In this document: piece by piece, positions 1 to 64,000 of the stretch
Position numbering within the stretch: the first letter of the stretch is position 1
Layout of the letters: every line of letters starts with the position of its first letter
Virus record (IMG/VR): IMGVR_UViG_3300033233_000003
Origin: an uncultured virus (IMG/VR IMGVR_UViG_3300033233_000003)
Lineage: Duplodnaviria > Heunggongvirae > Uroviricota > Caudoviricetes
Length of the DNA: 64,000 nt
Reading direction: 5' to 3' (one strand)
Program-made: the position numbers and the translations under genes
Notes under the pieces: generated by a model
Told to the model about the DNA's origin: nothing
What the model saw: the letters and a program-made list of their open reading frames with translations, nothing else
Databases searched by the model: none

Positions 1-2288
1 ATGAGGCCCTTCTCCCGGAGCATGCGGGCGAGCTGGTCGGCTGCCGCACGCGCCTCGTGGGGGTTGTCCGATCCGGAGAGCGCGACGAGGCGCCGCAGGC
101 GTTCGATCAGGCCGAGCTTCTTCTCGACCTCTTTGCTGCGGGCTCCCTCCTCGTGAGTGACTGGATAGTTGACGATGCAGAAGAGCTTCCAGGTCGCCTC
201 CAGCGCGAGGTCGATCTCGAACTCTTCGGTGATGTCGAGGCAGACCTCCTCTTCTGGCTCGCAGATGGGCTCTGCCCAGATGCGTCTGCCGCCGACTCCG
301 CCGCCCGCAGGAGGCGGAGGTGGAGGTGGAACCGGAGGTGTGGGGCGCTCGTTCTGCTCGCCCTGCCACGGCTCGATCGCCGTCGTGGGTGTCGGGGTCC
401 ATTTCGTGCGGTACCAGATTTCGGAGTCGTCGGTGCCGACGCTGACGATCTCGTTCTGCTCGTCGTTCCACGGCGCGAAAGCGAGTCCGATCTGCAACGT
501 GGGCGGGGTCGGCAGCCATTCGTCGTCGACGATGGTGGGGCTAGCCCTCTCATCCTGCTCGTAGAGCCACAGGTCGAGCGCGATGGTCTGCGTGTCCGTC
601 CACTTGGTCGCGTACCAGACTTCCGAGTCGTCGGTGCCGACGCTGACGATCTCGTGCTGTTCCTGCGGCCAGAGATCGAGCATGATCGTCGGGGAGGCTG
701 CCCACTCGGTTCGGTACCAGGCTTCACCGTCGTCGTTTCCGACGCTGACGATCTCGTTCTGTTCCTGAAGCCACGTGTCGAGGAAGACCGTCCTCGACGG
801 CTCCGACCAGAACGTGACCCACATCTCGGAGTCGTCGTTTCCAACCGAGACGATCTCGTTCTGTTCAGAGAGCCACGGATCGAGAAATACGGTTCGCGAC
901 AGCTCCGACCAGAACGTGACCCACATCTCGGAGTCGTCGTTGCCTACCGAGATGATCTCGTTCTGTTCGTCGACCCAGGGCGCGAACGGTGCGCCAACGA
1001 CGGGCGCGGGCGGGAGCGGGAGCCAGTCCTCCTCCTGGACAGTGGGGCTCGCCTTCTCGTGCTGCTCGTAGACCCATTGGTCTAGGGTGATCGTGGGAGA
1101 GCTGGCCCACTCAGTTCGGTACCAAGCTTCGGAGTCGTCCGTGCCGACGCTGACGATTTCGTTCTGATCCTGCGGCCAGAGGTCGAGCGTGAAGGTCGGC
1201 GTGTCAGTCCACTTTGTCGTGTACCAGATCTCGGAGTCGTCGTTTCCGACCGAGACGATCTCGTTCTGTTCCTGAAGCCACGCATCGAGGAAGACAGTCC
1301 TCGGCAGCTCGGACCAGAGGGTGAGCCAGGTTTCCGAGTCGTCGTTTCCGACGCTGACGATCTCGTTCTGCTCGTCTAGCCACGGCGCGAGAGGTATGCC
1401 GATGACGGCTGCGGGTGGAGGTAGGAGCCAGTCTTCCTCGAAGATGGTGGGGCTCGCTCGCTCGCCTTGTTCGTAGACCCATTGGTCGAGGGTGACTGTC
1501 GGTGAGTCTATCCACTTGGTCGTGTACCAGACTTCCGAGTCATCGTTGCCGACGCTGACGATCTCGTTCTGTTCCTGGAGCCAAAGGTCGATCGCGGTGG
1601 TCGACGAGTCCGCCCACTTGGTCGCGTACCAGATCTCGGAGTCGTCGTTGCCGACGCTGACGATTTCGTTCTGTTCGCTCGACCACGGCGTGAACGGTTG
1701 TCCGAGCGTCGGGCTGACAGTGAGTGGTAGCCAGTCCTCTTCGGCGGCTGTAGGACTTGCCTTCTCGTGTTGCTCGTAGATCCACTGGTCGAGCGTGACC
1801 GTGAGCGTGTCGCTCCACTTGGTCGCGTACCAGATCTCGGAGTCGTCGTTGCCGACGCTGACGATCTCGTTCTGCTCGTGGCGCCATGGCTCTGGTTGCG
1901 GCGGCTGGGGCGGGACCGGGAGGACCACGCGCGAGTCCTCGTCGTCGTGGGCGACGACCGTGACCTCGCTTGGGTCGAAGATCGTGAGCGTGGACGCGGG
2001 CGGGGGTGGCCACGGAGCGAGCTGGACCCACTCGGTCTCCTCGACGAACGTAGTGGCAACGATGTCGTTCTGCTCGTAGCTCCACGGGTCGAGCGCGGTG
2101 GTCGTGGGCAGAGTCACGACCAGCGGCGGGGCGTCGCCCGTGTCCTTGGCAGGCGTCGGCAGGTCGCTCTGGTCGTAGGACCACGGCTGCTGAGCCGCCG
2201 GTGCGACCGCGGCCGGAGCGACGATGACGACCGCCTCCTCGTCGGGGACGAACGTCGCGGGAGTCAGTTGCGCGAGGAGGAGGGACAC
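1..2288 (-). CDS. Long tandem-repeat protein (unit ~33 aa, WxxEQNEIVSVG[NT]DDSE[IVM]W) with a Pro-rich linker and a DUF2786-like segment; runs off the window start
   Basis: Both ends translated by hand in one frame. GTG at 2288 follows AAGAGGTAGG and gives MSLLLAQLTPATF. The C-terminal part reads ...PPVPPPPPPPAGGG...IERLRRLVALSGSDNPHEARAAADQLARMLREKGL at the edge. Its absence from the ORF track fits an ORF with no stop in the window. Confidence 0.85.
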   Translation of the reverse strand, partial: MSLLLAQLTPATFVPDEEAVVIVAPAAVAPAAQQPWSYDQSDLPTPAKDTGDAPPLVVTLPTTTALDPWSYEQNDIVATTFVEETEWVQLAPWPPPPASTLTIFDPSEVTVVAHDDEDSRVVLPVPPQPPQPEPWRHEQNEIVSVGNDDSEIWYATKWSDTLTVTLDQWIYEQHEKASPTAAEEDWLPLTVSPTLGQPFTPWSSEQNEIVSVGNDDSEIWYATKWADSSTTAIDLWLQEQNEIVSVGNDDSEVWYTTKWIDSPTVTLDQWVYEQGERASPTIFEEDWLLPPPAAVIGIPLAPWLDEQNEIVSVGNDDSETWLTLWSELPRTVFLDAWLQEQNEIVSVGNDDSEIWYTTKWTDTPTFTLDLWPQDQNEIVSVGTDDSEAWYRTEWASSPTITLDQWVYEQHEKASPTVQEEDWLPLPPAPVVGAPFAPWVDEQNEIISVGNDDSEMWVTFWSELSRTVFLDPWLSEQNEIVSVGNDDSEMWVTFWSEPSRTVFLDTWLQEQNEIVSVGNDDGEAWYRTEWAASPTIMLDLWPQEQHEIVSVGTDDSEVWYATKWTDTQTIALDLWLYEQDERASPTIVDDEWLPTPPTLQIGLAFAPWNDEQNEIVSVGTDDSEIWYRTKWTPTPTTAIEPWQGEQNERPTPPVPPPPPPPAGGGVGGRRIWAEPICEPEEEVCLDITEEFEIDLALEATWKLFCIVNYPVTHEEGARSKEVEKKLGLIERLRRLVALSGSDNPHEARAAADQLARMLREKGL

Positions 2289-2299
2289 GGCCTACCTCT

Positions 2300-3751
2300 T
2301 TACTGGAAGAACCCCTCGATCGCGCACGACCCGCGGAAGATCTCGGTCGCAGTCGCGGTCGCAGTCGGCATTTTCAGGATCACGTGTAGAAACCTGCCCG
2401 GCTGCACTGTTTCACGTCCAGTCCACTCGATCTGCGGGTTGGTCGGCATCGCCGAGATGGCCGCGGCGATGGGGAAGGACTGAATGCCGATGATCTTGCG
2501 CATCGGCGTATACGGCGCGGCGGTCGCGAGCGAGACGGCGCTGGAGTTGAAGCCGAGACCCCACGACATCACCGTCGCGGTGGTGGCGACCGCGACGACG
2601 GTGTTGTAGCTGCTGATCGAGCATCGAGTGGCCGTGAAGGAGTACGGCGCAGGCACCGTGAAGCCAAAGAGCGCGTAGTCGGTCTCAGCGCCGGCCACGG
2701 CCGCGAATTGCCACTGGCCGCCGAGCGTGGTGTAGCCGGCGGCGGTGTTCGAGAGCGTCGCCGAGGCGGGCGCAGCCGAGTTCGCGTAGTTCGCGAGCTG
2801 GGTGAACGCGGTAGGGCTCGTGAGAGAGCCGTAGTTCATGTCAACCATCGACTGCTCCCAGGTCGGGCCGTAGCAGTCGATCATCCAGACGCTGGTCTGC
2901 GAGACGAACATCTGTACGGCAGTGCCGGTGGCACCGCTATTGTAGATACGATGCATCGCCGAGAGGTGCGTGGCGCCGAACGTGCCGATCGTGTTACCGA
3001 ACTCGACCGTCTGTTCGTTCACGAGGACGCCAGCCTGCGTCACGATCGTGAACGTCGCGCGAGTCTCTTCCAAGAAGACGGCGAAATACGCGTAATCAGT
3101 CGCGGGGACGCTGGCGAGGAACGTTGCGTTGCTGATCGGCGTTCCAAGTGCTTCGGCGCCATTGATCGACACTACGGGCACGTACTGCCCGGTGCCGTCT
3201 TTGCGCCAGACCGCGCCGTCGACGATGCTCGCGGCCGTGGCGGTCGTCGGGGCGCCGAACCCGCGCTCGATGAGGTTGTTCGTGAAGTGTGCCGTGTCCC
3301 TGGCTCGGCACCTGAAGGCAAGCGAGTTTCGGTTGATGAATGGGAATCGGCGGTGACTCGTGTGCAGCGCGCCGACGGTGGTCGCTACGCTCGCGCCGTT
3401 ATTGAAGTTCGTGCCGGTCACGATCGCCTGCACGATCGTCATCGTGGTCGTGGTCTGGATCCACTTGTTCGTGTCGACCGCGGCGCCCTCGATCGAGTCG
3501 TAGAGGAGCACCGTGTCGTCGCCGGACCTGAGCGTGCCGTCGGGTGATGCCCGTATCAGGCGTGCGAGCTTGTAGTCGTCGCCGCCGACGAGGAGCGCGC
3601 GGGTCGTGCCGGGCGTGATCCCCGTGCGGTCTTGGCGAGCGAGCGCCGTGGCGGCCGCCTGGTCGTCGTAGAGCGTGGCGCGGAGCGCCTTGTTGGCGTC
3701 CACCGTCACGAGCGTGCCGCCTCCGGCGCCGTCGACGATCATCAGTCCCAT
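2300..3751 (-). CDS. Putative virion structural protein, beta-rich (Thr/Ala/Gly-rich)
   Basis: 483-aa ORF in a tightly packed operon with spike-like genes; no catalytic motif seen. Confidence 0.6.
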   Translation of the reverse strand: MGLMIVDGAGGGTLVTVDANKALRATLYDDQAAATALARQDRTGITPGTTRALLVGGDDYKLARLIRASPDGTLRSGDDTVLLYDSIEGAAVDTNKWIQTTTTMTIVQAIVTGTNFNNGASVATTVGALHTSHRRFPFINRNSLAFRCRARDTAHFTNNLIERGFGAPTTATAASIVDGAVWRKDGTGQYVPVVSINGAEALGTPISNATFLASVPATDYAYFAVFLEETRATFTIVTQAGVLVNEQTVEFGNTIGTFGATHLSAMHRIYNSGATGTAVQMFVSQTSVWMIDCYGPTWEQSMVDMNYGSLTSPTAFTQLANYANSAAPASATLSNTAAGYTTLGGQWQFAAVAGAETDYALFGFTVPAPYSFTATRCSISSYNTVVAVATTATVMSWGLGFNSSAVSLATAAPYTPMRKIIGIQSFPIAAAISAMPTNPQIEWTGRETVQPGRFLHVILKMPTATATATEIFRGSCAIEGFFQ

Positions 3752-3762
3752 CGGTCAGGCCC

Positions 3763-4038
3763 CTAGTTCCACGCCCACATGAGGTTGAACTTTCCGTATG
3801 TATAGCCGAGGTCACAGAATCCGTACGCGACCGCGCTCACTCCTGCAACGATGGTTCCCGCGACGACGCGAAGCGGCTCGGCGAGATGTTCGTCGGCGGT
3901 GTGGTCGGCTGAGTCTTTGTAGTCGATCCATACCTCGACGCAGCTCCCCGCGCCGATTCCCGCCATTGGAATGACGACGCTGCCGTTCGTCGTTGGCGTC
4001 GTGCCGAAGTCGAGGATGGCGGACCCGCAGGCACCCAC
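3763..4038 (-). CDS. Small beta-rich putative structural protein
   Basis: GTG at 4038 gives MGACGSAILDFGTTPTTNGSVVI...KFNLMWAWN; abuts its neighbours. Confidence 0.6.
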   Translation of the reverse strand: MGACGSAILDFGTTPTTNGSVVIPMAGIGAGSCVEVWIDYKDSADHTADEHLAEPLRVVAGTIVAGVSAVAYGFCDLGYTYGKFNLMWAWN

Positions 4039-4040
4039 GG

Positions 4041-4241
4041 CTACTGCTCCGTGCCGACGAAGACCGCGTGGACGCGCTCCTCGTCGGTCTCCTGGTCGAC
4101 CTCCACACGCACCTCGTAGACGAGCTTCCTGCGCCCCGGCTTGCCAGGGTCGTCGAAGCGCATCTGGATGCCAGGCTTCAGATCCTCGACCTCCGCGACC
4201 TCTCCGCCGAGCGCGCCGCCGTGGAGTACCACGTGGCTCAT
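4041..4241 (-). CDS. Hypothetical protein
   Basis: MSHVVLHGGALGGEV...; ATGA overlap with the upstream gene. Confidence 0.6.
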   Translation of the reverse strand: MSHVVLHGGALGGEVAEVEDLKPGIQMRFDDPGKPGRRKLVYEVRVEVDQETDEERVHAVFVGTEQ

Positions 4242-4462
4242 GTGAGCCCCCTCCGGAACATCGGCACGCAGCCTGCGCATGCAAAGCGGCCGTCGACCGC
4301 CCGCTCGCTCGCGGCCGGCAGCACGCGCCAGCCCGCGGCGCGGCACTCTTCGATGAGCCTCGGGTAGTCGTGACGCAGCGGCGAGCGCGCGCCGCAGACA
4401 TCGCATTCGAGCATGAAGAGGCGCCCTGGGCGCGACATGACCTCCGGCTGGACGTGGGCCAC
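4238..4462 (-). CDS. Small zinc-finger-like protein
   Basis: CDVC...CAGC pairs. Confidence 0.55.
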   Translation of the reverse strand: MAHVQPEVMSRPGRLFMLECDVCGARSPLRHDYPRLIEECRAAGWRVLPAASERAVDGRFACAGCVPMFRRGLT

Positions 4463-4481
4463 GGGACTGCTCCTCTCCGCA

Positions 4482-4967
4482 TTACTCAGAGATGTCGAAG
4501 GCGCACTCGAATGCGAGCGAGACCGTCGCCGCGATGTTGTTCAGGTCGATGCTCTGGGTGTCGGCGGCGTTCAATTCGTAGCCGTCGTCCTGGTCGCGGG
4601 CCACCCAACCTCCCGGTCCTGCGGCGCCGCAGCCGCAGACGCCCAGCGCGGTCGGACCTCCGGTCCCGCTCGTGACCGTGGTGGCGGACATGCCGGCAGT
4701 TGCCGTTGCCGCCGGCGCAGTCCTGTCCTTCGGCGTCGGCGTGATCGCTGAGCCGGTCGACGCCGTGGTGAACCACTTGTTGACGCGGATCGCGATTCCG
4801 GAAATGGAGGTGAGGCTGCCGGCTCGCCCGATGAGGTCGATCTTGACCATCCTCGCCCCGCGTCCGGTGGCACCGGGCTTCATGAAGGCGAAGTCGTTGA
4901 GCGTGTTGACGACCGCGTTGGTGGTGACGAGCGCCGCGTTGGTGACGCCGTAGACGAAGACACCCAT
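4482..4967 (-). CDS. Putative beta-sandwich structural protein
   Basis: 161 aa with an alternating hydrophobic pattern; GGGAG RBS upstream; structural operon context. Confidence 0.55.
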   Translation of the reverse strand: MGVFVYGVTNAALVTTNAVVNTLNDFAFMKPGATGRGARMVKIDLIGRAGSLTSISGIAIRVNKWFTTASTGSAITPTPKDRTAPAATATAGMSATTVTSGTGGPTALGVCGCGAAGPGGWVARDQDDGYELNAADTQSIDLNNIAATVSLAFECAFDISE

Positions 4968-4970
4968 GAC

Positions 4971-5282
4971 CTAGACTCCCTTCAAGACGGCGACTTGGCG
5001 CGCGTGAGGCGTGCCGATCCAAGCACGGTGCGTCCAGCAGTGGTTGAGCGGGTCGTGGGCGACCTCGTGCTTAGGCAGGACGTGAGGCAGCGACTTTCCG
5101 TCGTTGGTCAGCGCTTTTCTGCCGAAGGCGGCGTCCCCTTCCGATGTGTCGAGGACGAACGAATCGGCCGTCGGGTCTCCGGCCGTCGATTCGATCGCCT
5201 GCCTGCCGCATCCGGGACATGCACACATCGCGGTCTCGGTCGGCGGCTTCTTCGTCTTCGTCAGGCTCTTGTCGTCGGCCAT
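4971..5282 (-). CDS. Hypothetical Cys/His-containing protein
   Basis: CACPGC...HCWTH; translationally coupled. Confidence 0.55.
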   Translation of the reverse strand: MADDKSLTKTKKPPTETAMCACPGCGRQAIESTAGDPTADSFVLDTSEGDAAFGRKALTNDGKSLPHVLPKHEVAHDPLNHCWTHRAWIGTPHARQVAVLKGV

Positions 5283-5668
5283 CAGAGCGGTCCTTTCGCG
5301 AGGCGTTCTCGAAACATCTTGGCGAGCGGCGTGTTCGGGTTCTCCAGCTCGGCCAGCAACTCCGTCTGCGTCATCTCCCGCTGGTGCTTGTCCAACTGCT
5401 CTTCTTTCACGCGCTGCCAGAATACCACATCAGGCTCGACGTAGTGGTCGAAGAGCTTGTCACCCCACTTCTCTGCACACGGGTCGCAGAGCCAGAACGT
5501 GAAGTTGCAGTTCTCCTCCGGGACATAGCCATTGTCCTTGCCGCAGTTGTGGCAATAGACCGGGATCCAGTTCGTGACGTAAGTCTCGTCGCCGAAAGTC
5601 TGGACCCTGCGCACCGAGCCGCGCGCCACTTTGGCGCGGCTGTCTGGGAGGATATCGAGGGCTGACAT
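5282..5668 (-). CDS. Zinc-ribbon-containing hypothetical protein
   Basis: CHNC...CDPC; start placed at MSALDILPDSR (uncertain). Confidence 0.6.
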   Translation of the reverse strand: MSALDILPDSRAKVARGSVRRVQTFGDETYVTNWIPVYCHNCGKDNGYVPEENCNFTFWLCDPCAEKWGDKLFDHYVEPDVVFWQRVKEEQLDKHQREMTQTELLAELENPNTPLAKMFRERLAKGPL

Positions 5669-5991
5669 GATCACGAGCATATGACAATGACGGATCGCTT
5701 GACAAATCATACTGCTGGTCTTTGAACCCTTCTCCAAGATAGTCTCTGGTGGATGCATGCGCGCTCTGCGCTGACGGCGAGCCGGTCGCCGAACTCCGTC
5801 ATCCACTCGGCCGGCGCTCGTCGCGTGGTGCAGGTCGCAGGTTGGGCCATGACCGCGGCATCGCTCTTGACGCCGTTTCCAGGCTGGCCGTCGATGACCC
5901 TCTCGGTCGGGATGCTCGGGCACGGCACGGCGACGAACGAGAGGTGCAAGCCGCGACGACTCGTGAGGTGAGTCCCCTCGGTCCTCTGCGT

Positions 5992-6261
5992 TCACCTGAA
6001 GGCGGACGTACCGGGCGCGACGGTGACCGCCGCCTCCGTCTCGCGCCCGCGCTCACGCCGACTCGAAGCCTCCGGCGCTCGCCTCGGCACCTGTGCCAGC
6101 TCGCTGCCACCGCACCGCGCGCACCTGCCCGCCCTGCGCGAGAGCTTGCCGCCGCACGCGCACCTGCCGCGCGGCATGCGCGAGAGCACCGCGCTGGCCT
6201 CGGGAGATGGTGAGGCGAGCATCATGCGCTCGATCTCGGCTTTGACTTGGGAGGGGGTCAT
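5992..6261 (-). CDS. Small Cys-containing hypothetical protein
   Basis: MTPSQVKAEIERMM...CACGG...CARC; starts just after the stop at 6263. Confidence 0.45.
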   Translation of the reverse strand: MTPSQVKAEIERMMLASPSPEASAVLSRMPRGRCACGGKLSRRAGRCARCGGSELAQVPRRAPEASSRRERGRETEAAVTVAPGTSAFR

Positions 6262-6262
6262 G

Positions 6263-8242
6263 TCACCCAATCTCGATGTCGTATGTGCTGGTGTCTTGGG
6301 CCGTCCCGGTGATGGCCACGCCGGTGCCAGGCGTGATGACGAACGTAGGCTCAACGCCAGCCACGCCTCCAGCCACGCGGCGCGTCAGCTTCACGGAGTC
6401 GGACGCCTTCACGTCCGGGAACGCGTAAGCGACCGCGACCGCGCCGGTGAGCACGAATGTGCCTTCTGGCGCCCCGTTGCCAGTGGGGCTGTTGACGAAA
6501 CTCGCCGCGTTGATCTGGTATGGCGTCGTCACGTTCAGGTCGTTGCGACCGTACTTGCGTAGCGTATTGCCGCCGTTGCCGCTGGAGTACCCGATGGCAC
6601 CACCTGCTCCAGTGATGGTGACGCCTTCGAGAATGCAGACTCCAGCGGCGCCGTTGCGGTGCAGGATCCCGAATGTCGCCCCGATCGACAGGTCGAGGTC
6701 GCGTAGCATCACCGTGCACGGCGACGCGATGTCCACGCCGTTCGCGTTGTTGCTCGTTGACTGCGCCCGGCCTCCGAGCACGCGCACGAACGCGCCTGCA
6801 ACCACGTCGGCGTCGATCCTCACGAAGCCGCTGTCTCCATAGCTCGACACGTCCGAAGACGTGATCTCAACCATGTTTACCGAGGCCCCGGCGACGCGCA
6901 TGAACCGCAGGTCGGAGAGGGACTTCGGAGCGATGAGCCGGCAGCCAGGACCCTGGATATCGAAGCCCACTACCGTCGCACGCTTCGACGTGCAGGCCGA
7001 GAACGTCGTGCGGGTAGCGTTCGCGCTCGTGCTGTAGTTCGTTTCGCAGTTCGTCACCGTGAGCCCGACGAACGTGCAGTCGGTCGAGCGCGAGAGGCTC
7101 ACGCCAGTCTGCGTGAAGTCGATCTCGCCGCCGTAGACGCGCACGTCGAAGCAGCCGACCGGCTGTGTGTTGCCTGGGTTCGTCCGTAGCGTCACGCCAG
7201 ATTGGCCGGTTGAAACGCTGTTCCCGCTCGTCGAGCAGGCGATGATGTCGCAGTTCGCACAGTCATAGGCAAGGACGCCTGTCCCGCTCCGCTCCGACCA
7301 GTGCGCCTCGCAGACAAGCCGCTCGCTCGACTCCATCTGAGTGGCCGCAGCGCAGTCGTAGGCCGCGATCCCGCTGCTCTTGCAGTCGAGGCAGGCGAGA
7401 TCCCACGACATGCCGTGCGGCGTGTTCGCACCAGTAGGACGCATCTCGAAGTCGGTCACGAGGCAGCGGTAGCCGCCCTGGATCCGGACGAAGCGGTCCA
7501 CCGTGCCGGTGAGCCTCGCTCCGTTGCCTTCGATGACGATGTCGTCGACCGGGACCGAGATCGGCCGCACGAGGTCATTGATCAGGAACGGGAAGAGCAC
7601 CGGACGGTCGAGCGTGAGCGTGAACGGGCCGATGCCAGCGACCGAGATCACCGTGTACTGCTGAGCGACGAATTGGTGGATCCCTGGGGTCTGTCCAATC
7701 CAGGGACGCGTGCCAGCCGGAAACGACGTGTTAGACGAGACAGTATTCGCACCGACCGTCACGCTCGCCGCCAGGACTGCCGCGCCTGCGTACGTCGGGA
7801 CGGCGTTGTAGATGAAAGACGTATCGGCGCCGGTGGCCTGGGTCGAAGTGATGACGACTCCAGGCTCGTGAACGATGTGACTCCCGGACGGGACATTCGC
7901 AGTCGTCGCCCACGTATAGGCTCCGGCGCGGAGATTCAGCCGCGCCTTATACGATATGGCCGTCAAAGCAGACTGGACCCTCGCCGCATCGTCTGCGCCT
8001 CCGCCGATCGACGCTATCGAGATCGCATCCGCCCCCAACAACCATCTCCCCGCCGTCCCGCCCGTCGGCGCGATGCTCGTCCACCCATCTACAGCCGTCA
8101 CGTCTCCAGGCACGAACAGGTAGTGCGCGTCTACCTCCTGGCAGTGCGTGACTACCCGCTGAGGCGGTCCTGGCAGAGAAGCGAGCGCGGCGAGCGTGCT
8201 CAGGCTAGCGGCGACGAGGGTGCGGGAGGAGATGAGGTCCAT
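6263..8242 (-). CDS. Spike/receptor-binding-like protein: shared N-terminal anchor plus right-handed beta-helix (pectate-lyase-like)
   Basis: MDLISSRTLVAASL anchor; GADDAARVQSAL...LRAGAY beta-helix entry motif; DIVIEGNGA and repeated coils. Confidence 0.75.
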   Translation of the reverse strand: MDLISSRTLVAASLSTLAALASLPGPPQRVVTHCQEVDAHYLFVPGDVTAVDGWTSIAPTGGTAGRWLLGADAISIASIGGGADDAARVQSALTAISYKARLNLRAGAYTWATTANVPSGSHIVHEPGVVITSTQATGADTSFIYNAVPTYAGAAVLAASVTVGANTVSSNTSFPAGTRPWIGQTPGIHQFVAQQYTVISVAGIGPFTLTLDRPVLFPFLINDLVRPISVPVDDIVIEGNGARLTGTVDRFVRIQGGYRCLVTDFEMRPTGANTPHGMSWDLACLDCKSSGIAAYDCAAATQMESSERLVCEAHWSERSGTGVLAYDCANCDIIACSTSGNSVSTGQSGVTLRTNPGNTQPVGCFDVRVYGGEIDFTQTGVSLSRSTDCTFVGLTVTNCETNYSTSANATRTTFSACTSKRATVVGFDIQGPGCRLIAPKSLSDLRFMRVAGASVNMVEITSSDVSSYGDSGFVRIDADVVAGAFVRVLGGRAQSTSNNANGVDIASPCTVMLRDLDLSIGATFGILHRNGAAGVCILEGVTITGAGGAIGYSSGNGGNTLRKYGRNDLNVTTPYQINAASFVNSPTGNGAPEGTFVLTGAVAVAYAFPDVKASDSVKLTRRVAGGVAGVEPTFVITPGTGVAITGTAQDTSTYDIEIG

Positions 8243-8245
8243 GGC

Positions 8246-9555
8246 TTACGGCTGATAGTCCGCGCCGACTTCCCACGGACGCAGCGGCGTGCCACCGGGG
8301 TAAGCCGCAGTGAGGACGGCGCCCGCACCGACGAGCGTGAGTGCTGCATTGCCGGACACGTCGTCTGTCAGCGCTCCGTCTAGCTCGTAGGTCGCGGCTC
8401 CACCCGTCGGGATCAGCGGCGCGTCGTGGAAGTAGTTGTCCTCGACTGCTCGCAATGCTTCCAGCGAACCTGGACGCGGCATCTCGGATCCCTTCCAGCA
8501 ACGTACGTTTGAGTAGTAGCCGGGTGTCGAGGCGTAGTCAGGACCGTTGCCGAGGAAGAACGTCTGTGCGCTCGCTAGCCACGTGCTTGCGAGCCCGTAG
8601 AGCAGTCCGACGAGCTTGGCGTTGCAGTAGAGGCCTACGACGGACTGTCCGGCGGTGGCGCTTCGGTACCAGATTCCGACGATGCGGTGCCACTTGTTTA
8701 CCTTCAGCGAGAAGTCGCATGCGGATCCGGTGATGTTGCCGACACCTGCGCCGTCGTATATCTGGAGCGTCAGTGCCTCACCTGCCTGCTGAAACAGATA
8801 CCAAGTCGCAGGCTCTGCGTGGCGCGGCCCCATCGCGGCTAGCGTGAGCGGACCTGCGGCGAGTGCCGTAGGGTACACGTCGAAGGCGAGCGCGTAGGAC
8901 CCGGCCAGGCCAGGCCCGGCCGGCATGTCGAGGCCTCCGGTCCCGGTCGCGAGCCTCGCGTCGTCGTTCGCGCCGAGGATGAGGGACCCGGCGAGGTTCC
9001 TCTGCTCCAGCACGCCTGGCAGTCCTGGCGCCGCTCCACCGCGACGGGCGGACGTGCTCATCCGCGTGTCTATCTGCGACGCGATCAGTCTCCCGATCGC
9101 CGCGTTGCCGAGTCGATTGAAGTGGAGACCGTCCTGAAAGTCTCCCGGGCCGACGGAGTTCTTCGTGTCGATGAAGATGATCCTGCCGTCGGTTGCGCAA
9201 TGTGCGGACAGCAGTGCAACATATGCGTCACGCAGCGCGTTCCACGTGAGGAAGTGGAAGCGAGCGTGGCGACGTGGCCCACGAAGTCGAAGTCGCCGTT
9301 GCTGTCGCCGACGAGCCAGAAGGGCATATACGGTGTCGTTACGAGCATCAGCAACCACCGTCCGGCCGTTCCTCCCGTCGGAGCGATGACGTTGAGTCCG
9401 TGCGCTGGGGTCACGTCTCCAGGGACGAACTCGTAGAACGCCTGGATCTCGTGACAGTACGTCACCACGCGCTGCGGCGGTCCTGGCAGAGAAGCGAGCG
9501 CGGCGAGCGTGCTCAAGCTCGCGGCGACGAGGGTGCGGGAGGAGATGAGGTCCAT
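8246..9555 (-). pseudogene. Frameshifted, internally deleted spike-like gene: shared anchor plus SGNH-hydrolase remnant plus LamG/ConA-like domain
   Basis: Frame A (9555 to ~9260) has the anchor and VGDSN..FDFVG. Frame B (~9260 to 8246) has DGLHFN and NKWHRIVGIW..LYCNAKLVG. SGNH blocks II/III are not seen. Confidence 0.65.
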
Positions 9556-9559
9556 GGGT

Positions 9560-11362
9560 TCACGTCGTCCCGTCGATCACGAGATCGACGCCGGTAGTGA
9601 CCTTGAGCGCCGCAATGATGCTCGTGAGGACTGCCTTGGCAGCGGCGTCAGCGACGGTGGAAAGCGCGCCCGTAACGGTCGGCTGTGCGACTGGCGCGCC
9701 GCCGTAGAATGCGAGTCCGGTAGCGTCGATCTTGAAGCGTGACGCTGCGTTCACTTGGAATTCGAGCGAACTCGCTGCGGCCACGTTCCATAAAGAGGCA
9801 GCGGCGATCGTCCACGTGCTGCGAATCGCGCCACCCACCTCTCGCAAGTAAAGCGTGGGCGTGCGTAAGTACATGTCCGTGTTGGACTCAATCGTCACCG
9901 TCGGCAACACGCCTACGTCCGTCTCGCCGATCCTCAGATTGCTCGACACGTCGGTGCGAAGAAATGGAACGTCGACCGCGCTCGCTTCGCGTCTGAAGAC
10001 GGCGAGCACGCTCTGCTCGCTTGGTTTCGGGAAACGAAGCAGCCCCGTCGCGGGCTGCGTCCCTCCTCCAAGTGCAAGGAACGTTCGGACGGCAAGGTCA
10101 GATCCGGATCCGAGGAGGTCGGCGATGATCCCGGTGCCGACCACGTCGTTACCGACCATGCGCACGCTGCCAATCGTCGTCGAGTCTACGATCTGGATTC
10201 CGTTGTCTTCACCGTGGCATCCGATGATGTTCAGCCACTTGTTGTTGGCGTTCTTGATCCCGGATGTCGTGAATCCAGAGAAGTACGCCCCGATGACGTT
10301 CACCGTCGCTGCGACGAAGTCGATCTTTATCCCGCTCGGAACCGTGTTCCCGGTGAAGCGGCAGCCGATTACGGACACCACGTCGGCGAGCGCCGCCGTA
10401 GAAAGAATCTCCAGTCCGAAGTGAGTATTGTCCCACGCGTCGAACTGACACCCGAAGAACGATAGGCTATTCGCCCGGACCACGCGGGCTCCGGTCTGAC
10501 CGTTGCGTGGCTCGAACGTACATCCAGTGCACGAGGTGCTGTAGGCCGTCGTTGTGGCGGTCCCAACAACCATGCACGTAGTATTTTCGATCAGTGTCGC
10601 GTGCGTGATCTCTGCGTGGATCGTGTTGGCCACGAGGATACCGACTGCACAGAACCGGATGTATACGTCCTGAATATGAGCTTTCAGCAGGTCGTGGGTT
10701 GCATCTCCGAGAGCTATGGCGGCGACCGAAAACCCGCGAGCTGCGTCTGATGGGAACATGACGACGTTGATGATTCGGATCTGGTCGCTGTCCACCGCCA
10801 GGATCCCGTGCGTCGCGGCGGCAGCCCCGACGCCATCGTTGTCGATTTGTAGATCTTTGATCGTGACAGTGGTGGCGCTGGCGCTCACTGAGATGACCGG
10901 GGCGCCAGCGTTGCCGACCCATTGGAGGACGCTGCCGACTCCAGGTGGGGCTCCGTAAAGTTGGTTGCTGTTGCCTACTCCGCTGAGCGTGGTCGGCTGA
11001 TCGGTCTGATTGATCAGCAGAGACGAAGTGATGCGAAAAACACCGTCGCGGAGAACGATGTCGCATGCTCCGGCACACGCGTCGATGAATGATTGGAGTC
11101 TCGCTGTATCGTCGATGATTCCGCCGAGCGGTGCGATCGAGATCCGATCACTACCGAGCAAAAACCTTCCTGGCGTGCCGCCCGTAGGAGCGATGCTCGT
11201 CACTCCGTCGACCGCCGTCGCGTCTCCCGGCACGAACAGGTAGTGCGCGTCTACCTCCTGGCAGTGCGTGACTACCCGCTGAGGCGGTCCTGGCAGAGAA
11301 GCGAGCGCGGCGAGCGTGCTCAGGCTAGCGGCGACGAGGGTGCGGGAGGAGATGAGGTCCAT
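9560..11362 (-). CDS. Spike/receptor-binding-like protein: shared anchor plus beta-helix
   Basis: Same MDLISS anchor; DDTARLQSFID...LRDGVFRITSSL; IKDLQIDND coils. Confidence 0.75.
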   Translation of the reverse strand: MDLISSRTLVAASLSTLAALASLPGPPQRVVTHCQEVDAHYLFVPGDATAVDGVTSIAPTGGTPGRFLLGSDRISIAPLGGIIDDTARLQSFIDACAGACDIVLRDGVFRITSSLLINQTDQPTTLSGVGNSNQLYGAPPGVGSVLQWVGNAGAPVISVSASATTVTIKDLQIDNDGVGAAAATHGILAVDSDQIRIINVVMFPSDAARGFSVAAIALGDATHDLLKAHIQDVYIRFCAVGILVANTIHAEITHATLIENTTCMVVGTATTTAYSTSCTGCTFEPRNGQTGARVVRANSLSFFGCQFDAWDNTHFGLEILSTAALADVVSVIGCRFTGNTVPSGIKIDFVAATVNVIGAYFSGFTTSGIKNANNKWLNIIGCHGEDNGIQIVDSTTIGSVRMVGNDVVGTGIIADLLGSGSDLAVRTFLALGGGTQPATGLLRFPKPSEQSVLAVFRREASAVDVPFLRTDVSSNLRIGETDVGVLPTVTIESNTDMYLRTPTLYLREVGGAIRSTWTIAAASLWNVAAASSLEFQVNAASRFKIDATGLAFYGGAPVAQPTVTGALSTVADAAAKAVLTSIIAALKVTTGVDLVIDGTT

Positions 11363-11384
11363 GCTCTTCTAGCCTCTGCCCTTG

Positions 11385-12005
11385 TCAGTAGAGGGAGATC
11401 TCCGCCGAGAAGAAGACGAACTTGCCCACGTCGGCGATGTCGCCCGGGTTGTCGACCCGCAGGTCGAACGTGTCGGTCGCTACGAACGCGAGCAGCGCAG
11501 TGGCCGACTTCTGGCCGTTGACGCCGGGGTTGAACGTGACCGAGACCGCCGTCGCGATGCCGCTCTTGTAGAGCGTGAAGGTCGTCGGCGCGACCGTGAA
11601 CGTGTTGTTGCCGACCGAGACGTCGACCTCGATGCGCACGGCGACGGCGGGGTTCTCGATCGGGTACTGGATGGTGTCCGTCGCGAGCGCGTTCGGGACG
11701 TCTGCCGCGTAGCCGAACGTGGGCACGGCCGCGCCGATGAGCAGGCCGCTGAACTTCTTGCCGTCGGCGCTGCTGTCGCTCGCGTTCGGCCCGATGAGCC
11801 AGCGGCCGACGCCGCTCTTGGTCACGATGACCAGAACGCCGTCCGGCGCCGCCGCGCTCGTCTTGTCGAGATGGTAGAACTTCTTCGTCCCCGTCAGGAA
11901 CGCGAGGTCGCCGTCATGCAGTGCGGTTGCGTCCACGCCCGCGAGCTGCCCCGCGTCCAGAACGCTCGTGCCGACGTACTCGATGTCACCCGAAACTGCC
12001 GGCAT
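11385..12005 (-). CDS. Short spike-like protein: second anchor type plus C-terminal beta-sandwich
   Basis: MPAVSGDIEYV...GVDATALHDGDLAFL...DGVLVI...GRWLIGP. Confidence 0.65.
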   Translation of the reverse strand: MPAVSGDIEYVGTSVLDAGQLAGVDATALHDGDLAFLTGTKKFYHLDKTSAAAPDGVLVIVTKSGVGRWLIGPNASDSSADGKKFSGLLIGAAVPTFGYAADVPNALATDTIQYPIENPAVAVRIEVDVSVGNNTFTVAPTTFTLYKSGIATAVSVTFNPGVNGQKSATALLAFVATDTFDLRVDNPGDIADVGKFVFFSAEISLY

Positions 12006-12075
12006 CTTTTTTGCCCTTATCTTGAGATTGTTGGCCGGAGAGAAGTCTGCCTGGACCTTATGTCCATTGGCCGGT

Positions 12076-12783
12076 TCAAACGTTCACCTGGCGGACGAAG
12101 AGGGAGGCGTGATCGCTGGTCAGCCTCGTCACGGGTTGGATGCGTGCGTTGCCGAGGCCGATGCCTCGCCAGCGAAGCTCGACCACGTGCGGGCCCGCCG
12201 AGAGCGAGCCGGTCTTCTTGGTGATCTGCGCGCTCATGATCCTGCCGGCGGCACTCACCACGAACTCTGCGCTCGACGTGCCGCCGGGGACCGGCAGTGC
12301 GTCGAGGAAGATCTGGAAGCCTGCCCCTCCGCCGCCGGCATCCTCGTTGGCCGCGTCGTTGTCGCCGCTCGCATCGGCCTGGATCTCCAGCGCGATGCCT
12401 CCCGGCGTCACGACGTTGATCGTGAGCAAGTTCACGAAGAGGGCACCGAATGTGCTCACATCTTCGGTCACCTCGGCGAAGAGGGGTCTGTTCGCCGGAT
12501 CCTGCGCGGTCGTCCCGCAGCCGAGGCAGGGCCCGAGGACCCAGCGGCCTGGGATCGCCGGATCGCCGAGCGGGAACGGCACCGTGACCGCGCCCTTCGT
12601 CGTGATGACGTTGACGCCGTCGTCCGGCGCGAAGCTCGCCTTGTCGAGGTAGTAGAAGACCAGCGTGCTCGTCAGGAACGCGAGGTCGCCCGTGCGCAAC
12701 GCCGTCGCGTCCACCCCGCGAAGCTCGAAGGCGTTGAGCCTGCTCGTCTGCACATACTCCAACGTCGGACTCACCGCCGGCAT
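12076..12783 (-). CDS. Short spike-like protein, paralog of 12917-13597
   Basis: MPAVSPTLEYVQTS...GVDATALRTGDLAFL...DDGVNVITTKG...GRWVLGPC; ends SDHASLFVRQVNV. Confidence 0.7.
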   Translation of the reverse strand: MPAVSPTLEYVQTSRLNAFELRGVDATALRTGDLAFLTSTLVFYYLDKASFAPDDGVNVITTKGAVTVPFPLGDPAIPGRWVLGPCLGCGTTAQDPANRPLFAEVTEDVSTFGALFVNLLTINVVTPGGIALEIQADASGDNDAANEDAGGGGAGFQIFLDALPVPGGTSSAEFVVSAAGRIMSAQITKKTGSLSAGPHVVELRWRGIGLGNARIQPVTRLTSDHASLFVRQVNV

Positions 12784-12916
12784 TTTTGACCTCCACTGAC
12801 ATGCGTGGTCCTGAGCAGGCTCGCGAGTGACTTGAGTTGGTTCATCAGTGACCTCCGAGAGAGTGATCGGGCGCGCCAAGCGGTGCCGAAGGCGACCGCG
12901 TTGGGACTTGGCTCGG

Positions 12917-13597
12917 TTACGTATTCACCTCGCGGACGAAGAGGGAGGCGTGATCGCTCGCCGGACGTGTCGTGGGGAAGATCCGCGCGAAGCCGCCGCC
13001 CCGTGCCGCCCAGCGCAAGATGACCGTGTGCAGGCCCGCGATCGGGACCGGGACCTTGAGCGTGATGCCGCCGCTTTCGATGCGGCCTTGGGCCGACGTG
13101 GTCCAGCCGAAGCCGCGGATGTCGAGACCGTCCACGTTGACGACGAAGTCTGCGCCGGCGTTCACCGTGTCGCTGTCGCCGCTCGTGTCCGCCTGGATCT
13201 CCAGGCTCGTTCCGCCCGCGGTGATGACCGGCACGGTCAGGAGTGCGACGAGGAACACGCTGTCTTCGTCGATGTCGTCGACCTGCTCGGCGAACGGCGG
13301 CGCGACGTCCGGCAGCGTCACGGTCGTGCCGCAGGGCAGGCACGGGCCCAGGATCCATCGACCGGGGATGGCTGGGTCACCGAGGGGAAACGGCCCGGTG
13401 ACGGCTCCTTTGGTCGTGATGACGTTGACGCCGTCGTCCGGCGCGAAGCTCGCCTTGTCGAGGTAGTAGTACCTCAGCGTCGTCGTGAGGAATGCGAGGT
13501 CGCCCGTGCGGAGCGCGGTCGCGTCCACACCGCGAAGCTGGAAGGCGTTCAGCTCGCTCGTCTGGACGTATTCGAGGGTTCCTGCGGTCGCGGGCAT
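12917..13597 (-). CDS. Short spike-like protein, paralog of 12076-12783
   Basis: Near-identical anchor; ends SDHASLFVREVNT. Confidence 0.7.
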   Translation of the reverse strand: MPATAGTLEYVQTSELNAFQLRGVDATALRTGDLAFLTTTLRYYYLDKASFAPDDGVNVITTKGAVTGPFPLGDPAIPGRWILGPCLPCGTTVTLPDVAPPFAEQVDDIDEDSVFLVALLTVPVITAGGTSLEIQADTSGDSDTVNAGADFVVNVDGLDIRGFGWTTSAQGRIESGGITLKVPVPIAGLHTVILRWAARGGGFARIFPTTRPASDHASLFVREVNT

Positions 13598-13691
13598 CTC
13601 GGGTGGCTCCTGCGGGCTGCGCTCGTCGCGCGGGTCCGGTTGGAAACCACCCCCGTGGTGCCACCATCGATCGAATCTGCTGAGAGGGAGA

Positions 13692-16148
13692 CTACCCGGT
13701 GGCTTCGGAAGAGTCCAGGGGAGGTTCCGAGGGCTCGGGAGGGACCCGTTTCGGGGTCGCCGGGAGGTTCAAGTCGGGGACAGAGGGCTGCATATCAGTC
13801 TGTTTTTTGTCCTTTTCAGGCGGCTTTTTCTGCACCACGAGCGAAGGCATGGCGTTTCCGTCGGCGTCGAGGGGACGAGGGATGAGGCGGCCGTTGTCTT
13901 CCCAGTCGAAGTAGCACTTGCGTTTGTTGCTGCTGCCGCGGCTCTTCTTGTAGACCCGAAGGCGGATGGTGCTCGACAGTTCATCGACCGGGTGAAGCGT
14001 GACGGGATCGACGTGCTCGATCATCACGCCGAAGGACGCCTCGTGCACGGCCTTGTTGGGTCCGGCGAGGTCGCCGTCCTTCGTGCAGTGCATGATGAGG
14101 AAGATGACGCACTTTCGTTTGCCGGCGTGTCGTCCCCTCGCCTGCGCGCGCTGGAAGTAGATCTTGGCTGCGTGCGTGATCTGCGCGTTGTCCCCGGAGC
14201 TGGTCTCGTCGCTCTCGCTGCTGCCGGCGGAATCGACGACGACGAAGCGACAATCGTGTCGATCGATCTCCTCGATGACCTCTTCAGGCGAAGTGCACTC
14301 GTGGACGCGGAATCGATCGAGGCTGCCGGGCCATCGCGCGAAGACGCCGCCCTCGATCTCGCCGCTGCCTTCTCTGGCTCGAAGCGTGACGTCTGTCTCT
14401 CCTTCCTCGCCCGCGGCGTAGAGACCGTTCTCTCCGTGGATGGAGGTCATCGCAGCGAGAACTTCGGTGAGCAAAGTGCTGTTGTGTGTGACGGTGAAGT
14501 CTCCGAGCAGGAAGCGTCCGTCTACGTCGAGTTGAAATCCATAGAAGTCTCCGTCGCCGATTGGTGTGACGATGAAGCCCGTGACGTTCACACGCTTGAT
14601 CTGTCGACGAGGGTTGGCCTTGCGTCTTGCAACTTTGCATGGAATGCGATCGACGTCGCCGCTGATGCAGATGTACCAATAGATGCCAGAGAATCCGATT
14701 GATTTGATTGTAGAGACGTGTTTCTTCGCATAAGCGGCGAACCCGAGACTTCTTGCTAGAAAGAGGTACTGGTTGCAGAGGTGTTGACTGACGGTGGAAA
14801 GGATGTAGGTCGATCCTGTGTGCGTGAGCATTCCGTCGGTGTCGAGGATCCCAGCGAGAAGCTTCAGTCTCGTCGTTTCATCGTTGTAGATGTACTCCGA
14901 TGGAATGTGCTTGCCGCCGTCGAGGACGCAGCGCTCGCTGAAGAAAACGCGGAGTGGATTGGCACCGTGTTCTTGGCTCAATCCGCGAAATGCGATGTTT
15001 CGCGTGTTCTGTTTCGGAAGTTCGGTCACCGTGACGGTGACGCCGTGCTTCTTCGCGATTTGCTGGCAGTAGGAGAGGATCTCTGGCTCTCGGTTCGTGA
15101 TGCGCGGAGACGCGAGGTGCCCGTCTCCGATCCAGATTCCGAGTAGATATGGATCGATGTCGATGGATCGACGCTGGAAGGAGACGCGCGCGCGGAGGAG
15201 CTTCCAGTCTCGATCGAGTTTGCACCTTTTTTCTTCGCAGTTTGCGATGTGTTCGTGGAGCGGGATGTCGATCGTCTGTCCAGCCTGATCTCGCGTTCCA
15301 GTGAGTGTCATGACGTGAGCGTCGTTGCAGATCCACGGTTCGCCCTTGACTGGTGTGATGAGGAAGAGCGGTCCTCGATCGTGATTCACCGACAGGACTG
15401 TTCGTGGCCTGGAATCCGGTCCCATGAGTAGATCTCCGACGGACACAAGTTCGACGGGAATGATCTCGCCCGTGTGGAGCATCACTGGCGTTCCCTTGCC
15501 GAGGCACTTCCCCGCCCCTGGAGGTGCGGCAACCATCGCGAGACATCCTTCGAGCGGACCGCCTCCGCCGAAGAAGTGATCGAGTTCAGGGAAGCCCGTG
15601 GACAATCGAGGGTGGTGGATGGCCCTGATCTCCCTCGCTCGCTTGCTGCGTGGCTCGATGACGACGTTGCCGTTGCTCTGGGTTGCCGCTTGGGTTTCAA
15701 TCGTCGGGCTCTTCGACGACTCGATCGTCTGGCTCTTCTTCTGGAACTGGAAAGCCTTGAGGTGTTCCGTAGATCGGCCGCTGCCGGAGGTCGCCGGAGT
15801 TTGCGCGACAGTTTCCTGCGAGGCTCCAGCGGCGCCGGACGTGACCGCGTTGGACTGTGTGGCAGGATCTCCCTGCATGGTCGTCGCGCAGGGACCATCG
15901 ATGATCTGAGTTTCAACTGCGACGACTGCGACGATGGTGTTGAAGATGGTGCAATTTGGGCACATCGATCGCCACTTCTTGAATCGCCAACCGCACTGCT
16001 CCCTTACACATTGAAAGGCGTAGCCGAACCACTCGGCGTCGGGCACGCGAGGATCGAGGCTGCTCGCACCCGCGAGCGCGATGGACACGTTGCGGTTCGG
16101 GCCGGGGCCTCCCGACCCGCGGCTGCCAGGTCCCCCGGGTCTCAGCAT
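13692..16148 (-). CDS. radA: RadA/Sms-like ATPase with an intein; no Lon-like C-terminal domain
   Basis: Zn finger FQC..QCGW..KW..MCPNC..FNT; STGFPELDHFFGGG; Walker A APPGAGK|S split by the intein; VVVDS Walker B; HCTKDGDLAGP. Confidence 0.85.
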   Translation of the reverse strand: MLRPGGPGSRGSGGPGPNRNVSIALAGASSLDPRVPDAEWFGYAFQCVREQCGWRFKKWRSMCPNCTIFNTIVAVVAVETQIIDGPCATTMQGDPATQSNAVTSGAAGASQETVAQTPATSGSGRSTEHLKAFQFQKKSQTIESSKSPTIETQAATQSNGNVVIEPRSKRAREIRAIHHPRLSTGFPELDHFFGGGGPLEGCLAMVAAPPGAGKCLGKGTPVMLHTGEIIPVELVSVGDLLMGPDSRPRTVLSVNHDRGPLFLITPVKGEPWICNDAHVMTLTGTRDQAGQTIDIPLHEHIANCEEKRCKLDRDWKLLRARVSFQRRSIDIDPYLLGIWIGDGHLASPRITNREPEILSYCQQIAKKHGVTVTVTELPKQNTRNIAFRGLSQEHGANPLRVFFSERCVLDGGKHIPSEYIYNDETTRLKLLAGILDTDGMLTHTGSTYILSTVSQHLCNQYLFLARSLGFAAYAKKHVSTIKSIGFSGIYWYICISGDVDRIPCKVARRKANPRRQIKRVNVTGFIVTPIGDGDFYGFQLDVDGRFLLGDFTVTHNSTLLTEVLAAMTSIHGENGLYAAGEEGETDVTLRAREGSGEIEGGVFARWPGSLDRFRVHECTSPEEVIEEIDRHDCRFVVVDSAGSSESDETSSGDNAQITHAAKIYFQRAQARGRHAGKRKCVIFLIMHCTKDGDLAGPNKAVHEASFGVMIEHVDPVTLHPVDELSSTIRLRVYKKSRGSSNKRKCYFDWEDNGRLIPRPLDADGNAMPSLVVQKKPPEKDKKQTDMQPSVPDLNLPATPKRVPPEPSEPPLDSSEATG
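14481..15506 (-). mobile_element. Intein (342 aa) with LAGLIDADG homing endonuclease in the RadA Walker A
   Basis: Starts CLGKGTPV after GK and ends FTVTHN before Ser; block B CNDAH; LLGIWIGDG and LLAGILDTDG. Confidence 0.92.
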
Positions 16149-16189
16149 GCCCTCGAAGATAAGGTCGAGGCAGTGGAAGCGCTAGGCTG

Positions 16190-16489
16190 CTACGCGACTC
16201 TTCCCACGGCGTTGCACTTGAACTGGTACTGCTCGTGGGCGCTCGCCTCGGGGTCTTCCCTGTACGACTCGACCGCGTCGTCTCCGCCGTGGAACTTGGC
16301 GCCGGCTTCGCTGTGGATGAGCACCGAGAGCGTGGACTCTCCGCTCGACATGGCGACCATGGCGGCAGCTGCTAGCGCCTCGTCCGGATCCTTGAAGTAG
16401 CGGGCGTCGGTCGCGCGACGGCCGTGACCTCGATCGATGCCTCGCTCGACCATGTACTCCACGTCGGGATGCGTCTTGGCCTTCGACAT
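16190..16489 (-). CDS. Hypothetical protein
   Basis: AGGAG RBS; 99 aa. Confidence 0.65.
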   Translation of the reverse strand: MSKAKTHPDVEYMVERGIDRGHGRRATDARYFKDPDEALAAAAMVAMSSGESTLSVLIHSEAGAKFHGGDDAVESYREDPEASAHEQYQFKCNAVGRVA

Positions 16490-16510
16490 TGCGATCTCCT
16501 CAGGTGCTCC

Positions 16511-16921
16511 TCAGTACGCCCGGCCGACGAGGCCTTGCTTGACGGTCTTCTTCTGCCAGTCGACGAGCTTGTAGGCGAAGAAGATGTCGGGCGTCGCCTC
16601 GAATCTCCCTTCGATCTCCATGTCGCCCTGTCGATGTGTGAGCAGCACGGCGTTCGGGTATTCCATATGCGCGCTCATCGTCATGCTGTAGTCTCCCGGC
16701 GCCATCCAGCTGTCGTACTTGTGGACGAGAGGGCTCGCCGCCTCCTTCGTCGAATTGTCGCTGACCTCGCGCGCGAGGTAGCTCGCGGTCACCTTGCCGG
16801 CTTCGCCGCCCGCGCGCGTCGTGACCACGAAGTGCTTGGCGAGGGCGTACCACCAGATCCAGACTTCCGTCCGGCCGATGCGTGCGTAGGCGACCTGCTG
16901 CGTTTTGTCGAAGGCGATCAT
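16511..16921 (-). CDS. Hypothetical protein, first gene downstream of long-repeat copy 1
   Basis: ATG directly follows the pyrimidine tract. Confidence 0.6.
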   Translation of the reverse strand: MIAFDKTQQVAYARIGRTEVWIWWYALAKHFVVTTRAGGEAGKVTASYLAREVSDNSTKEAASPLVHKYDSWMAPGDYSMTMSAHMEYPNAVLLTHRQGDMEIEGRFEATPDIFFAYKLVDWQKKTVKQGLVGRAY

Positions 16922-17025
16922 GGGGAGGGAGAGGCGAGAGGAGAGCGAGAGGAGAGCGAGAGGAGAGCGAGAGGAGAGCGAGAGGAGAGGGAGAGAGCGA
17001 GAGGGAGAGCGAGAGGGAGAGGAGA

Positions 17026-17183
17026 GGCTATGAGGGAAGGGCGGGAAGTGGGATGGTGGATTGCGGTGCGCGGGGGAGACGATCTTTGCCGTCTAGGCGA
17101 GTGAGGGCCGACACCGCGCTCCGGCGCGCGGACTGCCGTTTCGGATGCTGGCGCATCCTCCTCTCGCGTGCTCCCGATGGTCG
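17026..17183 (-). repeat. ~160-bp structured intergenic element, copy 1; purine-rich tail at 16922-17025 on the + strand
   Basis: Core GGCGCGCGGACTGCCGTTTCGGATGCT and box CTCCCGATGGTCG, both shared by six copies. Confidence 0.95.
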
Positions 17184-17256
17184 CACCGAGGAACGGCAGG
17201 ATGCGCGTTTGTCTCGAAGCGGTGGGATGTGTTTGGGTGGGATGTGTTTGGCCGAG

Positions 17257-17841
17257 TCATGCTGGTGGACTGCCTGGGACCGGGGGGACGGCTTCGGGGC
17301 CCATGAGGGCGCCGCCGAGGCTCGCGATCACGTCCTTCGAGGGGGCAGTCGCCAGCGCTCCGATGCTGGTCGTGTCGGTGAGGATGGCCCAGCCGCTGCC
17401 GGGAGCCGCGGCCGCAGGCAATTTGGATGGCTGCACGGCGCGGATGACGAGGTCCTTCGGCATCGTGGGCAGCGTCCACAGGGTCGCGGGCGCGAGGATG
17501 GCGTTGCCGTTTTGGCTCTCCAGCGCCGCGAACTGGAAGCCTCGGTCGTTGCCCTCCTGGATCACCTCGACCTTGGTCATCTTGGCGGAGTTCGGGGTGT
17601 TGGGAGCGGGCTGGTGTTCGAGGCCGGTCGTCTTGTAGAGCACGAGGCTCGCGAGGATCTTGCCCGCGACGTCCGGATCGAAGCGCATCGCTCCGCGCAC
17701 GACGGACACGCCCTTTCGCTCGGTCTGAGAGGGAGGCTGCGGCGTGGTCGACGGCTTCTTCTTGGCCGATCCGAGCGCCTTGAGCGCGACGAAACCGATG
17801 CCGAGGGCGGCGAGGACGGGGATGATGATGGGGAGGGCCAT
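17257..17841 (-). CDS. N-terminally membrane-anchored protein
   Basis: MALPIIIPVLAALGIGFVALKALGSAKKK. Confidence 0.7.
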   Translation of the reverse strand: MALPIIIPVLAALGIGFVALKALGSAKKKPSTTPQPPSQTERKGVSVVRGAMRFDPDVAGKILASLVLYKTTGLEHQPAPNTPNSAKMTKVEVIQEGNDRGFQFAALESQNGNAILAPATLWTLPTMPKDLVIRAVQPSKLPAAAAPGSGWAILTDTTSIGALATAPSKDVIASLGGALMGPEAVPPVPGSPPA

Positions 17842-17895
17842 TTTTGCCGTTCCCTGACACGCGAGGATGTCAGGCGTTTTGCTTGGGTTTCGAGA

Positions 17896-18183
17896 CTAGA
17901 GCCTCTTGGTCATGATCTTGTCGTGGAGGTTGCGAAGGATCTTCTTGGCCGCCCTCTTGCGGATGGCCAGCTCTTCGCCGTCGGGGATCCAGCCCTGGAT
18001 CTTGTACTCGATGGGAGCGCGCTCTCTATGAGCGCGCCGCAGGAGCGCGCTCATGTGGAGATTGCTAGGCTCGCCGGACGTCGTGCCGGCTGTGCCTCGA
18101 TGATCGATCCACGAGACGTAGGCGACTGTCGAGAGGTTGTCGACGTAGCGAACGATCTCGGCCTTGGTGATTCTCTGGATCAT
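17896..18183 (-). CDS. Hypothetical protein
   Basis: TGATG coupling to the upstream gene. Confidence 0.6.
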   Translation of the reverse strand: MIQRITKAEIVRYVDNLSTVAYVSWIDHRGTAGTTSGEPSNLHMSALLRRAHRERAPIEYKIQGWIPDGEELAIRKRAAKKILRNLHDKIMTKRL

Positions 18184-18710
18184 CAGTGGAGCTTTCTCGC
18201 CACGTCGCCCGGTCGCTCGCCGCGCTTGTGGCTGGCGCGTACCCTGTCCTCGTTGTCGTTGACGATCCGCATCGCGTCGGCGAAGCGGTAGCGCATCGCC
18301 ATGAGGTTGCCGACGACGGCTGCGGCGAACGCGTCGGCGCTCGGGCAGGCGATCTCCGCGGTGCGTCCGGAATTGTACTTCGCGGGCGCGATCTGCTTCT
18401 CCCAGATCGCGATCGACATCGGCACCTCGCAGATCTCCCCGCTCGGCATTTTGAGCCAGAGCTTCTTCTGATGATCGTCCTGGCCGACGATGACGCCCAG
18501 CTCGCGACCGCAGCGGCCGTCGAGGGCCCAGCCGTGGCGGACGATCTCCTCGCTGTGTCCCTCGGCCCTCGCAGGCACGCCCTTGCAGTTCTGCTGACGT
18601 TGGTAGGAGTAGGCGACCGCGACGGCCTGGCCGCGAGGCTTGCCTTCACGGATTTCAGTGGCGATGTTGCGCGAGCGCGTTTTTGACGAGCAGCCTCGTT
18701 CGAGGGGCAT
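18183..18710 (-). CDS. Phage protein with an MPLxxG..S.NI..E..EG.P..QAVAVA N-terminal motif and the shared C-terminal helical module
   Basis: N-terminal motif familiar from small phage proteins; C-terminus resembles the ORFs at 24001, 24444 and 26785. Confidence 0.65.
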   Translation of the reverse strand: MPLERGCSSKTRSRNIATEIREGKPRGQAVAVAYSYQRQQNCKGVPARAEGHSEEIVRHGWALDGRCGRELGVIVGQDDHQKKLWLKMPSGEICEVPMSIAIWEKQIAPAKYNSGRTAEIACPSADAFAAAVVGNLMAMRYRFADAMRIVNDNEDRVRASHKRGERPGDVARKLH

Positions 18711-18712
18711 GG

Positions 18713-19345
18713 CTACTTGAATCCCTTCGGAGGTGTCCACTTCCAGCCTGCTTCGGAGAGCGCTTGGAGCGCAAGCTCGGCCTCGACGACTTCTCCGTAG
18801 CGACGATTGTCTTCGCCAGACTCCCCTCTGCCGAACACGATCGATCCGAGCGACGCGAGCGTGCGGTTGTTCTCGTCAACGAGGCGAGCCCAGAGGACCT
18901 CTCGAATGTCTTCGGGAGGGATGTCCCCGATGCTGTCCCAGCCCTCCGGATCATCTTCCCAGAACGTTCTCCAGCCGCGGTTGTAGGCTTCGTCTTCGGC
19001 TTCTGCAGCCTGCATCGCGCCGCGCATCCGGCCGTGGCGCTCAGTTTCTTTCTTCGGGTCGTGGCTCCATCCGGAGTTCTCCCAGAAGAATTTCGCTCGT
19101 CTCGCGAGATCTGGATCGTTTGGGTAGCACTTTTTGAAATCGGGGGCAGGTCCGCTCTTGCTCTTGCCGCTCGCCATGCCGGCTCCCTCCTCCGCGCGTT
19201 GACGAATCTTCTCGCTCAAGGGTTTGTCGCGCCAGGTCGCGCCGCACACCGCGGGCGCCCCGCCGAGTCGCTCCTTGGCGCCGCCGCTGGCTTCCACGCC
19301 GGCGACGCAGCGTTGCCACCAAAGCTTGGGGGGTCTCGGTGCCAT
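18713..19345 (-). CDS. Hypothetical two-domain protein (PPKxWWxRCV...AVCG N-terminus)
   Basis: Packed operon; acidic C-terminal domain. Confidence 0.6.
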   Translation of the reverse strand: MAPRPPKLWWQRCVAGVEASGGAKERLGGAPAVCGATWRDKPLSEKIRQRAEEGAGMASGKSKSGPAPDFKKCYPNDPDLARRAKFFWENSGWSHDPKKETERHGRMRGAMQAAEAEDEAYNRGWRTFWEDDPEGWDSIGDIPPEDIREVLWARLVDENNRTLASLGSIVFGRGESGEDNRRYGEVVEAELALQALSEAGWKWTPPKGFK

Positions 19346-19350
19346 CGTTT

Positions 19351-19755
19351 CTATCCTTGCAGCCATGGTGAGAGTGCTTCGAGGACTTCTTCGCCGGACA
19401 GGTTGCTGAAGCCGTCCTCTCCGAACGTCTCCTCGACGTCGGTGTCGCTATCCATGAAGACCTCGGCGTAGGGCTTGTGCACGAACACGTCTTTGTCTTC
19501 TCCGGTGTAGTCGGCCTTCTCGGGTTCCCGATCGAGGTCGTAGCCGTTTGCGCCGACGTAACCGAGTCCGCTGTTGCGCACGATGATGTAGGCGACGGTT
19601 CCGTCGTCCTCGACCAGCACGTCTACATCGTCGTGACTTCCGTGGCCACTCTCCAGCTCGTGGCGCTTGCCTGAGACCTTGATCACGATGTTGTCGTTCG
19701 GGTTGTAGTTTCCGCGAGGCATTCGCTCGACGGTCTTGAATCGGATGTCGCGCAT
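19351..19755 (-). CDS. Acidic hypothetical protein
   Basis: GAGG RBS; packed operon. Confidence 0.65.
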   Translation of the reverse strand: MRDIRFKTVERMPRGNYNPNDNIVIKVSGKRHELESGHGSHDDVDVLVEDDGTVAYIIVRNSGLGYVGANGYDLDREPEKADYTGEDKDVFVHKPYAEVFMDSDTDVEETFGEDGFSNLSGEEVLEALSPWLQG

Positions 19756-19758
19756 GGC

Positions 19759-20304
19759 TCAGCCTCGTCCTCTGGTGACGCCGGGCAAGCGCAGCTGGCG
19801 GCGTGTCAGCGCGGTTGACTTGGTGGGTCTGCGGATCGTGCCTGTCACGGGGTTCTCGATGGTGCCGTGGCCCCCTGCCGGGAGGTACTCGGCGCTCGAC
19901 AATCCCTTCTTGCCACGCTGGACGTGGGGCACGTCGCCACCCTTGTAGCGTTTGTGCCTGCTTCCCATGCGCAGCGTGTCGAGCTGGTCGATCTCGTTCT
20001 GCGTCTTGGGCTTGCCGTCGTTTCGCTTGACGAACAGCTCGTAGCGCGTCGTCTCGCCCGTGCGGTAGTCCTGCTCGTCTTCCGTGGTGAGCCAGTCGCC
20101 ATCGCTCGGACGGCTGCTCGACCATTCGAGCCAGCTGTTGTCCTTCACCGCGTCGATCACGGCGCCCATGGAGGTGTAGTCGTCTTTATGGTGGACGGTC
20201 GTCTCATGCTCGGGCTCGTCGTCGCCTTCTTCCCACGGTTGGGTGACCTCCTCGTACACGGTGACGTGGTAGGAGGTCTCGGGATAGTGTTTCTTCTGAG
20301 GCAT
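19759..20304 (-). CDS. Hypothetical protein (acidic N-terminus, basic C-terminus)
   Basis: Packed operon. Confidence 0.65.
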   Translation of the reverse strand: MPQKKHYPETSYHVTVYEEVTQPWEEGDDEPEHETTVHHKDDYTSMGAVIDAVKDNSWLEWSSSRPSDGDWLTTEDEQDYRTGETTRYELFVKRNDGKPKTQNEIDQLDTLRMGSRHKRYKGGDVPHVQRGKKGLSSAEYLPAGGHGTIENPVTGTIRRPTKSTALTRRQLRLPGVTRGRG

Positions 20305-20322
20305 CTGGCTTGGCTGTCGGGT

Positions 20323-20865
20323 TCAGGTCGTTCCGAAGGTTGGCTCTGCGCCCGGCGGCGGCGCGCCGAGCGTGAGGTCTCTCGGCGGGGTCACGTCGAC
20401 CACGTCGCGCGGCGCGAAGTTGACCTTGCCGCCGAGCGGAGGGCCGGCCGTGACCGGCTCGATCTTCTTGGTCGTCGCGTAGAAGAAGGCGGCCTTGTGG
20501 ATGTGACCCTGGTAGGCGGGGCCCGCGATGACGGTGTCGATCGTCGCGATCGCGAGCACGAGCGGACCGCCCGCCGGGGGCTTGAGCACGATCGCTGCGT
20601 CGCCGCCGACCTGCGCCATCGACGAGACCATGGTGTCGACCGCCGGATCGGCCGCCGGGACCACACCTGACGGTGTGATGTAGGTTGCCTTCCCTCCGCT
20701 GATGGATGCGGCTTCCGCGCGACTCAACACGCGGTAGCCACCCCACTCGCCGGGCGTGACGGGACCAGAGCCACCACCTCCGGTGATCTTCTTCGCGCGC
20801 CCGAGCAGGAGCGCCCCGACGCCGAGGGCGCCGATGACGAGGATGGGGACGATGGGGAGGGCCAT
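20323..20865 (-). CDS. N-terminally membrane-anchored protein, paralog of 20877-21380
   Basis: MALPIVPILVIGALGVGALLLG; shared YRVL.R.EA and GP..G..V.F.P..V. Confidence 0.7.
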   Translation of the reverse strand: MALPIVPILVIGALGVGALLLGRAKKITGGGGSGPVTPGEWGGYRVLSRAEAASISGGKATYITPSGVVPAADPAVDTMVSSMAQVGGDAAIVLKPPAGGPLVLAIATIDTVIAGPAYQGHIHKAAFFYATTKKIEPVTAGPPLGGKVNFAPRDVVDVTPPRDLTLGAPPPGAEPTFGTT

Positions 20866-20876
20866 GGGATTGCCTT

Positions 20877-21380
20877 TCAGGTCTCGATCACTTGCGGGGG
20901 TCCGAACTTCACCACCGTGCCGTCGGCGGGGCCGCCGTCGTCGAGGAATAGCTCCGCACCCTCTTCGGTGAGCTTGGTCTCCGCGTTGGCGATCGTCGCG
21001 ACGTAGAGAGGAATGCCGAGCGTGGTCGGTTCGATCGTGCTGACTTTGGCGCCCTTGAGGAAACTTTGGTGCGTCGTCGTGTTCTGCAGCGCGATGAGTA
21101 CCGTGGTGCCGACGGAGACCGCCTCACGCGCCTTGGCATCGAGCACGGCGTCGTCCGGCATCGGCTTTCCCGGCATCATGGTGGCCCACAACGTCGCGAG
21201 CTTCGGGACGGTCCTCATCGCCTCCGAACGCAAGAGCACGCGATAGGGTCCGGGGTCACCCTTGCTCGGCGTGAGCGCGATGCTTCCCTTGGGAAGCTGC
21301 TTTGACTTCTTCGAGGAGGCGAGCGCGAGCGCGCCTACGCCGACCACGACGAGCAGCGGCACGAGGATGGGGATCGCCAT
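20877..21380 (-). CDS. N-terminally membrane-anchored protein
   Basis: MAIPILVPLLVVVGVGALALASSKK; same motifs as its neighbour. Confidence 0.7.
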   Translation of the reverse strand: MAIPILVPLLVVVGVGALALASSKKSKQLPKGSIALTPSKGDPGPYRVLLRSEAMRTVPKLATLWATMMPGKPMPDDAVLDAKAREAVSVGTTVLIALQNTTTHQSFLKGAKVSTIEPTTLGIPLYVATIANAETKLTEEGAELFLDDGGPADGTVVKFGPPQVIET

Positions 21381-21389
21381 TCGGCAAAT

Positions 21390-21818
21390 CTACCACAGCG
21401 GGGTCGCGTCGGGGAACGCGAGCGTCGCCATCTTGCGGAGACTCTGCTCTCCGCGCGCCTTGAACATTCCGGGTTCAAAGGCGTCGAGGATGACGGTGCC
21501 GCCCATGTCCATGTCGACGACGAGCGAGCTGACGAGCGATCGCACCGCCGTGTTGAGGTGCGAGTACCCGGCCTCTTTGGTGATCTTCTTGCCGGGTCGC
21601 AGGTCGACGAAGTCGACGTTCGGGTCGTCGAAGAGGTCCTTGCCGTGCATCCACCTGCCGCGGCGCACGCCGTCGCGCAGCACCGAGACGTGGATGTAGA
21701 GCGGGCTCGTGAGGTCGAGGTAGATCCAGGCGAGGTCGTAGTCGCCGCTGCCGTCGTCAGCCGTGCGCATGACGTAGACCCAGGAGTCGCCGCTATTGCC
21801 GGAAGAGACGGTGCTCAT
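21390..21818 (-). CDS. Hypothetical protein
   Basis: 142-aa ORF that fits the operon. Confidence 0.55.
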   Translation of the reverse strand: MSTVSSGNSGDSWVYVMRTADDGSGDYDLAWIYLDLTSPLYIHVSVLRDGVRRGRWMHGKDLFDDPNVDFVDLRPGKKITKEAGYSHLNTAVRSLVSSLVVDMDMGGTVILDAFEPGMFKARGEQSLRKMATLAFPDATPLW

Positions 21819-21895
21819 TTCGACGTGCCTTGTGTGAGGAGGTAGACGTGGAGCTTGTGCCTGCGGCCGTTCGCCCAGTTGATGCGACCGTGCCG

Positions 21896-22192
21896 CTAGT
21901 CATCCATGCGCACGCGAACTTCGATGGTCTGGCCACGCTTGTGACGATGAACCGCGAGCTGTACGTCACCGTCGAGGTCGCCGGAGTGTCGCGCGAGCGC
22001 GTCGCGGAGTCGTCGGTCAGCCTGCGTCGCGTTCTTCGCGATGCCGAACTTTCTCATCTCCGTGTCCTCTACGCCGATGCTCTCCACGTCGAAGATGAAC
22101 GGGATCTGCTCCTCGACGAGCCAGGCGACGACCTCGCGAAGTACAGCGTTGATCGCTCGATTGATCCTCTCCCCTGATCTTCTCGTGGACAT
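21896..22192 (-). CDS. Hypothetical protein
   Basis: GGAGGA RBS before MSTRRSGERINRAI. Confidence 0.6.
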   Translation of the reverse strand: MSTRRSGERINRAINAVLREVVAWLVEEQIPFIFDVESIGVEDTEMRKFGIAKNATQADRRLRDALARHSGDLDGDVQLAVHRHKRGQTIEVRVRMDD

Positions 22193-22218
22193 GGTTCTTC
22201 CTCCGTTTCTCTGCGCGC

Positions 22219-23199
22219 TCAGCGCGTCGTGAGCTTCGCGGCGACGAGCCCGAGCCCCAGCATGCCGAGGATGAGGAATGGCATCTCTCCGCTCGGCTCG
22301 GCAGGGCGCATCACGTCGAGCACGGGTTTTGCGATCTTCGGCGGCGGTGCCTTCGTCGATCCGGGGACGGTCGCCGGCTTGCCCGGTGTCGTCGTGGATC
22401 CTGGCCAAGGCAGCGCGACGTTGGGGTAGCGAAGTTCGAGCGGACCTTCGTCGCTGAGCAGCGGGAAGAACTTGGGGTGCCTCGCGATCCACATCAGGTC
22501 GACGGCGTCGGAGCCGGTCGGGCCGGTCAAAAGTCCCTTCCGTGATGCGTACTGCTCCTTGTGGGAATAGTCCGGGTCGTAGTCGGCCTTGTGCCCAGAA
22601 TAATCCTTCTGCACGAAGTCGAGCGGCAAGGCGTCGCTCACGAGGCCGCCCTGGATGGCGAGGCTCCCGAGCGGGTAGCCCCGTCGGTTCACGAGCGTCT
22701 TCTGTCCGCCTTCGGCGAGTTTTTGTCCTCTTTGGATTCCCTTGGCGGCGTAGATCTTCTCTCGCCGGGCAAAAGCGTCGATCCAGGCGCCGGTGCTCTC
22801 GATGTCGCCAGGGATGCCGCCGGTCTTGTACCAAGGGAATCCGGGCGTCTGGAACGGGATGCGGCTGGCTGCGGTCCCGATGTCGCGGAGCATCTTGCGT
22901 GTCGGCATCACCGCGTAGAGGTCGTCTGCGACAGCCTGCGCGTTGTCCGCGAAGAGGCCGACGGGGAAGGAGTCGGCGTCCGTGCCGAGCGCGAGTCCGT
23001 CGGGCATCACCGGGTAGGTGAGCGTCCACTTCTCTCCGTCGATGGTGTCGGAGACGGTGATGGGGATCCACGGAAGGGTGACGATCCAGCTCGGGACCTC
23101 GCGGTTCTTCCAGCCGGCCATGATCAGCGCTTGACGTTCGGCGCCTCGCTTGTCTGCGAGGAGCTTCGCCCATTCTGCGCCGGTGCGGATGGCCATCAC
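22219..23199 (-). CDS. Conserved-looking hypothetical enzyme-like protein with a C-terminal transmembrane anchor
   Basis: VMPDGLALG..AQAVAD..PTRKM..DYSH; Pro/Thr linker; FLILGMLGLGLVAA tail. Confidence 0.65.
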   Translation of the reverse strand: MMAIRTGAEWAKLLADKRGAERQALIMAGWKNREVPSWIVTLPWIPITVSDTIDGEKWTLTYPVMPDGLALGTDADSFPVGLFADNAQAVADDLYAVMPTRKMLRDIGTAASRIPFQTPGFPWYKTGGIPGDIESTGAWIDAFARREKIYAAKGIQRGQKLAEGGQKTLVNRRGYPLGSLAIQGGLVSDALPLDFVQKDYSGHKADYDPDYSHKEQYASRKGLLTGPTGSDAVDLMWIARHPKFFPLLSDEGPLELRYPNVALPWPGSTTTPGKPATVPGSTKAPPPKIAKPVLDVMRPAEPSGEMPFLILGMLGLGLVAAKLTTR

Positions 23200-23678
23200 T
23201 TCTTCTTGTATGGCTTGATCTTGATGTTGCGCTCGCGTGATTGGAACCTGATGTACTTCGCTGCGTCGGTGCCGTGAATCGCCTCGAAAGCTTCCATCGG
23301 CGTGAGCTTGTAGCCTGTGCCGTTGATGCTTTCACGGAAGTATTCGTCGGCTCGCTGCCAGGCATCTTCGTCGGAGAGGCCTTCCTTCTTGGCGTCGGCG
23401 TACAGATCCTTCAGGTGATCGTCGTAGCGTTCCTTCATCCACTCCTCGTGGATCTCGAAAGCAGGCTGAAGGGCAGCATCTGGGCTGTGGGCGTGATAGC
23501 GGTTTTGCACAGCGTAGATCGACGCCGTGTGTGGCCCGTAGCTAGATACATCCATCACGAGAGAGACGTAGACGGGGGTGTCTTCGTCGAGATCGATGTC
23601 TCCTTCGGCATCACCGCCTACCAGTATGACGCCCTGGTCGAGCATCTCCGCCAGCGCCTCGGCGTCTTTCTTGGACAT
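23196..23678 (-). CDS. Acidic hypothetical protein downstream of long-repeat copy 2
   Basis: AAGGTAG RBS-like site; coupled to the next gene. Confidence 0.65.
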   Translation of the reverse strand: MSKKDAEALAEMLDQGVILVGGDAEGDIDLDEDTPVYVSLVMDVSSYGPHTASIYAVQNRYHAHSPDAALQPAFEIHEEWMKERYDDHLKDLYADAKKEGLSDEDAWQRADEYFRESINGTGYKLTPMEAFEAIHGTDAAKYIRFQSRERNIKIKPYKKK

Positions 23679-23731
23679 GATGATTTTCTACCTTACGTGG
23701 ATGATGAACAAGAGGGAGAGGGAGAGCGAGA

Positions 23732-23888
23732 GGCTACGAGGGAGGGCTGGGGAGTGGGCGGGTGAAGTGTGGTGCGCGGGGGGAGGTGGTCGCCGTGATC
23801 GAGGCGAGTGAGGGCCATCACCGCGCACGGGCGCGCGGACTGCCGTTTCGGATGCTTCGCATCCTTTTTTCGCGCCTCCCGATGGTCG
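23732..23888 (-). repeat. ~160-bp structured element, copy 2
   Basis: Same core and box. Confidence 0.95.
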
Positions 23889-24000
23889 GCCGGTGAAGTA
23901 GCGGTGAGGGTCGACATCGCGCACGTGCTGCTCGGTCGCGCGCTCCTGTTGGTCGCGCCGATCGAGAGGGATGGAAGGTTGGGATGAGGTCTGGTGGGGG

Positions 24001-24447
24001 TCATCGGTCGAGGAGTTCTCGCGTGGTTCGGTCGACGGACTGGCCGCGCTCGTAGGCGTGGCGCACCGCGGGCTCCATGCGCTGGACGAGGTGCAGCGCC
24101 TTCTGCTCGGGGACTCCGTAGTCCGAGACCAGGCGGTTCGCGATCTTGACGGCGTAGAAGTCGGCCGGTGAGATGGGCGCGCGGCGGACGGCGACGGAGC
24201 CGGCGGCGTGGCCGTCATCATATTCATAAGAGGGAGGATCGCGAGGCTCGTTACCGTGGTCATCAGTTCGCCAGACGATGTCGGTGGAATAGTGATCGAG
24301 GGAGACGCAGTTGTCGACGACGAGATACAGCGCGCCTCGATCTTCTGCGCTGTAGCTCATGGCGGCATCACGAGCATCCTCGAAGGCCGGATGGGCTCCC
24401 ATGAAGGTGCCGTTGGAGGAGATGACTTGGAAGCGTTTTGACATCAC
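24001..24447 (-). CDS. Hypothetical protein with the shared C-terminal helical module
   Basis: SPADFYAVKIANRLVSDYGVPEQKALHLVQRME. Confidence 0.7.
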   Translation of the reverse strand: MMSKRFQVISSNGTFMGAHPAFEDARDAAMSYSAEDRGALYLVVDNCVSLDHYSTDIVWRTDDHGNEPRDPPSYEYDDGHAAGSVAVRRAPISPADFYAVKIANRLVSDYGVPEQKALHLVQRMEPAVRHAYERGQSVDRTTRELLDR

Positions 24448-25019
24448 GTCTCCTCTTCCAGCAGATCTTCGGCGGTCACGCCCACAGACTGGTCTTGTTC
24501 GTAGGCGCGGCGCACCATGGACTCCATGCGCTGAACGAGGTGCAGCGCCTTCTGCTCGGGGACGTCGTAGTCCGAGACCAGGCGGTTCACGATCTTGACC
24601 GCGTAGAAGTCGACGGGCGAGACTGGCGAGCGATGGACAGGGTCGTCTTCTGAACGATGAAAGTAATCGATCTCCGTCTTCGAGATTTTGAAGAGCAGAC
24701 CGTTTGGAAATTCCATCAGGGTCTCTTCTTTGAAGATGCCGGCTTTCAACTGAGCACCTAGCTCGTAGTACCGCTTCGTTTCCGGAAGACTCGGGTTGCC
24801 GAACGGCACGTGCTGAGCCATCCGATGGAGGTCCCTGTCGAGCTTTTCCTCTTTGTCGTATTGGCGCTCGCGATGGACGACGATCTTGGCGTGATCGGCG
24901 TGTGCGCGATGGATGAACTGCCGTCTGGTCATCAGGCCCATCGAGGCGAAATTGACGACCGTGTCGAGGTACTTCGCCTCACGAGCCGCCTGAGCTTTCG
25001 TGATGTCCGGTCTAGCCAT
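24444..25019 (-). CDS. Hypothetical protein with a near-identical C-terminal module
   Basis: SPVDFYAVKIVNRLVSDYDVPEQKALHLVQRME; unrelated N-terminus. Confidence 0.7.
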   Translation of the reverse strand: MARPDITKAQAAREAKYLDTVVNFASMGLMTRRQFIHRAHADHAKIVVHRERQYDKEEKLDRDLHRMAQHVPFGNPSLPETKRYYELGAQLKAGIFKEETLMEFPNGLLFKISKTEIDYFHRSEDDPVHRSPVSPVDFYAVKIVNRLVSDYDVPEQKALHLVQRMESMVRRAYEQDQSVGVTAEDLLEEET

Positions 25020-25281
25020 GGTCGTCTTCCTTCGAGAGGATCTCCATCAGGCTGATCCCTGGGTCGGTCGGATCGTCTTCCTCTTCCGAGAAGATCTCCA
25101 TGAGCGTCTTGCCGATGGGCGGTTGCATCGGCGTGGCCTCGTCGACGAGCGTCGCGAGCGAGTTCCCAAGCGGCGCCGAAGGCGACCGCGTTGGATCAAC
25201 GAGCTTCTTCTGGCGCGCGCGGGCCGCGTCGCGCTCGGCGTTTTGGGCCTGGACTCTTCGGATCTGCTCGTCGGTGATCAC
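25012..25281 (-). CDS. Hypothetical protein containing a hairpin copy
   Basis: GAGGAG RBS before GTG; PTRSPSAPLG peptide; start uncertain. Confidence 0.45.
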   Translation of the reverse strand: MITDEQIRRVQAQNAERDAARARQKKLVDPTRSPSAPLGNSLATLVDEATPMQPPIGKTLMEIFSEEEDDPTDPGISLMEILSKEDDHG

Positions 25282-25283
25282 GA

Positions 25284-25553
25284 TCAGCTCCTCTTCGGCC
25301 AGTGCATTGAGAAGGGGGTCGGTTCGGCCGCGACGTGCACGCTGGTTCGCCAAGCGAGACCCCTCGTGCATTCCTCCTCGCTGAAGCCGTGACGAAGATC
25401 GTTCTGTCCATCGAGGAAGACCTGGATGTTCGCCTTGTCCATCAGCTCGCCGGAGGTGCTGACGGCAAAGACGCGGACGACGATGCACGGATGCTCGGCC
25501 CCGTCCCTGGAGACGTAGCGGAGCGTTCTTCCTTCGGAGAGCTTGTCGGACAT
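25284..25553 (-). CDS. Small beta-barrel-like phage protein
   Basis: GRTLRYV..HPCIVVRV..NIQVFLDG..HWP; AGGAGG RBS. Confidence 0.65.
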   Translation of the reverse strand: MSDKLSEGRTLRYVSRDGAEHPCIVVRVFAVSTSGELMDKANIQVFLDGQNDLRHGFSEEECTRGLAWRTSVHVAAEPTPFSMHWPKRS

Positions 25554-25569
25554 AGGCGAAGACGGCCTC

Positions 25570-25716
25570 CTAGCCGTGGAACGGGAACTTCTTGATGCGG
25601 CCCTGCTTGTCGATGTAGACGGCGAAGCCCTCCTTGCGGAGCCTCACGAGTTCTTTGCTCGTGGCCGCGTCGATCTTCACCGCGAGGGTCTTCTTGCGCT
25701 TCTTCTTGGCTGCCAT
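25570..25716 (-). CDS. Small basic protein
   Basis: AAGGA RBS; MAAKKKRKK. Confidence 0.55.
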   Translation of the reverse strand: MAAKKKRKKTLAVKIDAATSKELVRLRKEGFAVYIDKQGRIKKFPFHG

Positions 25717-25811
25717 TTTCTTTTCCTTGTAACGCGGTGGCCCTCGGCGCCGCTGGGTCCCTGACATGCGTACTCGGCGAGGTGATTCTCGTGAGCTGTG
25801 ACGTTCCCGTC

Positions 25812-26207
25812 CTATGCTGCCCTTCGCTGAAGCAGCTCGTCGACGATCTCGTCTTCGATCCGGCTGTGGATGGCCAGGAGCCCGAGGCTCACGATGCGGC
25901 CGTAGAGCGCGATCTCCATCCGGAAGATGCCGTGGTGGGCGCGGAGCAGCGCGACGCGCGGGTCGTTTGCGTCACACAGCGGGAAGAGGCGCGTGTCTTC
26001 CTCCCACATGTGCAGGAGCCAATCATAGCCGGACCACGTGTCGGCCGCGAGGTTCGGGTGTGCGTGCATCTTGGCCGCATGCTCGCAGCCGATCTCGGCG
26101 AGGAAGGCGGTCGCCTTCGGGCAGTTGCAGCCGGCGATGTGAACGCCGGTGACCTGGACACCGGAGACGCGCGTTCGACTCCTGTGACGACGAGGGAAGA
26201 TCAGCAT
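25812..26207 (-). CDS. Hemerythrin-like (HHE) domain protein
   Basis: EH...LLHMWEEDTRLFP...LLRAHH...IHSRIEDE. Confidence 0.5.
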   Translation of the reverse strand: MLIFPRRHRSRTRVSGVQVTGVHIAGCNCPKATAFLAEIGCEHAAKMHAHPNLAADTWSGYDWLLHMWEEDTRLFPLCDANDPRVALLRAHHGIFRMEIALYGRIVSLGLLAIHSRIEDEIVDELLQRRAA

Positions 26208-26587
26208 CCCACTTTGCCTCCGCGCCAGGGCATGTTGTCGAGAGCGATGAGGCAGACGCTCATGAAACGATCGGCCGCGGCGATCGTGCCGAGGAGCGTC
26301 GGCGGGATCGCTAGCATCAGGATCTCGCGGATCTTCTCGACGACGGGAGGCTCCTTCGGAGGGTTCTCCATCTCGGCGAGGATCTTGAAAAGGTGGCTAG
26401 TCATCCTCGACCTCGTGTGGAGGAGGTCTTCGCAGAGGGTCTCCTGGACGAGCGACGAGCAATGGCTCGACCTCGTCTGCGAAGCTGTGCGCGACGGTCG
26501 TGTGCCATTCGCTGTCGCGGGATGAGGAAGGAGAAGGAGAAGGAGAAGGAGACGGAGAAGGAGACGGAGAAGGAGACGGAGACGAGA

Positions 26588-26766
26588 GGCTATGAGGGAA
26601 GGGGGAGGAGTGGGGCGTGGGATCGTGGTGCGCGGGGGAGGCGGACACTGCGCTCGAAGGCGAGAGAGCCGACACCGCGCACGGGCGCGCGGACTGCCGT
26701 TTCGGATGCTTCGCATCCTTCTCTCGCGCCTCCCGATGGTCGGCCAGAAGCGCCTCCCGATGGTCG
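26588..26766 (-). repeat. ~160-bp structured element, copy 3, with a duplicated CTCCCGATGGTCGGCCAGAAG box
   Basis: Same core; box present twice; GGAGA(A/C) tail at 26521-26587. Confidence 0.95.
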
Positions 26767-26784
26767 GCCAGAAGGGTTGGGCGG

Positions 26785-27099
26785 CTAGTCATCGTCGACC
26801 TCGGCGTCGTCGGCGTCTTGAGGGGCGGGCGTCGTGGGGCGCTTGCGTGCGGCCTCTCGATCGAGCTGGCTCTCATGCGACTCACGCGCGGCGCGCTCCA
26901 TCTTCATCAAGATCTCGGCCACGTCCTGGGGACGTTTGCCGGCGAAGTAGCTGGAGCGCACCGTGGGCTCGTGGCGGTGGATCATCGCGACCGCATGGTC
27001 GAACTCGATGCCGTGAGCGCTGCCCAGACGCTCCGCGAGCACGGACGCGAAGGCGTTCATGTTGGGGTCGCTCTTGAGCATCTCTCCGAAGACGGACAC
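26785..27099 (-). CDS. Small protein consisting mostly of the shared helical module
   Basis: AFASVLAERLGSAHGIEFDHAVAMIHRHEPTVRSSYFAGKRPQDVAEIL. Confidence 0.55.
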   Translation of the reverse strand: MSVFGEMLKSDPNMNAFASVLAERLGSAHGIEFDHAVAMIHRHEPTVRSSYFAGKRPQDVAEILMKMERAARESHESQLDREAARKRPTTPAPQDADDAEVDDD

Positions 27100-27107
27100 G
27101 TGTGACC

Positions 27108-27503
27108 TCAGGGGGCTTCGGTGTTGGGGTGGAGGATCTGAGCACCCTTGCTCGGCTTCTCGCTGATGGTGATGTAGCGGCGATCCTCCCAGCCTTTGTA
27201 CTGTCGCTCCCAGGCCTGGGCGACGGACATGCTCGGGACCGGCACGCTGTAGCGGCGCGGTGGGTTGTGGCCCTGCGTGAAGTTCACGAACCAGGGCCAT
27301 TTCTCCCAGGCTGCTTTGGAGATGCCAGGTTTGCCGCCGCGGCCTTCGAGGATCCGAATGATGCCTTCGACGACGCCTGGAGGAGCGTCCGTCGAGAGAC
27401 CATGGCCAGACGAATCGCTGCGGTATTGAAAACCGCGCTGGGTGAGTTCAACGCGGAGTGCGGCGGCTTCGCCCGGATGATCGTAGGTGACGTGGGAACC
27501 CAT
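27108..27503 (-). CDS. Hypothetical protein
   Basis: GAGGAG RBS. Confidence 0.6.
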   Translation of the reverse strand: MGSHVTYDHPGEAAALRVELTQRGFQYRSDSSGHGLSTDAPPGVVEGIIRILEGRGGKPGISKAAWEKWPWFVNFTQGHNPPRRYSVPVPSMSVAQAWERQYKGWEDRRYITISEKPSKGAQILHPNTEAP

Positions 27504-27535
27504 GGTGCTTCTCCTCAGTCGTTAGTCGTCAGTCG

Positions 27536-28225
27536 TCAGTCGACGTGGATCTTCTTGTCGTCGCCGACGTAGATGTAGGAGCCGCCGTAGGCCTTGGATG
27601 CCTTGGTCAGGATCTCTCCGTCCCTCTTCGGCCAATCGCCGTCCCAGAAGCCCGCACCGTGACCGTTGCGGGTGAGCCAGAAGTCGTGTCCGGCCAGCTC
27701 CTCGCGGCCCAAGATGAGCGCGGCGTTCTCCTTCGCGAAGCCGTCTGTGTCCTTGCGCATCTTCTTGAGGGAAGCCTTCGCGATGTCGCCTGGGCCATAG
27801 TTCGCGTCGAGGGGGCTGCCGCCCGACTCGTCGGCGTTGTCGGTCTCGGCCCACAGCGCAGTGGTCACGTAGGCGTCGAAGAATGCGTCGAGGTCGACCT
27901 TCTTGCTGACGTTGCCGATCGCGTGGTCGATCGACTTTTGCAGCATCCGCGCGATCTTCTGCAGCTCGGCGATCTCACTGTCTCCCCAGCCGGTTCGCTC
28001 GCGACCTGCCTTGGTCTTGGCGACGGAGATGTCCTTCTCGATGTTGCCGAGGCATCCTTCGACGGTCGAGAGGGCGACCTCGCGGCTCTTGTCCATCCAG
28101 CTCGATCCGCATGCGTAGATCGGGTCGCCCATGGAGGAGTGCCAGTGCGAGAGCATCTCCGCCAGCTCGCGGCGGTTGCCCTCGGGATAGACCTTGACGC
28201 CGATCTCGGGTGATTCCTTGGCCAT
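27536..28225 (-). CDS. Phage protein with a GHDFWLTRNGHGAGFWD domain
   Basis: Motif familiar from phage hypothetical proteins; GGAGG RBS; function unknown. Confidence 0.7.
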   Translation of the reverse strand: MAKESPEIGVKVYPEGNRRELAEMLSHWHSSMGDPIYACGSSWMDKSREVALSTVEGCLGNIEKDISVAKTKAGRERTGWGDSEIAELQKIARMLQKSIDHAIGNVSKKVDLDAFFDAYVTTALWAETDNADESGGSPLDANYGPGDIAKASLKKMRKDTDGFAKENAALILGREELAGHDFWLTRNGHGAGFWDGDWPKRDGEILTKASKAYGGSYIYVGDDKKIHVD

Positions 28226-28258
28226 GGCTTAGATCTTCGCCTCCGGGTCGAGCATGGC

Positions 28259-28573
28259 TCACCTGCTCAGGAAAGCGACGCCGTTGTCGCTCAGTTCTTG
28301 GATGGTGTCTTCTAGCTCTCGACCTGTGGCGAGATCTTTGAGCGCAAAGGCGTGGACTCCGCTCCAATGAAGCGCATCGAGAGCGGCGTCGGCAGATTCG
28401 TAGAAATCGTCACTCTTGTAGGCGTCCTTGGCCTGATCGCGCATCATTTTGTTGGCCGCAGCGTCAGCCTTTTTCGCGGTCGTCGCGATGACGTTCAGGA
28501 AGGGATCGCTCTCTGACCACCATATGGCCGCGGAGTAGATGACCGTGTTTCCGTTGATCTTGCGCTTGCTCAT
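28259..28573 (-). CDS. Hypothetical protein
   Basis: AAGGA before MSKRKING. Confidence 0.6.
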   Translation of the reverse strand: MSKRKINGNTVIYSAAIWWSESDPFLNVIATTAKKADAAANKMMRDQAKDAYKSDDFYESADAALDALHWSGVHAFALKDLATGRELEDTIQELSDNGVAFLSR

Positions 28574-28608
28574 CAGCCGATCCTTCTCCCGGTTCTTCTC
28601 CCGGTTCT

Positions 28609-29232
28609 TCAGTCGATTCGTCTTCCTGTTCGCCCGTCGAATGTCGCGACCACGCGGTAGCCGTAGCCGGGCACTCGATAGTGAGCCGTGAGCAGGATCG
28701 TACCATCGGCGGCGGCCTCCGTCTCCGTCTTCGTCTCGACGAGCGAACCTTTGCGGCTCTCCTTGAGGATCGATCCGGGGAACCACGATTTGCTTTGAAC
28801 CTTCTGGCCGTCCCGCTCCAGCTCTCGGACGATGGCCGTGATGCCGCCGCGCCGATCGAGCACGTGGATCTCAGCCGGTGGTTTTTGAACCATTCGGGCG
28901 CGAACGCCTCTCTCGTCTGTGACGGCGTCGCCGAGGGGACACGTCTCGCAGTCGGCCCAGTGGTCGAACGAGATCTGCGCGGCCAGGCTGTCCGCGCTCT
29001 GGCCCAAGAGGAAGTTGCGCTCGATGAGGATCTCCTGCGGCTTCATGCGCGCGACCACTTCGGCTTGGCTCAGGCCGCCGAGACGCATGGCCTCGATCAT
29101 CACGCGCGTGGCGTACGCTTGGAACGTCTCGGCCGAGCCGAGCCGCTTCGCCACACGCGCGGCACGACCGCTGCCGATGGACGCAGGAGCTGGTTTCTTT
29201 TCCGACACCTGGGTGGGTCGTTTTCCTAGCAC
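28609..29232 (-). CDS. Hypothetical protein with a divergent copy of the shared helical module
   Basis: FQAYATRVMIEAMRLGGLSQAEVVARMKPQEILIERNFLLGQSADSLAAQI. Confidence 0.55.
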   Translation of the reverse strand: MLGKRPTQVSEKKPAPASIGSGRAARVAKRLGSAETFQAYATRVMIEAMRLGGLSQAEVVARMKPQEILIERNFLLGQSADSLAAQISFDHWADCETCPLGDAVTDERGVRARMVQKPPAEIHVLDRRGGITAIVRELERDGQKVQSKSWFPGSILKESRKGSLVETKTETEAAADGTILLTAHYRVPGYGYRVVATFDGRTGRRID

Positions 29233-29296
29233 GAATTTCAGCTTTCGACGCGGTCACCTTTGATGCCGGAGAGGGAGAGGAGAGAGGAAGACGAGA

Positions 29297-29454
29297 GGCT
29301 ATGAGGGAAGGGTGGGAAGTGGGACGGGGGAAGCATGGTGCGCTGGAAGATTGTCGCCGGCTGTCAAATCGAGTGAGGGCCGACACCGCGCACGGGCGCG
29401 CGGACTGCCGTTTCGGATGCTTCGCATCCTCCTTTCGCGCGCTCCCGATGGTCG
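29297..29454 (-). repeat. ~160-bp structured element, copy 4
   Basis: Same core and box. Confidence 0.95.
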
Positions 29455-29461
29455 CGCCCAA

Positions 29462-30121
29462 CTATGATTCGTTCAGTTGGCTGATGATGTCGACCAGGAC
29501 CTTCTGCTGGTCAGGATTGAGCACGGCCAAGATGCCGGACAGCTGCGGCGGATCGAATGTGGCGAGGAGCGATCGAAGCTGTTTCACCAAGATGTGGTCG
29601 ATCGAGGCGTCCCAAATCTGAAGGAACATGGCATCGCTGGTTCTCGCCGTGATGGCGCTCATGACGACGGGCACGTACCGCATCACCGCCTGGAACGCTT
29701 TCTCCTTTCTCTCCTCCCAGGCTGCGGCTTGTTGCGCGCGCTCGTTTTCCTGTTTGACCGCCTCGACGGGCTCGATGCCGACGGCGCCGCCGAGCGTCAC
29801 CGGCGACATCGACCTGTTCGCGAACCAGAGGACGAGCGTCTTCGGGCCGCGATGCTCGCCGATGTAGCCGCCGCAGGTCGCCTCGCTGCGCCCGAGTGTC
29901 CTCACGATGAAGAAGTTGCCCGGAAGGCCCTCTGTGTCTCCCTCGTCGAGGTGCACGGTCAGGTAGCCGGAGAAGAAGTCCGGGAGCGTGAGGAAGCGGG
30001 CTACCTCTCCCTCTTTGATCTCGATCTCGACCTTCACTCGCTCGGCGTCTTCGCCGCCGCTGGCGTACGGGAGGTAGGTGCGGGGGAGGGAGCGGAATTT
30101 GATGTGAGGGGAGGGGGTCAT
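29462..30121 (-). CDS. Hypothetical protein; C-terminus paralogous to 30351-31361
   Basis: WEERKEKAFQAVMRYVPVV...PPQLSGILAVLNPDQQ. Confidence 0.65.
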   Translation of the reverse strand: MTPSPHIKFRSLPRTYLPYASGGEDAERVKVEIEIKEGEVARFLTLPDFFSGYLTVHLDEGDTEGLPGNFFIVRTLGRSEATCGGYIGEHRGPKTLVLWFANRSMSPVTLGGAVGIEPVEAVKQENERAQQAAAWEERKEKAFQAVMRYVPVVMSAITARTSDAMFLQIWDASIDHILVKQLRSLLATFDPPQLSGILAVLNPDQQKVLVDIISQLNES

Positions 30122-30178
30122 GGGTTTGTTGCTCCGAGAGGGAGACGAGAGGGAGACGAGAGGGAGACGAGAGCTAGA

Positions 30179-30336
30179 AGCTATGAAGGAGGGGTGGGGA
30201 GTGGGGGCGTGGGACAGCGGCGCGCTGAGAGGGAGGCTTTGCGATCGAGGCGAGTGAGGGCCGGTACCGCGCACGGGCGCGCGGACTGCCGTTTCGGATG
30301 CTGGCGCATCCTCCTTTCGCGCCCTCCCGATGGTCG
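30179..30336 (-). repeat. ~160-bp structured element, copy 5
   Basis: Same core and box; GAGAGGGAGAC x3 tail. Confidence 0.95.
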
Positions 30337-30350
30337 GGCCGAGAGGTGCG

Positions 30351-31361
30351 TTATTCGTCCTTCTTCGTCGGCTCGGTCTTCTCTGCCTGTTCCTTGGCCT
30401 CCTTTTCGGTGAGGAACATCTCGATGGCGGTGCCCTTGAGCACCGTCATCGGGGTGAAGGGCTCGGAGACATCCTTGTGGTCGAGCCTCTCTTCAGTCTT
30501 CGCGATGCGCTCCTTCTCCTTCTCCTTGTCGGTCTCTTCCGCCTGCATGATGAAGTCCATCGCGCTCGCGAGCGTCGCCTGCTGGATCGTGTCGAGCGGA
30601 GCCATCATGCCTTCGAGCTGCTGGGGCTTGAGCGACTTCAAGAATCCCTTGATGCCTTCGATCAGCACCTCCGGGTGCTCCTTGATCATCTTCGGGCCGC
30701 CGTACTTCTTGACGAGCGTCTGGAAGACGATCGGCACGTAGCCCATCAGCCCCTCGAAGGCGCGCTCCTTCTTGTCCTCCCAGAAGAGCGTCTTGCGCAG
30801 ATCCAAGTTGCGCAGGTGCTGATTGTTCATCATCTCGTCTTGGAGCCGCACCATGCCGCTGCGCTCCTCCTCCAGCTCCTTGATTCGGATGGTCTGCTCC
30901 TTGTTGGTCTCCATCAGGTTGCGCATGAGCTGGTTCGCCCACGGCACCGCCGCCTTGACCACGCCGTCGACGATGCGCATCTGCTGGGCTTTTTCGCCGC
31001 GCGCGGTCGGGCCCTCGCTCCGCTCGTCATCGCCCTCGTCGTCGTCAGGCTGCGGGTGGACGTAGACGCGTTTGCGTCGCCCATAGCTCCAGTTGTCGCC
31101 GCGGTTTTCTCCGAAGTAGCCCGCATAGAGGTACTCCTGGGTGGTCTTCGCGCCCTCGGCGTCGCCCTCGGCCATCTTGATCAGGTCGTCGATGGTCTTC
31201 TCCAGCGGCGTGTCCGGCTTGATGTCGACCGCGTCGACTGGCACGACCTTGCGGTCGTCCTTCACATGCAGGCACGCGATCACCCTGCAGTCGTCGCCTC
31301 GATGACCCTCGCGCATGCAGGAGTCGACCCACGTGCGAAGCTCCGCCCGAGAGATGTTCAT
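30351..31361 (-). CDS. Coiled-coil hypothetical protein
   Basis: 336 aa; WEDKKERAFEGLMGYVPIV...PQQLEGMMAPLDTIQQ. Confidence 0.7.
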   Translation of the reverse strand: MNISRAELRTWVDSCMREGHRGDDCRVIACLHVKDDRKVVPVDAVDIKPDTPLEKTIDDLIKMAEGDAEGAKTTQEYLYAGYFGENRGDNWSYGRRKRVYVHPQPDDDEGDDERSEGPTARGEKAQQMRIVDGVVKAAVPWANQLMRNLMETNKEQTIRIKELEEERSGMVRLQDEMMNNQHLRNLDLRKTLFWEDKKERAFEGLMGYVPIVFQTLVKKYGGPKMIKEHPEVLIEGIKGFLKSLKPQQLEGMMAPLDTIQQATLASAMDFIMQAEETDKEKEKERIAKTEERLDHKDVSEPFTPMTVLKGTAIEMFLTEKEAKEQAEKTEPTKKDE

Positions 31362-31447
31362 GTTTGCCCCTTTTGCTCGACCGTCTTCCGTGCACTATCG
31401 ACAGATTCAAATATCTAAATAGTTGAATGCATCGATGGGATCGTAGG

Positions 31448-31678
31448 TTACCTGATTCCCTTCGCCTTGGAAGGAGATTTTGTGCCGCCTCGTGAGGCGG
31501 AGCCGCCTCGTTGAATGGTGTTGCGCAGTCGATCGTTCTCCTTGCGCAGCTGGCCGTTCTCGGCGTGCAGGCGTTGGTGCTGCCACTGCATGCGTTCGAG
31601 CGCGACGATGGCCTCGGCCAAGATGTTGCGGGTGGCCTTGGCGGCGTCGCCGTTCGGAGCGATCTCACGCCTCGCCAT
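31448..31678 (-). CDS. Small coiled-coil protein
   Basis: LHAENGQLRKENDRLR heptads. Confidence 0.55.
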   Translation of the reverse strand: MARREIAPNGDAAKATRNILAEAIVALERMQWQHQRLHAENGQLRKENDRLRNTIQRGGSASRGGTKSPSKAKGIR

Positions 31679-32212
31679 GTGGCACCGGAGACCCGTTCTC
31701 GACCACGAGCTTGGCGCCGAACTTCTCGGCCATCTTCTCGCCGACGGCGGTCGCTTTGTCGAGCGTCGGATAGTGCCGGATCAGGTGCTCGGGCCTCGGG
31801 CCGTAGCGGACGGCATATCCGGCAGCTTCGTGGCTGACTCGGACCTCGGTCGGTGGGAAGAGGACGCGGACCTTCTCGAAATGCAAATAGCCTCGTCTTT
31901 TTGGTTTTTCGATTTGACCATCACCGCCGCGCATCTGAGGTCCTTGTATGTTATTGAACAGGTGATGGCATCGAGACGCCTCGAAGATCTCGACTCCACG
32001 TCGACGTACGCGGACTCCAGCCCGGGCGCTCGCGCGCTCGCGCCTCGATCTTGGTCGCCGTGTGTTTGGCTTCGCTCTTCGTGAACCTCTTCGCGTTGCC
32101 GAGCCAGCGCCACTCGCCGGTCATCCAGAGCGCGGCGCGCTCGTACCATTTTCCGTAACCGGGTTTGAGCTTGATTGCGATTGCGTAGTTTTTCTTGGAC
32201 ACGGCGATTCCT

Positions 32213-32995
32213 CTACTCGGCCTTGCTCGCCGAGAACGCCTGCTTTGCGCTCACGACCTTCGTCAGGAGCCAGCCGGCCGCGAGCAGGCCGCAGATGATG
32301 AGGACTGGCGTGAAGTATTCCCCGAAGAGTGCCTTGCCCGCTCCTTTGAAGAGCGGCGGGATGAGACCCGGCACCGTGGTCTCTTCGAGCTTCTTCTGGG
32401 AGGGCTTTCCGCTGAGGTCTGTGAAACGTCCGTGGAAATCGTTGTACGTCCTCTCGTAGGGGATCACCTCGTTGACCACGAGCGCGGGTCCGGTGACGGG
32501 TCCCCAGGACGACATGTCGTCGGGGTATCCGACCGACTTCTTGTAGACCGACCACCTCGTCGTGAACTCGCCGTAGTCCTTCGCGAACTTCTGCTCGGCT
32601 GCGATCTGTGCCGCGCTCTTATCCTTGGCGCGCGCTCGCATCTCGTCTGCGTTTCTTCGCAGCTCGGCTGCTTTCCCAGGAAAATACTTCGACGCAGCCG
32701 ACGCTTCCCACGCCGTGGCCGCAGCTTCCAGGGCCACAGGATCTCCCCACACGAACTGGTTGTGCATGTCGTTGTCCAACGCCACGATCGCAAGGTCCAC
32801 GCGCTTGACGGCTCGGAAGGCATCTTCCTTGGACACGACGGCCGGCAGGGTTTCCCTCGTACTGCTGCCACCACCGATCGCTCTCAGCTCGATGCCGGGC
32901 CGCGCAGCGCCAGTCCTCGTGCGTACGAGCAGCGACGATGTCGTGGGGGCGCTCGGCGCCGATCGGGTGCGGGCGAGCGCGCTCTGTCCAGCCAT
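32213..32995 (-). CDS. Helical protein with a C-terminal transmembrane segment
   Basis: GAGGA RBS before MAGQSAL; PVLIICGLLAAGWLL. Confidence 0.6.
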   Translation of the reverse strand: MAGQSALARTRSAPSAPTTSSLLVRTRTGAARPGIELRAIGGGSSTRETLPAVVSKEDAFRAVKRVDLAIVALDNDMHNQFVWGDPVALEAAATAWEASAASKYFPGKAAELRRNADEMRARAKDKSAAQIAAEQKFAKDYGEFTTRWSVYKKSVGYPDDMSSWGPVTGPALVVNEVIPYERTYNDFHGRFTDLSGKPSQKKLEETTVPGLIPPLFKGAGKALFGEYFTPVLIICGLLAAGWLLTKVVSAKQAFSASKAE

Positions 32996-33262
32996 CGTGG
33001 AATCCTCGCACAGTTGTGTCGTCGAGGCGAGTGCCTTCAAGGCTGTGACTTCGAGCGACGGCGTCCCCTTAGCGCCCCTTGAAGTGGTGCTCGACTACCT
33101 CATGGAGCATCGCCTGCAGCCGTCTCTTCGTCTCGGTCGGATCCTCACCGTGCTCGATCGACTCGGCGAGCAGCTCCTCGTCGGTCATGTTCTCGACCTC
33201 GTCGGCGAGCGCTTCGTAGAGTTTCGCGAGACGCCAGTCAGTGGCTAGGGCGGCGGGACGTG

Positions 33263-33748
33263 TCATCGCGCGAACCTCGCGAGGCTCTTGCCGAGCACCT
33301 TCTTCAGCGGTGCGCTGTCCATCACGTCGCGGGCCGTGCTCGGGAAAAATTCGCTCTCGCACTCGATCTGAAATCCACAAGCGGCGGCGGAGCCGACCGC
33401 GTTTGGATCGTCGAAGACGATGGGCTTGTTCGCGACGATGGCCTGGTAGGTGAGGTCCTTCTGGGATCGGCTCGACAGCGTTTCGTAGAACTCGTAAATT
33501 GGACGCGCGCTCGCGGAAAGCTCCTCGGGCTCGTCGGAGAGGACGACGGACGGTGGCAAGTTTGTCATGTCCGAGAGCTGGAAGCGGTTCATCGTCAGAT
33601 CGCCGTCCTCATCGTCGAGCGGCTTGCCGAGTGGCTGGAGCATGCCGCGATGGTGAAGATAGGCGATGACGACGGCGGCGTTGACGCTCAGCGGATGCGG
33701 ATCGCGCCAGATGACCGTGAGCGAGCGGATCCTTCCCCTGGCGCTCAC
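33263..33748 (-). CDS. Hypothetical protein containing a covariant hairpin copy
   Basis: Coupled to its neighbours; PNAVGSAAA peptide. Confidence 0.55.
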   Translation of the reverse strand: MSARGRIRSLTVIWRDPHPLSVNAAVVIAYLHHRGMLQPLGKPLDDEDGDLTMNRFQLSDMTNLPPSVVLSDEPEELSASARPIYEFYETLSSRSQKDLTYQAIVANKPIVFDDPNAVGSAAACGFQIECESEFFPSTARDVMDSAPLKKVLGKSLARFAR

Positions 33749-33981
33749 GGGTCGTCTCCGTCGGGAAAGAGCAGCGACGTGATCGCGAAGAGGGAGATCC
33801 AGAGCGGCCAGAGCACGCAGATGAAGATCCAGGCGGCGGTGACTAGCGGCGCCGGAGGCGACCGCGTTGGAACGGTCGTGCGACCGACTCCCTCTTCTTG
33901 ACGCTTCGCTCGGATCATCGCGAACGCGACAGGCAGCGCGATGAAGAGGTCGATGAAGAGGTAGGTGGCGAGGGTCTTCAT
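33745..33981 (-). CDS. Small two-TM membrane protein; the loop contains a hairpin copy
   Basis: Two hydrophobic segments flanking PTRSPPAPLV. Confidence 0.6.
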   Translation of the reverse strand: MKTLATYLFIDLFIALPVAFAMIRAKRQEEGVGRTTVPTRSPPAPLVTAAWIFICVLWPLWISLFAITSLLFPDGDDP

Positions 33982-34038
33982 GATCGGGCTGGAGCGGGAG
34001 GGCGAGAGGAGAGCGAGAGAGGGAGAGGGAGAGCGAGA

Positions 34039-34299
34039 GGCTGCGAGGGAGGGTCGGGGAGTGGATCGTGGGATCGCGGGACGCTCAGAGACGATCTTTG
34101 CCGTCTAGTCGAGTGAGGGCTGATACCGCGCTCCTGGCGCGCGGACTGCCGTTTCGGATGCTGGCGCATCCTCCTCTCGCGCCTCCCGATGGTCGGCCAG
34201 GAGAGCACCTCCCGATGGTCGGCCGGGAGAGGGACTGTTGCGTGGTCACCTTTCGCGCCTCCCGATGGTCGGCCGGGAGAGGGCGCCTCCCGATGGTCG
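34039..34299 (-). repeat. ~160-bp structured element, copy 6, with four CCTCCCGATGGTCGGCC boxes
   Basis: Same core; box repeated 4x in 34182-34302. Confidence 0.95.
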
Positions 34300-34320
34300 G
34301 CCGGCAATGAGACGGTTGGC

Positions 34321-34692
34321 TCATGGGGTGCCGCGGCGCGTGCGCGTGAGGTGGCTCCGATCCTGGTTCTTGATGGGAGGCATCTTGGCGAGCAGCGCCT
34401 TGCCTTCACTCACCATGCTCTTGCTCTTGTCGACCAGCGCCTTGCTCTTGTCGACCAGCGCCTTGCCGGCGGCGATCGTCGCGTCGGCATCCTCGGACAA
34501 CGCGCGCGCGGCGGCGGCGCCGATCTTCATCTTGACCGCGACTTCTCCCTTGCCGAGCTTCTCCGGGATGCCGGACGCGGCGTCGAGCAGAGTCGCCGCT
34601 CCGCGCAAGACGCCGCCGATGTGACTCGGCTTCGGATCTACCGTCTCCGAGATCACCTCGGCCTCGACCTCGATCGGCGGTTCCCCCTCCAT
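34321..34692 (-). CDS. Helical hypothetical protein (KALVDKS repeats)
   Basis: 21-bp internal repeat; packed operon. Confidence 0.55.
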   Translation of the reverse strand: MEGEPPIEVEAEVISETVDPKPSHIGGVLRGAATLLDAASGIPEKLGKGEVAVKMKIGAAAARALSEDADATIAAGKALVDKSKALVDKSKSMVSEGKALLAKMPPIKNQDRSHLTRTRRGTP

Positions 34693-34694
34693 GA

Positions 34695-35060
34695 TCACTT
34701 CCCCTTCCAGCTGGCTGTCCACGTTGATTTCTGGTCTCTCTCGCCTGTGACCGCTTGCACCGTCTTCGTCATCTCGACGTGCCTCGCGCCGATCTTCGCT
34801 CCTTCCTTGCACGCGAACTTGCACAGGTCGTAGTTCGCGCGACCGCGGAGCTTGCCGGCCGCCTTGCTGGACATGGGCAGGAGGTCAGCCGCGAGGTGGA
34901 GCAACGTCGCTTCCAGGATGTCGCCGTCGATGCCCACCATCTTGGCCAGATCGTCGCGTCGCTCGACCGTCTCGGGACGAGTGAGGCGTTCGAGGAAGTC
35001 GTCGAGCATGCTGGGGCGTTTTTCCTTCGCCTTCGAGTCCTTCGGGCCGTTCGGGTCCAT
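34695..35060 (-). CDS. Hypothetical protein
   Basis: 121 aa; packed operon. Confidence 0.55.
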   Translation of the reverse strand: MDPNGPKDSKAKEKRPSMLDDFLERLTRPETVERRDDLAKMVGIDGDILEATLLHLAADLLPMSSKAAGKLRGRANYDLCKFACKEGAKIGARHVEMTKTVQAVTGERDQKSTWTASWKGK

Positions 35061-35072
35061 GAATGGTAGATC

Positions 35073-35441
35073 CTAGAGGAGGAACGGCTCCGCGGCCAGC
35101 CCGAGCGCGCCCCAGGCCCCCGCGTGCTTCCAGTCGACGCATGCCCCGTCCGGACCGTAGGCCCAGGATCTTCGCCCGAGGTTCCTGTCGACCCGACAGG
35201 CGACGTACTCCAGCCCCGAGAGAGCGCCGGAGTAGGCCGCTCCGCGCAGGAGGAACGGCGCGCCCGCTAGCTTCGGCGCGAGGTAGCCGATGAAGAGGCC
35301 GCCGAAACCGAACACCGGCAGGATGGGCACCTTGGCACCACCGAAGACCGCTGAGTAGCGCGGCGTGTCGCTGCTCATCTGCTCGACGACCCAGCCGAGG
35401 TAGCCGAAGAGCAGGAACTTGCCGAGGAGCATGGGGATCAT
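35073..35441 (-). CDS. Small multi-TM protein resembling the CmpB-like (DUF1113) membrane family
   Basis: FGYLGWVVE...PILPVFGFGG...LEY...WAY...WGALG. Confidence 0.55.
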   Translation of the reverse strand: MIPMLLGKFLLFGYLGWVVEQMSSDTPRYSAVFGGAKVPILPVFGFGGLFIGYLAPKLAGAPFLLRGAAYSGALSGLEYVACRVDRNLGRRSWAYGPDGACVDWKHAGAWGALGLAAEPFLL

Positions 35442-35678
35442 GGGGATAGCGAGGCTGGGATCACGGCTCTCTCGCCACTTTCGGGCGCCCTTTGTCGATC
35501 CCTCGGGCGAAGCACGTTTCGCAGAGGAGGTGGAAAGTTTGTTTGCCGTCCTTCCTCTTGTCCCAAGGAGACACGACGACGGGATGCTCGCCGGCCTTCG
35601 AGAAGCATCTCACGCAGTAGCGAGGACGTGCATCGCGCAGTCTTTGTTCTCTCTCCCGCTCGTCTTCAGAAGCGAAGC

Positions 35679-36149
35679 TCACGGGAAATACGTCTTCTTC
35701 GGCAGCGCGCCTCGAAGGATGTTCGCATGCGTCAAGAGCTTCTTGTCCCAGATGCGCAGCGCTTCGATCAGCCTGTCGAGGTAGAAGACATCTTCCTCCG
35801 ACGCGACGCCCTTCTTTCCCGTCGCTCCGACGGCGTAGCTCATGGCCGTGTCGAGCACGTGCGTCGCGGCCAGATACCACGCGGGAGGTCCGTGCCGCGT
35901 GGGACTCATCGCCTGCACCGGCGCCATGCGAGCCGGCGCGGTCCATCGAGCGACCGGCGGCTGTGCCTCTGGCATGGTCGAGATCATGTCTTTCGGCGGC
36001 GGACGCGTCACGGTGGTGATTTCGACGGGCGAGAACGTCGGCGGAGGGTTCGGTCCCGCAACTCGCGCGAAATTGTCACGAGCGGCCACGAAGTGGACCG
36101 CGTTGGTAGAGGAACCGCTCTCCCAGCCGTGGACGGGGCACCAGTGCAT
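35679..36149 (-). CDS. Hypothetical protein containing a covariant hairpin copy
   Basis: TNAVHFVAA peptide; Pro-rich linker. Confidence 0.45.
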   Translation of the reverse strand: MHWCPVHGWESGSSTNAVHFVAARDNFARVAGPNPPPTFSPVEITTVTRPPPKDMISTMPEAQPPVARWTAPARMAPVQAMSPTRHGPPAWYLAATHVLDTAMSYAVGATGKKGVASEEDVFYLDRLIEALRIWDKKLLTHANILRGALPKKTYFP

Positions 36150-36197
36150 GGTCCGAATCTAGCTCGAACCAGAGGCTTCTGGTAGTCTGTCTCGGGC

Positions 36198-36797
36198 ATG
36201 GCTCCGCCGGCGCTCATCTTGCTGCCGATCGCGGTCCTCGGGATGGTCGCCTTGGCGAGCGTGAGGTCGAGCGTGAGGTCGAGCGTGAGGTCGAGCGTGA
36301 AGTCGAGCGTGCTCTCCGTCTGGCCGGTGAGAGGCGGGACGAGGATCGTGCCGGAACGAGGTGCGGACAGCTTCGGAGCGAGCCGCGAAGGAGGCAAGCG
36401 TCTGCACGCCGGGGTGGATTTGCTCACCTCCAAGGGCTCGGCGATCGTCGCCATCGCGGAGGGACGCATCGCGGGCTTCCCGACGGGCTACGTCGGGCTC
36501 GACGCGATCGCGATCGAGCATGCGCCTCCCCTCGTGGGCGTCGCGGGCAATCCAATCTCGGGGATCCTCTACGCGGAGTTCACCCGGGACCCGAAGCTCG
36601 TCGTCGGTGAGACGGTCAAGGCGGGACAGGTGCTCGGCGTGGCCGCGGCGTCGGCCTACGGGTCGATGCTGCACCTGGAGTTTTGGCAGGGTCGGCTGCC
36701 TTCGGCGTTCACAGCGTGGCTCGCCGGATCGCCGAGGCCCGTGGGACTCCTGGATCCGACGTTCGACCTGCAGCGATTGGCTGGGGAGGACCGATGA
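36198..36797 (+). CDS. Membrane-anchored M23-family peptidase (putative peptidoglycan hydrolase)
   Basis: HAGVDL (HxxxD); V.VGETVKAGQVLG; MLHLE in place of the canonical HLH; N-terminal TM; 12-bp SVRS repeats. Confidence 0.8.
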   Translation: MAPPALILLPIAVLGMVALASVRSSVRSSVRSSVKSSVLSVWPVRGGTRIVPERGADSFGASREGGKRLHAGVDLLTSKGSAIVAIAEGRIAGFPTGYVGLDAIAIEHAPPLVGVAGNPISGILYAEFTRDPKLVVGETVKAGQVLGVAAASAYGSMLHLEFWQGRLPSAFTAWLAGSPRPVGLLDPTFDLQRLAGEDR

Positions 36798-37018
36798 CAA
36801 AAGACGAGATGAAGAAGTTCGATGAAGAGATGAGAAGGTTTCATCTTTCCACGAGAGAGTATCGAGAGAGCGAGACGCCGGAAGAGTACCTTCGACGCAA
36901 GAAGCTCTTCATCGAGAGGGTCACGCCGATCATGAAGCTCATGATGGAGCAGGAGCTGTGGATCTCGGAAGAAAAGCAGGCGACGTGGGACAGCGATGAC
37001 GAGGAGAAACCTAGTTGA
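36794..37018 (+). CDS. Small charged hypothetical protein
   Basis: GGAGGA RBS; ATGA overlap. Confidence 0.55.
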   Translation: MTKDEMKKFDEEMRRFHLSTREYRESETPEEYLRRKKLFIERVTPIMKLMMEQELWISEEKQATWDSDDEEKPS

Positions 37019-37761
37019 ATCTGCTCGTGCCGATCGCGGTGGGGCTCGGCGTCGTCGGCCTCGCATTGTCGTCCAGCAGCTCGTCCAGCAGCTCGTCCGG
37101 CGACAAGACTTCATGGCGCAAGGTCGTCTACATGTTCGAGGGACAACCTTTCACCGTGCTCGTGCTTGGAGACGTGAGTCGAGACCGTGCGCTCGTTTAT
37201 TTCCACGGCAACGGCGCGCACGTCGAGGAGATCGCGCCGGCGATCGCGGTGCTCATGGCGAAGTCGAAGAAGCCGCCGATGGTGATCCTGCCGCAGCTCG
37301 CGCCCGACGGGAACTTCCCGCCGTTCAAGGTGCTCGGCGGCCTGTCGAGCCTGTTGAAGGCTGTCGGTGCCACCGGCAAGAAGGTCGACGTGGTGGCGCA
37401 CTCGGGAGGCTACCTGGCGGCGGCGAACGGCCTCGACGGATCGAGCATGAAGGTTTCCGGGATCGTGCTGCTCGACGCGCTCTACGCCACGGCAGGCGTC
37501 TTCGGCCTTCGAGCGCAGATGGGCACGCGACTCGTCGACGTCTACGGATCGACCACTGCGGCGCAGAGTTTGGCTTTGGCGGGTCAGCTCAAGATGAAGC
37601 TCGGCGAGGCCGCCGTCGAAATCGCCGATTACGGCATCGGATCGACGCCGCTCTCGAAAGTCGCCCTGGGCAAGCGGGCGACATTCGTGCGAAGCGAGGT
37701 CGACCACTCGCAGATCCCGGGACGCTACCTCACCGAGGCGATCGACGCGCTCGGCGCATGA
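37015..37761 (+). CDS. Membrane-anchored alpha/beta hydrolase
   Basis: N-terminal TM plus poly-Ser; YFHG; AHSGG elbow; LLDALY; DHSQIP. Confidence 0.75.
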   Translation: MNLLVPIAVGLGVVGLALSSSSSSSSSSGDKTSWRKVVYMFEGQPFTVLVLGDVSRDRALVYFHGNGAHVEEIAPAIAVLMAKSKKPPMVILPQLAPDGNFPPFKVLGGLSSLLKAVGATGKKVDVVAHSGGYLAAANGLDGSSMKVSGIVLLDALYATAGVFGLRAQMGTRLVDVYGSTTAAQSLALAGQLKMKLGEAAVEIADYGIGSTPLSKVALGKRATFVRSEVDHSQIPGRYLTEAIDALGA

Positions 37762-37797
37762 GGAATGGGTTTTCCGAATCCTTGACTCTCGATGTCC

Positions 37798-37826
37798 TTG
37801 ACTACATATGTTGAAAGAGTTATCTT
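37798..37826 (+). promoter_or_regulatory. Sigma70-like promoter for the BrnT operon, probably leaderless
   Basis: TTGACT-N17-TATCTT ending 6 nt before the ATG at 37833; ACATATGT palindrome in the spacer. Confidence 0.6.
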
Positions 37827-37832
37827 CTCAGA

Positions 37833-38138
37833 ATGGCCACCGTCGTCTACGGCGAGTTCGAGTGGGATGAGGACAAAGAGTTGAAGAATCGAAAGAAGCA
37901 TGGTGTCTCGTTCGAGGAGGCGGCCATCGCCTTCCAGGATCCGAGGCAGCTGGTCCTTCCAGATGGTGGCGATGATCCGGACTGCTTCGTCTTGATGGGA
38001 ATGGCGCGAGACATGAGGATTCTCTTCGTCGTTCATCTCGAAGCGACACACGAGCGTGGAAATCGTTATCGAATCATCTCGGCGCGTACCGCCAATTCGA
38101 GGGAAGCAACTCAATACGCCAATGGAGACGCATCATGA
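37833..38138 (+). CDS. brnT: BrnT-family toxin
   Basis: FEWDEDK...N.KKHGVSFEEA...F.DP...RIISAR.A. Confidence 0.9.
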   Translation: MATVVYGEFEWDEDKELKNRKKHGVSFEEAAIAFQDPRQLVLPDGGDDPDCFVLMGMARDMRILFVVHLEATHERGNRYRIISARTANSREATQYANGDAS

Positions 38139-38461
38139 AGCAGAGTACGGCGCAAGACACGATGGACCAGGACGAGATGCCGGGAATTGAAGACTCTGAT
38201 CCTCGGTGGAAGTTGGCCAAGAGAGGTGTCTATGCGAAGAGGGGGATTCGCTACACGCTGGAACTCTTGCGCAAGGGTTTGGGAGTCACTCAAGATCAAG
38301 TGGCAGAGCGCATGGAGGCGACGCAGGGAGAGGTCTCTCGCATCGAGGCTCGGGAGGATTGGCGCGTCTCGACGCTGGAGCGTTATGCGAAGGCCATCGG
38401 CGGCAAGCTGATCGTGTCGGTCCAGCTGGGTGACAAGCGTTGCGACATCGCCCTCGATTGA
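38135..38461 (+). CDS. Antitoxin candidate with an XRE-type HTH
   Basis: ATGA overlap with brnT; LRKGLGVTQDQVAERM..TQGEVSRIE. Confidence 0.8.
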   Translation: MKQSTAQDTMDQDEMPGIEDSDPRWKLAKRGVYAKRGIRYTLELLRKGLGVTQDQVAERMEATQGEVSRIEAREDWRVSTLERYAKAIGGKLIVSVQLGDKRCDIALD

Positions 38462-38601
38462 GCCGGCTAGCCCAGCGTCTCGTTGGATTTCTCGTCGCTC
38501 TTCTTCGTCCTGAGCGAGCGGTTCGCCTTGGAGGTGCGGAGCTACCTGGAGGAACAGAACGATTTACGGCACTTCTACGATGATCGAAATTGATCGATGG
38601 C

Positions 38602-38928
38602 TCAGTGTCTCACGTGCATCCCGCCGCCTGCGGTGATCGCGCGGTGACGGAAGCCGAGCGCCTCGCAGAAGGCGTTCAGCTCGCTCGGCTCCGTGCTGTG
38701 CGCGATGATCTTCGTGCACTCGACGATCAGCTCCGGGTCCGCGGTCAAGAGCCACACGAGGATCGGCGCCGGGAACGGCTCGCCCGTGTGAAGGCGGTCG
38801 CCGAGAACGGTGATGAGGTCGGCGGCGAGAGTCGCAGGGAGGTCTCTGGCGCCGGCCGTGAGGGTATCGGCAACTTCGTCGAGGAGATCTGTCAAGCGGT
38901 TGCTGCGTGGTAGCAGGGTTTTGGTCAT
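38602..38928 (-). CDS. Hypothetical protein
   Basis: 108-aa ORF. Confidence 0.45.
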   Translation of the reverse strand: MTKTLLPRSNRLTDLLDEVADTLTAGARDLPATLAADLITVLGDRLHTGEPFPAPILVWLLTADPELIVECTKIIAHSTEPSELNAFCEALGFRHRAITAGGGMHVRH

Positions 38929-38997
38929 GCTGAGAAGGACGCAGTGAGAGTCACGGATCTGACAAGCGGTCGCGAGGCGAAGCGCGCGAGGACATGT

Positions 38998-39225
38998 TCA
39001 GCGTTCGGCTGCGCGCAGCTCTCTGCAACGTCGACGATAGAGTCCGGACGAACTCATGTCGAGCCCGTCGCCCGGGTCGAGCCCCATGCCGAGATCCACG
39101 ACGCGAGCCTTCTTCGCAGAGGCTATCGGCAAGAGCATCTCGACGACGCGTCCGGTCGAGAAGAAGAGTCGAACGCGGTTCTTCTCGATCCATTCGACCA
39201 TGCGGATCAGGGGAATCGACTTCAT
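38998..39225 (-). CDS. DUF2442-like protein (putative partner of DUF4160)
   Basis: VRLFFSTG...GLDMSSSGLY; ATGA overlap. Confidence 0.5.
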   Translation of the reverse strand: MKSIPLIRMVEWIEKNRVRLFFSTGRVVEMLLPIASAKKARVVDLGMGLDPGDGLDMSSSGLYRRRCRELRAAER

Positions 39226-39491
39226 CGGCGACCTCGAAGGGGTGGGATGCGGGCAGGTTTGCGGCCATTCCTGGCGTCCGTCCAAGCTTCCAGCAGCTCC
39301 TCCTGATGGGCGTGGATCCACTGTCGCGCGAGTCGAAGAGCTGGCGCAGGGAGACCGCCTTCGAGGACCACGCAGTCGGAAATCCTGATCGAAGCCACGT
39401 ATTCCGCGTAGAAGGCATGGACGTGGGCCACGCCGTGCTCACGAAAGAACACGGCCATGACGATGCCGTAGAAGCGTGCAAGTTCAGCCAC
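39222..39491 (-). CDS. DUF4160-family protein
   Basis: RFYGIV..FFREH..AHVHA.Y...EGGLP..ALRL..W...H.EELLEAW. Confidence 0.8.
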   Translation of the reverse strand: MAELARFYGIVMAVFFREHGVAHVHAFYAEYVASIRISDCVVLEGGLPAPALRLARQWIHAHQEELLEAWTDARNGRKPARIPPLRGRR

Positions 39492-39677
39492 TGGTCGCCT
39501 TGTCCTGGCCAGCGGCGCCGCAGGCGAGCGCGGTTGCGAGGAGCCAGGAAGAAAGTCCGAGGCCACGCGCACGAGCGATCTTCTGGAGACGATGCTTCTG
39601 TCGAGGCGTCGCGCGGATGACGATGATCGCGCTCTTCTTCTCCATCGGCGTAGATCTACATTCGATCTACACGATGG

Positions 39678-40466
39678 TCAAGTCCCGAGCGGGTCCTTGC
39701 CCCTCGTGGGTCCGATCTGCGCGTGGATGTGGCTGTTGAGCCCCGAGTGGCTCGGCCTGAAGTCCGGATCAGGATGGTCGGGGCTCAAGATGAAGGAGTG
39801 CTCCCCGATGCGCGTCGGCGGCCCTCCCTGCAGCGGCGTCTGCGTCCTGTCGGCGACCTGCTCGGCGATGAATCGGTAGAGCGCGGTGAAGAGCCTGTAG
39901 GCTCCGTCGGAGGGCTTGAGTCGAAAGTGCGTGACGGTCGCGTCGTCCGCGTAGGGCGCGGGCTTCGTTCCCCAGTCGTCCTTGATGGAGAGGTTTCCAA
40001 AAGGACCGTCGAACGAGAGCAGGTCGACGGCGCGTCCGTGGTTGTGGATGTCATCGGGTGTCGCGGCCTTGCCGGGGTAGATGCCGAGGTGGTGGATCGC
40101 GGTCACGCCGAAACGACCACGCAGCATCGCCGCGAGCCGCGCGAGGAAGACCGCGAACCGAGGATCGACGTGATCGATTCGTCTCGGTGAGTCCATGTAC
40201 AGGAACCGAATGTCACCCACGTGCCCTTCGAGGTCCATCGTCGGGTCGGATTCACTCGGCCAACGGCTGACGGAGATCGTGCCCGCGTCGTCGAGGCTCT
40301 TGAGCACGGTCAGCGCCTGGACTTGCGAGAGCGCGCGGGCGGGGACGATCGCGTAGGGTCCGGAGACGACGCCGGCTGGACGGGAACTCTTGCCGCCGCT
40401 GCCACCGGCCGTGATGGCGAGCAGGGCGAGGACGCCCGCGGCGGCGAGGGGGACGGCGGGGGTCAC
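39678..40466 (-). CDS. Membrane-anchored extensin-like/M15-type Zn peptidase
   Basis: N-terminal TM; HNHGRAVDL and HIH motifs. Confidence 0.65.
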   Translation of the reverse strand: MTPAVPLAAAGVLALLAITAGGSGGKSSRPAGVVSGPYAIVPARALSQVQALTVLKSLDDAGTISVSRWPSESDPTMDLEGHVGDIRFLYMDSPRRIDHVDPRFAVFLARLAAMLRGRFGVTAIHHLGIYPGKAATPDDIHNHGRAVDLLSFDGPFGNLSIKDDWGTKPAPYADDATVTHFRLKPSDGAYRLFTALYRFIAEQVADRTQTPLQGGPPTRIGEHSFILSPDHPDPDFRPSHSGLNSHIHAQIGPTRGKDPLGT

Positions 40467-40481
40467 GAGGAAGAGCCTAGA

Positions 40482-40982
40482 TCATCCGTCTCCGCGCCGC
40501 ATCTTGCGGATCTCATCACCGGCGATGGCACGCATGATCCGGCCCTGCTCTTCCATGCTCTGGCCCTCTTCGCCGGGCTTGGCCGTGTGCACGCTCCACG
40601 TGACGCGCTTCTGGGCACGGCACCAAGCGCGCATTCCCTCGACCGTCTTCCGATCGCGCTCCGTCTGAAAAGCCTCGGGGTACTTTTCGAGGAATGCATC
40701 GAGCTGCGCCTCGTCGGCGTAGCCGCCGATGCCGTCCTGGTGGACGTGACCCTTCTCGTCGACGGCGAGGACCATCAGCGGTGCGTAGGTCGAGCACTTC
40801 GGTTTGTTCCACTTCTCGCTGGGCACCTTCGGATTCAGCGTCTGCGAGCACATGCGCATGCCGTGCTTCGTCGTCTCGATCCAGTAGCGGATCTTCGTGC
40901 GCAGGCGGAAGCCGTATGGATAATCTTCCACTACGAACCCGGATTCGGGGCTCGTGTGCCCGGTGAGGTAGCCCGTGCTCAT
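40482..40982 (-). CDS. Conserved-looking phage hypothetical protein
   Basis: GHTSPE..VVEDYPYGFRLR..IRYWIE...WNKPK.STY. Confidence 0.7.
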   Translation of the reverse strand: MSTGYLTGHTSPESGFVVEDYPYGFRLRTKIRYWIETTKHGMRMCSQTLNPKVPSEKWNKPKCSTYAPLMVLAVDEKGHVHQDGIGGYADEAQLDAFLEKYPEAFQTERDRKTVEGMRAWCRAQKRVTWSVHTAKPGEEGQSMEEQGRIMRAIAGDEIRKMRRGDG

Positions 40983-41305
40983 GACCTGCTCTCCTTCTCC
41001 ATGGCAGCTCGAATCTTAGCGCGTTTCTCTTCCGGAAACATCAGCACGACGGCCTCGCGGAGCGCGTCATGGGCATCGAAGCCCTTCCGAGCACCGTCTT
41101 CTTCCGGGAAGTCCATGCTCGACGAGCACACGAGGTGTTGGTCTTCGGCGAGCGGGTCGAACTTCACCTTCTGCAGGAGCAGCGAAAGCCCCTCGGCGCC
41201 GAGGTCGGCAGATCGATTCACCTTGCGCTTCAGCGAGATGCGGAATCGACCCTTTTCGATGCCGAGGACGAATACCTTCAAGCCGCTCGGACGCTTCGTC
41301 TTCAT
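40979..41305 (-). CDS. Hypothetical protein
   Basis: ATGA coupling; SSSMDFPEE. Confidence 0.6.
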   Translation of the reverse strand: MKTKRPSGLKVFVLGIEKGRFRISLKRKVNRSADLGAEGLSLLLQKVKFDPLAEDQHLVCSSSMDFPEEDGARKGFDAHDALREAVVLMFPEEKRAKIRAAMEKESRS

Positions 41306-41619
41306 GGTTCGCTCCCCGGACGGGCTTCGACAGCCGCTCGGCCCGCCTTCGTGATCTCTGCGCGCGTCCGCTCGCGGCTGTCATAGGACACGCGACGCTC
41401 GACGACGAGTCCGGCGGCGACGAGCGTGCGGATCGTCTGCGGCCGTATTTTTCTAACGCGGTCGCCTGCGGCGCCGCTGGGCCCCATCCATTCAGGTCGT
41501 CGTTCGGCGTCCTCGGCGAAGAGGAGCAGCGCTCGACGCTGTGCGTCTGCGCTCGCGCCGCTGCGCCGAGGCGATGCTCAAGAGATCTGAGCGGTTGGAT
41601 GTCGATCTCTCTGCTCAAC

Positions 41620-41910
41620 GTTGAAGAAGTGCGGTTGGCTTATCGCCATTCACGCGTTCGCCTGCGTGCAGGGCCTGCGCGCAGACGAAGCGTGCAGGAG
41701 TATTTCTCAATCGGCGAAATATTTTTCAACAAAAGTATTTGATCTTCCGATTCGACTTCGCTAAGGCTGGTCTTCGGCTTCAGGGAACTCAGTCGTTACA
41801 AAGGCATCGAGTCGCCTCGAAGAACTCGACGGGCGGTTCCGAGGGGTCTTCTTACTTACTTCTATTCTTATCAACATCAATAGTGCCATGTAGATGGCGC
41901 AGAGACGGTG
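41620..41910. promoter_or_regulatory. AT-rich divergent control region between the two arms, with an inverted repeat at 41651-41694
   Basis: Strand switch; AT-rich tracts; CACGCGTTCGCCTGCGTGCAGG-G-CCTGCGCGCAGACGAAGCGTG. Confidence 0.55.
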
Positions 41911-41916
41911 AACATC

Positions 41917-42462
41917 ATGGCGGACGACAAGTTGGGGAAGGGCACTGGCAAGGGCATGGTCAAGGGCGACGAGATTCCGTTCGAGTTCGAGGCGCCGGCG
42001 GGAGCCGTCACGGTCTCGACCGGACGTTCGATGTACAAGCCCGAGGTCTGCAAGACGGCCGACGGCAAGCACTACCCGGTGTGCGGGCACCTCATCGGCG
42101 CCGAGATCCTCGGCCAGGAGTCGCAGAACGGTGCGTTCACGGGCCTCATCTTCCGGCTGACGAAGCCGACGATGACGCCGGACGCGAAGGGCGTGCTCAC
42201 TCGTCGCAACCCGGGCGAGGAGGTCATCATCGTCCAGACCTACGAGCTGAAGGGCCTCGAAGAGGTCGCCGACGACAACAAGATGGTGGCCGAGTTCTTC
42301 ATCAAGCCGACGAACAAGGAGACGCTGGCGAACGGCCACAGTCTCTGGCACTACGACGTGAAGTTCGTGGGCAAGGGGCAGCGTGACAAGATCGCGACGA
42401 AGGTCGCCTCGATCTTCGGCGGCGACAGCGCGCCCGCGCTGCCGGCCGGAGCCTCGGCCTAA
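41917..42462 (+). CDS. Putative ssDNA-binding (OB-fold-like) protein
   Basis: Beta pattern with a flexible tail; first gene of the polymerase arm; inference only. Confidence 0.4.
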   Translation: MADDKLGKGTGKGMVKGDEIPFEFEAPAGAVTVSTGRSMYKPEVCKTADGKHYPVCGHLIGAEILGQESQNGAFTGLIFRLTKPTMTPDAKGVLTRRNPGEEVIIVQTYELKGLEEVADDNKMVAEFFIKPTNKETLANGHSLWHYDVKFVGKGQRDKIATKVASIFGGDSAPALPAGASA

Positions 42463-42639
42463 CCGCCTGCGCCTTCTGGGCGGGGCTCGTCGGCGTCGAT
42501 CGTCTGATCACCTCGGTGAGCCCCGTCTCAGTCGGCGCATGTCAGGGCATGGCGAAGCGCATGAGGTTCGTATCGTCGGAGACAGGGATCCGATCTAGCG
42601 AGCCTGGTGTCAGGTCGCGCATGTCAGGGCACGGCAAAA

Positions 42640-42921
42640 ATGGGGGCTCCCATCAAGCAGAAGGAAGGGTATCGCCAGGAGAGCGCGAGTCTCCAGCGCA
42701 TCCATCGTCGAATCTCCGAGGACGACACTCGGGATCAGGCGTGGCGCGTGAAGATGCTCGGCCTCCTCGACAAGCTCGTGGCCGGCTTCAACGAGGACAC
42801 CGTCGCGTCGCTCCTTCAAACGCGGTCGCCTTCGGCGCCGCTAGTTCGCAAGGGCAGCGATGAGCACGGGGAGTCCTCGGAGGCCGGCGACGGCTCATCG
42901 GATTCTGAAGTGAACAGCTAG
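42640..42921 (+). CDS. Hypothetical protein containing a hairpin copy
   Basis: ATG 12 nt after the TGTCAG motif; QTRSPSAPLV peptide. Confidence 0.55.
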   Translation: MGAPIKQKEGYRQESASLQRIHRRISEDDTRDQAWRVKMLGLLDKLVAGFNEDTVASLLQTRSPSAPLVRKGSDEHGESSEAGDGSSDSEVNS

Positions 42922-42940
42922 CGTCTGCCGGGCGGCTTGC

Positions 42941-44035
42941 GTGACGCATCCGCAGGGAGAGGATCAGAAAGAAGAGCGCGGCCGCGTCGAGCCGGACTTG
43001 CGTCCGGAGGGCGCGGCCGCCGGCGTCTCCAGGAAGAAGTCGACGAAGAGGTCCACGAAGAAGCCGGTCAAGAAGCCGGCCAAGAAACCGAAGAAGATCG
43101 TCAGGAGACCGCCGAAGAAGCCGCCGAAGAAGCCGACGAAGAAGAGGAAGAAGCCGGTCGAGAAGCCGGTCGAGAAACCGAAGAAGCCGGTCAAGAAGCC
43201 GGCGAAGAAGCCGGCGAAGAAGCCGACGAAGAAGTCGACGAAGAAGCCGGTTAAGAAGCCGGTCAAGAAGCCTCCGGAGCCTCCGAGACCCCCGAGGCGT
43301 CCGTCGAAGGTCCAGATCGAGCGACGGAGGCGAGAGCGGCGCGCCGAGCAGGCCAGGTCACGCAGGACACGCAAGCGTCTCGCGAAAGAGCGAAAGCTCC
43401 GCGCGACGGCTGAGCGCAAGGCGAGACGAGAAGCGGAGGAGAAGGAGGCGGAGCGCGAGCGGCGCCTCAAGAAGCTCCGCGGCAAGACCAGGAAGAAGCG
43501 TCAGAAGAGGCGCCGGCGTCAAGCACGGCGTCGCATCGTCCTGCCCCAGGAGATCCTGGAGCAGAAGCTCCTTGCGTACAGAGAGGATCTCCTCCGTCGA
43601 GGCAAGATCAAGAGGCCGAAGCATCCCGACACCGAGCACCGCTGGGTGACGGTCGATTTCTCCGGCAAGCGGCTGGCCTACCACCAGACGGTCATCATCG
43701 AGCGGATGCTCGACCAGGACTCCATCGAGGACATCCTCGCGCTCATCATGTTCGGAGCCGATGAGGTCTACGCCGCACTTCCGGACGGGCTCTTCTACAC
43801 CTCGATCTCGATGCTGGAGTACGGCAGCACGCTCGTCGGCTCGCCGGGGCCGACGCTCTACAGCGACGACGAGGGCGATTTCGTCACCTCGTGGCAGGGC
43901 ACGCGCGGCGTCTCCTTCGAGAAGCTCCAGCAGATCATAGCGCGCAAGCTCCGGGAGCTTGCGGTGGCCGCGGCGAGCGGGAGCAACGCGGTCTTCATCG
44001 AGACGGTCACGATCAAAAGTTACAAGCCCGCGTAG
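42941..44035 (+). CDS. Highly basic protein with KKP[AVT] repeats and an acidic globular C-terminus
   Basis: Histone-H1-like KKPx repeats and Arg-rich helices. Confidence 0.7.
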   Translation: MTHPQGEDQKEERGRVEPDLRPEGAAAGVSRKKSTKRSTKKPVKKPAKKPKKIVRRPPKKPPKKPTKKRKKPVEKPVEKPKKPVKKPAKKPAKKPTKKSTKKPVKKPVKKPPEPPRPPRRPSKVQIERRRRERRAEQARSRRTRKRLAKERKLRATAERKARREAEEKEAERERRLKKLRGKTRKKRQKRRRRQARRRIVLPQEILEQKLLAYREDLLRRGKIKRPKHPDTEHRWVTVDFSGKRLAYHQTVIIERMLDQDSIEDILALIMFGADEVYAALPDGLFYTSISMLEYGSTLVGSPGPTLYSDDEGDFVTSWQGTRGVSFEKLQQIIARKLRELAVAAASGSNAVFIETVTIKSYKPA

Positions 44036-44095
44036 CGGGCGGGCAAAGAGCTGCAAATCTGCGTAGCGGGTGAGCGGGAAAAAAGGAGAACCTCG

Positions 44096-44557
44096 ATGGA
44101 GAACGGTCAACCTGGAATCTACGTGGCAAGCAAGACGAAGCACGCTGCTCGATGGAAAGGCATGCGAGCCAGCGGCACACCGATCATCTCTACCTGGATC
44201 GATCTTGCCATCGACAAGGCAAAGGATGGAGCCGTCGATCATGCCGATCTGTGGGATCGGTGCATCGAAGAGGCGGCGTCCTCGACGGCGGTCGTCGTCT
44301 ACTTCGAGGAGGGCGAGGTCTTCAAGGGCGCCTACGTCGAAGTCGGCGCCGCGCTCGCGAGCAAGGTTCCGGTCTTCCTGGTCGGTGACCCGTCTGGCAC
44401 TTGTTGGGGTCATCGTCTCGTCACGCGTTGCGCGACCGTGGAGGAAGCGTTCAAGAAGGCGTTTCATGTGTGGCTCGATCGTCCCGTCATGACCGACCAA
44501 GAGGAGCCTCTCTCCACCAGCAATGCCAAAGGTGACCGCGTTGAGGTGACGTCGTGA
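44096..44557 (+). CDS. Nucleoside 2-deoxyribosyltransferase-like protein
   Basis: IYVAS...GAYVEVGAALASKVPVFLVG. Confidence 0.7.
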   Translation: MENGQPGIYVASKTKHAARWKGMRASGTPIISTWIDLAIDKAKDGAVDHADLWDRCIEEAASSTAVVVYFEEGEVFKGAYVEVGAALASKVPVFLVGDPSGTCWGHRLVTRCATVEEAFKKAFHVWLDRPVMTDQEEPLSTSNAKGDRVEVTS

Positions 44558-45060
44558 AGATCTACGTCGCATCGTCCTGGCGCAATGGCTTCCAGCAGGA
44601 GGTCGTGCGTCGGCTTCGTGCGGAGCATCACGAGGTCTATAATTTCAAGGCGGCGAGTCACGATCCGAGCGCTCCTCCGGGTGGCTTCCACTGGTCGGAC
44701 ATCGATCCGGAGTGGAAAGCCTGGGTTCCGTCCGTGTTTCGGAAGGCTCTGAACCACCCGATCGCCAGGGCCGGCTTCGCGCGCGACATGACCGCGCTCA
44801 TGGAATGCGAGGCGTGCGTGCTCGTGCTTCCCTGCGGCCGGAGCGCACACCTCGAAGCGGGCTACGCCGCGGGCGCGGGCAAGCCGACGATCGTCTTGCT
44901 CTCCGATGGAGAGCCGGAGCTGATGTACCGCATGAACACCAAGATCTGCTGCACGCTCGACGAGGTCGTCGAGGCGCTCGCCGATCCGATTGCGCTCGTG
45001 GAGATCCGGGACGACATCGCCAACGCCTTCGCCGCCATCGGACGCTCCGTAGAGCACTAG
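44554..45060 (+). CDS. Nucleoside 2-deoxyribosyltransferase-like protein
   Basis: MKIYVASSWRN...DMTALMEC..CVLVLPCGRSAHLEAGYAAGAGKP. Confidence 0.75.
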   Translation: MKIYVASSWRNGFQQEVVRRLRAEHHEVYNFKAASHDPSAPPGGFHWSDIDPEWKAWVPSVFRKALNHPIARAGFARDMTALMECEACVLVLPCGRSAHLEAGYAAGAGKPTIVLLSDGEPELMYRMNTKICCTLDEVVEALADPIALVEIRDDIANAFAAIGRSVEH

Positions 45061-45071
45061 AGCGCTGATCG

Positions 45072-48000
45072 ATGGAGCGAGAGGAGACGATGGAAGACTG
45101 CGAGCGCTTCATCACGGCTGAGGGTCGCGAATGGAACGGATCTGTCTTCCGCTGGCCACATGAGCGTGGTCGCCCGAGAGGTAGGCCGATCGAGCGTAGG
45201 TCGGAGAAAAGGAGATCTCGTCACGAAGAGGAGCGCTGGTTCATGGAAGGGATGGAGGAAGACGACGAGGCCGTCGAGGAAGGAACGTTGCTCTCGCCTG
45301 TGGCCGACGAGAAGGCGAAGAAGGAGGAGAGCGAGTACCTGAAGCCGCTGACGGGCAAGCTCCGTCATCGCGACGTCGCCGTCTACGACGTGGAGAGCAA
45401 GGACGGCGACAGCCAGGAGAAGGGCTTCACCCGGCCCTTCATGATCTGGCTCCACTGGGAGGACGAGTTCGGCTTCCAGGAGCACCGCGTCTTTCGGGAC
45501 AGCGACGAGGCTCGCCGCAAGGACCCACTCAACGTGCTCCGTCACTTCCGGTGCAAGGGTGCCACGCTCGAAACGGACCCCGGACCGAACACCTCGAAGT
45601 ACGCGGCCGACGCGATGAACGGAGGGTTGCAGGCCTTCGTGCGCTGTCCAGGCTGCGCCGACTGCCTCAGCAAGCGCCACTACGGACCTGGCGGGTGCGT
45701 CGACCAGTTCCTGCGATTCGTGCTCGCGATGGACCTCTGCCCGTCTTGTCAGAGCGACGGCGGGGGTCGGCGTTGGCGGAGCAAGACGTGCATGTGCAAG
45801 AGGCTAGAGAAGCGCTTCCAGCAGAAGCCGAGCAGGCCGTCCAGCAGAATCACGAACGGCTCCGAAGGCAATCGCCTTGGGACGAAGGGCACGAACATCT
45901 ACGCGCACAACGGCGGGAAGTTCGACCACCTCTTCCTCCTCGGGTGGCTCCGCGAGCACCGCGACACGTTTTCCTTCGAGATCGCGAGCGTCCAAGCCCG
46001 CATCCAGCGGCTCGACGTGTGGCCGCGCTTCAAGAAGAAGAAGGAGGGCTTCTGGTCTTTCCTCGATTCGGTCTCGCTCCTGCCCATGTCGCTCGGCAAG
46101 ATCGGCAAGACGTTCTGCCCTGACCGCACCCAGAAGGGCAAGATGCCGGAAGCCGACGAGTGGGACGAGCGCTGGGACGAGTACAACCGCGACGACTGCG
46201 TCGTGCTCCGCGAGGGGCTGCTCGCGTTTCATCGGCTCATCGCGCAGCTCGGCGGCGAGGTCGGCATCACCGCGCCGGCGACTTCCATGAAGCTCTTCCG
46301 ACGACGCTACATGAAGAAGCAGTGGATCTTCCGCAACGCGCACTTCCACCGCTGCGACGATCGCTGCGTGGCCTTCTTCTCCTCTGCCGGGTGCGAGCGA
46401 TCGAGCTGCGAGGGGCGCTGCCACGGCTGCGCGCACCAGTGGGTCCGAGGTGGCTACTACGGCGGGCGCACGGAGATGTTCCAGGAGTGGGGGCCGAAGG
46501 GGACATCGTACTACGACGTGAACAGCAGCTATCCGGCCTCGATGCTGGATGACATGCCGGTCGGCAAGATGATCGAGGTCGACTGCAGCAAGATGAGCAC
46601 GAGGCATGCGTTGCTGCTCCTCAAGAAATTGCGCAAGACGAGCATCGGCTTCGTCGAATGCGAGGTGGAGATCCCGAAGACGTGCCAGATCCCGCCGCTG
46701 CCGCATCGAGACGAAAACGGCAAGCTCACCTTCGAGACGGGGTTTCTCTCCGGCACCTGGGACTACGACGAGCTTGCGCTGCTCGATCATCCGCTCGTGA
46801 TGGGGAGGATCCTCTCGATCAAGAAGACGGTCTGGTACGGCAAACGGGCTGTCTTCCGCGAGATGGTGGACACTGTCTTCGAGTATCGGAACAAGTCGCG
46901 CGAGGACTACAGCGAGGGGCTCTCTTTCTGCGCGAAGCTCATGCTGAACTCGCTCTACGGAAAATTCGGGATGCGCGAGGAGCGGAGCGGGCTCGTCTGC
47001 ATCGGACCTGGAGACCCTTGGCCCGAGCACGGCATCCCGATCGACGGCGATCACGAGACCTGCGACATCTGGGAAGTCGAGAGGATCGTCGAGGCGAGCT
47101 ACATCATCCCGCAGATCAGCGCCCACATCACGTCGCTCTCGCGGATTCGACTCTTCCTCGGGCTCATCGCGATCGTCAGCGCGGGAGGAACGATCCTGTA
47201 CGGAGACAGCATCTCGGGAGACAGGACCGTGGTGGTGCAGGATCCTCAGAAGCGCACGCACGTGATTCCCATAGAGAGACTCTGGAGGAGATTCGCAAAG
47301 AAGGACGTTCGATGGGACAAGAAGCAACTCGGCGCGCTCCCGGGTTGGAAGGCTCTCGCACGAGATGGCGCGGGCAAGGAGGGTTGGTTCTCTCTGGGTG
47401 GAATCATCAGGCATCGAGTGCACAAGGAGATGTGGCTCGTCAGCAACAGGCGTGGCCAGACGGAGGTCACTGAAGATCACGGCATCATCTCCGGCGGCAA
47501 GGCCGTCACGCCGGCAGAGTTCGTCGACAGACAGTTGGTCTTCGAGAAGATCAAGGCGCAGCCGTCTCTCTACGTCGGCAAAGCGATCGATCTGCTCGAA
47601 CACCTCGACGAATCGATCATGAGCAGGACCGTCTCCGGCGGCGGGGAGAAGAAGTATCGATTCGAGCCGAGGGGCGAGTGGATGCGCTTCAAGAAGGGTG
47701 AAGACGAACCGGAGCCTCGTGACATCAGGAGGATCTACAGACCGAACTCGAAAGAGCTTCATTCGCTGCTGCGTCTCTTGGCTGCTTACCTCGCGGAGGG
47801 AAGCGCGAGTCTCGCTACCAGGACCACCTGTCGCTTCGTACTGTCCATCTCTCAGGCCGACGAGACATGGCTCGACGTGCTGAAGACCGACTTCTCCGTC
47901 ATCGCTCCTGAATACCCGATCTTCGGTCCATATCAGACCGCAGGCGCCTCGGTGATCCGATCCGGCACGGCCGCGATGAGCTTCTTCTTCGCCGGACTCT

Positions 48001-49034
48001 GCGGCTTCAAGTCTTGGGGCAAACGTCTGCCGAGCTTCATCTACGACCTCGACGAGGAGGATTTTCAGGTGTTCTGGCAGCACATGCTCGACGGTGACGG
48101 GAGCCGCATCGAGAAGAGGAAGCCCAGTGACGCCAATCCTCGATGGATTTGGCGTAGGCAACACATCGACGAGCAACGCGTCACATACACGACCATCTCT
48201 CAGGAGTTGTGTGCCGGTCTCTCTTACCTCCTCGATCAGCACGGCATCGAGCATGGCATCAATTATCGACCCAAGAAGAAGTGCTGGTCGATCGCCACGC
48301 GTCCCGCTGGAACCGAGCGAATGGGCGGCAAGCTCAAGCCTGGAAACGTCGCCAAGGTAGAGCGAAGGGTCGCGAAGAACGAGTGGGTCTATGATCTGAA
48401 CGTGCCGGGCGCAGGAACGTTCGTCGACGGACTCGGACGAGTGCTCCTGCACAACACGGACAGCTCCACGTGCTTCTTCCCGAAGGATTCGCCCGCGGTC
48501 GACGCGGACGGTACCTTCCTCGGCGGCCCCGACATGAAGATCGGCAGTGCCCTCGGCGAGTGGAAGCGCGAGGAGCCGGGCATCCTCCTCGACGGAGATT
48601 TCATCCTGCCGAAGCTCTACCAGCTCCGCGCGCACAAGGACGACTGCGTCGATCCGGACTGCGAGGGGTGCCGCTTCGTGTGGCACGTGCCCGGCTGCAA
48701 GGGCGAGGAGGACAAGACGTGTCCAGGCTGCGCCGCGACGAAGATCAGGGCGAAGGGCGTGCCTTACCTCTCGCAGACGCTCGTGACCTGGAATCGTATC
48801 TTGCCGAAGGACAAGGGCGGTAAGGGCGAGAAGGTCTACTTCGACAGGCTCGGACAGCATAAGTCGATGCTCAACAAGCGCCACGGGACGCCCGGCATGA
48901 CGCACACGCATAAATCTATTCGCACGAAGTACGACAAGCGAATTCTCAAGCCGGACGGCACCACGGTGCCGAGGCACGTGCCGAAGAAGCTGCCCGCTTC
49001 GACTGAGCCGGCCCGCAAAGCACTCGGGGCTTGA
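45072..49034 (+). CDS. polB: Family B DNA polymerase of protein-primed type with an intein (true start may be downstream, ~45243)
   Basis: YDVES, YAHNGGKFD, FLDS, YNRDD, YYGGRTE, YDVNSSYP, KLMLNSLYGKFG, YGD|TDS, LGEWK, PKLY, KGV. Confidence 0.93.
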   Translation: MEREETMEDCERFITAEGREWNGSVFRWPHERGRPRGRPIERRSEKRRSRHEEERWFMEGMEEDDEAVEEGTLLSPVADEKAKKEESEYLKPLTGKLRHRDVAVYDVESKDGDSQEKGFTRPFMIWLHWEDEFGFQEHRVFRDSDEARRKDPLNVLRHFRCKGATLETDPGPNTSKYAADAMNGGLQAFVRCPGCADCLSKRHYGPGGCVDQFLRFVLAMDLCPSCQSDGGGRRWRSKTCMCKRLEKRFQQKPSRPSSRITNGSEGNRLGTKGTNIYAHNGGKFDHLFLLGWLREHRDTFSFEIASVQARIQRLDVWPRFKKKKEGFWSFLDSVSLLPMSLGKIGKTFCPDRTQKGKMPEADEWDERWDEYNRDDCVVLREGLLAFHRLIAQLGGEVGITAPATSMKLFRRRYMKKQWIFRNAHFHRCDDRCVAFFSSAGCERSSCEGRCHGCAHQWVRGGYYGGRTEMFQEWGPKGTSYYDVNSSYPASMLDDMPVGKMIEVDCSKMSTRHALLLLKKLRKTSIGFVECEVEIPKTCQIPPLPHRDENGKLTFETGFLSGTWDYDELALLDHPLVMGRILSIKKTVWYGKRAVFREMVDTVFEYRNKSREDYSEGLSFCAKLMLNSLYGKFGMREERSGLVCIGPGDPWPEHGIPIDGDHETCDIWEVERIVEASYIIPQISAHITSLSRIRLFLGLIAIVSAGGTILYGDSISGDRTVVVQDPQKRTHVIPIERLWRRFAKKDVRWDKKQLGALPGWKALARDGAGKEGWFSLGGIIRHRVHKEMWLVSNRRGQTEVTEDHGIISGGKAVTPAEFVDRQLVFEKIKAQPSLYVGKAIDLLEHLDESIMSRTVSGGGEKKYRFEPRGEWMRFKKGEDEPEPRDIRRIYRPNSKELHSLLRLLAAYLAEGSASLATRTTCRFVLSISQADETWLDVLKTDFSVIAPEYPIFGPYQTAGASVIRSGTAAMSFFFAGLCGFKSWGKRLPSFIYDLDEEDFQVFWQHMLDGDGSRIEKRKPSDANPRWIWRRQHIDEQRVTYTTISQELCAGLSYLLDQHGIEHGINYRPKKKCWSIATRPAGTERMGGKLKPGNVAKVERRVAKNEWVYDLNVPGAGTFVDGLGRVLLHNTDSSTCFFPKDSPAVDADGTFLGGPDMKIGSALGEWKREEPGILLDGDFILPKLYQLRAHKDDCVDPDCEGCRFVWHVPGCKGEEDKTCPGCAATKIRAKGVPYLSQTLVTWNRILPKDKGGKGEKVYFDRLGQHKSMLNKRHGTPGMTHTHKSIRTKYDKRILKPDGTTVPRHVPKKLPASTEPARKALGA
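47208..48455 (+). mobile_element. Ser-initiated intein (416 aa) with LAGLIDADG endonuclease in PolB motif C
   Basis: YGD|SISGD...VTEDH...LAAYLAEGS...MLDGDG...VYDLNV...LLHN|TDS. Confidence 0.93.
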
Positions 49035-49251
49035 AGATGCTCCTCTCTTCGTATATACATCGGATGATGAATCGACGGAGCGCCAGAATCGCGATGGCGT
49101 GGCTCGTCGCGGCGATGTTCACGATGCTCACCGCGATCGCCGTTCGCTGCCGCGCGCCGATGACGACCATGATCGTTTTCGGCCTTGGCGCGCTCGTCTA
49201 CGGCGCGATCGGCACGTTGAAGCTGATGGACCTGAACTCCGGAGACGACAC

Positions 49252-49446
49252 GTGAGGACGCGCCTCTTCACGATGAAGATGACCGACGAAGAGCACGCGC
49301 GCTTCGCCCGCGTGGCGAAGCGTTGGGGCATCAACATCGCGAACCTGCTCCGTGCGCTCGTCGCACGCGAAGACGAGGCGACCAGGGCGGCGGCGAACAC
49401 GATGCATCGATCGCTCCGAGCGCGGAAGAAAGCGAGACAGCCGTGA
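49252..49446 (+). CDS. Ribbon-helix-helix-like small DNA-binding protein
   Basis: FTMKMTDEEHARFARVAKRWGINIANLLRALV. Confidence 0.6.
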   Translation: MRTRLFTMKMTDEEHARFARVAKRWGINIANLLRALVAREDEATRAAANTMHRSLRARKKARQP

Positions 49447-49699
49447 GGAGACGAGCGAGGGTGAACGGACGAGCGAAGCTCGGGACTCCTCTTCTAGAGG
49501 TCGGCGAGGTCCACGTTGTCCAACTCGGGAAGCGGCAACATTTTCGGACAATCTTCGAGGTCGGCGTGCAAAGCTTCATCCTCGCGGATGCCGACGATCG
49601 AGAGGCCGTCGGCCACTGCAAGTTCATTCAGAAGATGTTCGCGCTTGCACTGCGAAGGGCCGGTGCGCGCATCGTCTCGACGAGGAAGGTCAAATCATC

Positions 49700-50113
49700 A
49701 TGAGCTACGACGTCTATCTGCGTCCACCGAAGGCGAAGTGCGACACTTGTGACCGGGAGTTCCAGACCGTCTATGGGCCCGATCCCACCTACAACCTGTC
49801 GCCCATCTTCGATCTGGCCTTGACCGGCGAAAAATGGCCGAGTCCAAAGATCTCCGAGGGAGCCGTGGTCCTCCTGGGAGACGAGACGGATCGACCTCGG
49901 GGGTTGCGTGTGCTCTCCGGCCGTCTCGTCAAGCACACGCTCGCGCAGATCAACACCGCGCTCGACAGGTTCGGCGACGAGAGGATGCTCACGGCGTTCC
50001 TCGCGCTGCAGCTGGAGAACGGCTGGGGCGATCTGCCTGGTGCGGTGCGCGTCATGGGCAAGCTCAAGGCGCTCGCCGAGGAATTCCCCGAATACACGTG
50101 GGAGATCCACTGA
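49700..50113 (+). CDS. Phage hypothetical protein (MSYD...TYN...NGWG type)
   Basis: Familiar motif pattern; coupled genes. Confidence 0.65.
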
Positions 50114-50793
50114 TGGAGAAGGTCGGCCGCAACGATCCCTGTCCCTGCGGCAGCGGCAAGAAGAGGAAGAAATGCTGCGGCGCGGGCTTCGACGCAGACG
50201 GTTTCCTCGCCGAGGCGGGTAAGATGTCGCCGAAGAGGATCTTTCGTCACGTCGAGGGCTGGGAATTTCAATTGTCGTTCTCCGATCTCGGTGACATGAA
50301 GGCGGTGTTCTACCTCTCCGCGATGCTGCATCCTCCGATGCGGTCTCCGAAGGACGACGACTGGAAGAACCTCGGCCGCCTGCTCGGCGCGCTCGGCGCA
50401 CCGCGCGATCCGGTCCTTCGCTGGGAGGAGTTCCACCCGAACGCGCCGCACCACTTCGCCTGGGACGAGGACGGGCGCGTGGAGATCCCGGAGTTCGGCA
50501 AGGAGGCGCTGCGCAAGGTGCAGCTCCAGCGCTTCGGCGACCCGAAGATCGACGCGCACGTCCACTGCAAGGCATTGAACTGCGAGAAAGTCTACAGGGG
50601 CGTGGACGCGGAGCTGAACATGCGTGGGCACGTGATGCGCGTGCATCCGGAGGCGCTGTCCGACGAGTCGATCGACAGGCTCGCTGGCGACGAGCGGGCC
50701 ATGGTCGCCATCAGGAACGAGGCGGCTGTAGCGCCCGAGCTGTGGAGGAAGCTGCTCGACCGGATCGCCGAAAGGCGTCGAAGGCTCGACTGA
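50113..50793 (+). CDS. SEC-C motif protein
   Basis: [20 protein letters not shown]. Confidence 0.75.
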
Positions 50794-50800
50794 CGAACGC

Positions 50801-51289
50801 TTGACGCGCGTGATCACGTCGTGTATACACACGAGCAGCCACGAAAATGGAGAGGTCCTGATGGCGCTCGACGACTACAAGGGTGCGGCGAACAGCAACG
50901 AGGTCTTCCAGACGCTCGTGGGAGAGAAGATCGTTGCCTGCTTCCTCAATGATCGTGGCGACCTCTACCTCGTGACGAAGTGCGGCGCAGCACTCGTCGT
51001 TCATCCGAACGGCGAGGTGCTCGCGTGGTGGGTCGAGAAGAAGGCCGACGTGGATCGGATCGTCGCCAAGCGTCGTGCGGAGATCGAGCGGAAGATCGCC
51101 GAGCTACGTCAGCTCGGGAGCATCGAGATTGAGCGGTCGCGAAGCGAACCGCGTGGGATGAGCGTCGAGATCGTAGAGCCCGTCGCCAACTGTGACGGCT
51201 CGGGCCTCTACGCCTACGATCGGACCCGAGAGGACGGCCGAGGAGTGAAGCTCGCCCTGCCGTGCTCCGGTTGCAGGGCATGCCGATGA
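50801..51289 (+). CDS. Hypothetical protein
   Basis: ORF in operon; likely start MALDDYKG. Confidence 0.55.
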   Translation: MTRVITSCIHTSSHENGEVLMALDDYKGAANSNEVFQTLVGEKIVACFLNDRGDLYLVTKCGAALVVHPNGEVLAWWVEKKADVDRIVAKRRAEIERKIAELRQLGSIEIERSRSEPRGMSVEIVEPVANCDGSGLYAYDRTREDGRGVKLALPCSGCRACR

Positions 51290-51747
51290 GGAAGTTTCAC
51301 CTCGGCGACGTGCTCTCCGTCACCACGGGATGTCTGGTTTCCCCTCGCGGGATCGACGGCGTCTACGACATCCTGAACTTCATGACCGGGGACTCACTCT
51401 TCACTCATCAGCTCGTTCGGGCCGCTGAGGTCGCCGCGCCCGTGTTGCTCGCGCGATTCCCGCAGCTCGCGAAGGTGGTCAGGCCTTCCTTCGTCTTTCC
51501 GAAAGGCACCACGCAAGAGGAGATGGAGGCCATGGTGCTCGCTTGGGTGATGGAGCAGGGATTCGACATGGAGTTGCCGATCGAGCCGCTCGCGGGAGGC
51601 AAGTACGTCTCGATGGATCCGGTGACCGAACTGATCAAGATGCGCGGGGGACGGACGGATGGACTCCTCCTCGCCGAGATCGCGGAAGACGGCAGCGTCG
51701 AGGTCTCCGAAGTGTCCAAGTCGCAGCCGCAGAAGGTGCCGTCATGA
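51286..51747 (+). CDS. Phage hypothetical protein
   Basis: FHLGDVLSVTTG.LVS...YDILNFMTGDSLFTHQL. Confidence 0.65.
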   Translation: MRKFHLGDVLSVTTGCLVSPRGIDGVYDILNFMTGDSLFTHQLVRAAEVAAPVLLARFPQLAKVVRPSFVFPKGTTQEEMEAMVLAWVMEQGFDMELPIEPLAGGKYVSMDPVTELIKMRGGRTDGLLLAEIAEDGSVEVSEVSKSQPQKVPS

Positions 51748-52589
51748 CCGACGAGATCATCACCGCGAAGCTGCCGACGGTCGAGAGCGTCGAGAGCGTC
51801 GGGGGTGCCGAGAAGTCCCAGGAGAAGCCTCGCCACAAGCTCGCGGGTGAGCGCGACTTGGTCTTCTTCGACATTGAAACCTCCGGCCTGGACCCTGCCA
51901 AGCATGAGATGCTGGAGCTTGCGGCGGTCCGCCTCGACATCGGCTCGCTCGACGAGGTCGCCATCTTCGAGGCTCGGATCTTCCCAGAGCACATCGAGAC
52001 CGGCACGCCCGAGGCCCTCGCCGTCAACGGATACTCGCCCGAGCTGTGGGGAAAGACCGCGTTTTCGATCACGCACGCGCTCACGAGCTTCGTCGAGATC
52101 TGTCACGACCATGTGACCTTGGTTGCCCACAACCCCGTCTTCGACTGGGCCTTCGTCAGGCCCGCGCTCGCGAAGCATGGCCTCTTGGCGAGCGTCGACT
52201 ATCACGTCATCGATACGGCGTCCTTGGCCTGGCCCATCGCCATGTCGGGCGCGATCGACAGGGTGAAGCTCGCCGTGGTCTGCGATCACCTCGGCATCGA
52301 CAACACGGGCGAGCACAGAGCACTCGCGGACTGTCGCCGCGCGGCCGAGGCGTACCGCCGCATGATGCGGATGTACGACTGGAACGAGACGAACGCGCGC
52401 TCCGCCACGCCGCTCGTCGACGCCGCGAGGCGCCTGCGCGAGATTTGGGAGAGCGTCAAGAAGCTGGGCTCGATCCACGACGAGGGGGACATCCTGGCCT
52501 GCGTCGGACAGGTCGTCCTGCCCGCGCTCAAGGCGATGGAGGAGGCGAGGAGCAACCATGTAGACATACTAAAGGACAGAAGGAAATGA
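51744..52589 (+). CDS. DEDDh (DnaQ-like) 3'-5' exonuclease
   Basis: FFDIETSGLD, VAHNPVFD, IDT, HRALAD. Confidence 0.9.
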   Translation: MTDEIITAKLPTVESVESVGGAEKSQEKPRHKLAGERDLVFFDIETSGLDPAKHEMLELAAVRLDIGSLDEVAIFEARIFPEHIETGTPEALAVNGYSPELWGKTAFSITHALTSFVEICHDHVTLVAHNPVFDWAFVRPALAKHGLLASVDYHVIDTASLAWPIAMSGAIDRVKLAVVCDHLGIDNTGEHRALADCRRAAEAYRRMMRMYDWNETNARSATPLVDAARRLREIWESVKKLGSIHDEGDILACVGQVVLPALKAMEEARSNHVDILKDRRK

Positions 52590-52822
52590 CGTCGAAGCGA
52601 GGTAGGCCTCCGAACAATCCGCATGAGTTGCATGTCAACATGCACATTCCGCGTGTCCTCATCCCAGTGTTCATAAAATTCAAAGCCAACATCGTCAAGG
52701 AGTTCGGGATCAATGTTTCCAACGGCATCGTCGTCACGGCCCTTGTTCGACGCGCCTTGCTGGATTGGGCTGACAAGAGGGTCAAGGTCAAGAGACGTAA
52801 GGCCGTGAGGCAACAACCATGA
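52586..52822 (+). CDS. Small basic putative DNA-binding protein
   Basis: KRGRPP start; lower GC. Confidence 0.5.
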   Translation: MTSKRGRPPNNPHELHVNMHIPRVLIPVFIKFKANIVKEFGINVSNGIVVTALVRRALLDWADKRVKVKRRKAVRQQP

Positions 52823-53079
52823 GTCGACGAGTCATCGTCATCCGTGACGAGAAGTGGATCTGCGATTTCGGGAGAGGCGCCGTCGGCATCCGCTCTCCGA
52901 TCGACGGTCACAGGACCATCGTCGGCTATTCCGAGCTGACTGGTCGCTCCTGGAACGTGCTCGAACGCGGACAGTGGAAGAAGACGCGTGACGGCATGGT
53001 CTGCCCTGGGCACGTTCGACGCTACATCATCGATCGACTGTCGACGGGGACGCCGACACACACGGCAGTGCGCTCATGA
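52819..53079 (+). CDS. Hypothetical protein
   Basis: ATGA coupling at both ends. Confidence 0.55.
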   Translation: MSRRVIVIRDEKWICDFGRGAVGIRSPIDGHRTIVGYSELTGRSWNVLERGQWKKTRDGMVCPGHVRRYIIDRLSTGTPTHTAVRS

Positions 53080-53513
53080 TCGCCGGCGGCGAAATTGCGC
53101 AGTTCATCGTTCTGCACTGGACGAAGATGGTGCTCCTCTGGGCGGCGGTGACGGTTCTCGGCGTGCTCGCGAGCGAGTTCTACAGCGCCGTCCTCAAGGA
53201 GCGAGCCGGGCTCGTCCAGAACAATGCCGACGAACATATTCGACTGACCGACGAGGCTTTCGATGTGCACCTCTTCGGCTGGCTCGTGTCGCTCTTCTGG
53301 CCGATCTGCCTCGTCTTTGCCTTTTGCGGCGGCGCCCTCTGGGGCGCGTGGCGGCTCCTCGCGGGTCTCCTCGACCTCGTCACGGGCTCTGCTGCACGCT
53401 GGTACGTGCGGCCGAAGCTAGAGCCGACGGTGCAGAGTGGGTCGAGCGAGTCGACTGAAGCGATCGATCACAATCTGCCGGAAGCGCGAAGCTATCGCGA
53501 GGTCGAGTGGTGA
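53076..53513 (+). CDS. Membrane protein
   Basis: Two hydrophobic segments; LFWPICL. Confidence 0.55.
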   Translation: MIAGGEIAQFIVLHWTKMVLLWAAVTVLGVLASEFYSAVLKERAGLVQNNADEHIRLTDEAFDVHLFGWLVSLFWPICLVFAFCGGALWGAWRLLAGLLDLVTGSAARWYVRPKLEPTVQSGSSESTEAIDHNLPEARSYREVEW

Positions 53514-53770
53514 TGAAGACGAAGATCTCGATGACGGAGGAGGAACTGGAGGAGCGTCTCCAACATTCGAGCATTGCGGGTCACCACGTCGCGCTCGAAG
53601 AGATCGTCGGAACGCTTCGGGGGCGCGCTGGCGATCTCTTCAGTGCAGGTCGAGACGGTCTCGCTGAGGAGGTCCGAAGGCTCATGCAGCAGTTCGAGGC
53701 TCGTCGCGTCGAGGTATCCAAGACGCTCGATGCTCACATCATTGCGGCGCGTAAGAAGGACCGTTTATAA
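53507..53770 (+). CDS. Small helical hypothetical protein
   Basis: Coupled ORF. Confidence 0.55.
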   Translation: MVMKTKISMTEEELEERLQHSSIAGHHVALEEIVGTLRGRAGDLFSAGRDGLAEEVRRLMQQFEARRVEVSKTLDAHIIAARKKDRL

Positions 53771-54063
53771 ATCGATGCATCTCCTCGCAAAGCTCCTAGA
53801 CGAGGTCGTCGATGCACGACGGATCTCCACGCGGCTTCATGAGCAGATGGCGTTCGATCACGTGATCGTGCGCATCCGAGAGATCATGGCTGCGGAATAC
53901 GAGTGGCTTCATCCTTCGTGCCCGGAATGCGGCGGCGATCTTGGCGGCGCTCACCTCGGACGGCTCGAAGATCATCGAACGAACTGCCCTCTTTTTCCAC
54001 TCTGACGCGGTTCGCTCCGCGACCGCTGAACTCTCTGAACGCTCTGAACTGAGGACCATCGTC

Positions 54064-54654
54064 ATGACCAAGAAGCTGAATCGAACGCCTGCGAAGAGAT
54101 CAACGCCCGGCATGAATCGTCCCGCGCGACGATCAAAGGCGGGTCCCGCCTTCGACGGCGCCTCGTGGCGAGAGGGTGCGAAGCGTCGAGAGAGCGCGAT
54201 CGACGAGGCCGAGGCGCACGCTCAGGCCGTCTGGCTCGCCTCGGCGTCGCTCGCGGTGCGCGCGGTCGCGTCCATGCGTGCGAAGTTCACGACCGATCAT
54301 GTCTGGGCGCACCTCTTCGCCGTCGGCGAGCAGGGTAAGAACGGTGAGGAGATGAACAGGCCGAGGGAGCCTCGGGCCATGGGCGCGGTGATGCGCACCG
54401 CGAGCCGCGAGCAAGTCTGCGAGCGCACGGACACTACCGTCTGCAGCGTGCGGGCGAGCTGTCACCGGCGCCCCTTGCGGATCTGGAAGAGCAAGATCCA
54501 CAAGCCGACGTTCGGCAGCAGCATGGAATCCATCGGCATCGCGGCGGGCCTCGGCGCGATCGGAGTGAAGACGAAGGCGACCCCTGCGAAGAGGAAAGCG
54601 ACCCCTGCGAAGAGGCCGAAGGCGACGCGTCGTAGGTTGCCGAGGTCTACGTGA
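54064..54654 (+). CDS. Phage winged-helix-like protein
   Basis: GAGGA RBS; FTTDHVW...EPRAMGAV...HRRP.RIW.S. Confidence 0.55.
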   Translation: MTKKLNRTPAKRSTPGMNRPARRSKAGPAFDGASWREGAKRRESAIDEAEAHAQAVWLASASLAVRAVASMRAKFTTDHVWAHLFAVGEQGKNGEEMNRPREPRAMGAVMRTASREQVCERTDTTVCSVRASCHRRPLRIWKSKIHKPTFGSSMESIGIAAGLGAIGVKTKATPAKRKATPAKRPKATRRRLPRST

Positions 54655-55613
54655 GCACCAAGGCCTCCCGCGTCACGAAGACGAGGGTCGACACGATCAC
54701 TCTGACGCCAGAGATCGTGAACGGATGGAAGAGTCCGCCTTTTCAGCGACCGCTGAATGTCAACGAGAAGGTGCGCGCACTCGTCGAGCGGCTGAAGCAA
54801 AATGCCGGCGTGCTCCCCGACATCCTCACGATCGGGATCCTCGGCAAAGACGAGTTCCTGCTCGACGGTCAGCACCGCTGCAAAGCCTTCCTCTTGGCCG
54901 AGGTTGAAGAGGGCTACACCGACATCCGCTACTGGACCTTCGAGTCCATGGCCGACATGGGCGACGCGTTTGTGGAACTCAACGGACGCTTGGCGAACCT
55001 GCGGCCTGATGACATCCTGCGTGCGCTCGAAGGGACGAACGATGCGCTGCGGCTGCTTCGCAAGCGATGCAATTTCGTCGGCTACGACATGATTCGACGC
55101 GGAACCAGTTCTCCGATCCTCGGCATGAGCCTTCTCTTGCGCTCCTGGCTCATCTCCAAGACTGAGACGCCGAGTCCGGGCGGATCCGCGAGCGCGACGA
55201 GCGTCGCTCGCGAACTCTCCACCGAGGAGTCCGGCCACTGCGCCGACTTCCTGCTGCTCGCGGAAAAGGCCTGGGGCCGCGATCCGGAGTACGCGCGGCT
55301 CTGGGGCAACGTGAACTTGACGCTCTGCATGTGGATCTATCGCCGCATGGTGCTTTCGCAGGGCATCGTCAGCGGTTCGCGCCTCCAGCACATGACGGCT
55401 GAGCAGTTCCGGAATTGCCTCATGTCGCTCTCGGCCGACAGTCACTTCCTCGACTGGCTCGTCGGACGAAAGCTCAGCGATCGCGATCGATCGCCCGCCT
55501 ATGCGCGGATCAAAATCATCTTCCAGAAGCGACTCCACCAGGACACGAACAAGCGCTGGCTCCTTCCCGCGCCGGAGTGGGCCTCCCACCAGTCGAGTCG
55601 TGGGAGTCAATGA
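54651..55613 (+). CDS. ParB/DndB-like protein with a DGQHR motif
   Basis: FQRPL...LLDGQHRC...F.ELN. Confidence 0.7.
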   Translation: MSTKASRVTKTRVDTITLTPEIVNGWKSPPFQRPLNVNEKVRALVERLKQNAGVLPDILTIGILGKDEFLLDGQHRCKAFLLAEVEEGYTDIRYWTFESMADMGDAFVELNGRLANLRPDDILRALEGTNDALRLLRKRCNFVGYDMIRRGTSSPILGMSLLLRSWLISKTETPSPGGSASATSVARELSTEESGHCADFLLLAEKAWGRDPEYARLWGNVNLTLCMWIYRRMVLSQGIVSGSRLQHMTAEQFRNCLMSLSADSHFLDWLVGRKLSDRDRSPAYARIKIIFQKRLHQDTNKRWLLPAPEWASHQSSRGSQ

Positions 55614-56164
55614 TGGGCGCGCTGGAGTCTGCGCTCGGGTCGCTCGCGCGCATCGCCGATGCCCTCGAAGCGATCGCGGCCATGATGAAGATCCATGCTG
55701 GACAGGAACCCGAAGGTCCGGGCGCGAGGAGCCACGGCGTGCGACCCGCTCCGTCCTTCGATCCTTCCGATTCTTCCCACCACGATCCGATCCCTGAGTC
55801 TCCTTCGACCGATCCGGGTCGGCTTTCTCCGCTCTCCAAAGATGGCGAAAGTGACGGCGAGACTGTTCGCGGTGCCGCGCACGGCGTCTCGAACTTCCGC
55901 TTCTACTCTCTCGCCCCGCGCGTCGTGCGGCGCCTGTTGCGCGACGAGCGCGCGATCCAGACCGGCGTGCTCACGAGCACGCTCGATCAGGAACTCGGAA
56001 TTCGGCACGGCATGCGCACGCTCGTCCTCGCGCGCCTGCGCATCGAGTGCGGCTTCCTCAACATCGCCGAAGCCCCGCGAGGCGTCGCACCGTACGTGCG
56101 CATCACCGACCTGGATGGAGCCAGAAAGTGGCTCGCCGAACATGAGAAGGAGGTCCCCTCATGA
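55610..56164 (+). CDS. Hypothetical protein
   Basis: Coupled ORF; LARIADALEAIA. Confidence 0.5.
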   Translation: MMGALESALGSLARIADALEAIAAMMKIHAGQEPEGPGARSHGVRPAPSFDPSDSSHHDPIPESPSTDPGRLSPLSKDGESDGETVRGAAHGVSNFRFYSLAPRVVRRLLRDERAIQTGVLTSTLDQELGIRHGMRTLVLARLRIECGFLNIAEAPRGVAPYVRITDLDGARKWLAEHEKEVPS

Positions 56165-56397
56165 AAAAGCCCCACTCCAAAATCGCCGCCGCCAAGAAAT
56201 CTCCGGAATGCGTGGCCCGGCCGCAGCGCGTGGACTTCGTGGTCAGGACGAAGACCGGCGGTCGCGTGGAGTACAAGCCGCACGCCGATGTCGCGGTCGA
56301 CGAGAAGCAAGCGAAGGGCGCTGCGGCCATCATGCTGATAGCACTCGGCGTCGAGCTTCCGGTGACCATCACCGAGAAGGATACGGAAGAAGCGTGA
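56161..56397 (+). CDS. Small protein, paralog of 56645-56887
   Basis: Shared MLIALGVELPVTITEKD. Confidence 0.6.
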   Translation: MKKPHSKIAAAKKSPECVARPQRVDFVVRTKTGGRVEYKPHADVAVDEKQAKGAAAIMLIALGVELPVTITEKDTEEA

Positions 56398-56644
56398 ACG
56401 CCCATCCCAGCTACTTCGAGGAGGTGTCGCGGGAGCGTCACCGCACGCTGCCCGTCCACTGCGACGAGTGCCGCTGGATCTCGCGCGAGTCGGACGAGCG
56501 CGTCGTCCGTCGCCGGACGATGGAGGACCTCGCGAAGGCCGTGGGCATCTTGGCTGGCCTCGGCTCGCTCGGGGTGAAGTCTGGAACAAAGACTCGGTCG
56601 CCGATCGCCAAGAGCAAGCGCGAGCGGTCCAAGGGAAGGCGTTC

Positions 56645-56887
56645 ATGAAGACGAAGAGCGAGCGAGAGCGCACGAAGACGAAGAGTGGGCGGAAGCGCGT
56701 GCTTGGCAGCATGTCTCGAATCAATTTCGTGATCGTCACGCAAGATGGCGGTTGCGTGGAGTACAAGACGCATCCTCATTCAACGTTCGACGAAAAGCAC
56801 GTCAAGGGCGTCGCTGCGCTCATGCTGATAGCACTCGGCGTCGAGCTTCCGGTGACCATCACCGAGAAGGATGTCGAGGGCGCGTGA
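56645..56887 (+). CDS. Small protein, paralog of 56161-56397
   Basis: About 50 bp of identical DNA. Confidence 0.6.
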   Translation: MKTKSERERTKTKSGRKRVLGSMSRINFVIVTQDGGCVEYKTHPHSTFDEKHVKGVAALMLIALGVELPVTITEKDVEGA

Positions 56888-58146
56888 TGGCGACTGACGA
56901 CGAAAAGAAGGAGAAGGCGTCGTTCTTCGTTCCGGAGAACGCTCGCGTCGAGCGTGCGGAGGAGCACCTCTCGCCTTCGGGGAAGTACAAGCTCGTCGTG
57001 ACGCCATACTCGACGACGAACGGCGGCTGGGACTACTCCAGAGGAGTCGTCTCCATCGCCGGCTCAGTCGTCACGCGGTCCGCTTCGCGGCCGCTAGGCG
57101 CGGTCTTGGCCGAAGTTCTTCGCAACTACGGCATGTTCCCCTTCACCTTCGTCGAGGGGCACGGCAACGGCCACGACTACCTCATCTGCGGTGAGGACTA
57201 CCAGGGTCAGACCGTCGTCGAGCTGGACACCAGTTCCGACGCGGTCGCCTTCGGCGCCGCTAGTCCCGACGCGGTCGCCTTCGGCGCCGCTAGTCCCGAC
57301 GCGGTCGCCTTCGGCGCCGCTAGTCCCGACGCGGTCGCCTTCGGCGCCGCTAGCAAGCGGGTCGATCATCTGCCTGAGGAGGCGGAAGCCGGAGCCGCGT
57401 TCTGCTGGGAAGAGGCGAGGTTCGACGCGTCCTCGAAGATGCTGCTCGTCTGCGGCTGTCACTGGGCCTGTCCGTACGAGTTCCGCTTCTACGACTTCTC
57501 CGATCCGATGGCCGGCTGGCCGGAGATCGAGGCCGACGGGTGCGTTTTTGCCGATCGCAAGTGGCCGATCGTTGAATCAGGCGGGATCGTCAAGTGCTAC
57601 CAGACGAAATCGACTGATGATGGTGATGGCGATGGTGACGAGATCAGCGGCGCCGAAGGCGACCGCGTCGGCGGTGACGATCTCGTTGAGTCCATCATGA
57701 CGTTCAAGCGAGAAGGGCAAAAACTGGTTCTCCAAAGCGAATGGGTGTCGGACGAGGAGAAGGCGCGCCGCGCTGCCCGCGAGGAGGGCAAGCGCAAGTA
57801 CGAAGCGTGGAAGGCGGAGTTTCGGTCGACGGATCCGCTCTACCTGACGTACGTCGAGCTGATCAAAGATCCGGCGCTCTCGCCTGAGGAACACGAGAGC
57901 ATCGGCGTCACGCACGAGAGCTGGTGCCCGCATTTTTCCGGCGACGAAAGGCGTTGGTGTCGACGGCTTCTGAACGGCGACCGTGGAAATGAGAAGCGCC
58001 AGCATACGGTCGACCTCGAATGGGCCGTGATCTCCGGCCCCGTCAAGCTCGTCGTCTTCAAGGACGGCGAGCACGTCGAGGACAAGTTCTTCGAGCACTC
58101 GGTCGACGGCATGAAGGAGGCGTTTGCTCATGCGAAGTCGCTCTAG
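56887..58146 (+). CDS. Acidic hypothetical protein carrying six hairpin copies
   Basis: TRSASRPL, (DAVAFGAAS) x4 and SGAEGDRVG peptides; frame intact. Confidence 0.7.
   Translation: MATDDEKKEKASFFVPENARVERAEEHLSPSGKYKLVVTPYSTTNGGWDYSRGVVSIAGSVVTRSASRPLGAVLAEVLRNYGMFPFTFVEGHGNGHDYLICGEDYQGQTVVELDTSSDAVAFGAASPDAVAFGAASPDAVAFGAASPDAVAFGAASKRVDHLPEEAEAGAAFCWEEARFDASSKMLLVCGCHWACPYEFRFYDFSDPMAGWPEIEADGCVFADRKWPIVESGGIVKCYQTKSTDDGDGDGDEISGAEGDRVGGDDLVESIMTFKREGQKLVLQSEWVSDEEKARRAAREEGKRKYEAWKAEFRSTDPLYLTYVELIKDPALSPEEHESIGVTHESWCPHFSGDERRWCRRLLNGDRGNEKRQHTVDLEWAVISGPVKLVVFKDGEHVEDKFFEHSVDGMKEAFAHAKSL
57231..57353 (+). repeat. Tandem array of four 30-bp hairpin units
   Basis: Unit TAGTCCCGACGCGGTCGCCTTCGGCGCCGC; the first unit differs slightly. 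Confidence 0.97.
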
Positions 58147-58609
58147 TTCCAACGCAGTCGCCTCCGGCACCGCAGTTCCAATGCGGTCGCCTCCGGCGCT
58201 ACTGGTACGCTATCGCGTCGTGCTCACCGGCAAGGCCACGAGAGATCGCGTCCCCGTCTTCGAGTTCTGCTTCGGCGAGCGCAAGACGAAACGCGCCGCG
58301 GAGAACCTCGCGGTGAAGGTGCATGCTGCGCACCCGAAGGGCATCGTGAGGATCGACGAGAGGATCGAGGAGAAGCCTTCATGAAGCACTTCTTCGCCTC
58401 GGCGTTCGTCACGATCATGCTCATCTCGCTGAACGAGACGCCTCTCCTGGAGCACTCGGAGGAGCGCACGGTGTGGCTGCTGGGCATCACGGCCATGCTC
58501 GGGATCGTCACGTTCATTGCCGCGGTGATCGACGCCGTCCGCAACACTTGCTTCGACTGCGGATCGTGTGGCGGTTTGTCGAGCTGTGACGATCGCTGCC
58601 GGCTTTGCC

Positions 58610-59209
58610 TCACAACTCGACTTTCGGGGCAACATTCGGGGCATCCGTCCCTTCTGCCTCGGAAGTCGAGGCTGCCTCAGAAGTCAGGCGGTCAAGCGAT
58701 CCGTTGAACGTCACGGTAACGAGCGCTCCCGACTCCCTGAGCGCCGCCGTCGCAATCTGAACCACGGCTTCCAGCATGGTCCGCGTCTCGTCGCGATAGC
58801 GCTCGTCATCCCATTCGTACGAGCCACGCCCCTCCGTGATCCACCATCCGGCTTTGCAGCGGTCGATGACGGCGACTAGCCCAGCGGCCAAGCCTGTGCG
58901 GTCCGAATTCAGTGCGGCCTTCAAGCACCCGATGACCGATGCCTGCTTGCGAATCAGCGCGGCGGCCACACGAGCGCGGTACACGACGCCTGCCTCCAGG
59001 GACCACGCGACCTTCTCTTCAGCGGTTTCGCCGGTCTCAGGAAGTTGCTGGTAGGCGGCTATCGGGTCACGATGCGCGTCGGCGAGTTCAGCGGCAATGC
59101 GAGCTGGGCACTTCGCGTCATCATGGAAAGCGTGGCACCGGCAGCCCTCACGGGTGCAGTGGCACACGGGGAGATGTCCGCAGAGGTGCCCGCAACGCTG
59201 GGCGCTCAT
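58610..59209 (-). CDS. Hypothetical protein with a Cys/His-rich N-terminus
   Basis: WWITEGRGSYEWDDERYRDE. Confidence 0.55.
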   Translation of the reverse strand: MSAQRCGHLCGHLPVCHCTREGCRCHAFHDDAKCPARIAAELADAHRDPIAAYQQLPETGETAEEKVAWSLEAGVVYRARVAAALIRKQASVIGCLKAALNSDRTGLAAGLVAVIDRCKAGWWITEGRGSYEWDDERYRDETRTMLEAVVQIATAALRESGALVTVTFNGSLDRLTSEAASTSEAEGTDAPNVAPKVEL

Positions 59210-59399
59210 CGCGACGAGTCCATCGTTTCGAGCACCCTCACTAGGACATCGCGCGCCTCAGTCCGCTTCGCGTCGAGCGCATCGAGCACAGCGGGCGGTG
59301 CGCCCTCGCGGGCGACGACCTTGGCCGCGTAGTACATCGCCTCCGCTTTCGCGACGGTTCGGATCGCGTCGGCGACCAGTTCGGCCTGTAAACGCTTCA

Positions 59400-60050
59400 T
59401 TAGACAATTCGCTCCGCGTTCTCCAGGTACCATCCACGCGCCCTGTCCGAGACAGCCTTCTGCACCTGCTTCCACGCGAGCCCGCTGGCCTCGCGCTCGG
59501 CCTCGGTCTCCTTCTCCACGTCCTTGCAGATCCAGGCGAGGAACGGGCCGATTAGGCGCTTCTCGAACGTTAGCGAGTCTCCGGAGGCGGCCCTCGCACC
59601 TTGTTCCAAGCGGGCGTCGGTCAGAACCATCTCCGCGTAGGCATCGACGCTGGCGGCCACGGACGGGTCAACCTGAGCCGGGGCGGAGCGCGCGACGACC
59701 TTGTGCTTCTCTCCCTTGGCCTTGAAGCAGAGATCGGAGAATCCCTTCCTGCTTCGACCCATCGGATAGAAAACGAGCCCTTCACCAGTGCCCTCGACAC
59801 CGAACGTATCGCGGACCCACGGGTCGCACGCCTCGACGCTGGCCACGACCGCATTGATCTGATCGAGGATGGGTTGGACGACTTTGGGCGTCTCCAGCAT
59901 CGGGATCAGCAGCGGTCCCACGCCGTACCACGGGAGAACGTACACGCCGTTTGGCGCGTGGGTCAGATGGTAGCCAAGCATGGTCGGGTCCACGATAAGG
60001 TCCGAGTCGTCCTCAACCGGGATGTCCGTAGCAGCGAACACCGCAAACAC
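59400..60050 (-). pseudogene. 5'-truncated Rnl2-like RNA ligase
   Basis: GEGLVF and FKAKGEKH motifs plus the C-domain are present. The adenylation motif is absent, and an in-frame TAG lies 7 codons upstream where the composition changes. Confidence 0.65.
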
Positions 60051-60216
60051 CTTGGATGGGCTTTGATCCTAAATCGCCATCTGCCCCATAATTTTACCTA
60101 GCAGCCGGCGTCTGCCCCAATATTACGCCTCGCGTTACCTCGCACCGCGCGCCTGCCTCAATATTATTAGCTCAGATCTGAGTGAGTCACTCGGTCGACC
60201 AGTCCGTCCTACGCGT

Positions 60217-60777
60217 ATGCAATTCGACGAGGCGACGAAGACCAAGGCGATCCAGGCGGTCGAACGCAATCTGGCCATCTTCCACCAGCTCATGAAGGGG
60301 CTCTCGATAGAGAGTCAGATCCTCTACAGGTGGTCTCTGGCTTCAACGCTACAAGATCTGATCGATTCGATGCTGGGCAACCTGGCGGATCTGGCGGACG
60401 ACGAGAAAGCCGCAGGCGAACAGCAACAGACGGCACCGGTCGCCGCCACCCAAGCGCCTGCCGTGTCAGCAGTGCCAGCAGTGCCAGCGCGAGCAGAATC
60501 CCAAGCGAGGAGTCGAATCACCGTACCGGACGCCATTCGAGCCATGCTGGCGGGTAACGCGACCGGTCTGCTACCGCGAGAAATTCTGCAACGCCTGCGC
60601 GAGGACCGGCCTGACGTTGACGAGGCTGCCGTCCACAGCGCGCTGCACTCGATGCGAAAGCGCGGTGAGCTGGCACGGGAGGGCTTTCACAAGAACTACC
60701 GCTACCGCCTGATCCCACGGACGAGCGCCACAATCGATTTCGGTACCAACGAGTCTCCTGGAGGTGCGACGCACTAG
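60217..60777 (+). CDS. Winged-HTH protein
   Basis: DAIRAML...LLPREILQRL...AVHSALHSM.KRGEL.R...YRL. Confidence 0.6.
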   Translation: MQFDEATKTKAIQAVERNLAIFHQLMKGLSIESQILYRWSLASTLQDLIDSMLGNLADLADDEKAAGEQQQTAPVAATQAPAVSAVPAVPARAESQARSRITVPDAIRAMLAGNATGLLPREILQRLREDRPDVDEAAVHSALHSMRKRGELAREGFHKNYRYRLIPRTSATIDFGTNESPGGATH

Positions 60778-60854
60778 CCTGCGATCCCGCCTCTGGCGGG
60801 ACGAGCCCAATTCTCGCGAGACCGGCCAAGAGCCGGACGGGTGAGGTCTACCCT

Positions 60855-61055
60855 TTACCCTTTTCCCATCAGCACCTTCGCTTCGCGGACGCCGAGCGAG
60901 CGCAGCCAGCTTGATACGTCGAGCCCTGCCGCATCCGCCGCCTCCACGAAGAGCTGCTTCTGATCCGCCGTGACTCTCACGACGATCATGTCTTCTTTTC
61001 GCTCCCGCTCGGACTTCCTCCGCTTTTTCCCGTTCCCTTCGGTCATCCTCCGCAT
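60855..61055 (-). CDS. Ribbon-helix-helix regulator
   Basis: RKEDMIVVRVTADQK.LF.EAA.AAGLDVSSWLR. Confidence 0.75.
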   Translation of the reverse strand: MRRMTEGNGKKRRKSERERKEDMIVVRVTADQKQLFVEAADAAGLDVSSWLRSLGVREAKVLMGKG

Positions 61056-61071
61056 GATGTAGAGACCTCAG

Positions 61072-61110
61072 GAATACGTCAAGTATTCATTGTTATCCTG
61101 TGGTGAATAC
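61072..61110. promoter_or_regulatory. Putative operator between the RHH and transposase genes
   Basis: GAATAC-gtcaa-GTATTC inverted repeat enclosing a minus-strand TTGAC, plus a third GAATAC at 61105. Confidence 0.5.
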
Positions 61111-61136
61111 ATTAGTCATACGGCCGTCTCACTGGT

Positions 61137-62420
61137 ATGACGAACACGGAGCAGGGACAAGCAGTCCGGCGGGAGCGGGCGATCGAGATCGCGAAGAAGC
61201 AGCGCATCGCCAAGCGCGGCTCCGTGTGGGTCGTGCCCTCCGCCAGCCATTCGGGTCATTACGTCGTGAGCAACGACGTGGTGAACGGCATGCCCACCTG
61301 GGGATGTTCGTGCCCCGACTACGAGACTCGCGGTCAGCCGTGCAAGCACGTGATCGCGGTCGAGATCGTCCGCTACCAGTCCATGCCCGACGGCACCATC
61401 ATCACGGAGCGCATCACCTACAAGCAGGACTGGCCCTCGTACAACGCGGCCCAGATCCAGGAACAGGAGCGCTTCGAGCTTCTGCTGCGGGATCTCATGT
61501 CGACGGTCGAGACTCCCAAGCATAAGGCTGCCGGTCGTCCGAGAATGCCGCTCGCCGACGTGATCTTCGGCAACGCCATGAAAGTCTACTCGACGAAGAG
61601 CGGACGCCGCGCCAGCACAAGCATCCTCCGAGCGAAAGAGGCAGGGCTCACCGCGAACGCCCCAAGCTACAACACCCTCTTTCGCTACATGGAGAGTCCC
61701 GCCCTAACGCCAATCCTCTCCGGCTTGATCGAACAGACCGCGATGCCGCTGCGCTCCATCGAGAGCGTCTTCGCGGTCGACTCGACCGGCTTCGCTAACG
61801 TGACCTATGCGCGGTGGTTCGACGAGAAGTATGGGGAAGAGCGCTCGATGAAGACGTGGGTGAAGGCTCACGTGATGTGTGGCGTGAAGACACACGTCAT
61901 CACGAGCGCGATCGTCACGCCCATGAATGGCGCCGATTGTCCGCAGTTCAAGGGGCTGGTCGAGAAGACGGCGAAGCACTTCAAGATCGTCGATGTGTGC
62001 GCCGACAAGGCATACCTCTCTCGCGAGAATCTGGCGCTCGTCGCCGCCCTCGGTGGTACCGCCATGATCCCGTTCAAGGACGGTACTGGCGAGGGGACGG
62101 TAGGCAACGGCGTAGTCGCCCCTCACGCGGAGCTGTGGCGCCAAGCGTTCCACTACTACCAGTACAACCGGGAGCAGTTCCTGCCTCGGTACCACCAGCG
62201 GAGCAACGTCGAGACCGTTTTCCACATGGTCAAGTCCAAGATCGGGGCGTTCGTCCGCTCGACGAGCCCCACTGGCCAGATCAACGAAGTGCTAACAAAG
62301 CTCCTGTGCCACAACATCATCGCCAACGTTCGGGCGAGCTTCGAGCTTGGCCTGAATCCCATACTCGGCTCCGGCGTCAGCCTCACCCCGGCCGACCTGC
62401 TCGTCGGAGATGCCACGTGA
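61137..62420 (+). mobile_element. DDE transposase (IS4/IS5-like) with an N-terminal SWIM zinc finger
   Basis: CSCPD...CKH; DWPSYNAAQ; VDSTGF; ADKAY; YHQRSNVETVF.MVK. Confidence 0.85.
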
Positions 62421-62656
62421 GCCGCGCTTCGACCGTCACAGAGATCGTGCTGACAGTGCTTCGCACAACACCAGGAGTCGTGCCTGGAGCCATGCCGTGG
62501 CTCACGATGCGCGAAATCATCGATCGCGCAGCCGATCGCGGGGAGACGATCTCGCTGAACGCGGTGGCCTCCGCGCTCGCGAACGTCGAATCCGGCGCCC
62601 TCTACGTAGACCGTTCGCGACGGCCGTTTCGATACCGCCTGCGGGTCTTGCAATGA
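62417..62656 (+). CDS. Small winged-HTH protein
   Basis: GTGA overlap with the transposase stop; LTMREIID...NAVASAL...PFRYRL. Confidence 0.55.
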   Translation: MSRASTVTEIVLTVLRTTPGVVPGAMPWLTMREIIDRAADRGETISLNAVASALANVESGALYVDRSRRPFRYRLRVLQ

Positions 62657-62725
62657 GGAGACGCATGCGAAAGGAATCAAGGCATGTTTCTCGGCCCATC
62701 TTCCTTAGCCAAGTAACCTTGGCGA

Positions 62726-62911
62726 ATGGCCTTTGTCCGAGTAACCTTGGCCAAGTGCAAATGCGACGAGTGCGGACACAAGTGGTTCTCGCGGTGGCCA
62801 CGCAAGATCCCGATCGTGAACCGGCCTTCGAGGAAGCCACTCCCGAAGAAGTGCCCGCAGTGCAAGTCGGGATGGTGGAACGACCTCCCGCGTCAGGCGA
62901 AGCGCTCTTGA
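62726..62911 (+). CDS. Zinc-ribbon protein
   Basis: CDECGHKW...PKKCPQCKS.WWN. Confidence 0.65.
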   Translation: MAFVRVTLAKCKCDECGHKWFSRWPRKIPIVNRPSRKPLPKKCPQCKSGWWNDLPRQAKRS

Positions 62912-63095
62912 AATCTTGTGGGCAAGTCGTGGACGAGCAGTGGTGGTTCAGTGGGCAACACTTGTGGTCCAAAGGGCAACACTTGTGGTCCAAGTGGCCA
63001 CAACTGTGGCCGAGAGGATTTCTCGCGAGCGCGAACGAAAGCGCTTTCGTTCGCGCACCGTCTTCGTCTACAGGTCGCTCGTCAATGAGGGCACG

Positions 63096-64000
63096 ATGCG
63101 GCGAGTGATCCCTCCGTCGAGCAAGTCCGTCACAGCGAACGGCATCCTGAAGGACACGCCTGCTAATCGCGCGCTAACTCCCCGCGTCGCATCGGATGCC
63201 CAATTCCGATCTTCAAAGTTGGTGCAAGGCGCGTTCTATGCCGACGGTCTCTCTCTGCTGTTCCACGGCGATGTTCGCTCGACGTTGGCGCGCATCGCGG
63301 CAAGCGGTTTGAAGGTCGACTGCATCATCACTTCGCCACCGTTCTACGGACAGCGGGACTACGGATTCGCGGAGCAGATCGGACTTGAAGATCATCCTCG
63401 TGAATACCTGAGCAACCTCATCGAGGTCTTTCAACTTTGTGGGGCGGTCCTGAGCGAGACGGGCAGCCTTTGGGTGAACATCGGCGACACGTATTGGAGC
63501 GGAAAAGGTGCGCATAAGAGCGGTGAAATGAAACAGGCGGCGCGAAGATTTGGACTCCGCCCACAGGATCGAGCAGGCGACGGTCTTTGGGCCAAGCCGA
63601 AACAACTTCTCTTGCTGCCACATCGTTTTGCGATCGAAATGCAGGACGCCGGATGGCTCGTTCGGAACGACAATGTGTGGGTGAAACCGTATCCTATCCC
63701 CGATCAGGTGCGTGATCGCTGTTCCATCTCACACGAGTACGTGTTTCACTTCACGAAGGCTCGTTGGTATTACTTCGATCATCGAGCCGTCGCGAGGAAG
63801 CTCGCGAATGGAACCATGCTGCCGCCTCTAGATACCTGGGTCGTACCACCGGCACGTGGCAACGGCAGTCACCGCGCTTCCTTTTCAGAGGAACTGGCCC
63901 GTGTTCCCATCCTCGCTACCACTCCTCCGCGAGGGATCGTGCTTGACCCGTTCAACGGAAGCGGAACGTCGATGGTATTCGCGCGACGACACGGCATTCG
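63096..64000 (+). CDS. Beta-class DNA methyltransferase (N4-C/N6-A); runs off the window end
   Basis: Hand translation gives GDV...VDCIITSPPFYGQRDY; later GSLWVNIGDTY, HEYVFHF and VLDPFNGSGT; GAGG RBS before the ATG at 63096. Confidence 0.88.
   Translation, partial: MRRVIPPSSKSVTANGILKDTPANRALTPRVASDAQFRSSKLVQGAFYADGLSLLFHGDVRSTLARIAASGLKVDCIITSPPFYGQRDYGFAEQIGLEDHPREYLSNLIEVFQLCGAVLSETGSLWVNIGDTYWSGKGAHKSGEMKQAARRFGLRPQDRAGDGLWAKPKQLLLLPHRFAIEMQDAGWLVRNDNVWVKPYPIPDQVRDRCSISHEYVFHFTKARWYYFDHRAVARKLANGTMLPPLDTWVVPPARGNGSHRASFSEELARVPILATTPPRGIVLDPFNGSGTSMVFARRHGI

Follow-up and report, generated by a model that had tools for sequence, protein, structure and literature searches.

Why does a short hairpin recur about 25 times, on both strands and inside protein-coding genes, in what is probably a viral genome? 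We addressed this question in a 64,000-nt stretch (the window) of IMGVR_UViG_3300033233_000003, whose parent contig measures 188 kb; all counts for this replicon refer to the window only. The repeat is very probably an insertional mobile element, and on balance we favour a family of 30-nt REP/RPE-like palindromic mini-elements that spread by insertion.

Number, structure and placement of the copies

The pattern GCGG-NNNC-GNA-GNNN-A-CCGC (GCGGNNNCGNAGNNNACCGC) matched the window exactly 15 times against 0.02 expected, and none of 100 dinucleotide shuffles reached 15; when up to 2 mismatches to GCGGNNNCGNAGNNNACCGC were allowed, 40 matches were obtained against 8.1 expected. Permuting codons within genes left a mean of 0.02 exact matches (maximum 1 in 100 runs), and the chance origin that the earlier note had proposed to examine by shuffling can be set aside, with near-zero copies in both the dinucleotide-shuffled and the codon-permuted sequence. 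Synonymous-codon shuffling, in which the proteins were kept, left a mean of 4.4 exact matches (range 4-7), approximately the 4 copies outside gene calls. Since only these non-genic copies survived, the hairpin motif is not a by-product of peptide sequence, and a repeat acting at the peptide level was rejected on this ground and because four reading frames are used.

A covariance model scan of the window returned about 25 copies. The earlier note had counted about 21, and every position that it listed carries a copy; not on its list were an exact copy (51133, +), a degenerate copy (38966, +) and two weak copies (4638, -; 31195, +). The copies and their contexts are as follows.

4638, - strand: weak copy, a model match overlooked earlier
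12877..12906, + strand: 45.8-bit copy positioned at the start of ORF 12076-12879(-) or just ahead of it, counted as intergenic
15826..15855, + strand: degenerate, 37.3 bits; translated in frame as NAVTSGAAG by ORF 13692-16148(-), where it falls in the linker that joins a Zn ribbon to an intein-split RecA/RadA-like P-loop domain
25167..25196, + strand: consensus copy (48 bits) in a stretch without a confident gene
25727..25756, - strand: GAG-loop copy (40.4 bits) that closely precedes the SD and ATG of a small (-) ORF whose end is at 25570
29243..29272, - strand: degenerate copy (29.6 bits), intergenic
31195, + strand: weak copy, a model match overlooked earlier
33378..33407, + strand: copy with inner stem CGGC/GCCG in ORF 33263-33748(-)
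33843..33872, + strand: copy (51.1 bits), in frame in the small two-TM ORF 33745-33981(-), in the inter-helix loop (TRSPPAPL)
36079..36108, + strand: inner stem CCAC/GTGG; copy close to the N-terminal end of ORF 35679-36149(-), whose start is uncertain
38963..38992, + strand: degenerate copy of the TCGC/GCGA subfamily upstream of ORF 38602-38928(-)
39509..39538, + strand: degenerate copy in the N-terminal 35 codons of the DUF4160 ORF 39222-39572(-), ahead of the domain
41451..41480, - strand: GCA-loop copy (47.7 bits), intergenic
42815..42844, - strand: copy read in frame as TRSPSAPL, within the C-terminal tail of ORF 42607-42921(+)
44517..44546, + strand: decayed copy with a weak score (21.7 bits), within the C-terminal tail encoded by ORF 44096-44557(+)
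51130..51159, + strand: exact copy of the TCGC/GCGA subfamily, on the sense strand in the linker of ORF 50861-51289(+)
54000..54029, - strand: copy of the TCGC/GCGA subfamily, intergenic; ORF 54064-54654(+) has its true start (54064) 27 nt downstream
57068..57097, - strand: copy with inner stem CCGC/GCGG, a clean 30-nt insertion in ORF 56887-58146(+)
57234..57353, - strand: four head-to-tail 30-nt copies, a clean 120-nt insertion in ORF 56887-58146(+)
57644..57673, + strand: consensus copy in ORF 56887-58146(+), in opposite orientation, read SGAEGDRVG in a length-variable acidic linker
58147..58205, - strand: two degenerate copies 29 nt apart (58154, 58183), directly past the stop of ORF 56887-58146, of uncertain coding status

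The statement that more than half of the copies lie in ORFs was only roughly right: 11 copies, from 8 insertion events, lie within well-supported coding sequence and 5 more in uncertain or weak contexts, while 7 (54007 among them) are intergenic and 2 follow a stop codon. The coding copies form in-frame 10-residue loops, read in four different frames.

On the motif strand the consensus is C-Y-A GCGG CGCC GNA GGCG A CCGC GTTGGAA. The predicted fold is an 8-bp GC stem with one bulged A and a G-N-A triloop, preceded by a 5' A-G foot and followed by a GT-led 3' tail. The earlier note had described a fixed bulge beside an inner stem that changes yet keeps pairing, and the alignments bear this out. 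The bulged A was invariant (20/20 copies in one alignment, 18/18 in another), whereas window copies carried the inner stems CGCC/GGCG (the consensus), CGGC/GCCG, CCAC/GTGG, CCGC/GCGG and TCGC/GCGA. The unconstrained inner triplets paired in all 15 exact matches, one via G.T, and 96.3% of paired cells across 20 aligned copies were complementary; three pairs had changes on both sides (15 cells), a covariation value that none of 500 shuffles reached. Loops were GAA, GGA or GCA, as had been claimed, with three exceptions (GAG at 25734 and 38966, AAA at 29250), and the G-N-A loop was kept across differing inner stems both in the window and in the bacterial contigs described below.

The 5' foot reads C (14/18), N, A at -1 (17/18) and G at 0 (18/18), this G being predicted to pair. 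Conservation extends from -3 to +26, a block of 30 nt that equals both the tandem period and the insertion size. At both clean insertion sites and at every array junction the motif strand reads ...C^TAG...C^TG... (^ marks the junction); CT follows only about 5 of 14 independent copies, and the CT junction rests on the two clean sites and the arrays.

Empty sites and a bacterial sister family

Most informative was a gene that holds six copies at three sites.

56887..58146, + strand: host gene of 419 aa

Its protein had 461 homologs, Sorangium chromosomal proteins among them, and 15 of the 120 listed were aligned. Copy 57068..57097 is a 10-aa insertion (VVTRSASRPL) and the array 57234..57353 a 40-aa insertion, both absent from 15/15 aligned homologs; these are clean insertions of a multiple of three nucleotides at sites empty in relatives, as the earlier note had proposed to look for. 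Excising the array in silico gave ...ELDT-SKRVDHLP..., colinear with the ELDT-GKRRDHLP of the homologs. The array copies are identical, with an exact 30-nt period. A single sequencing run contained the stretch and is probably its source; from that run, a relative's 43-kb contig spans this interval in 103 letters against the window's 223, i.e. 120 fewer. None of the 119 other listed homologs contained the element-encoded peptides. These alignments show that copies occupy sites empty in homologous genes and that the element multiplies by insertion. Two further sites were less clear. The region of copy 33381 is missing from the only homolog of similar length (61% identical), with a gap of 21 aa that is larger than the 10-aa element, and no clear gap was found for copy 51133 in its single partial homolog.

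The hairpin core is not confined to the window. This stretch of about 22-23 nt was found at 85 metagenome loci; in about 30 of them the flanks are C(C/T)A...GTCCAGGA and neighbouring copies are frequent, and the covariance model gave 50 matches in 36 loci selected from the 85. The contigs of this sister family have about 70% GC and dispersed copies with the same core as the window and a different 3' tail; the window's tail variant, GTTGGAA, was absent from all bacterial contigs found, which come from samples other than the window's. A minor subfamily, CTGC/GCAG (3 copies), has no bulged A. Judged by the genes they encode (aconitase, LysRS, LolCE, RND pumps, Ser/Thr kinases, NRPS), these contigs are pieces of bacterial chromosomes. 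One of them is placed in Polyangia (Myxococcota) because its LysRS, the sole marker tested, is 73% identical to that of a Polyangiaceae MAG; the aconitase of one REP-bearing contig, compared with 301 Myxococcota genomes, had a best match of 56% identity, too distant to be informative. Bacterial copies lie mostly between genes or at gene ends, and relative to genes 19 were sense, 14 antisense and 17 ambiguous (between-sample duplicates included). Their density was about 14 non-ascertained matches per 198 kb, compared with about 24 per 64 kb in the window.

A scan of genome contigs with a 22-mer gave 81 single matches, nearly all chance occurrences in conserved genes, and only one, in a Polyangiaceae MAG, had REP-like flanks. 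In 9 genomes the pattern and model searches gave 0-4 matches each, the level of the reversed-pattern control, and five related Polyangia genomes had neither the element nor an HUH/Y1 gene. In IMG/VR a one-base-longer pattern (extra 5' A, 3' GT) matched 13 times; 12/13 matches were chance-like and a single one had a paired inner stem (inner triplets paired in 1/13). The family is uncatalogued, with a sister family in contigs of uncultured bacteria. The earlier suggestion of a REP-like mini-element is strengthened by the enrichment, the empty sites and the lack of any catalogued family. Taken together, the empty sites and the sister family between bacterial genes point to a bacterial-type genomic parasite that also lives in a virus-like replicon.

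Orientation, rival explanations and a candidate mechanism

Two genes of the window bear on how the element might move or function.

45072..49034, + strand: family-B DNA polymerase of the protein-primed type (PF03175)
61137-62420: IS4-like SWIM+DDE transposase gene, with inverted repeats at about 61114-61133 and 62615-62632

The nearest phage relatives of the polymerase are tectivirus polymerases (29-36% identity), and the window is probably viral. No capsid, portal or true terminase was identified in it. The label 'terminase' for ORF 13692-16148 was rejected: the PHROG matches fall on the intein, and the exteins resemble a Zn-ribbon RecA/RadA-like ATPase. Searches for virion genes with ORF 29462-30274 (Atlas), ORF 21896-23365 (tblastn against phages) and extra ORFs (PHROGs) gave nothing usable. 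No close phage relatives were found in INPHARED by DNA, nor in IMG/VR by core motif, PolB or protein P0125.

The earlier note had also conjectured a structure-selected ssDNA signal, exposed by a strand-displacing polymerase. In such a case the hairpin would be a functional signal of the replicon, for instance for priming or protein loading on the displaced strand, kept by selection and merely resembling a REP. The protein-primed type of the polymerase, the density in the window above that of the bacterial contigs, and the conservation of a strand-specific G-N-A loop and bulge all speak for it, as does orientation: the left part of the window carries its copies on the + strand and the right part on the - strand, apart from a few. 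Relative to local transcription, 13 copies run against, 5 with and 3 are ambiguous; the strand against transcription would also be the displaced strand if replication starts from both ends. Such a bias is not expected of a purely neutral parasite and counts against our preferred explanation. However, the switch in copy orientation coincides with the switch in gene strand, and replication and transcription effects are therefore inseparable in the window. Five copies (4638, 29250, 44510, 51133 and 57647) have the 'wrong' orientation, members of this core family are found between genes on contigs from bacterial chromosomes, and the copies are recent insertions in unrelated genes, the identical four-copy array included; a selected signal has no need of positions in coding loops. 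We consider a replication signal improbable.

Still less probable is an element that acts in RNA, as a transcript hairpin serving as terminator, stabiliser or protein-binding site. E. coli REPs are transcribed and affect mRNA stability, as described in PMC12306157, most window copies are antisense to local genes and would place a uniform complementary hairpin in mRNAs, and both strands are predicted to fold equally well (-11.7 and -11.8 kcal/mol). But neither strand has a U-run or T-run after the hairpin in the flanks of 18 copies, no Rfam match was found at gathering score or E<=1, and bacterial copies are oriented both ways relative to genes. Moreover, the conserved G-N-A and bulged A lie on the strand that is mostly untranscribed in the window, and positions in coding loops make no regulatory sense. 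Hairpin promoters of the N4 type were considered and rejected in view of the copies inside coding loops and in bacterial chromosomes. A MITE moved by a DDE transposase is very unlikely: such a gene is present at 61137-62420 and the hairpin arms are formally inverted repeats, but known MITEs are far longer than 30 nt, a possible CT is the only sign of target-site duplication, the repeats around the transposase gene are unrelated to the element, and the asymmetric bulge and one-sided flanks misfit recognition of double-stranded terminal inverted repeats.

Returning to a palindromic mini-element that spreads by insertion, we propose that it would be mobilised in trans by a hairpin-specific single-strand nuclease or transposase of the HUH Y1 (RAYT-like) kind. 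In its A-G foot, its obligatory bulge and the C^T junctions of both clean sites, the element resembles substrates of REP/RAYT (HUH) enzymes, and by this analogy a RAYT-like mechanism is a tentative candidate, at somewhat less than even chances. A Pfam scan for PF01797, any HUH family or another candidate mobilising gene was negative in all 101 window ORFs, in agreement with the earlier report that the window holds no RAYT/TnpA; the gene may reside in the host or in the remaining part of the 188-kb contig. The enzyme would recognise the bulged hairpin, the A-G foot would locate the C^T dinucleotide, and cutting and rejoining would take place there. Cutting and rejoining at C^T would explain both the C^T-bounded units and the head-to-tail arrays of exactly 30 nt, and, were the single strand displaced in a protein-primed replicon the target, the orientation bias as well.

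Relation to known palindromic elements

The closest likeness is to the REP/RAYT systems of Enterobacteria and Pseudomonas, which share with our element short GC-rich imperfect palindromes, many dispersed copies, subfamilies with compensated stems, an obligatory stem irregularity, A-G in the 5' foot and CT-bounded units; the bacterial-contig copies, like REPs, lie chiefly between genes. For E. coli TnpA-REP, PMC3479197 states that cleavage at CT is dictated by the A and the G within the 5' GTAG and that binding requires the stem mismatch; by analogy, the bulge of our element may serve in binding. There are also differences. The tag here is C-Y-A-G instead of an unpaired GTAG, with only A-G in common, and the loop is a 3-nt G-N-A. 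Arrays are direct and head-to-tail, unlike the inverted pairs of REPINs and BIMEs; many copies are intragenic, in a replicon that is virus-like (8 events in well-supported coding sequence); and REPs typically flank their cognate Y1 gene, whereas no RAYT gene was found among the window's ORFs.

Rickettsia palindromic elements (RPEs) are likewise inserted in frame in unrelated coding genes and tolerated as extra peptide, according to PMC10969869, and have homologs with empty sites, comparable to the 10-aa and 40-aa gaps found here. They differ in size and range: RPEs measure about 100-150 bp and occur in Rickettsiales only, whereas the present element, with its 30 nt and 10 added residues, is found in a virus-like genome and in Polyangia-like contigs, a Myxococcota-like context. 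The CGTC-tagged REP superfamily (Di Nocera et al. 2013, PMC3733652) includes RPE-4 and RPE-6 and has no known dedicated transposase. As described there, its hairpins abut CGT(C/T), have an 8-bp stem and include intragenic units, as here; their stems, however, begin with two A/T positions, their loops measure 4-5 nt, they carry a CCA tail and they form mostly head-to-head dimers, whereas our element has an all-G/C stem, a 3-nt loop and a GTTGGAA tail, and its CGT(C/T) overlaps the stem end.

The ends of IS200/IS605 elements also carry bulged subterminal hairpins read on one strand, with guide bases in the foot that pair with the cleavage site. Insertion into ssDNA gives these elements a strand bias, as is generally known (for the comparison, see PMC3479197). 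Their two ends are unlike, and insertion takes place 3' of a tetra- or pentanucleotide, whereas in our family a single hairpin is the whole unit.

Our literature search found no paper on REP-type elements inside bacteriophage genes. To our knowledge, there is no settled account of how single REP units and coding palindromes of the Rickettsia type move, and no transposase is known for RPEs. The present family offers an unusually clean substrate for this question, with a 30-nt unit, boundaries defined by empty sites, an array of exact period, a fixed bulge and foot, and a bacterial sister family. It also ties a protein-primed, strand-displacing replicon to a presumed single-strand mechanism of transposition. 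A bolder and rather unlikely extension is that a bacterial REP-type parasite is actively colonising a virus, in which the long single strands released by protein-primed replication are the preferred target of a hairpin-specific HUH enzyme, host-encoded or virus-borne, and that the virus ferries the element between Polyangia hosts. If this were true, orientation would flip between replication arms, density would stand at about five times the chromosomal level, and copies would survive inside genes only as 30-nt in-frame loops. By its presence here, the family shows that elements of this kind can inhabit a virus-like replicon, remodelling the encoded proteins in steps of ten residues.

Count, covariation and length of the hairpin element

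The motif GCGG-NNNC-GNA-GNNN-A-CCGC occurs as 15 exact matches in the window versus 0.02 expected from dinucleotide shuffles, and when up to two mismatches are allowed 40 matches are found versus 8.1 expected. Permuting codons within genes left a mean of 0.02 matches (maximum 1), and a synonymous-codon shuffle that kept the proteins unchanged left a mean of 4.4 (range 4-7), a residue that approximates the four copies lying outside gene calls. From these two codon-based results we therefore conclude that the motif is a DNA-level feature and not a by-product of the encoded peptides. The earlier note had made its proposal depend on an excess over shuffled sequence, and the excess holds against dinucleotide-shuffled and codon-permuted sequence alike.

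The compensatory inner-stem changes that the earlier note described were also borne out. The three free inner positions are paired in 15/15 exact matches in the window versus only 1/13 matches in IMG/VR to a one-base-longer pattern (the motif with an extra 5' A and 3' GT). Across 20 aligned copies 96.3% of cells are paired, with double changes at three pairs (15 cells), and this covariation was reached by 0/500 shuffles; the bulged A does not vary among aligned copies. A covariance model built from the window copies gave 24 hits in the window at E <= 0.01. Every position listed in the earlier note holds a copy, the inventory having missed the exact copy 51133, the degenerate copy 38966 and two weak ones.

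Numbered from the first core G, information content in 18 copies climbs at -3 and drops past +26, delimiting a conserved block of exactly 30 nt that comprises C-Y-A, the 20-nt bulged hairpin and then GTTGGAA or GTCGGGA. The fourfold array at 57234-57353 repeats every 30 nt as well, and the element is 30 nt long.

Insertion into genes

The best view of how copies sit in genes comes from ORF 56887-58146 (419 aa), which has 461 homologs, those named by source being Sorangium chromosomal proteins only. It was aligned with 15 of the 461.

Element sites in ORF 56887-58146
57068-57097: clean insertion, 10 residues (VVTRSASRPL), gap opposite in 15/15 aligned homologs
57234-57353: fourfold array, 40-residue segment, gap opposite in 15/15 aligned homologs
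57644-57673: third site, inside an acidic linker of variable length

Taking out the 120 nt by codons restores ...ELDT-SKRVDHLP..., colinear with ELDT-GKRRDHLP of the homologs, and taking out the 30 nt gives ...AGS-GAVLA.... The element-encoded peptides were found in 0/119 other homologs among the matches listed. A relative on a 43-kb contig, from the one sequencing run that holds the window stretch, has 103 letters versus 223 in the window, exactly 120 fewer, with the intervening letters unaligned. Homologs thus carry the empty sites that the earlier note had proposed to seek, and the alignments indicate that the copies are insertions. Outside this ORF the alignment evidence for insertion is weaker: the region with copy 33381 in ORF 33263-33748 is absent from the sole 61%-identical homolog (a gap of 21 residues), and the only homolog of ORF 50861-51289, a partial one, showed no clear gap at copy 51133.

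Well-supported coding sequence holds 11 of the 25 copies (8 events), read in four frames (NAV..GAA, TRS..APL, SGAEGDRVG and ERSRSEPRG), so the earlier placement of copies inside ORFs in different frames stands for these; 5 copies have weak or uncertain coding context and 7 are intergenic. The intergenic ones include 54007: it had been assigned to an ORF, but the real start of that ORF is 27 nt downstream of the copy. The remaining two copies, 58154 and 58183, come after the stop at 58146, and it is uncertain whether they are coding. Relative to local genes, 13 window events are antisense, 5 sense and 3 ambiguous, a bias equally compatible with a link to transcription and with the strand that is displaced when copying of a replicon starts at both ends.

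The surrounding genome

The window (63% GC) is part of a 188,059-bp contig, and most of its ORFs lack a family assignment.

Genes of the window
45072-49034, + strand: family-B polymerase of the protein-primed type, 1320 aa, nearest to tectivirus enzymes
37833-38461, + strand: BrnT-type toxin and HTH partner, strand-switch region
39222-39572, - strand: DUF4160 gene, strand-switch region
13692-16148, - strand: Zn-ribbon and RecA/RadA/DnaB-like P-loop ATPase with a Hint + LAGLIDADG intein
DEDDh exonuclease
nucleoside deoxyribosyltransferase
RNA-ligase-like protein
M23 peptidase
DNA methylase
IS4-like transposase

The polymerase matches known enzymes only over residues ~240-730; known tectivirus-like and phi29-like replicons with such polymerases are far smaller than this 188-kb contig. 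In ORF 13692-16148 the intein sits directly past GAGK of Walker A. A PHROGs label of terminase for this ORF was rejected, the match running through the intein only and the exteins being the Zn-ribbon and P-loop ATPase. Since no capsid, portal or terminase was identified in the window, its phage nature is only probable.

Other repeats were observed. An intergenic cassette of 110-170 nt, unlike the hairpin element, occurs in six copies (17022-17190, 23728-23891, 26584-26745, 29293-29456, 30229-30343 and 34035-34183; pieces 62-98% identical); read on the gene (-) strand its 3' end is AAAGGAGGATG, and it resembles a promoter/leader common to six (-) strand genes, placed before them and equipped with a Shine-Dalgarno site. 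The large ORF 3-2288 (-) has internal repeats of 102/201 nt, and three neighbouring genes, one with a Laminin_G_3 domain, share a 273-nt N-terminal module (7971-8243, 9284-9556 and 11091-11363; 70-86% identity); as a set these genes may encode fibres or receptor-binding proteins. At 43024-43308 (+), ORF 42941-44035 has a series of 12-nt repeats that encode a K/E/A/G-rich low-complexity segment. Short palindromes at 61114-61133 and 62615-62632, both with ACGGCCGT, lie either side of a SWIM+DDE transposase gene and may mark IS ends.

A bacterial sister family and a proposed mode of action

A 22-nt core with the loop base left free had zero matches in IMG/VR and 81 single matches among 185,579 species genomes, nearly all of them conserved genes containing the core by chance. 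It was present at 85 metagenome loci, ~30 of which, mostly from two samples, have common extended flanks C(C/T)A...GTCCAGGA and often degenerate neighbours 31-33 nt off. In 36 loci selected from the 85 the model gave 50 hits, including compensated inner-stem variants and G-N-A loops. These contigs (~70% GC) code for ordinary chromosomal functions and have no gene in common with the window apart from one distant homolog, on the contig L135. The LysRS of another, L119, is 73% identical to that of a Polyangiaceae MAG, and its Atlas look-up gave Myxococcota too; with the Sorangium homologs of ORF 56887-58146, these matches point to Polyangia.

Most bacterial copies occupy intergenic positions or the ends of genes, and their orientation is mixed (19 sense, 14 antisense and 17 ambiguous, between-sample duplicates counted in). 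Pattern and model searches found the family absent from 9 sampled genomes, the closest Polyangia among them, which marks it as lineage-specific, as is usual for REP families. No window-type tail was seen in the bacterial contigs examined and no bacterial-type tail in the window; the two types are sister subfamilies, between which direct transfer is at most a possibility.

L135 (4.9 kb, 66% GC) carries bacterial-type copies at 631-670 and 1732-1770 and encodes a protein homologous to that of window ORF 6263-8242 (29% identity); because one of the two copies lies inside an ORF, the contig may be a second virus-like carrier. At another locus (L105:2545-2584) the final ~16 codons of an aconitase ORF, past the end of the family profile, overlap the element, which may supply a C-terminal extension.

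By analogy, the element may work in a REP/RAYT-like manner. In the E. coli REP system (PMC3479197), binding needs the bulge, cleavage is directed to a CT dinucleotide by the A and the G in the 5' tag, and the RAYT nuclease acts on single-stranded DNA. The most conserved positions here are A(-1), G(0) and the bulged A, and the motif strand reads ...C|TAG...C|TG... at every array junction and at each of the two clean insertion sites. If a unit were excised at a C|T on either side and inserted at a C|T in the target, the observed junctions would result; the target would be remade at the unit's own end, so that copies would line up head to tail with an exact period. The G-N-A loop, whose middle base is free, shows its conservation on just one of the strands. 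The mixed orientation in the bacterial contigs argues for recognition at the DNA rather than the mRNA level. Against a RAYT-like reading, the tag is not GTAG, only about 5 of 14 independent copies have a CT after them, and a scan of 101 ORFs turned up no HUH gene, in agreement with the earlier failure to see a RAYT/TnpA in the window.

Rfam gave no match, and a literature search turned up nothing on such elements inside genes of bacteriophages. The element lacks defining features of GTAG-REPs, of CGTC-REPs (PMC3733652), of RPEs and of DDE-type MITEs, and we therefore assign it to no named family. With RPEs it has in-frame insertion in common (PMC10969869). The element is thus of the REP/RPE kind, outside every named family compared; it inserts in frame like an RPE and by analogy would work like a REP.

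Follow-up and report, generated by a model that had tools for sequence, protein, structure and literature searches.

Six near-identical non-coding cassettes between gene blocks of an uncultured phage-like genome: candidate transcription-unit boundaries

The uncultured phage-like genome examined here contains six near-identical non-coding cassettes (~210-320 bases), all in one direction, which set blocks of uncharacterised genes apart. They were found in a 64-kb window, the whole stretch of DNA analysed, which is part of a 188-kb contig from a sediment metagenome. We tentatively read each cassette as a composite transcription-unit boundary, in which a conditional, probably Rho-dependent terminator may be combined with a non-canonical promoter-like motif and a CU-rich leader. 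The anatomy, positions, composition and mosaic conservation of the cassettes are documented below; we infer that RNA is made from them, that Rho or another factor acts on this RNA and that the 3' motif works as a promoter.

Placement and anatomy of the cassettes

On the minus strand, each cassette consists of one to four copies of a box (CGACCATCGGGAG), hairpin 1, an invariant 11-mer (GAAACGGCAGT), hairpin 2, the octamer CTCACTCG, a spacer, a C-tract, a TAGCCT-like hexamer and a CT-rich tract. The sequence-only reading had reported six copies with the box, both hairpins, the 11-mer, the octamer, the spacer and the hexamer in this order, and all six were recovered at the same sites, with motif counts far above those of shuffled controls. 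The start positions given in that reading are the plus-strand positions of the hexamer, that is, the minus-strand 3' end of each copy. All six full copies are on the minus strand and occupy gaps between co-directional minus-strand ORFs (called by GC3), in agreement with the claim that they are intergenic and co-oriented. They lie within a leftward array of ~36 kb, where the minus strand carries nearly all called genes; motif and covariance-model searches found no copy in the block of plus-strand genes that occupies 36-64 kb. Four of the six copies start 8-21 nt past the upstream stop codon, and the other two (c1 and c2) begin 73 and 112 nt past it. The 3' ends are at or near the next start codon, and the gap from hexamer to ATG is 53-104 nt in c1, c2, c5 and c6.

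All coordinates below refer to features on the minus strand, and bit scores are those of a covariance model built from the 94-nt core. Copy c1 (16922..17183, 112.6 bits, next gene ATG 16921) comprises the box (17171-17183), hairpin 1 (17143-17158), the 11-mer (17132-17142), hairpin 2 (17114-17131), CTCACTCG (17098-17105), a C-tract whose complement is a G4 motif (17034-17052), CATAGCCT (17025-17032) and a CT microsatellite with a period of 11 and 9.2 copies (16928-17027). The corresponding parts of c2 (23679..23888, 117.1 bits, next gene ATG 23678) are the box at 23876-23888, hairpin 1 at 23850-23864, the 11-mer at 23839-23849, hairpin 2 at 23821-23838, CTCACTCG at 23805-23812, the C-tract/G4 complement at 23740-23758 and CGTAGCCT at 23731-23738. 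Two boxes, 24 nt apart (26754-26766 and 26730-26742), head c3 (26509..26766, 112.9 bits), followed by hairpin 1 (26704-26718), the 11-mer (26693-26703), hairpin 2 (26675-26692), the variant octamer CTCTCTCG (26661-26668), the C-tract/G4 complement (26596-26621), CATAGCCT (26587-26594) and a CT microsatellite (26527-26582; period 6, 9.3 copies) whose longer unit reads 12 nt; the candidates for the next start are ATG 26508 (36 codons) and ATG 26404. In c4 (29233..29454, 116.3 bits), for which the next start is probably GTG 29232, we found the box at 29442-29454, hairpin 1 at 29415-29429, the 11-mer at 29404-29414, hairpin 2 at 29386-29403, CTCACTCG at 29370-29377, the C-tract/G4 complement at 29305-29323, CATAGCCT at 29296-29303 and a CT tract with a tandem period of 13 at 29269-29297. 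Copy c5 (30122..30336, 113.3 bits, next gene ATG 30121), which is flanked by tandem paralogs, has the box (30324-30336), hairpin 1 (30296-30311), the 11-mer (30285-30295), hairpin 2 (30267-30284), CTCACTCG (30251-30258), the C-tract/G4 complement (30191-30213), CATAGCTT (30178-30185) and a CT repeat (30135-30173; period 11, 3.5 copies). The longest array of boxes belongs to c6 (33982..34299, 111.2 bits, next gene ATG 33981), where four of them (34287-34299, 34259-34271, 34209-34221 and 34183-34195) precede hairpin 1 (34156-34171), the 11-mer (34145-34155), hairpin 2 (34126-34144), CTCACTCG (34110-34117), CGCAGCCT (34038-34045) and a CT tract with a tandem period of 6 (33991-34040).

In addition, two degenerate partial copies were detected. 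One is a partial core inside c6 (34221-34278, 30.4 bits); the other, just upstream of c2 (23900..23962, 16.6 bits, E 0.13), retains a box-like CGACCAACAGGAG (2-mismatch box at 23943-23955) and remnants of hairpin 2 and CTCAC, and lacks hairpin 1 and the invariant 11-mer.

The genes around the cassettes had been described as orphans, and indeed none of the 37 candidate ORFs at 16.2-36.1 kb reached a Pfam gathering score; two of 34 ORFs matched PHROGs, both of unknown function. No copy of the cassette was found in any collection searched, and no homolog of it in any relative fetched.

Mosaic conservation and composition

The box is 13 nt long, perfectly conserved and asymmetric (22 nt if its semi-conserved flank is included), and its 10 exact matches in the window are all on the minus strand and all within the six copies (one each in c1, c2, c4 and c5, two in c3 and four in c6). 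The 11-mer GAAACGGCAGT has six exact matches, all on the minus strand, and two one-mismatch matches elsewhere in the window, while the mean in shuffled sequences was 1.09 and none of 100 shuffles reached 8. The pattern GGATGC-N3/4-GCATCC occurs six times against 0.04 expected. When the covariance model was scanned over the window, the six copies scored 111-117 bits and, besides the two partial copies, nothing else convincing appeared.

Conservation along the cassette is a mosaic. Averaged over pairs of copies, identity is 90% in the segment that runs from the box through CTCACTCG, falls to 48% (minimum 27%) across the spacer and recovers to 78% for the C-tract and hexamer together. Even so, hairpin 2 ends 81-83 nt before the C[AG][TC]AGC[CT]T motif in every copy, a pattern which argues for selection on the cassette sequence. 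The near-constant spacer length reported earlier holds, although the distance from the start of CTCACTCG to that of the hexamer is 74-76 nt rather than 72-74 nt; the single variant of this octamer that had been reported was confirmed and lies in c3. The hexamer is present in each copy as described but is not invariant (TAGCCT in four copies, TAGCTT in c5 and CAGCCT, with C as first base, in c6); its A, G, C and final T are the same in all six. Together with an upstream CCCACT it forms a bipartite motif, CCCACT-16 nt-(T/C)AGC(C/T)T, whose 16-nt spacing is kept in all six copies and which sits 148-151 nt from the box.

The six 78-nt windows with the highest excess of C over G on either strand of the 64 kb are the six copies. 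In the mRNA sense, the 3' half of each copy contains 43-49 C and 4-8 G per 78 nt (C minus G 37-42), compared with 27 in the next best window and a background mean of ~2 (sd 7.4). This C-rich, G-poor tract with periodic CU repeats extends over 140-190 nt in each copy. RhoTermPredict (PMC6407284) requires a C/G ratio above 1 over 78 nt and a C every 11-13 nt; the ratios in the cassettes are 5.8-11.5, and their CT repeats have periods of 11 (c1 and c5), 13 (c4) and 6 (c6 and c3, with the 12-nt longer unit in c3). Moreover, the conserved C-tract, read as its complement, accounts for five of the seven canonical G4 motifs in the window, and these five share the plus strand; the C-tract of c6 fails the strict G4 rule with one loop of 10 nt.

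The hairpin loops are as originally described, namely GAA (c2-c4) or GCCA (c1, c5 and c6) in hairpin 1, and GCCCGT (c2-c5), GCCGGA (c1) or the 7-nt GCCAGGA (c6) in hairpin 2. Stems are indeed conserved while loops vary, but since the stems are invariant, covariation says nothing on structure and lends no support to a structured RNA. The claim that the element matches no known RNA family stood: the whole window gave no Rfam match at gathering score, and positions 16800-34500 gave none at E<=1. Folding z-scores were weak on the sense strand (-0.3 to -2.6), and two antisense cores folded at +0.15 and +0.69. Both forms of hairpin 1, GCGAAGC and GCGCCAGC, conform to the GCGNAGC/GCGNNAGC class of extra-stable mini-hairpins described in PMC13037366, but only when read on the sense strand. 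Because of this fit, and because the arms are fixed while loop lengths shift (3/4 nt and 6/7 nt), a hairpin is favoured over a duplex operator.

A possible transcription-unit boundary and its rivals

The cassettes would punctuate the ~36-kb leftward array into consecutive transcription units. The 5' half would function in the sense RNA of the preceding unit. Where translation ends at the stop codon, ribosome-free RNA would expose the box or boxes, then two short, very stable hairpins joined by the invariant 11-mer, and then the unstructured CU tract. This tract looks like a Rho loading (rut) site, and the cassette is therefore predicted to terminate transcription conditionally and with the help of a factor. 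At the box and hairpins, a phage or host factor may choose between stopping and read-through, as happens at boxA and boxB of lambda nutR-tR1, and the 3' half, as a putative phage-specific promoter of non-sigma-70 consensus, would restart transcription into the CU-rich leader of the next block. Neither hairpin is followed by a U-tract on the sense strand, and intrinsic-terminator-like sites at 16-36 kb number 17 against 17.0 expected. One argument against this boundary reading is that a terminator so close ahead of a start codon would keep the following block silent if nothing overrode it. In addition, a conserved C-tract with fixed spacing is better explained by a promoter half or a DNA structure, because rut sites need no conserved sequence. 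The -35-like CCCACT agrees with TTGACA at only two of six positions, and the hexamer of c6 begins with C. The ~84 ORFs scanned include no recognisable gene for a sigma factor, an antiterminator or an RNA polymerase, and no N-like, Q-like or Nus-related gene was identified.

A promoter cassette only, of a phage-specific middle or late class and with no termination function, seems to us unlikely. In that case the box(es) and hairpins, at a fixed 148-151 bp, would serve as a platform for activation from upstream, with CCCACT-N16-YAGCYT as the core promoter and the CT tract as an unstructured leader without a Shine-Dalgarno sequence. Distances are indeed fixed though the spacer diverges, boxes spaced 24-28 and 50 nt apart resemble tandem operator or activator sites, the hexamer keeps A (position 2) and T (position 6) of a -10 hexamer in all six copies, and the G4 motif adjoins the AT-richest spot of the cassette. 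Conserved sigma-70-like promoter repeats, which count in favour of the boundary reading too, also head genes in two other large phage records, which share only one structural protein with the window: G001 has 13 copies of TTGATT-16-TATGAT (11 fused to ATG) and G002 has three of TTGACT-17-TATCAT. However, no copy of the cassette contains a canonical promoter, and the hexamer departs from the -10 consensus of sigma-70. No activator or sigma gene was identified among the ORFs scanned, and a promoter alone leaves the starts right after stop codons and >100 nt of extreme C over G unexplained. The bipartite motif never occurs without the hairpin module, so the functions of the two cannot be told apart. 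A transcribed cis-acting leader RNA starting at the box, whose twin hairpins would act in the nascent RNA as an HK022 put-like processive antiterminator or a stability/processing element, is improbable. The box, at 13 nt (22 nt semi-conserved) and 10 copies, has the size of a single-subunit RNA polymerase promoter, and its CATC followed by GGGAG may resemble the start region of T7-class promoters; the ORF scans of the window revealed no RNA polymerase gene. Two stem-loops directly follow the box, as described for put sites (PMC12360218), and two distant elements that carry the protein-primed polymerase family of this genome have their own intercistronic double-hairpin repeats (three copies in L013 and two in L009, the latter with a compensatory stem change, GAGAGGC/GCCTCTC versus GAAAGGC/GCCTTTC). 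In the cassette, there is neither covariation nor an Rfam match, RNAalifold proposes a long-range helix that c2 disrupts at three pairs (AC) with no compensating change, and an extension of hairpin 2, read by eye, is broken in c2, c5 and c6.

We consider a DNA-level structural or recombination element very doubtful. Homologous exchange of gene blocks could be concentrated at the copies, as it is at PeSLs, or the copies could serve as strand-specific mini-hairpin and G-quadruplex signals in protein-primed strand-displacement replication, for example for priming or protein loading. Six ~90% identical 94-nt cores flank unrelated orphan genes, with tandem paralogs around c5, the G4 motifs of the copies share one strand, and mini-hairpin motifs are reported at origins of replication and transcription (PMC13037366). 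Genes for a protein-primed DNA polymerase and a DnaB-like helicase are present in the genome, and between 1 and 56 kb the GC skew stays positive whatever the gene direction, which suggests a replication-linked strand asymmetry. Nevertheless, the ORFs scanned matched no recombinase or integrase family, neither terminal inverted repeats nor target duplications were seen on reading the sequence, the plus-strand block is devoid of copies, and the tight tie to stop and start codons is left unexplained. Among the three options first proposed for the element, a transcription or leader role fits its position, co-orientation, fixed-spacing motif and C-rich tract, and nothing was found in support of recombination or cassette exchange: contigs of the only run containing this DNA simply break at the repeats, and the joints in that run, whose short sides measure 21-27 nt, are probably spurious.

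Comparison with known systems

As a transcription-unit boundary, the cassette would work like the PeSLs of T4-type phages or lambda nutR-tR1, as a member of neither. PeSLs are described as repeated terminator-plus-promoter cassettes flanking ORFans (PMC2839356, PMC4122927). Like the cassette, they are small composite repeats, intergenic and co-oriented with genes, in which a stem-loop precedes a promoter-like element, and a single genome contains many nearly identical copies (PMC2839356, PMC4122927). The promoter of PeSLs follows the E. coli sigma-70 consensus and has an AT-rich UP region, and their single stem-loop acts as terminator, whereas the cassette is three to five times longer, lacks a sigma-70 consensus and has two hairpins without U-tracts, one to four asymmetric boxes, a spacer fixed at 81-83 nt, a CU microsatellite and a G4-forming C-tract. 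Hairpin 1 also resembles the promoters of the N4 virion RNA polymerase, for which a GC-rich GCGRAGC-type mini-hairpin heptamer between inverted repeats is described (PMC4496689, PMC13037366), and reads GGAT-GCGAAGC-ATCC in c2-c4. Unlike in N4, where the recognised hairpin is on the template strand, here the coding strand carries the purine-loop form; the loop is 4 nt long in three copies, and the window has no vRNAP gene.

The phage signals boxA, boxB and put are described as RNA signals controlling Rho-dependent termination (PMC12360218). The cassette shares with nutR-tR1 and put a conserved linear box and short hairpin(s) just past a stop codon, and with nutR-tR1 the C-rich, G-poor RNA that follows, on which Rho loads in lambda, and a predicted role as a conditional barrier of the sort set between early and later genes (PMC12360218). 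It has two hairpins with 3/4- and 6/7-nt loops and six copies in series, whereas nutR has one pentaloop hairpin and nutR-tR1 occurs once per operon. On reading the sequence, no similarity of the cassette to the boxA or boxB consensus was apparent. Stoperators of mycobacteriophage cluster A number about 20-30 per genome. They resemble the box in being described as 13-nt asymmetric sites in short intergenic gaps with one orientation relative to transcription (PMC9283540). Stoperators stand alone, whereas the box here is always part of a much larger cassette.

Anatomy, conservation and placement of the six cassette copies

The six structured copies described in the sequence-only reading are real and lie far above chance, as judged from exact motif counts against shuffles. 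They are all on the minus strand of the window and are named here c1 to c6 (16922..17183, 23679..23888, 26509..26766, 29233..29454, 30122..30336 and 33982..34299). The motif GAAACGGCAGT has six exact occurrences in the window, all on the minus strand, and two further matches with one mismatch; this count of eight was reached in 0 of 100 shuffles, with a shuffle mean of 1.09. The pattern GGATGC-N3/4-GCATCC occurs six times against 0.04 expected. The box, the 13-nt asymmetric motif CGACCATCGGGAG, has ten exact occurrences, on the minus strand only and with none outside the copies (1, 1, 2, 1, 1 and 4 boxes in c1 to c6, respectively). A covariance model of the 94-nt core (R1) scored c1-c6 at 111-117 bits and also detected two further copies that are partial and degenerate (34221-34278 and 23900-23962). 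The coordinates previously reported as copy starts are genuine positions, but they mark the TAGCCT-like hexamer, which is the minus-strand 3' end of each copy.

Read 5' to 3' on the minus strand, each copy opens with one to four boxes, which have an invariant 13-nt core within about 22 nt of partial conservation and, where in tandem, lie 24-28 or 50 nt apart. A purine-rich linker, GCGCGAGAGGA, leads to hairpin 1 (GGATGC-loop-GCATCC, with the loop GAA in c2-c4 and GCCA in c1, c5 and c6), the invariant GAAACGGCAGT, hairpin 2 (CCGCGC-loop-GCGCGG, whose loop is 6 or 7 nt long) and, on its 3' side, TGTCGGCC-CTCACTCG. Next come a spacer that is kept in length and diverged almost to random in sequence, four C-tracts in a run (CCCACTYCCCNNCCYTCCYTC), the hexamer motif (C)RYAGCYT, a CT-rich microsatellite and the start codon of the next gene. 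The hexamer motif lies 81-83 nt from the end of hairpin 2 and 148-151 nt from the proximal box. The microsatellite differs between copies in both unit and length: TRF called a period of 11 in c1 (9.2 copies) and c5, 6 in c3 (9.3 copies), 13 in c4 and 6, also 14 and 20, in c6, and no tandem array in c2. Compared in pairs, the copies are 90% identical in the core, 78% in the C-tract plus hexamer and 48% in the spacer (minimum 27%); overall identity is 71-82%, and no two copies are especially close. This mosaic speaks for selection acting on individual segments and against a recent duplication.

Four of the six copies (c3-c6) begin 8-21 nt past the upstream stop codon. The corresponding distances for c1 and c2 are 73 and 112 nt, respectively, and the gap upstream of c2 contains a degenerate partial copy. 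From the hexamer to the ATG there are 53-104 nt in c1, c2, c5 and c6; the next starts 3' of c3 and c4 are ambiguous. The blocks between copies measure 0.9-6.7 kb and hold up to 11 genes, the longest being the c2-to-c1 block with its eleven tightly packed genes, and c5 is flanked by two paralogs (30% identity over 86 aa). The earlier description of these as orphan genes held up: none of the 37 candidate ORFs at 16.2-36.1 kb reaches the Pfam cutoff, and two of the 34 ORFs tested in the same region have PHROGs matches, both of unknown function.

Composition of the 3' half and hairpin structure

When 78-nt windows on either strand of the 64-kb window were ranked by C minus G, the six highest were the 3' halves of c1-c6 on the mRNA-sense strand (C 43-49, G 4-8, C-G 37-42, C/G 5.8-11.5); the next-best window has a C-G of 27, and the background is about 2 (sd 7.4). 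The predicted RNA from hairpin 2 to the start codon is 42-54% C, 11-16% G and 67-81% pyrimidine. A passage in PMC6407284 characterizes a Rho loading site as ribosome-free RNA of at least 70-80 nt in which C exceeds G (C/G>1) and a C recurs every 11-13 nt, and the tracts of all six copies have the rut composition given there (C/G>1 over at least 70-80 nt; PMC6407284). Beside the rut C spacing of 11-13 nt, the CT tandem periods are 11 (c1, c5), 13 (c4) and 6 (c3, c6). Comparable C>G windows are absent from four viral records that share a 483-aa protein with the window (G001, G002, G004 and G005), whose C-G peaks at 25-33 versus 37-42 in the cassette. Pure polypyrimidine/polypurine runs of at least 18 nt are no trait common to polymerase-encoding relatives. 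In addition, under a rule of four G-runs, each of 3 or more G, separated by 1-7-nt loops, the complement of the C-tract is a canonical G-quadruplex motif on the plus strand in c1-c5, and these five complements are putative quadruplexes by motif. The window has seven such motifs on both strands together, five of them within c1-c5 and none on the minus strand; the c6 tract falls outside the rule through one 10-nt loop.

The observation that stems are conserved and loops vary stands as a pattern, but all 12 hairpin base pairs are identical in 6/6 copies and so provide no covariation. Because of this invariance, the RNAalifold covariation term is unfavourable (+1.22), and a double change was seen in 1 of 31 predicted pairs. 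Both variants of hairpin 1, GCGAAGC and GCGCCAGC, fit the GCGNAGC/GCGNNAGC class, a group of exceptionally stable mini-hairpins that a passage in PMC13037366 describes for DNA; the fit is confined to the sense strand. Real hairpins are indirectly favoured over duplex operators, in that loop length changes with the arms fixed and both hairpin 1 variants are of the mini-hairpin type. Several further candidates were rejected: a long-range GA/CT helix proposed by RNAalifold is broken in c2 with no compensation; in a closing helix, GCGAGAGG/CCUCACUCGC, c3 shows the one compensatory change, but only 4 bp are left in c2; a small ORF from an ATG within hairpin 1 (42, 14, 171, 42, 42 and 63 codons in c1-c6, in two frames) gives no conserved peptide; and a plus-strand ORF from CTATG has its ATG replaced by ACG in c2 and GCG in c6.

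No intrinsic terminator (a GC-rich hairpin with an immediate U-run) was called on the minus strand of any copy. The sole call within the copies is hairpin 1 of c2 on the opposite strand, followed by TTTTTT, and intrinsic-terminator-like sites at 16-36 kb show no enrichment (17 vs 17.0 expected). No tRNA genes were found in the search.

Candidate functions and comparison with known systems

All readings of the function of the cassette are drawn from its sequence. We tentatively favour a composite transcription-unit boundary, in which a conditional, factor-dependent terminator would be combined with a non-consensus promoter. The facts to account for are the start of copies directly after a stop codon, their co-orientation with the genes, sense-strand hairpins that lack a U-tract and a long, periodic, C-rich and G-poor tract, together with the fixed-spacing bipartite motif inside this tract and the end of the cassette at the next start codon. 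The 5' half and the C-rich tract would act as a conditional, factor-dependent terminator of the upstream unit, a reading adopted because the tract fits the rut description and intrinsic terminators are not enriched. As described in part of PMC12360218, phages set RNA boxes and hairpins (boxA, boxB and the HK022 antitermination sites put) just upstream of Rho loading sites, controlling read-through. In all six copies the bipartite motif CCCACT-16-YAGCYT retains two bases of a -10 hexamer, the A and the last T, and it lies at a fixed distance from the box. A rut site requires no conserved sequence, yet the motif and its distance from the box are conserved; for this reason the motif would be a non-consensus promoter, probably one that depends on a phage factor. 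No gene for a factor controlling such termination or promotion was recognised among the window ORFs scanned.

The same bipartite motif would also serve a cassette that is a promoter and nothing else, an alternative that we consider somewhat unlikely. A promoter scan of 16-36 kb returned two sites, none within the cassette core and one just upstream of the c4 box, and no sigma-54 or ECF promoter motifs were seen by eye; the rut-like tract and the position after a stop codon stand beside the motif among the facts to be covered. Folding of the core on the sense strand is only slightly better than that of shuffles (z -0.3 to -2.6), with two antisense cores no better than shuffles (z +0.15 and +0.69). 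The Rfam scans gave 0 matches at gathering score over the 64 kb, in agreement with the earlier statement that the element is no known riboswitch or ribozyme, and 0 matches at E<=1 over 16800-34500; a leader RNA is held to be decidedly unlikely. An element working through DNA structure or recombination seems very improbable. It would draw on the plus-strand quadruplex motifs. The assembled contigs of one sediment metagenome run break at the repeats, and their joints, with sides of 21-27 nt, are untrustworthy; no integrase or recombinase Pfam family was matched among the ORFs scanned. Contigs of the same run give hints of further cassette copies outside the window.

A more elaborate proposal, which we regard as unlikely, is a new nut/put-like processive antitermination circuit in which one phage factor would open or close all barriers of the 36-kb array together. 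Here, a factor-recruiting box and a mini-hairpin pair would be joined to a super-strong rut tract and a template-strand G-quadruplex, the microsatellite would tune the length of the rut tract, and the module would be repeated six-fold or more. Such a circuit would be unrelated in sequence to any described one and would belong to an uncultured 188-kb phage with a protein-primed polymerase. In contrast to the GNRA-like pentaloop boxB of lambda nut, the cassette has loops of GAA/GCCA and of 6-7 nt. The boxA consensus was not seen on reading the six copies, and no N-like gene was recognised in Pfam and PHROGs scans of window ORFs.

Among described systems, the promoter-early stem-loop cassettes (PeSLs) of T4-type phages are presented in parts of PMC2839356 and PMC4122927 as a terminator and a promoter in a single repeated cassette beside ORFans. 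The present cassette is like them in its two perfect 6-bp stems in 6/6 copies and in its repeated copies flanking ORFans, but it lacks their sigma-70 consensus early promoter and AT-rich upstream region; its core has a GC content of 68-73%. In its working it would resemble PeSLs and nutR-tR1, yet at the sequence level it belongs to neither. An N4-type hairpin promoter requires a virion RNA polymerase and, on the template strand, a GCGRAGC hairpin whose loop is three purines, whereas here the GCGRAGC heptamer is on the coding strand in three of the six copies, with GCTTCGC on the template strand, and the window ORFs gave no match to any RNA polymerase family or virion RNA polymerase. Integron attC sites are imperfect inverted repeats beside single-ORF cassettes and go with a tyrosine recombinase, whereas the blocks here are 0.9-6.7 kb with up to 11 genes; on this and the missing integrase or recombinase match, an integron site was rejected. 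The cassette was accordingly placed in none of four candidate classes, namely intrinsic terminator, Rfam family, N4-type promoter and integron site. It was also not described in the literature searched on phage repeats and related signals, subscription journals excepted.

The cassette is a well-documented, lineage-specific regulatory repeat with a putative function, and as a phage intergenic repeat it carries unusual extra modules (mini-hairpins, a G-quadruplex-forming tract and a CU microsatellite), which make it a good experimental object. Its length, modular make-up and repetition allow separate tests of the individual parts: the box, the two mini-hairpins, the spacer of fixed length, the quadruplex-forming C-tract and the CU microsatellite. 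Almost nothing is known of how expression is organised in large uncultured phages rich in unknown genes, and the cassette could provide an entry point to the transcription programme of an entire lineage of elements that have protein-primed polymerases. Should the C-rich tract prove to be a Rho loading site controlled by the phage, regulated termination would gain a new example that is unrelated in sequence; should the copies also foster the swapping of gene blocks, they would shed light on how orphan genes are shuffled.

Genome context, relatives and other repeats

The window belongs to a 188,059-bp contig, and its GC content is 59-66%. A single sequencing run, labelled sediment metagenome and possibly the source sample, was found to contain this DNA, and no RNA run was. 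Nearly all genes from 3 to 36149 are on the minus strand according to GC3, with a few weak plus-strand calls, and a plus-strand block lies beyond. The GC skew of the plus strand is positive nearly throughout 1-56000, whatever the gene direction, and the AT skew reverses with gene direction at ~36-42 kb; this pattern is suggestive of a window-wide strand bias linked to replication. The gene at 45072-49034 (+) encodes a protein-primed DNA polymerase of family B (PF03175, E 5e-40), which contains a LAGLIDADG intein and is 29-36% identical to tectivirus polymerases. A DnaB/RecA-like ATPase at 13692-16148 (-) also contains an intein, and its intein-less relative P0124 carries PF03796 and PF13481. 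Both inteins are of the LAGLIDADG/Hint type, and intein-less relatives exist for the polymerase (P0002; 834 aa, 90% identical) and the ATPase (P0124; 503 aa, 61% identical). With P0003 included, the near polymerase relatives span 82-90% identity. Also recognised in the window were a nucleoside deoxyribosyltransferase (phrog_12607, E 1e-48), a DnaQ-like exonuclease, an M23 peptidase, a DNA methylase and an IS-type transposase at 61137-62420 (+) with a SWIM zinc finger and DDE_Tnp_1. A 364-aa protein at 42941-44035 (+), with 30% Lys+Arg and KKPx 12-nt repeats, looks histone-H1-like or DNA-binding in composition. A large protein of 34-aa (102-nt) and 135-aa (405-nt) tandem repeats at 3-2288 (-) continues past the left end of the window.

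The 483-aa protein at 2300-3751 (-) has 1909 homologs at E<=0.001, almost all of 480-490 aa and 45-75% identical, on contigs of up to 366 kb. In the model (pLDDT 72.9), residues 70-295 form a ConA-like lectin/glucanase sandwich (Z 17), and one more beta domain is present. Among viral proteins the best match (E 4.5e-26) is uncharacterised and comes from an uncultured tailed phage, with 'minor tail' and receptor-binding proteins lower in the list; the 483-aa protein probably serves as a conserved part of the tail or of receptor binding. Two paralog families, at 6263-8242 and 9560-11362 (-) and at 11385-12005, 12076-12879 and 12917-13597 (-), have N-terminal domains in common (76% over 109 aa; 55-63%) and C-termini that differ; a Laminin_G_3 protein at 8246-9358 (-) adjoins them. 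Together they show a pattern that would fit exchangeable tail-fibre/receptor-binding genes at 6-13.6 kb. The 483-aa protein and these tail-fibre-like families give the window the look of a large phage or of a linear element resembling one; neither a capsid nor a terminase gene was recognised in it. Two NCBI MAG records with homologs of the 483-aa protein carry a Polyangiales label, and the nearest Atlas clusters of the transposase are mostly from Acidobacteriota and from phages; both are weak leads to a host.

The cassette has no sequence homolog in any collection searched. The exact 23-mer GCATCCGAAACGGCAGTCCGCGC gave 0 matches in viral, genome and metagenome contigs, and blastn of 16900-24800 against phage records gave none. 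R1 reached a best E of 2.5 in 80 metagenome loci with relatives of the protein-primed polymerase and nothing better than E 0.45 in eight loci around the conserved structural protein and five whole viral records; these searches left out 78 viral-contig polymerase loci (L081-L158). A scan of genome contigs with one polymerase relative found no relative, and the results with the intein-bearing helicase were dominated by intein matches. Distant elements with the same polymerase family (30-48% identity) carry intercistronic repeats of their own. Among loci fetched around relatives, L013 has a 71-nt unit three times, each running from a stop codon through two hairpins and a Shine-Dalgarno to an ATG, and L009 has a multi-hairpin unit twice, ending at an ATG and with a compensatory change in one stem. 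A 10-mer common to the cassette and the L013 repeat, CCGAAACGGC, was dismissed as coincidence; among 158 loci it also occurs once in each of four unrelated ones, by estimate about the chance rate. The repeat of L001 is coding, an N-terminal duplication.

The five viral records sharing the 483-aa protein (G001-G005) lack the protein-primed polymerase, and their repeated promoters are therefore a general phage precedent only. G001 (183 kb, CheckV completeness 100%) has 13 co-oriented copies of a ~50-nt cassette, CTCCTTGATTTC-N8-ATCATTATTATGATCATTGT-ATG (loci L169-L178; e.g., L170, record positions 33117 and 34038), consisting of a -35 TTGATT, 16 nt, a -10 TATGAT, 6 nt and the ATG; 11 of the 13 are fused to ORFs of 22-215 codons. 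These look like repeated promoters of leaderless genes, and the palindrome overlapping the promoter is possibly an operator. G002 has TTGACT-17-TATCAT three times. Strongly conserved expression signals that recur at gene heads are hence a common feature of large phages. What sets this cassette apart is its size, its modular make-up and the absence of a consensus promoter.

Other repeats were noticed in the relatives and in the window. In L016, a 37-nt hairpin repeat, GTCCCGACAACCATCCAATCGGGCATCG, occurs ten times at 12961-13937, within 1 kb of the contig end and beside a protein-primed polymerase gene, and may be the terminal repeat region of a linear genome; its arms CCCGA...TCGGG are loosely like the CCGA-CCA-TCGG core of the cassette box. 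Directly 3' of the polymerase gene of L013, a dense non-coding region (4860-5420) with three further repeat families, including GTTCCYCGCACAAGGGAATCGCGCGC four times, may be an origin or control region. The window itself contains a second repeat family, the 23-nt hairpin ACGCGGTCGCCTTCGGCGCCGCT, with 14 matches at up to 3 mismatches versus 0 expected. Copies are at 12879-12901, 15828-15850, 25169-25191, 25732-25754, 33380-33402, 33845-33867, 39511-39533, 41456-41478, 42820-42842 and 57646-57668, also at 58145-58197, and a tandem array of four 30-nt units is at 57239-57351. As the reading frame differs between ORFs, the repeat is a nucleotide-level signal. It has an 8-bp stem with a bulged T and no U-run on its 3' side, is oriented mostly along the local genes with at least two copies (25732 and 57646) on the opposite strand, and shows a compensatory C-G to G-C swap in the copy at 33380.
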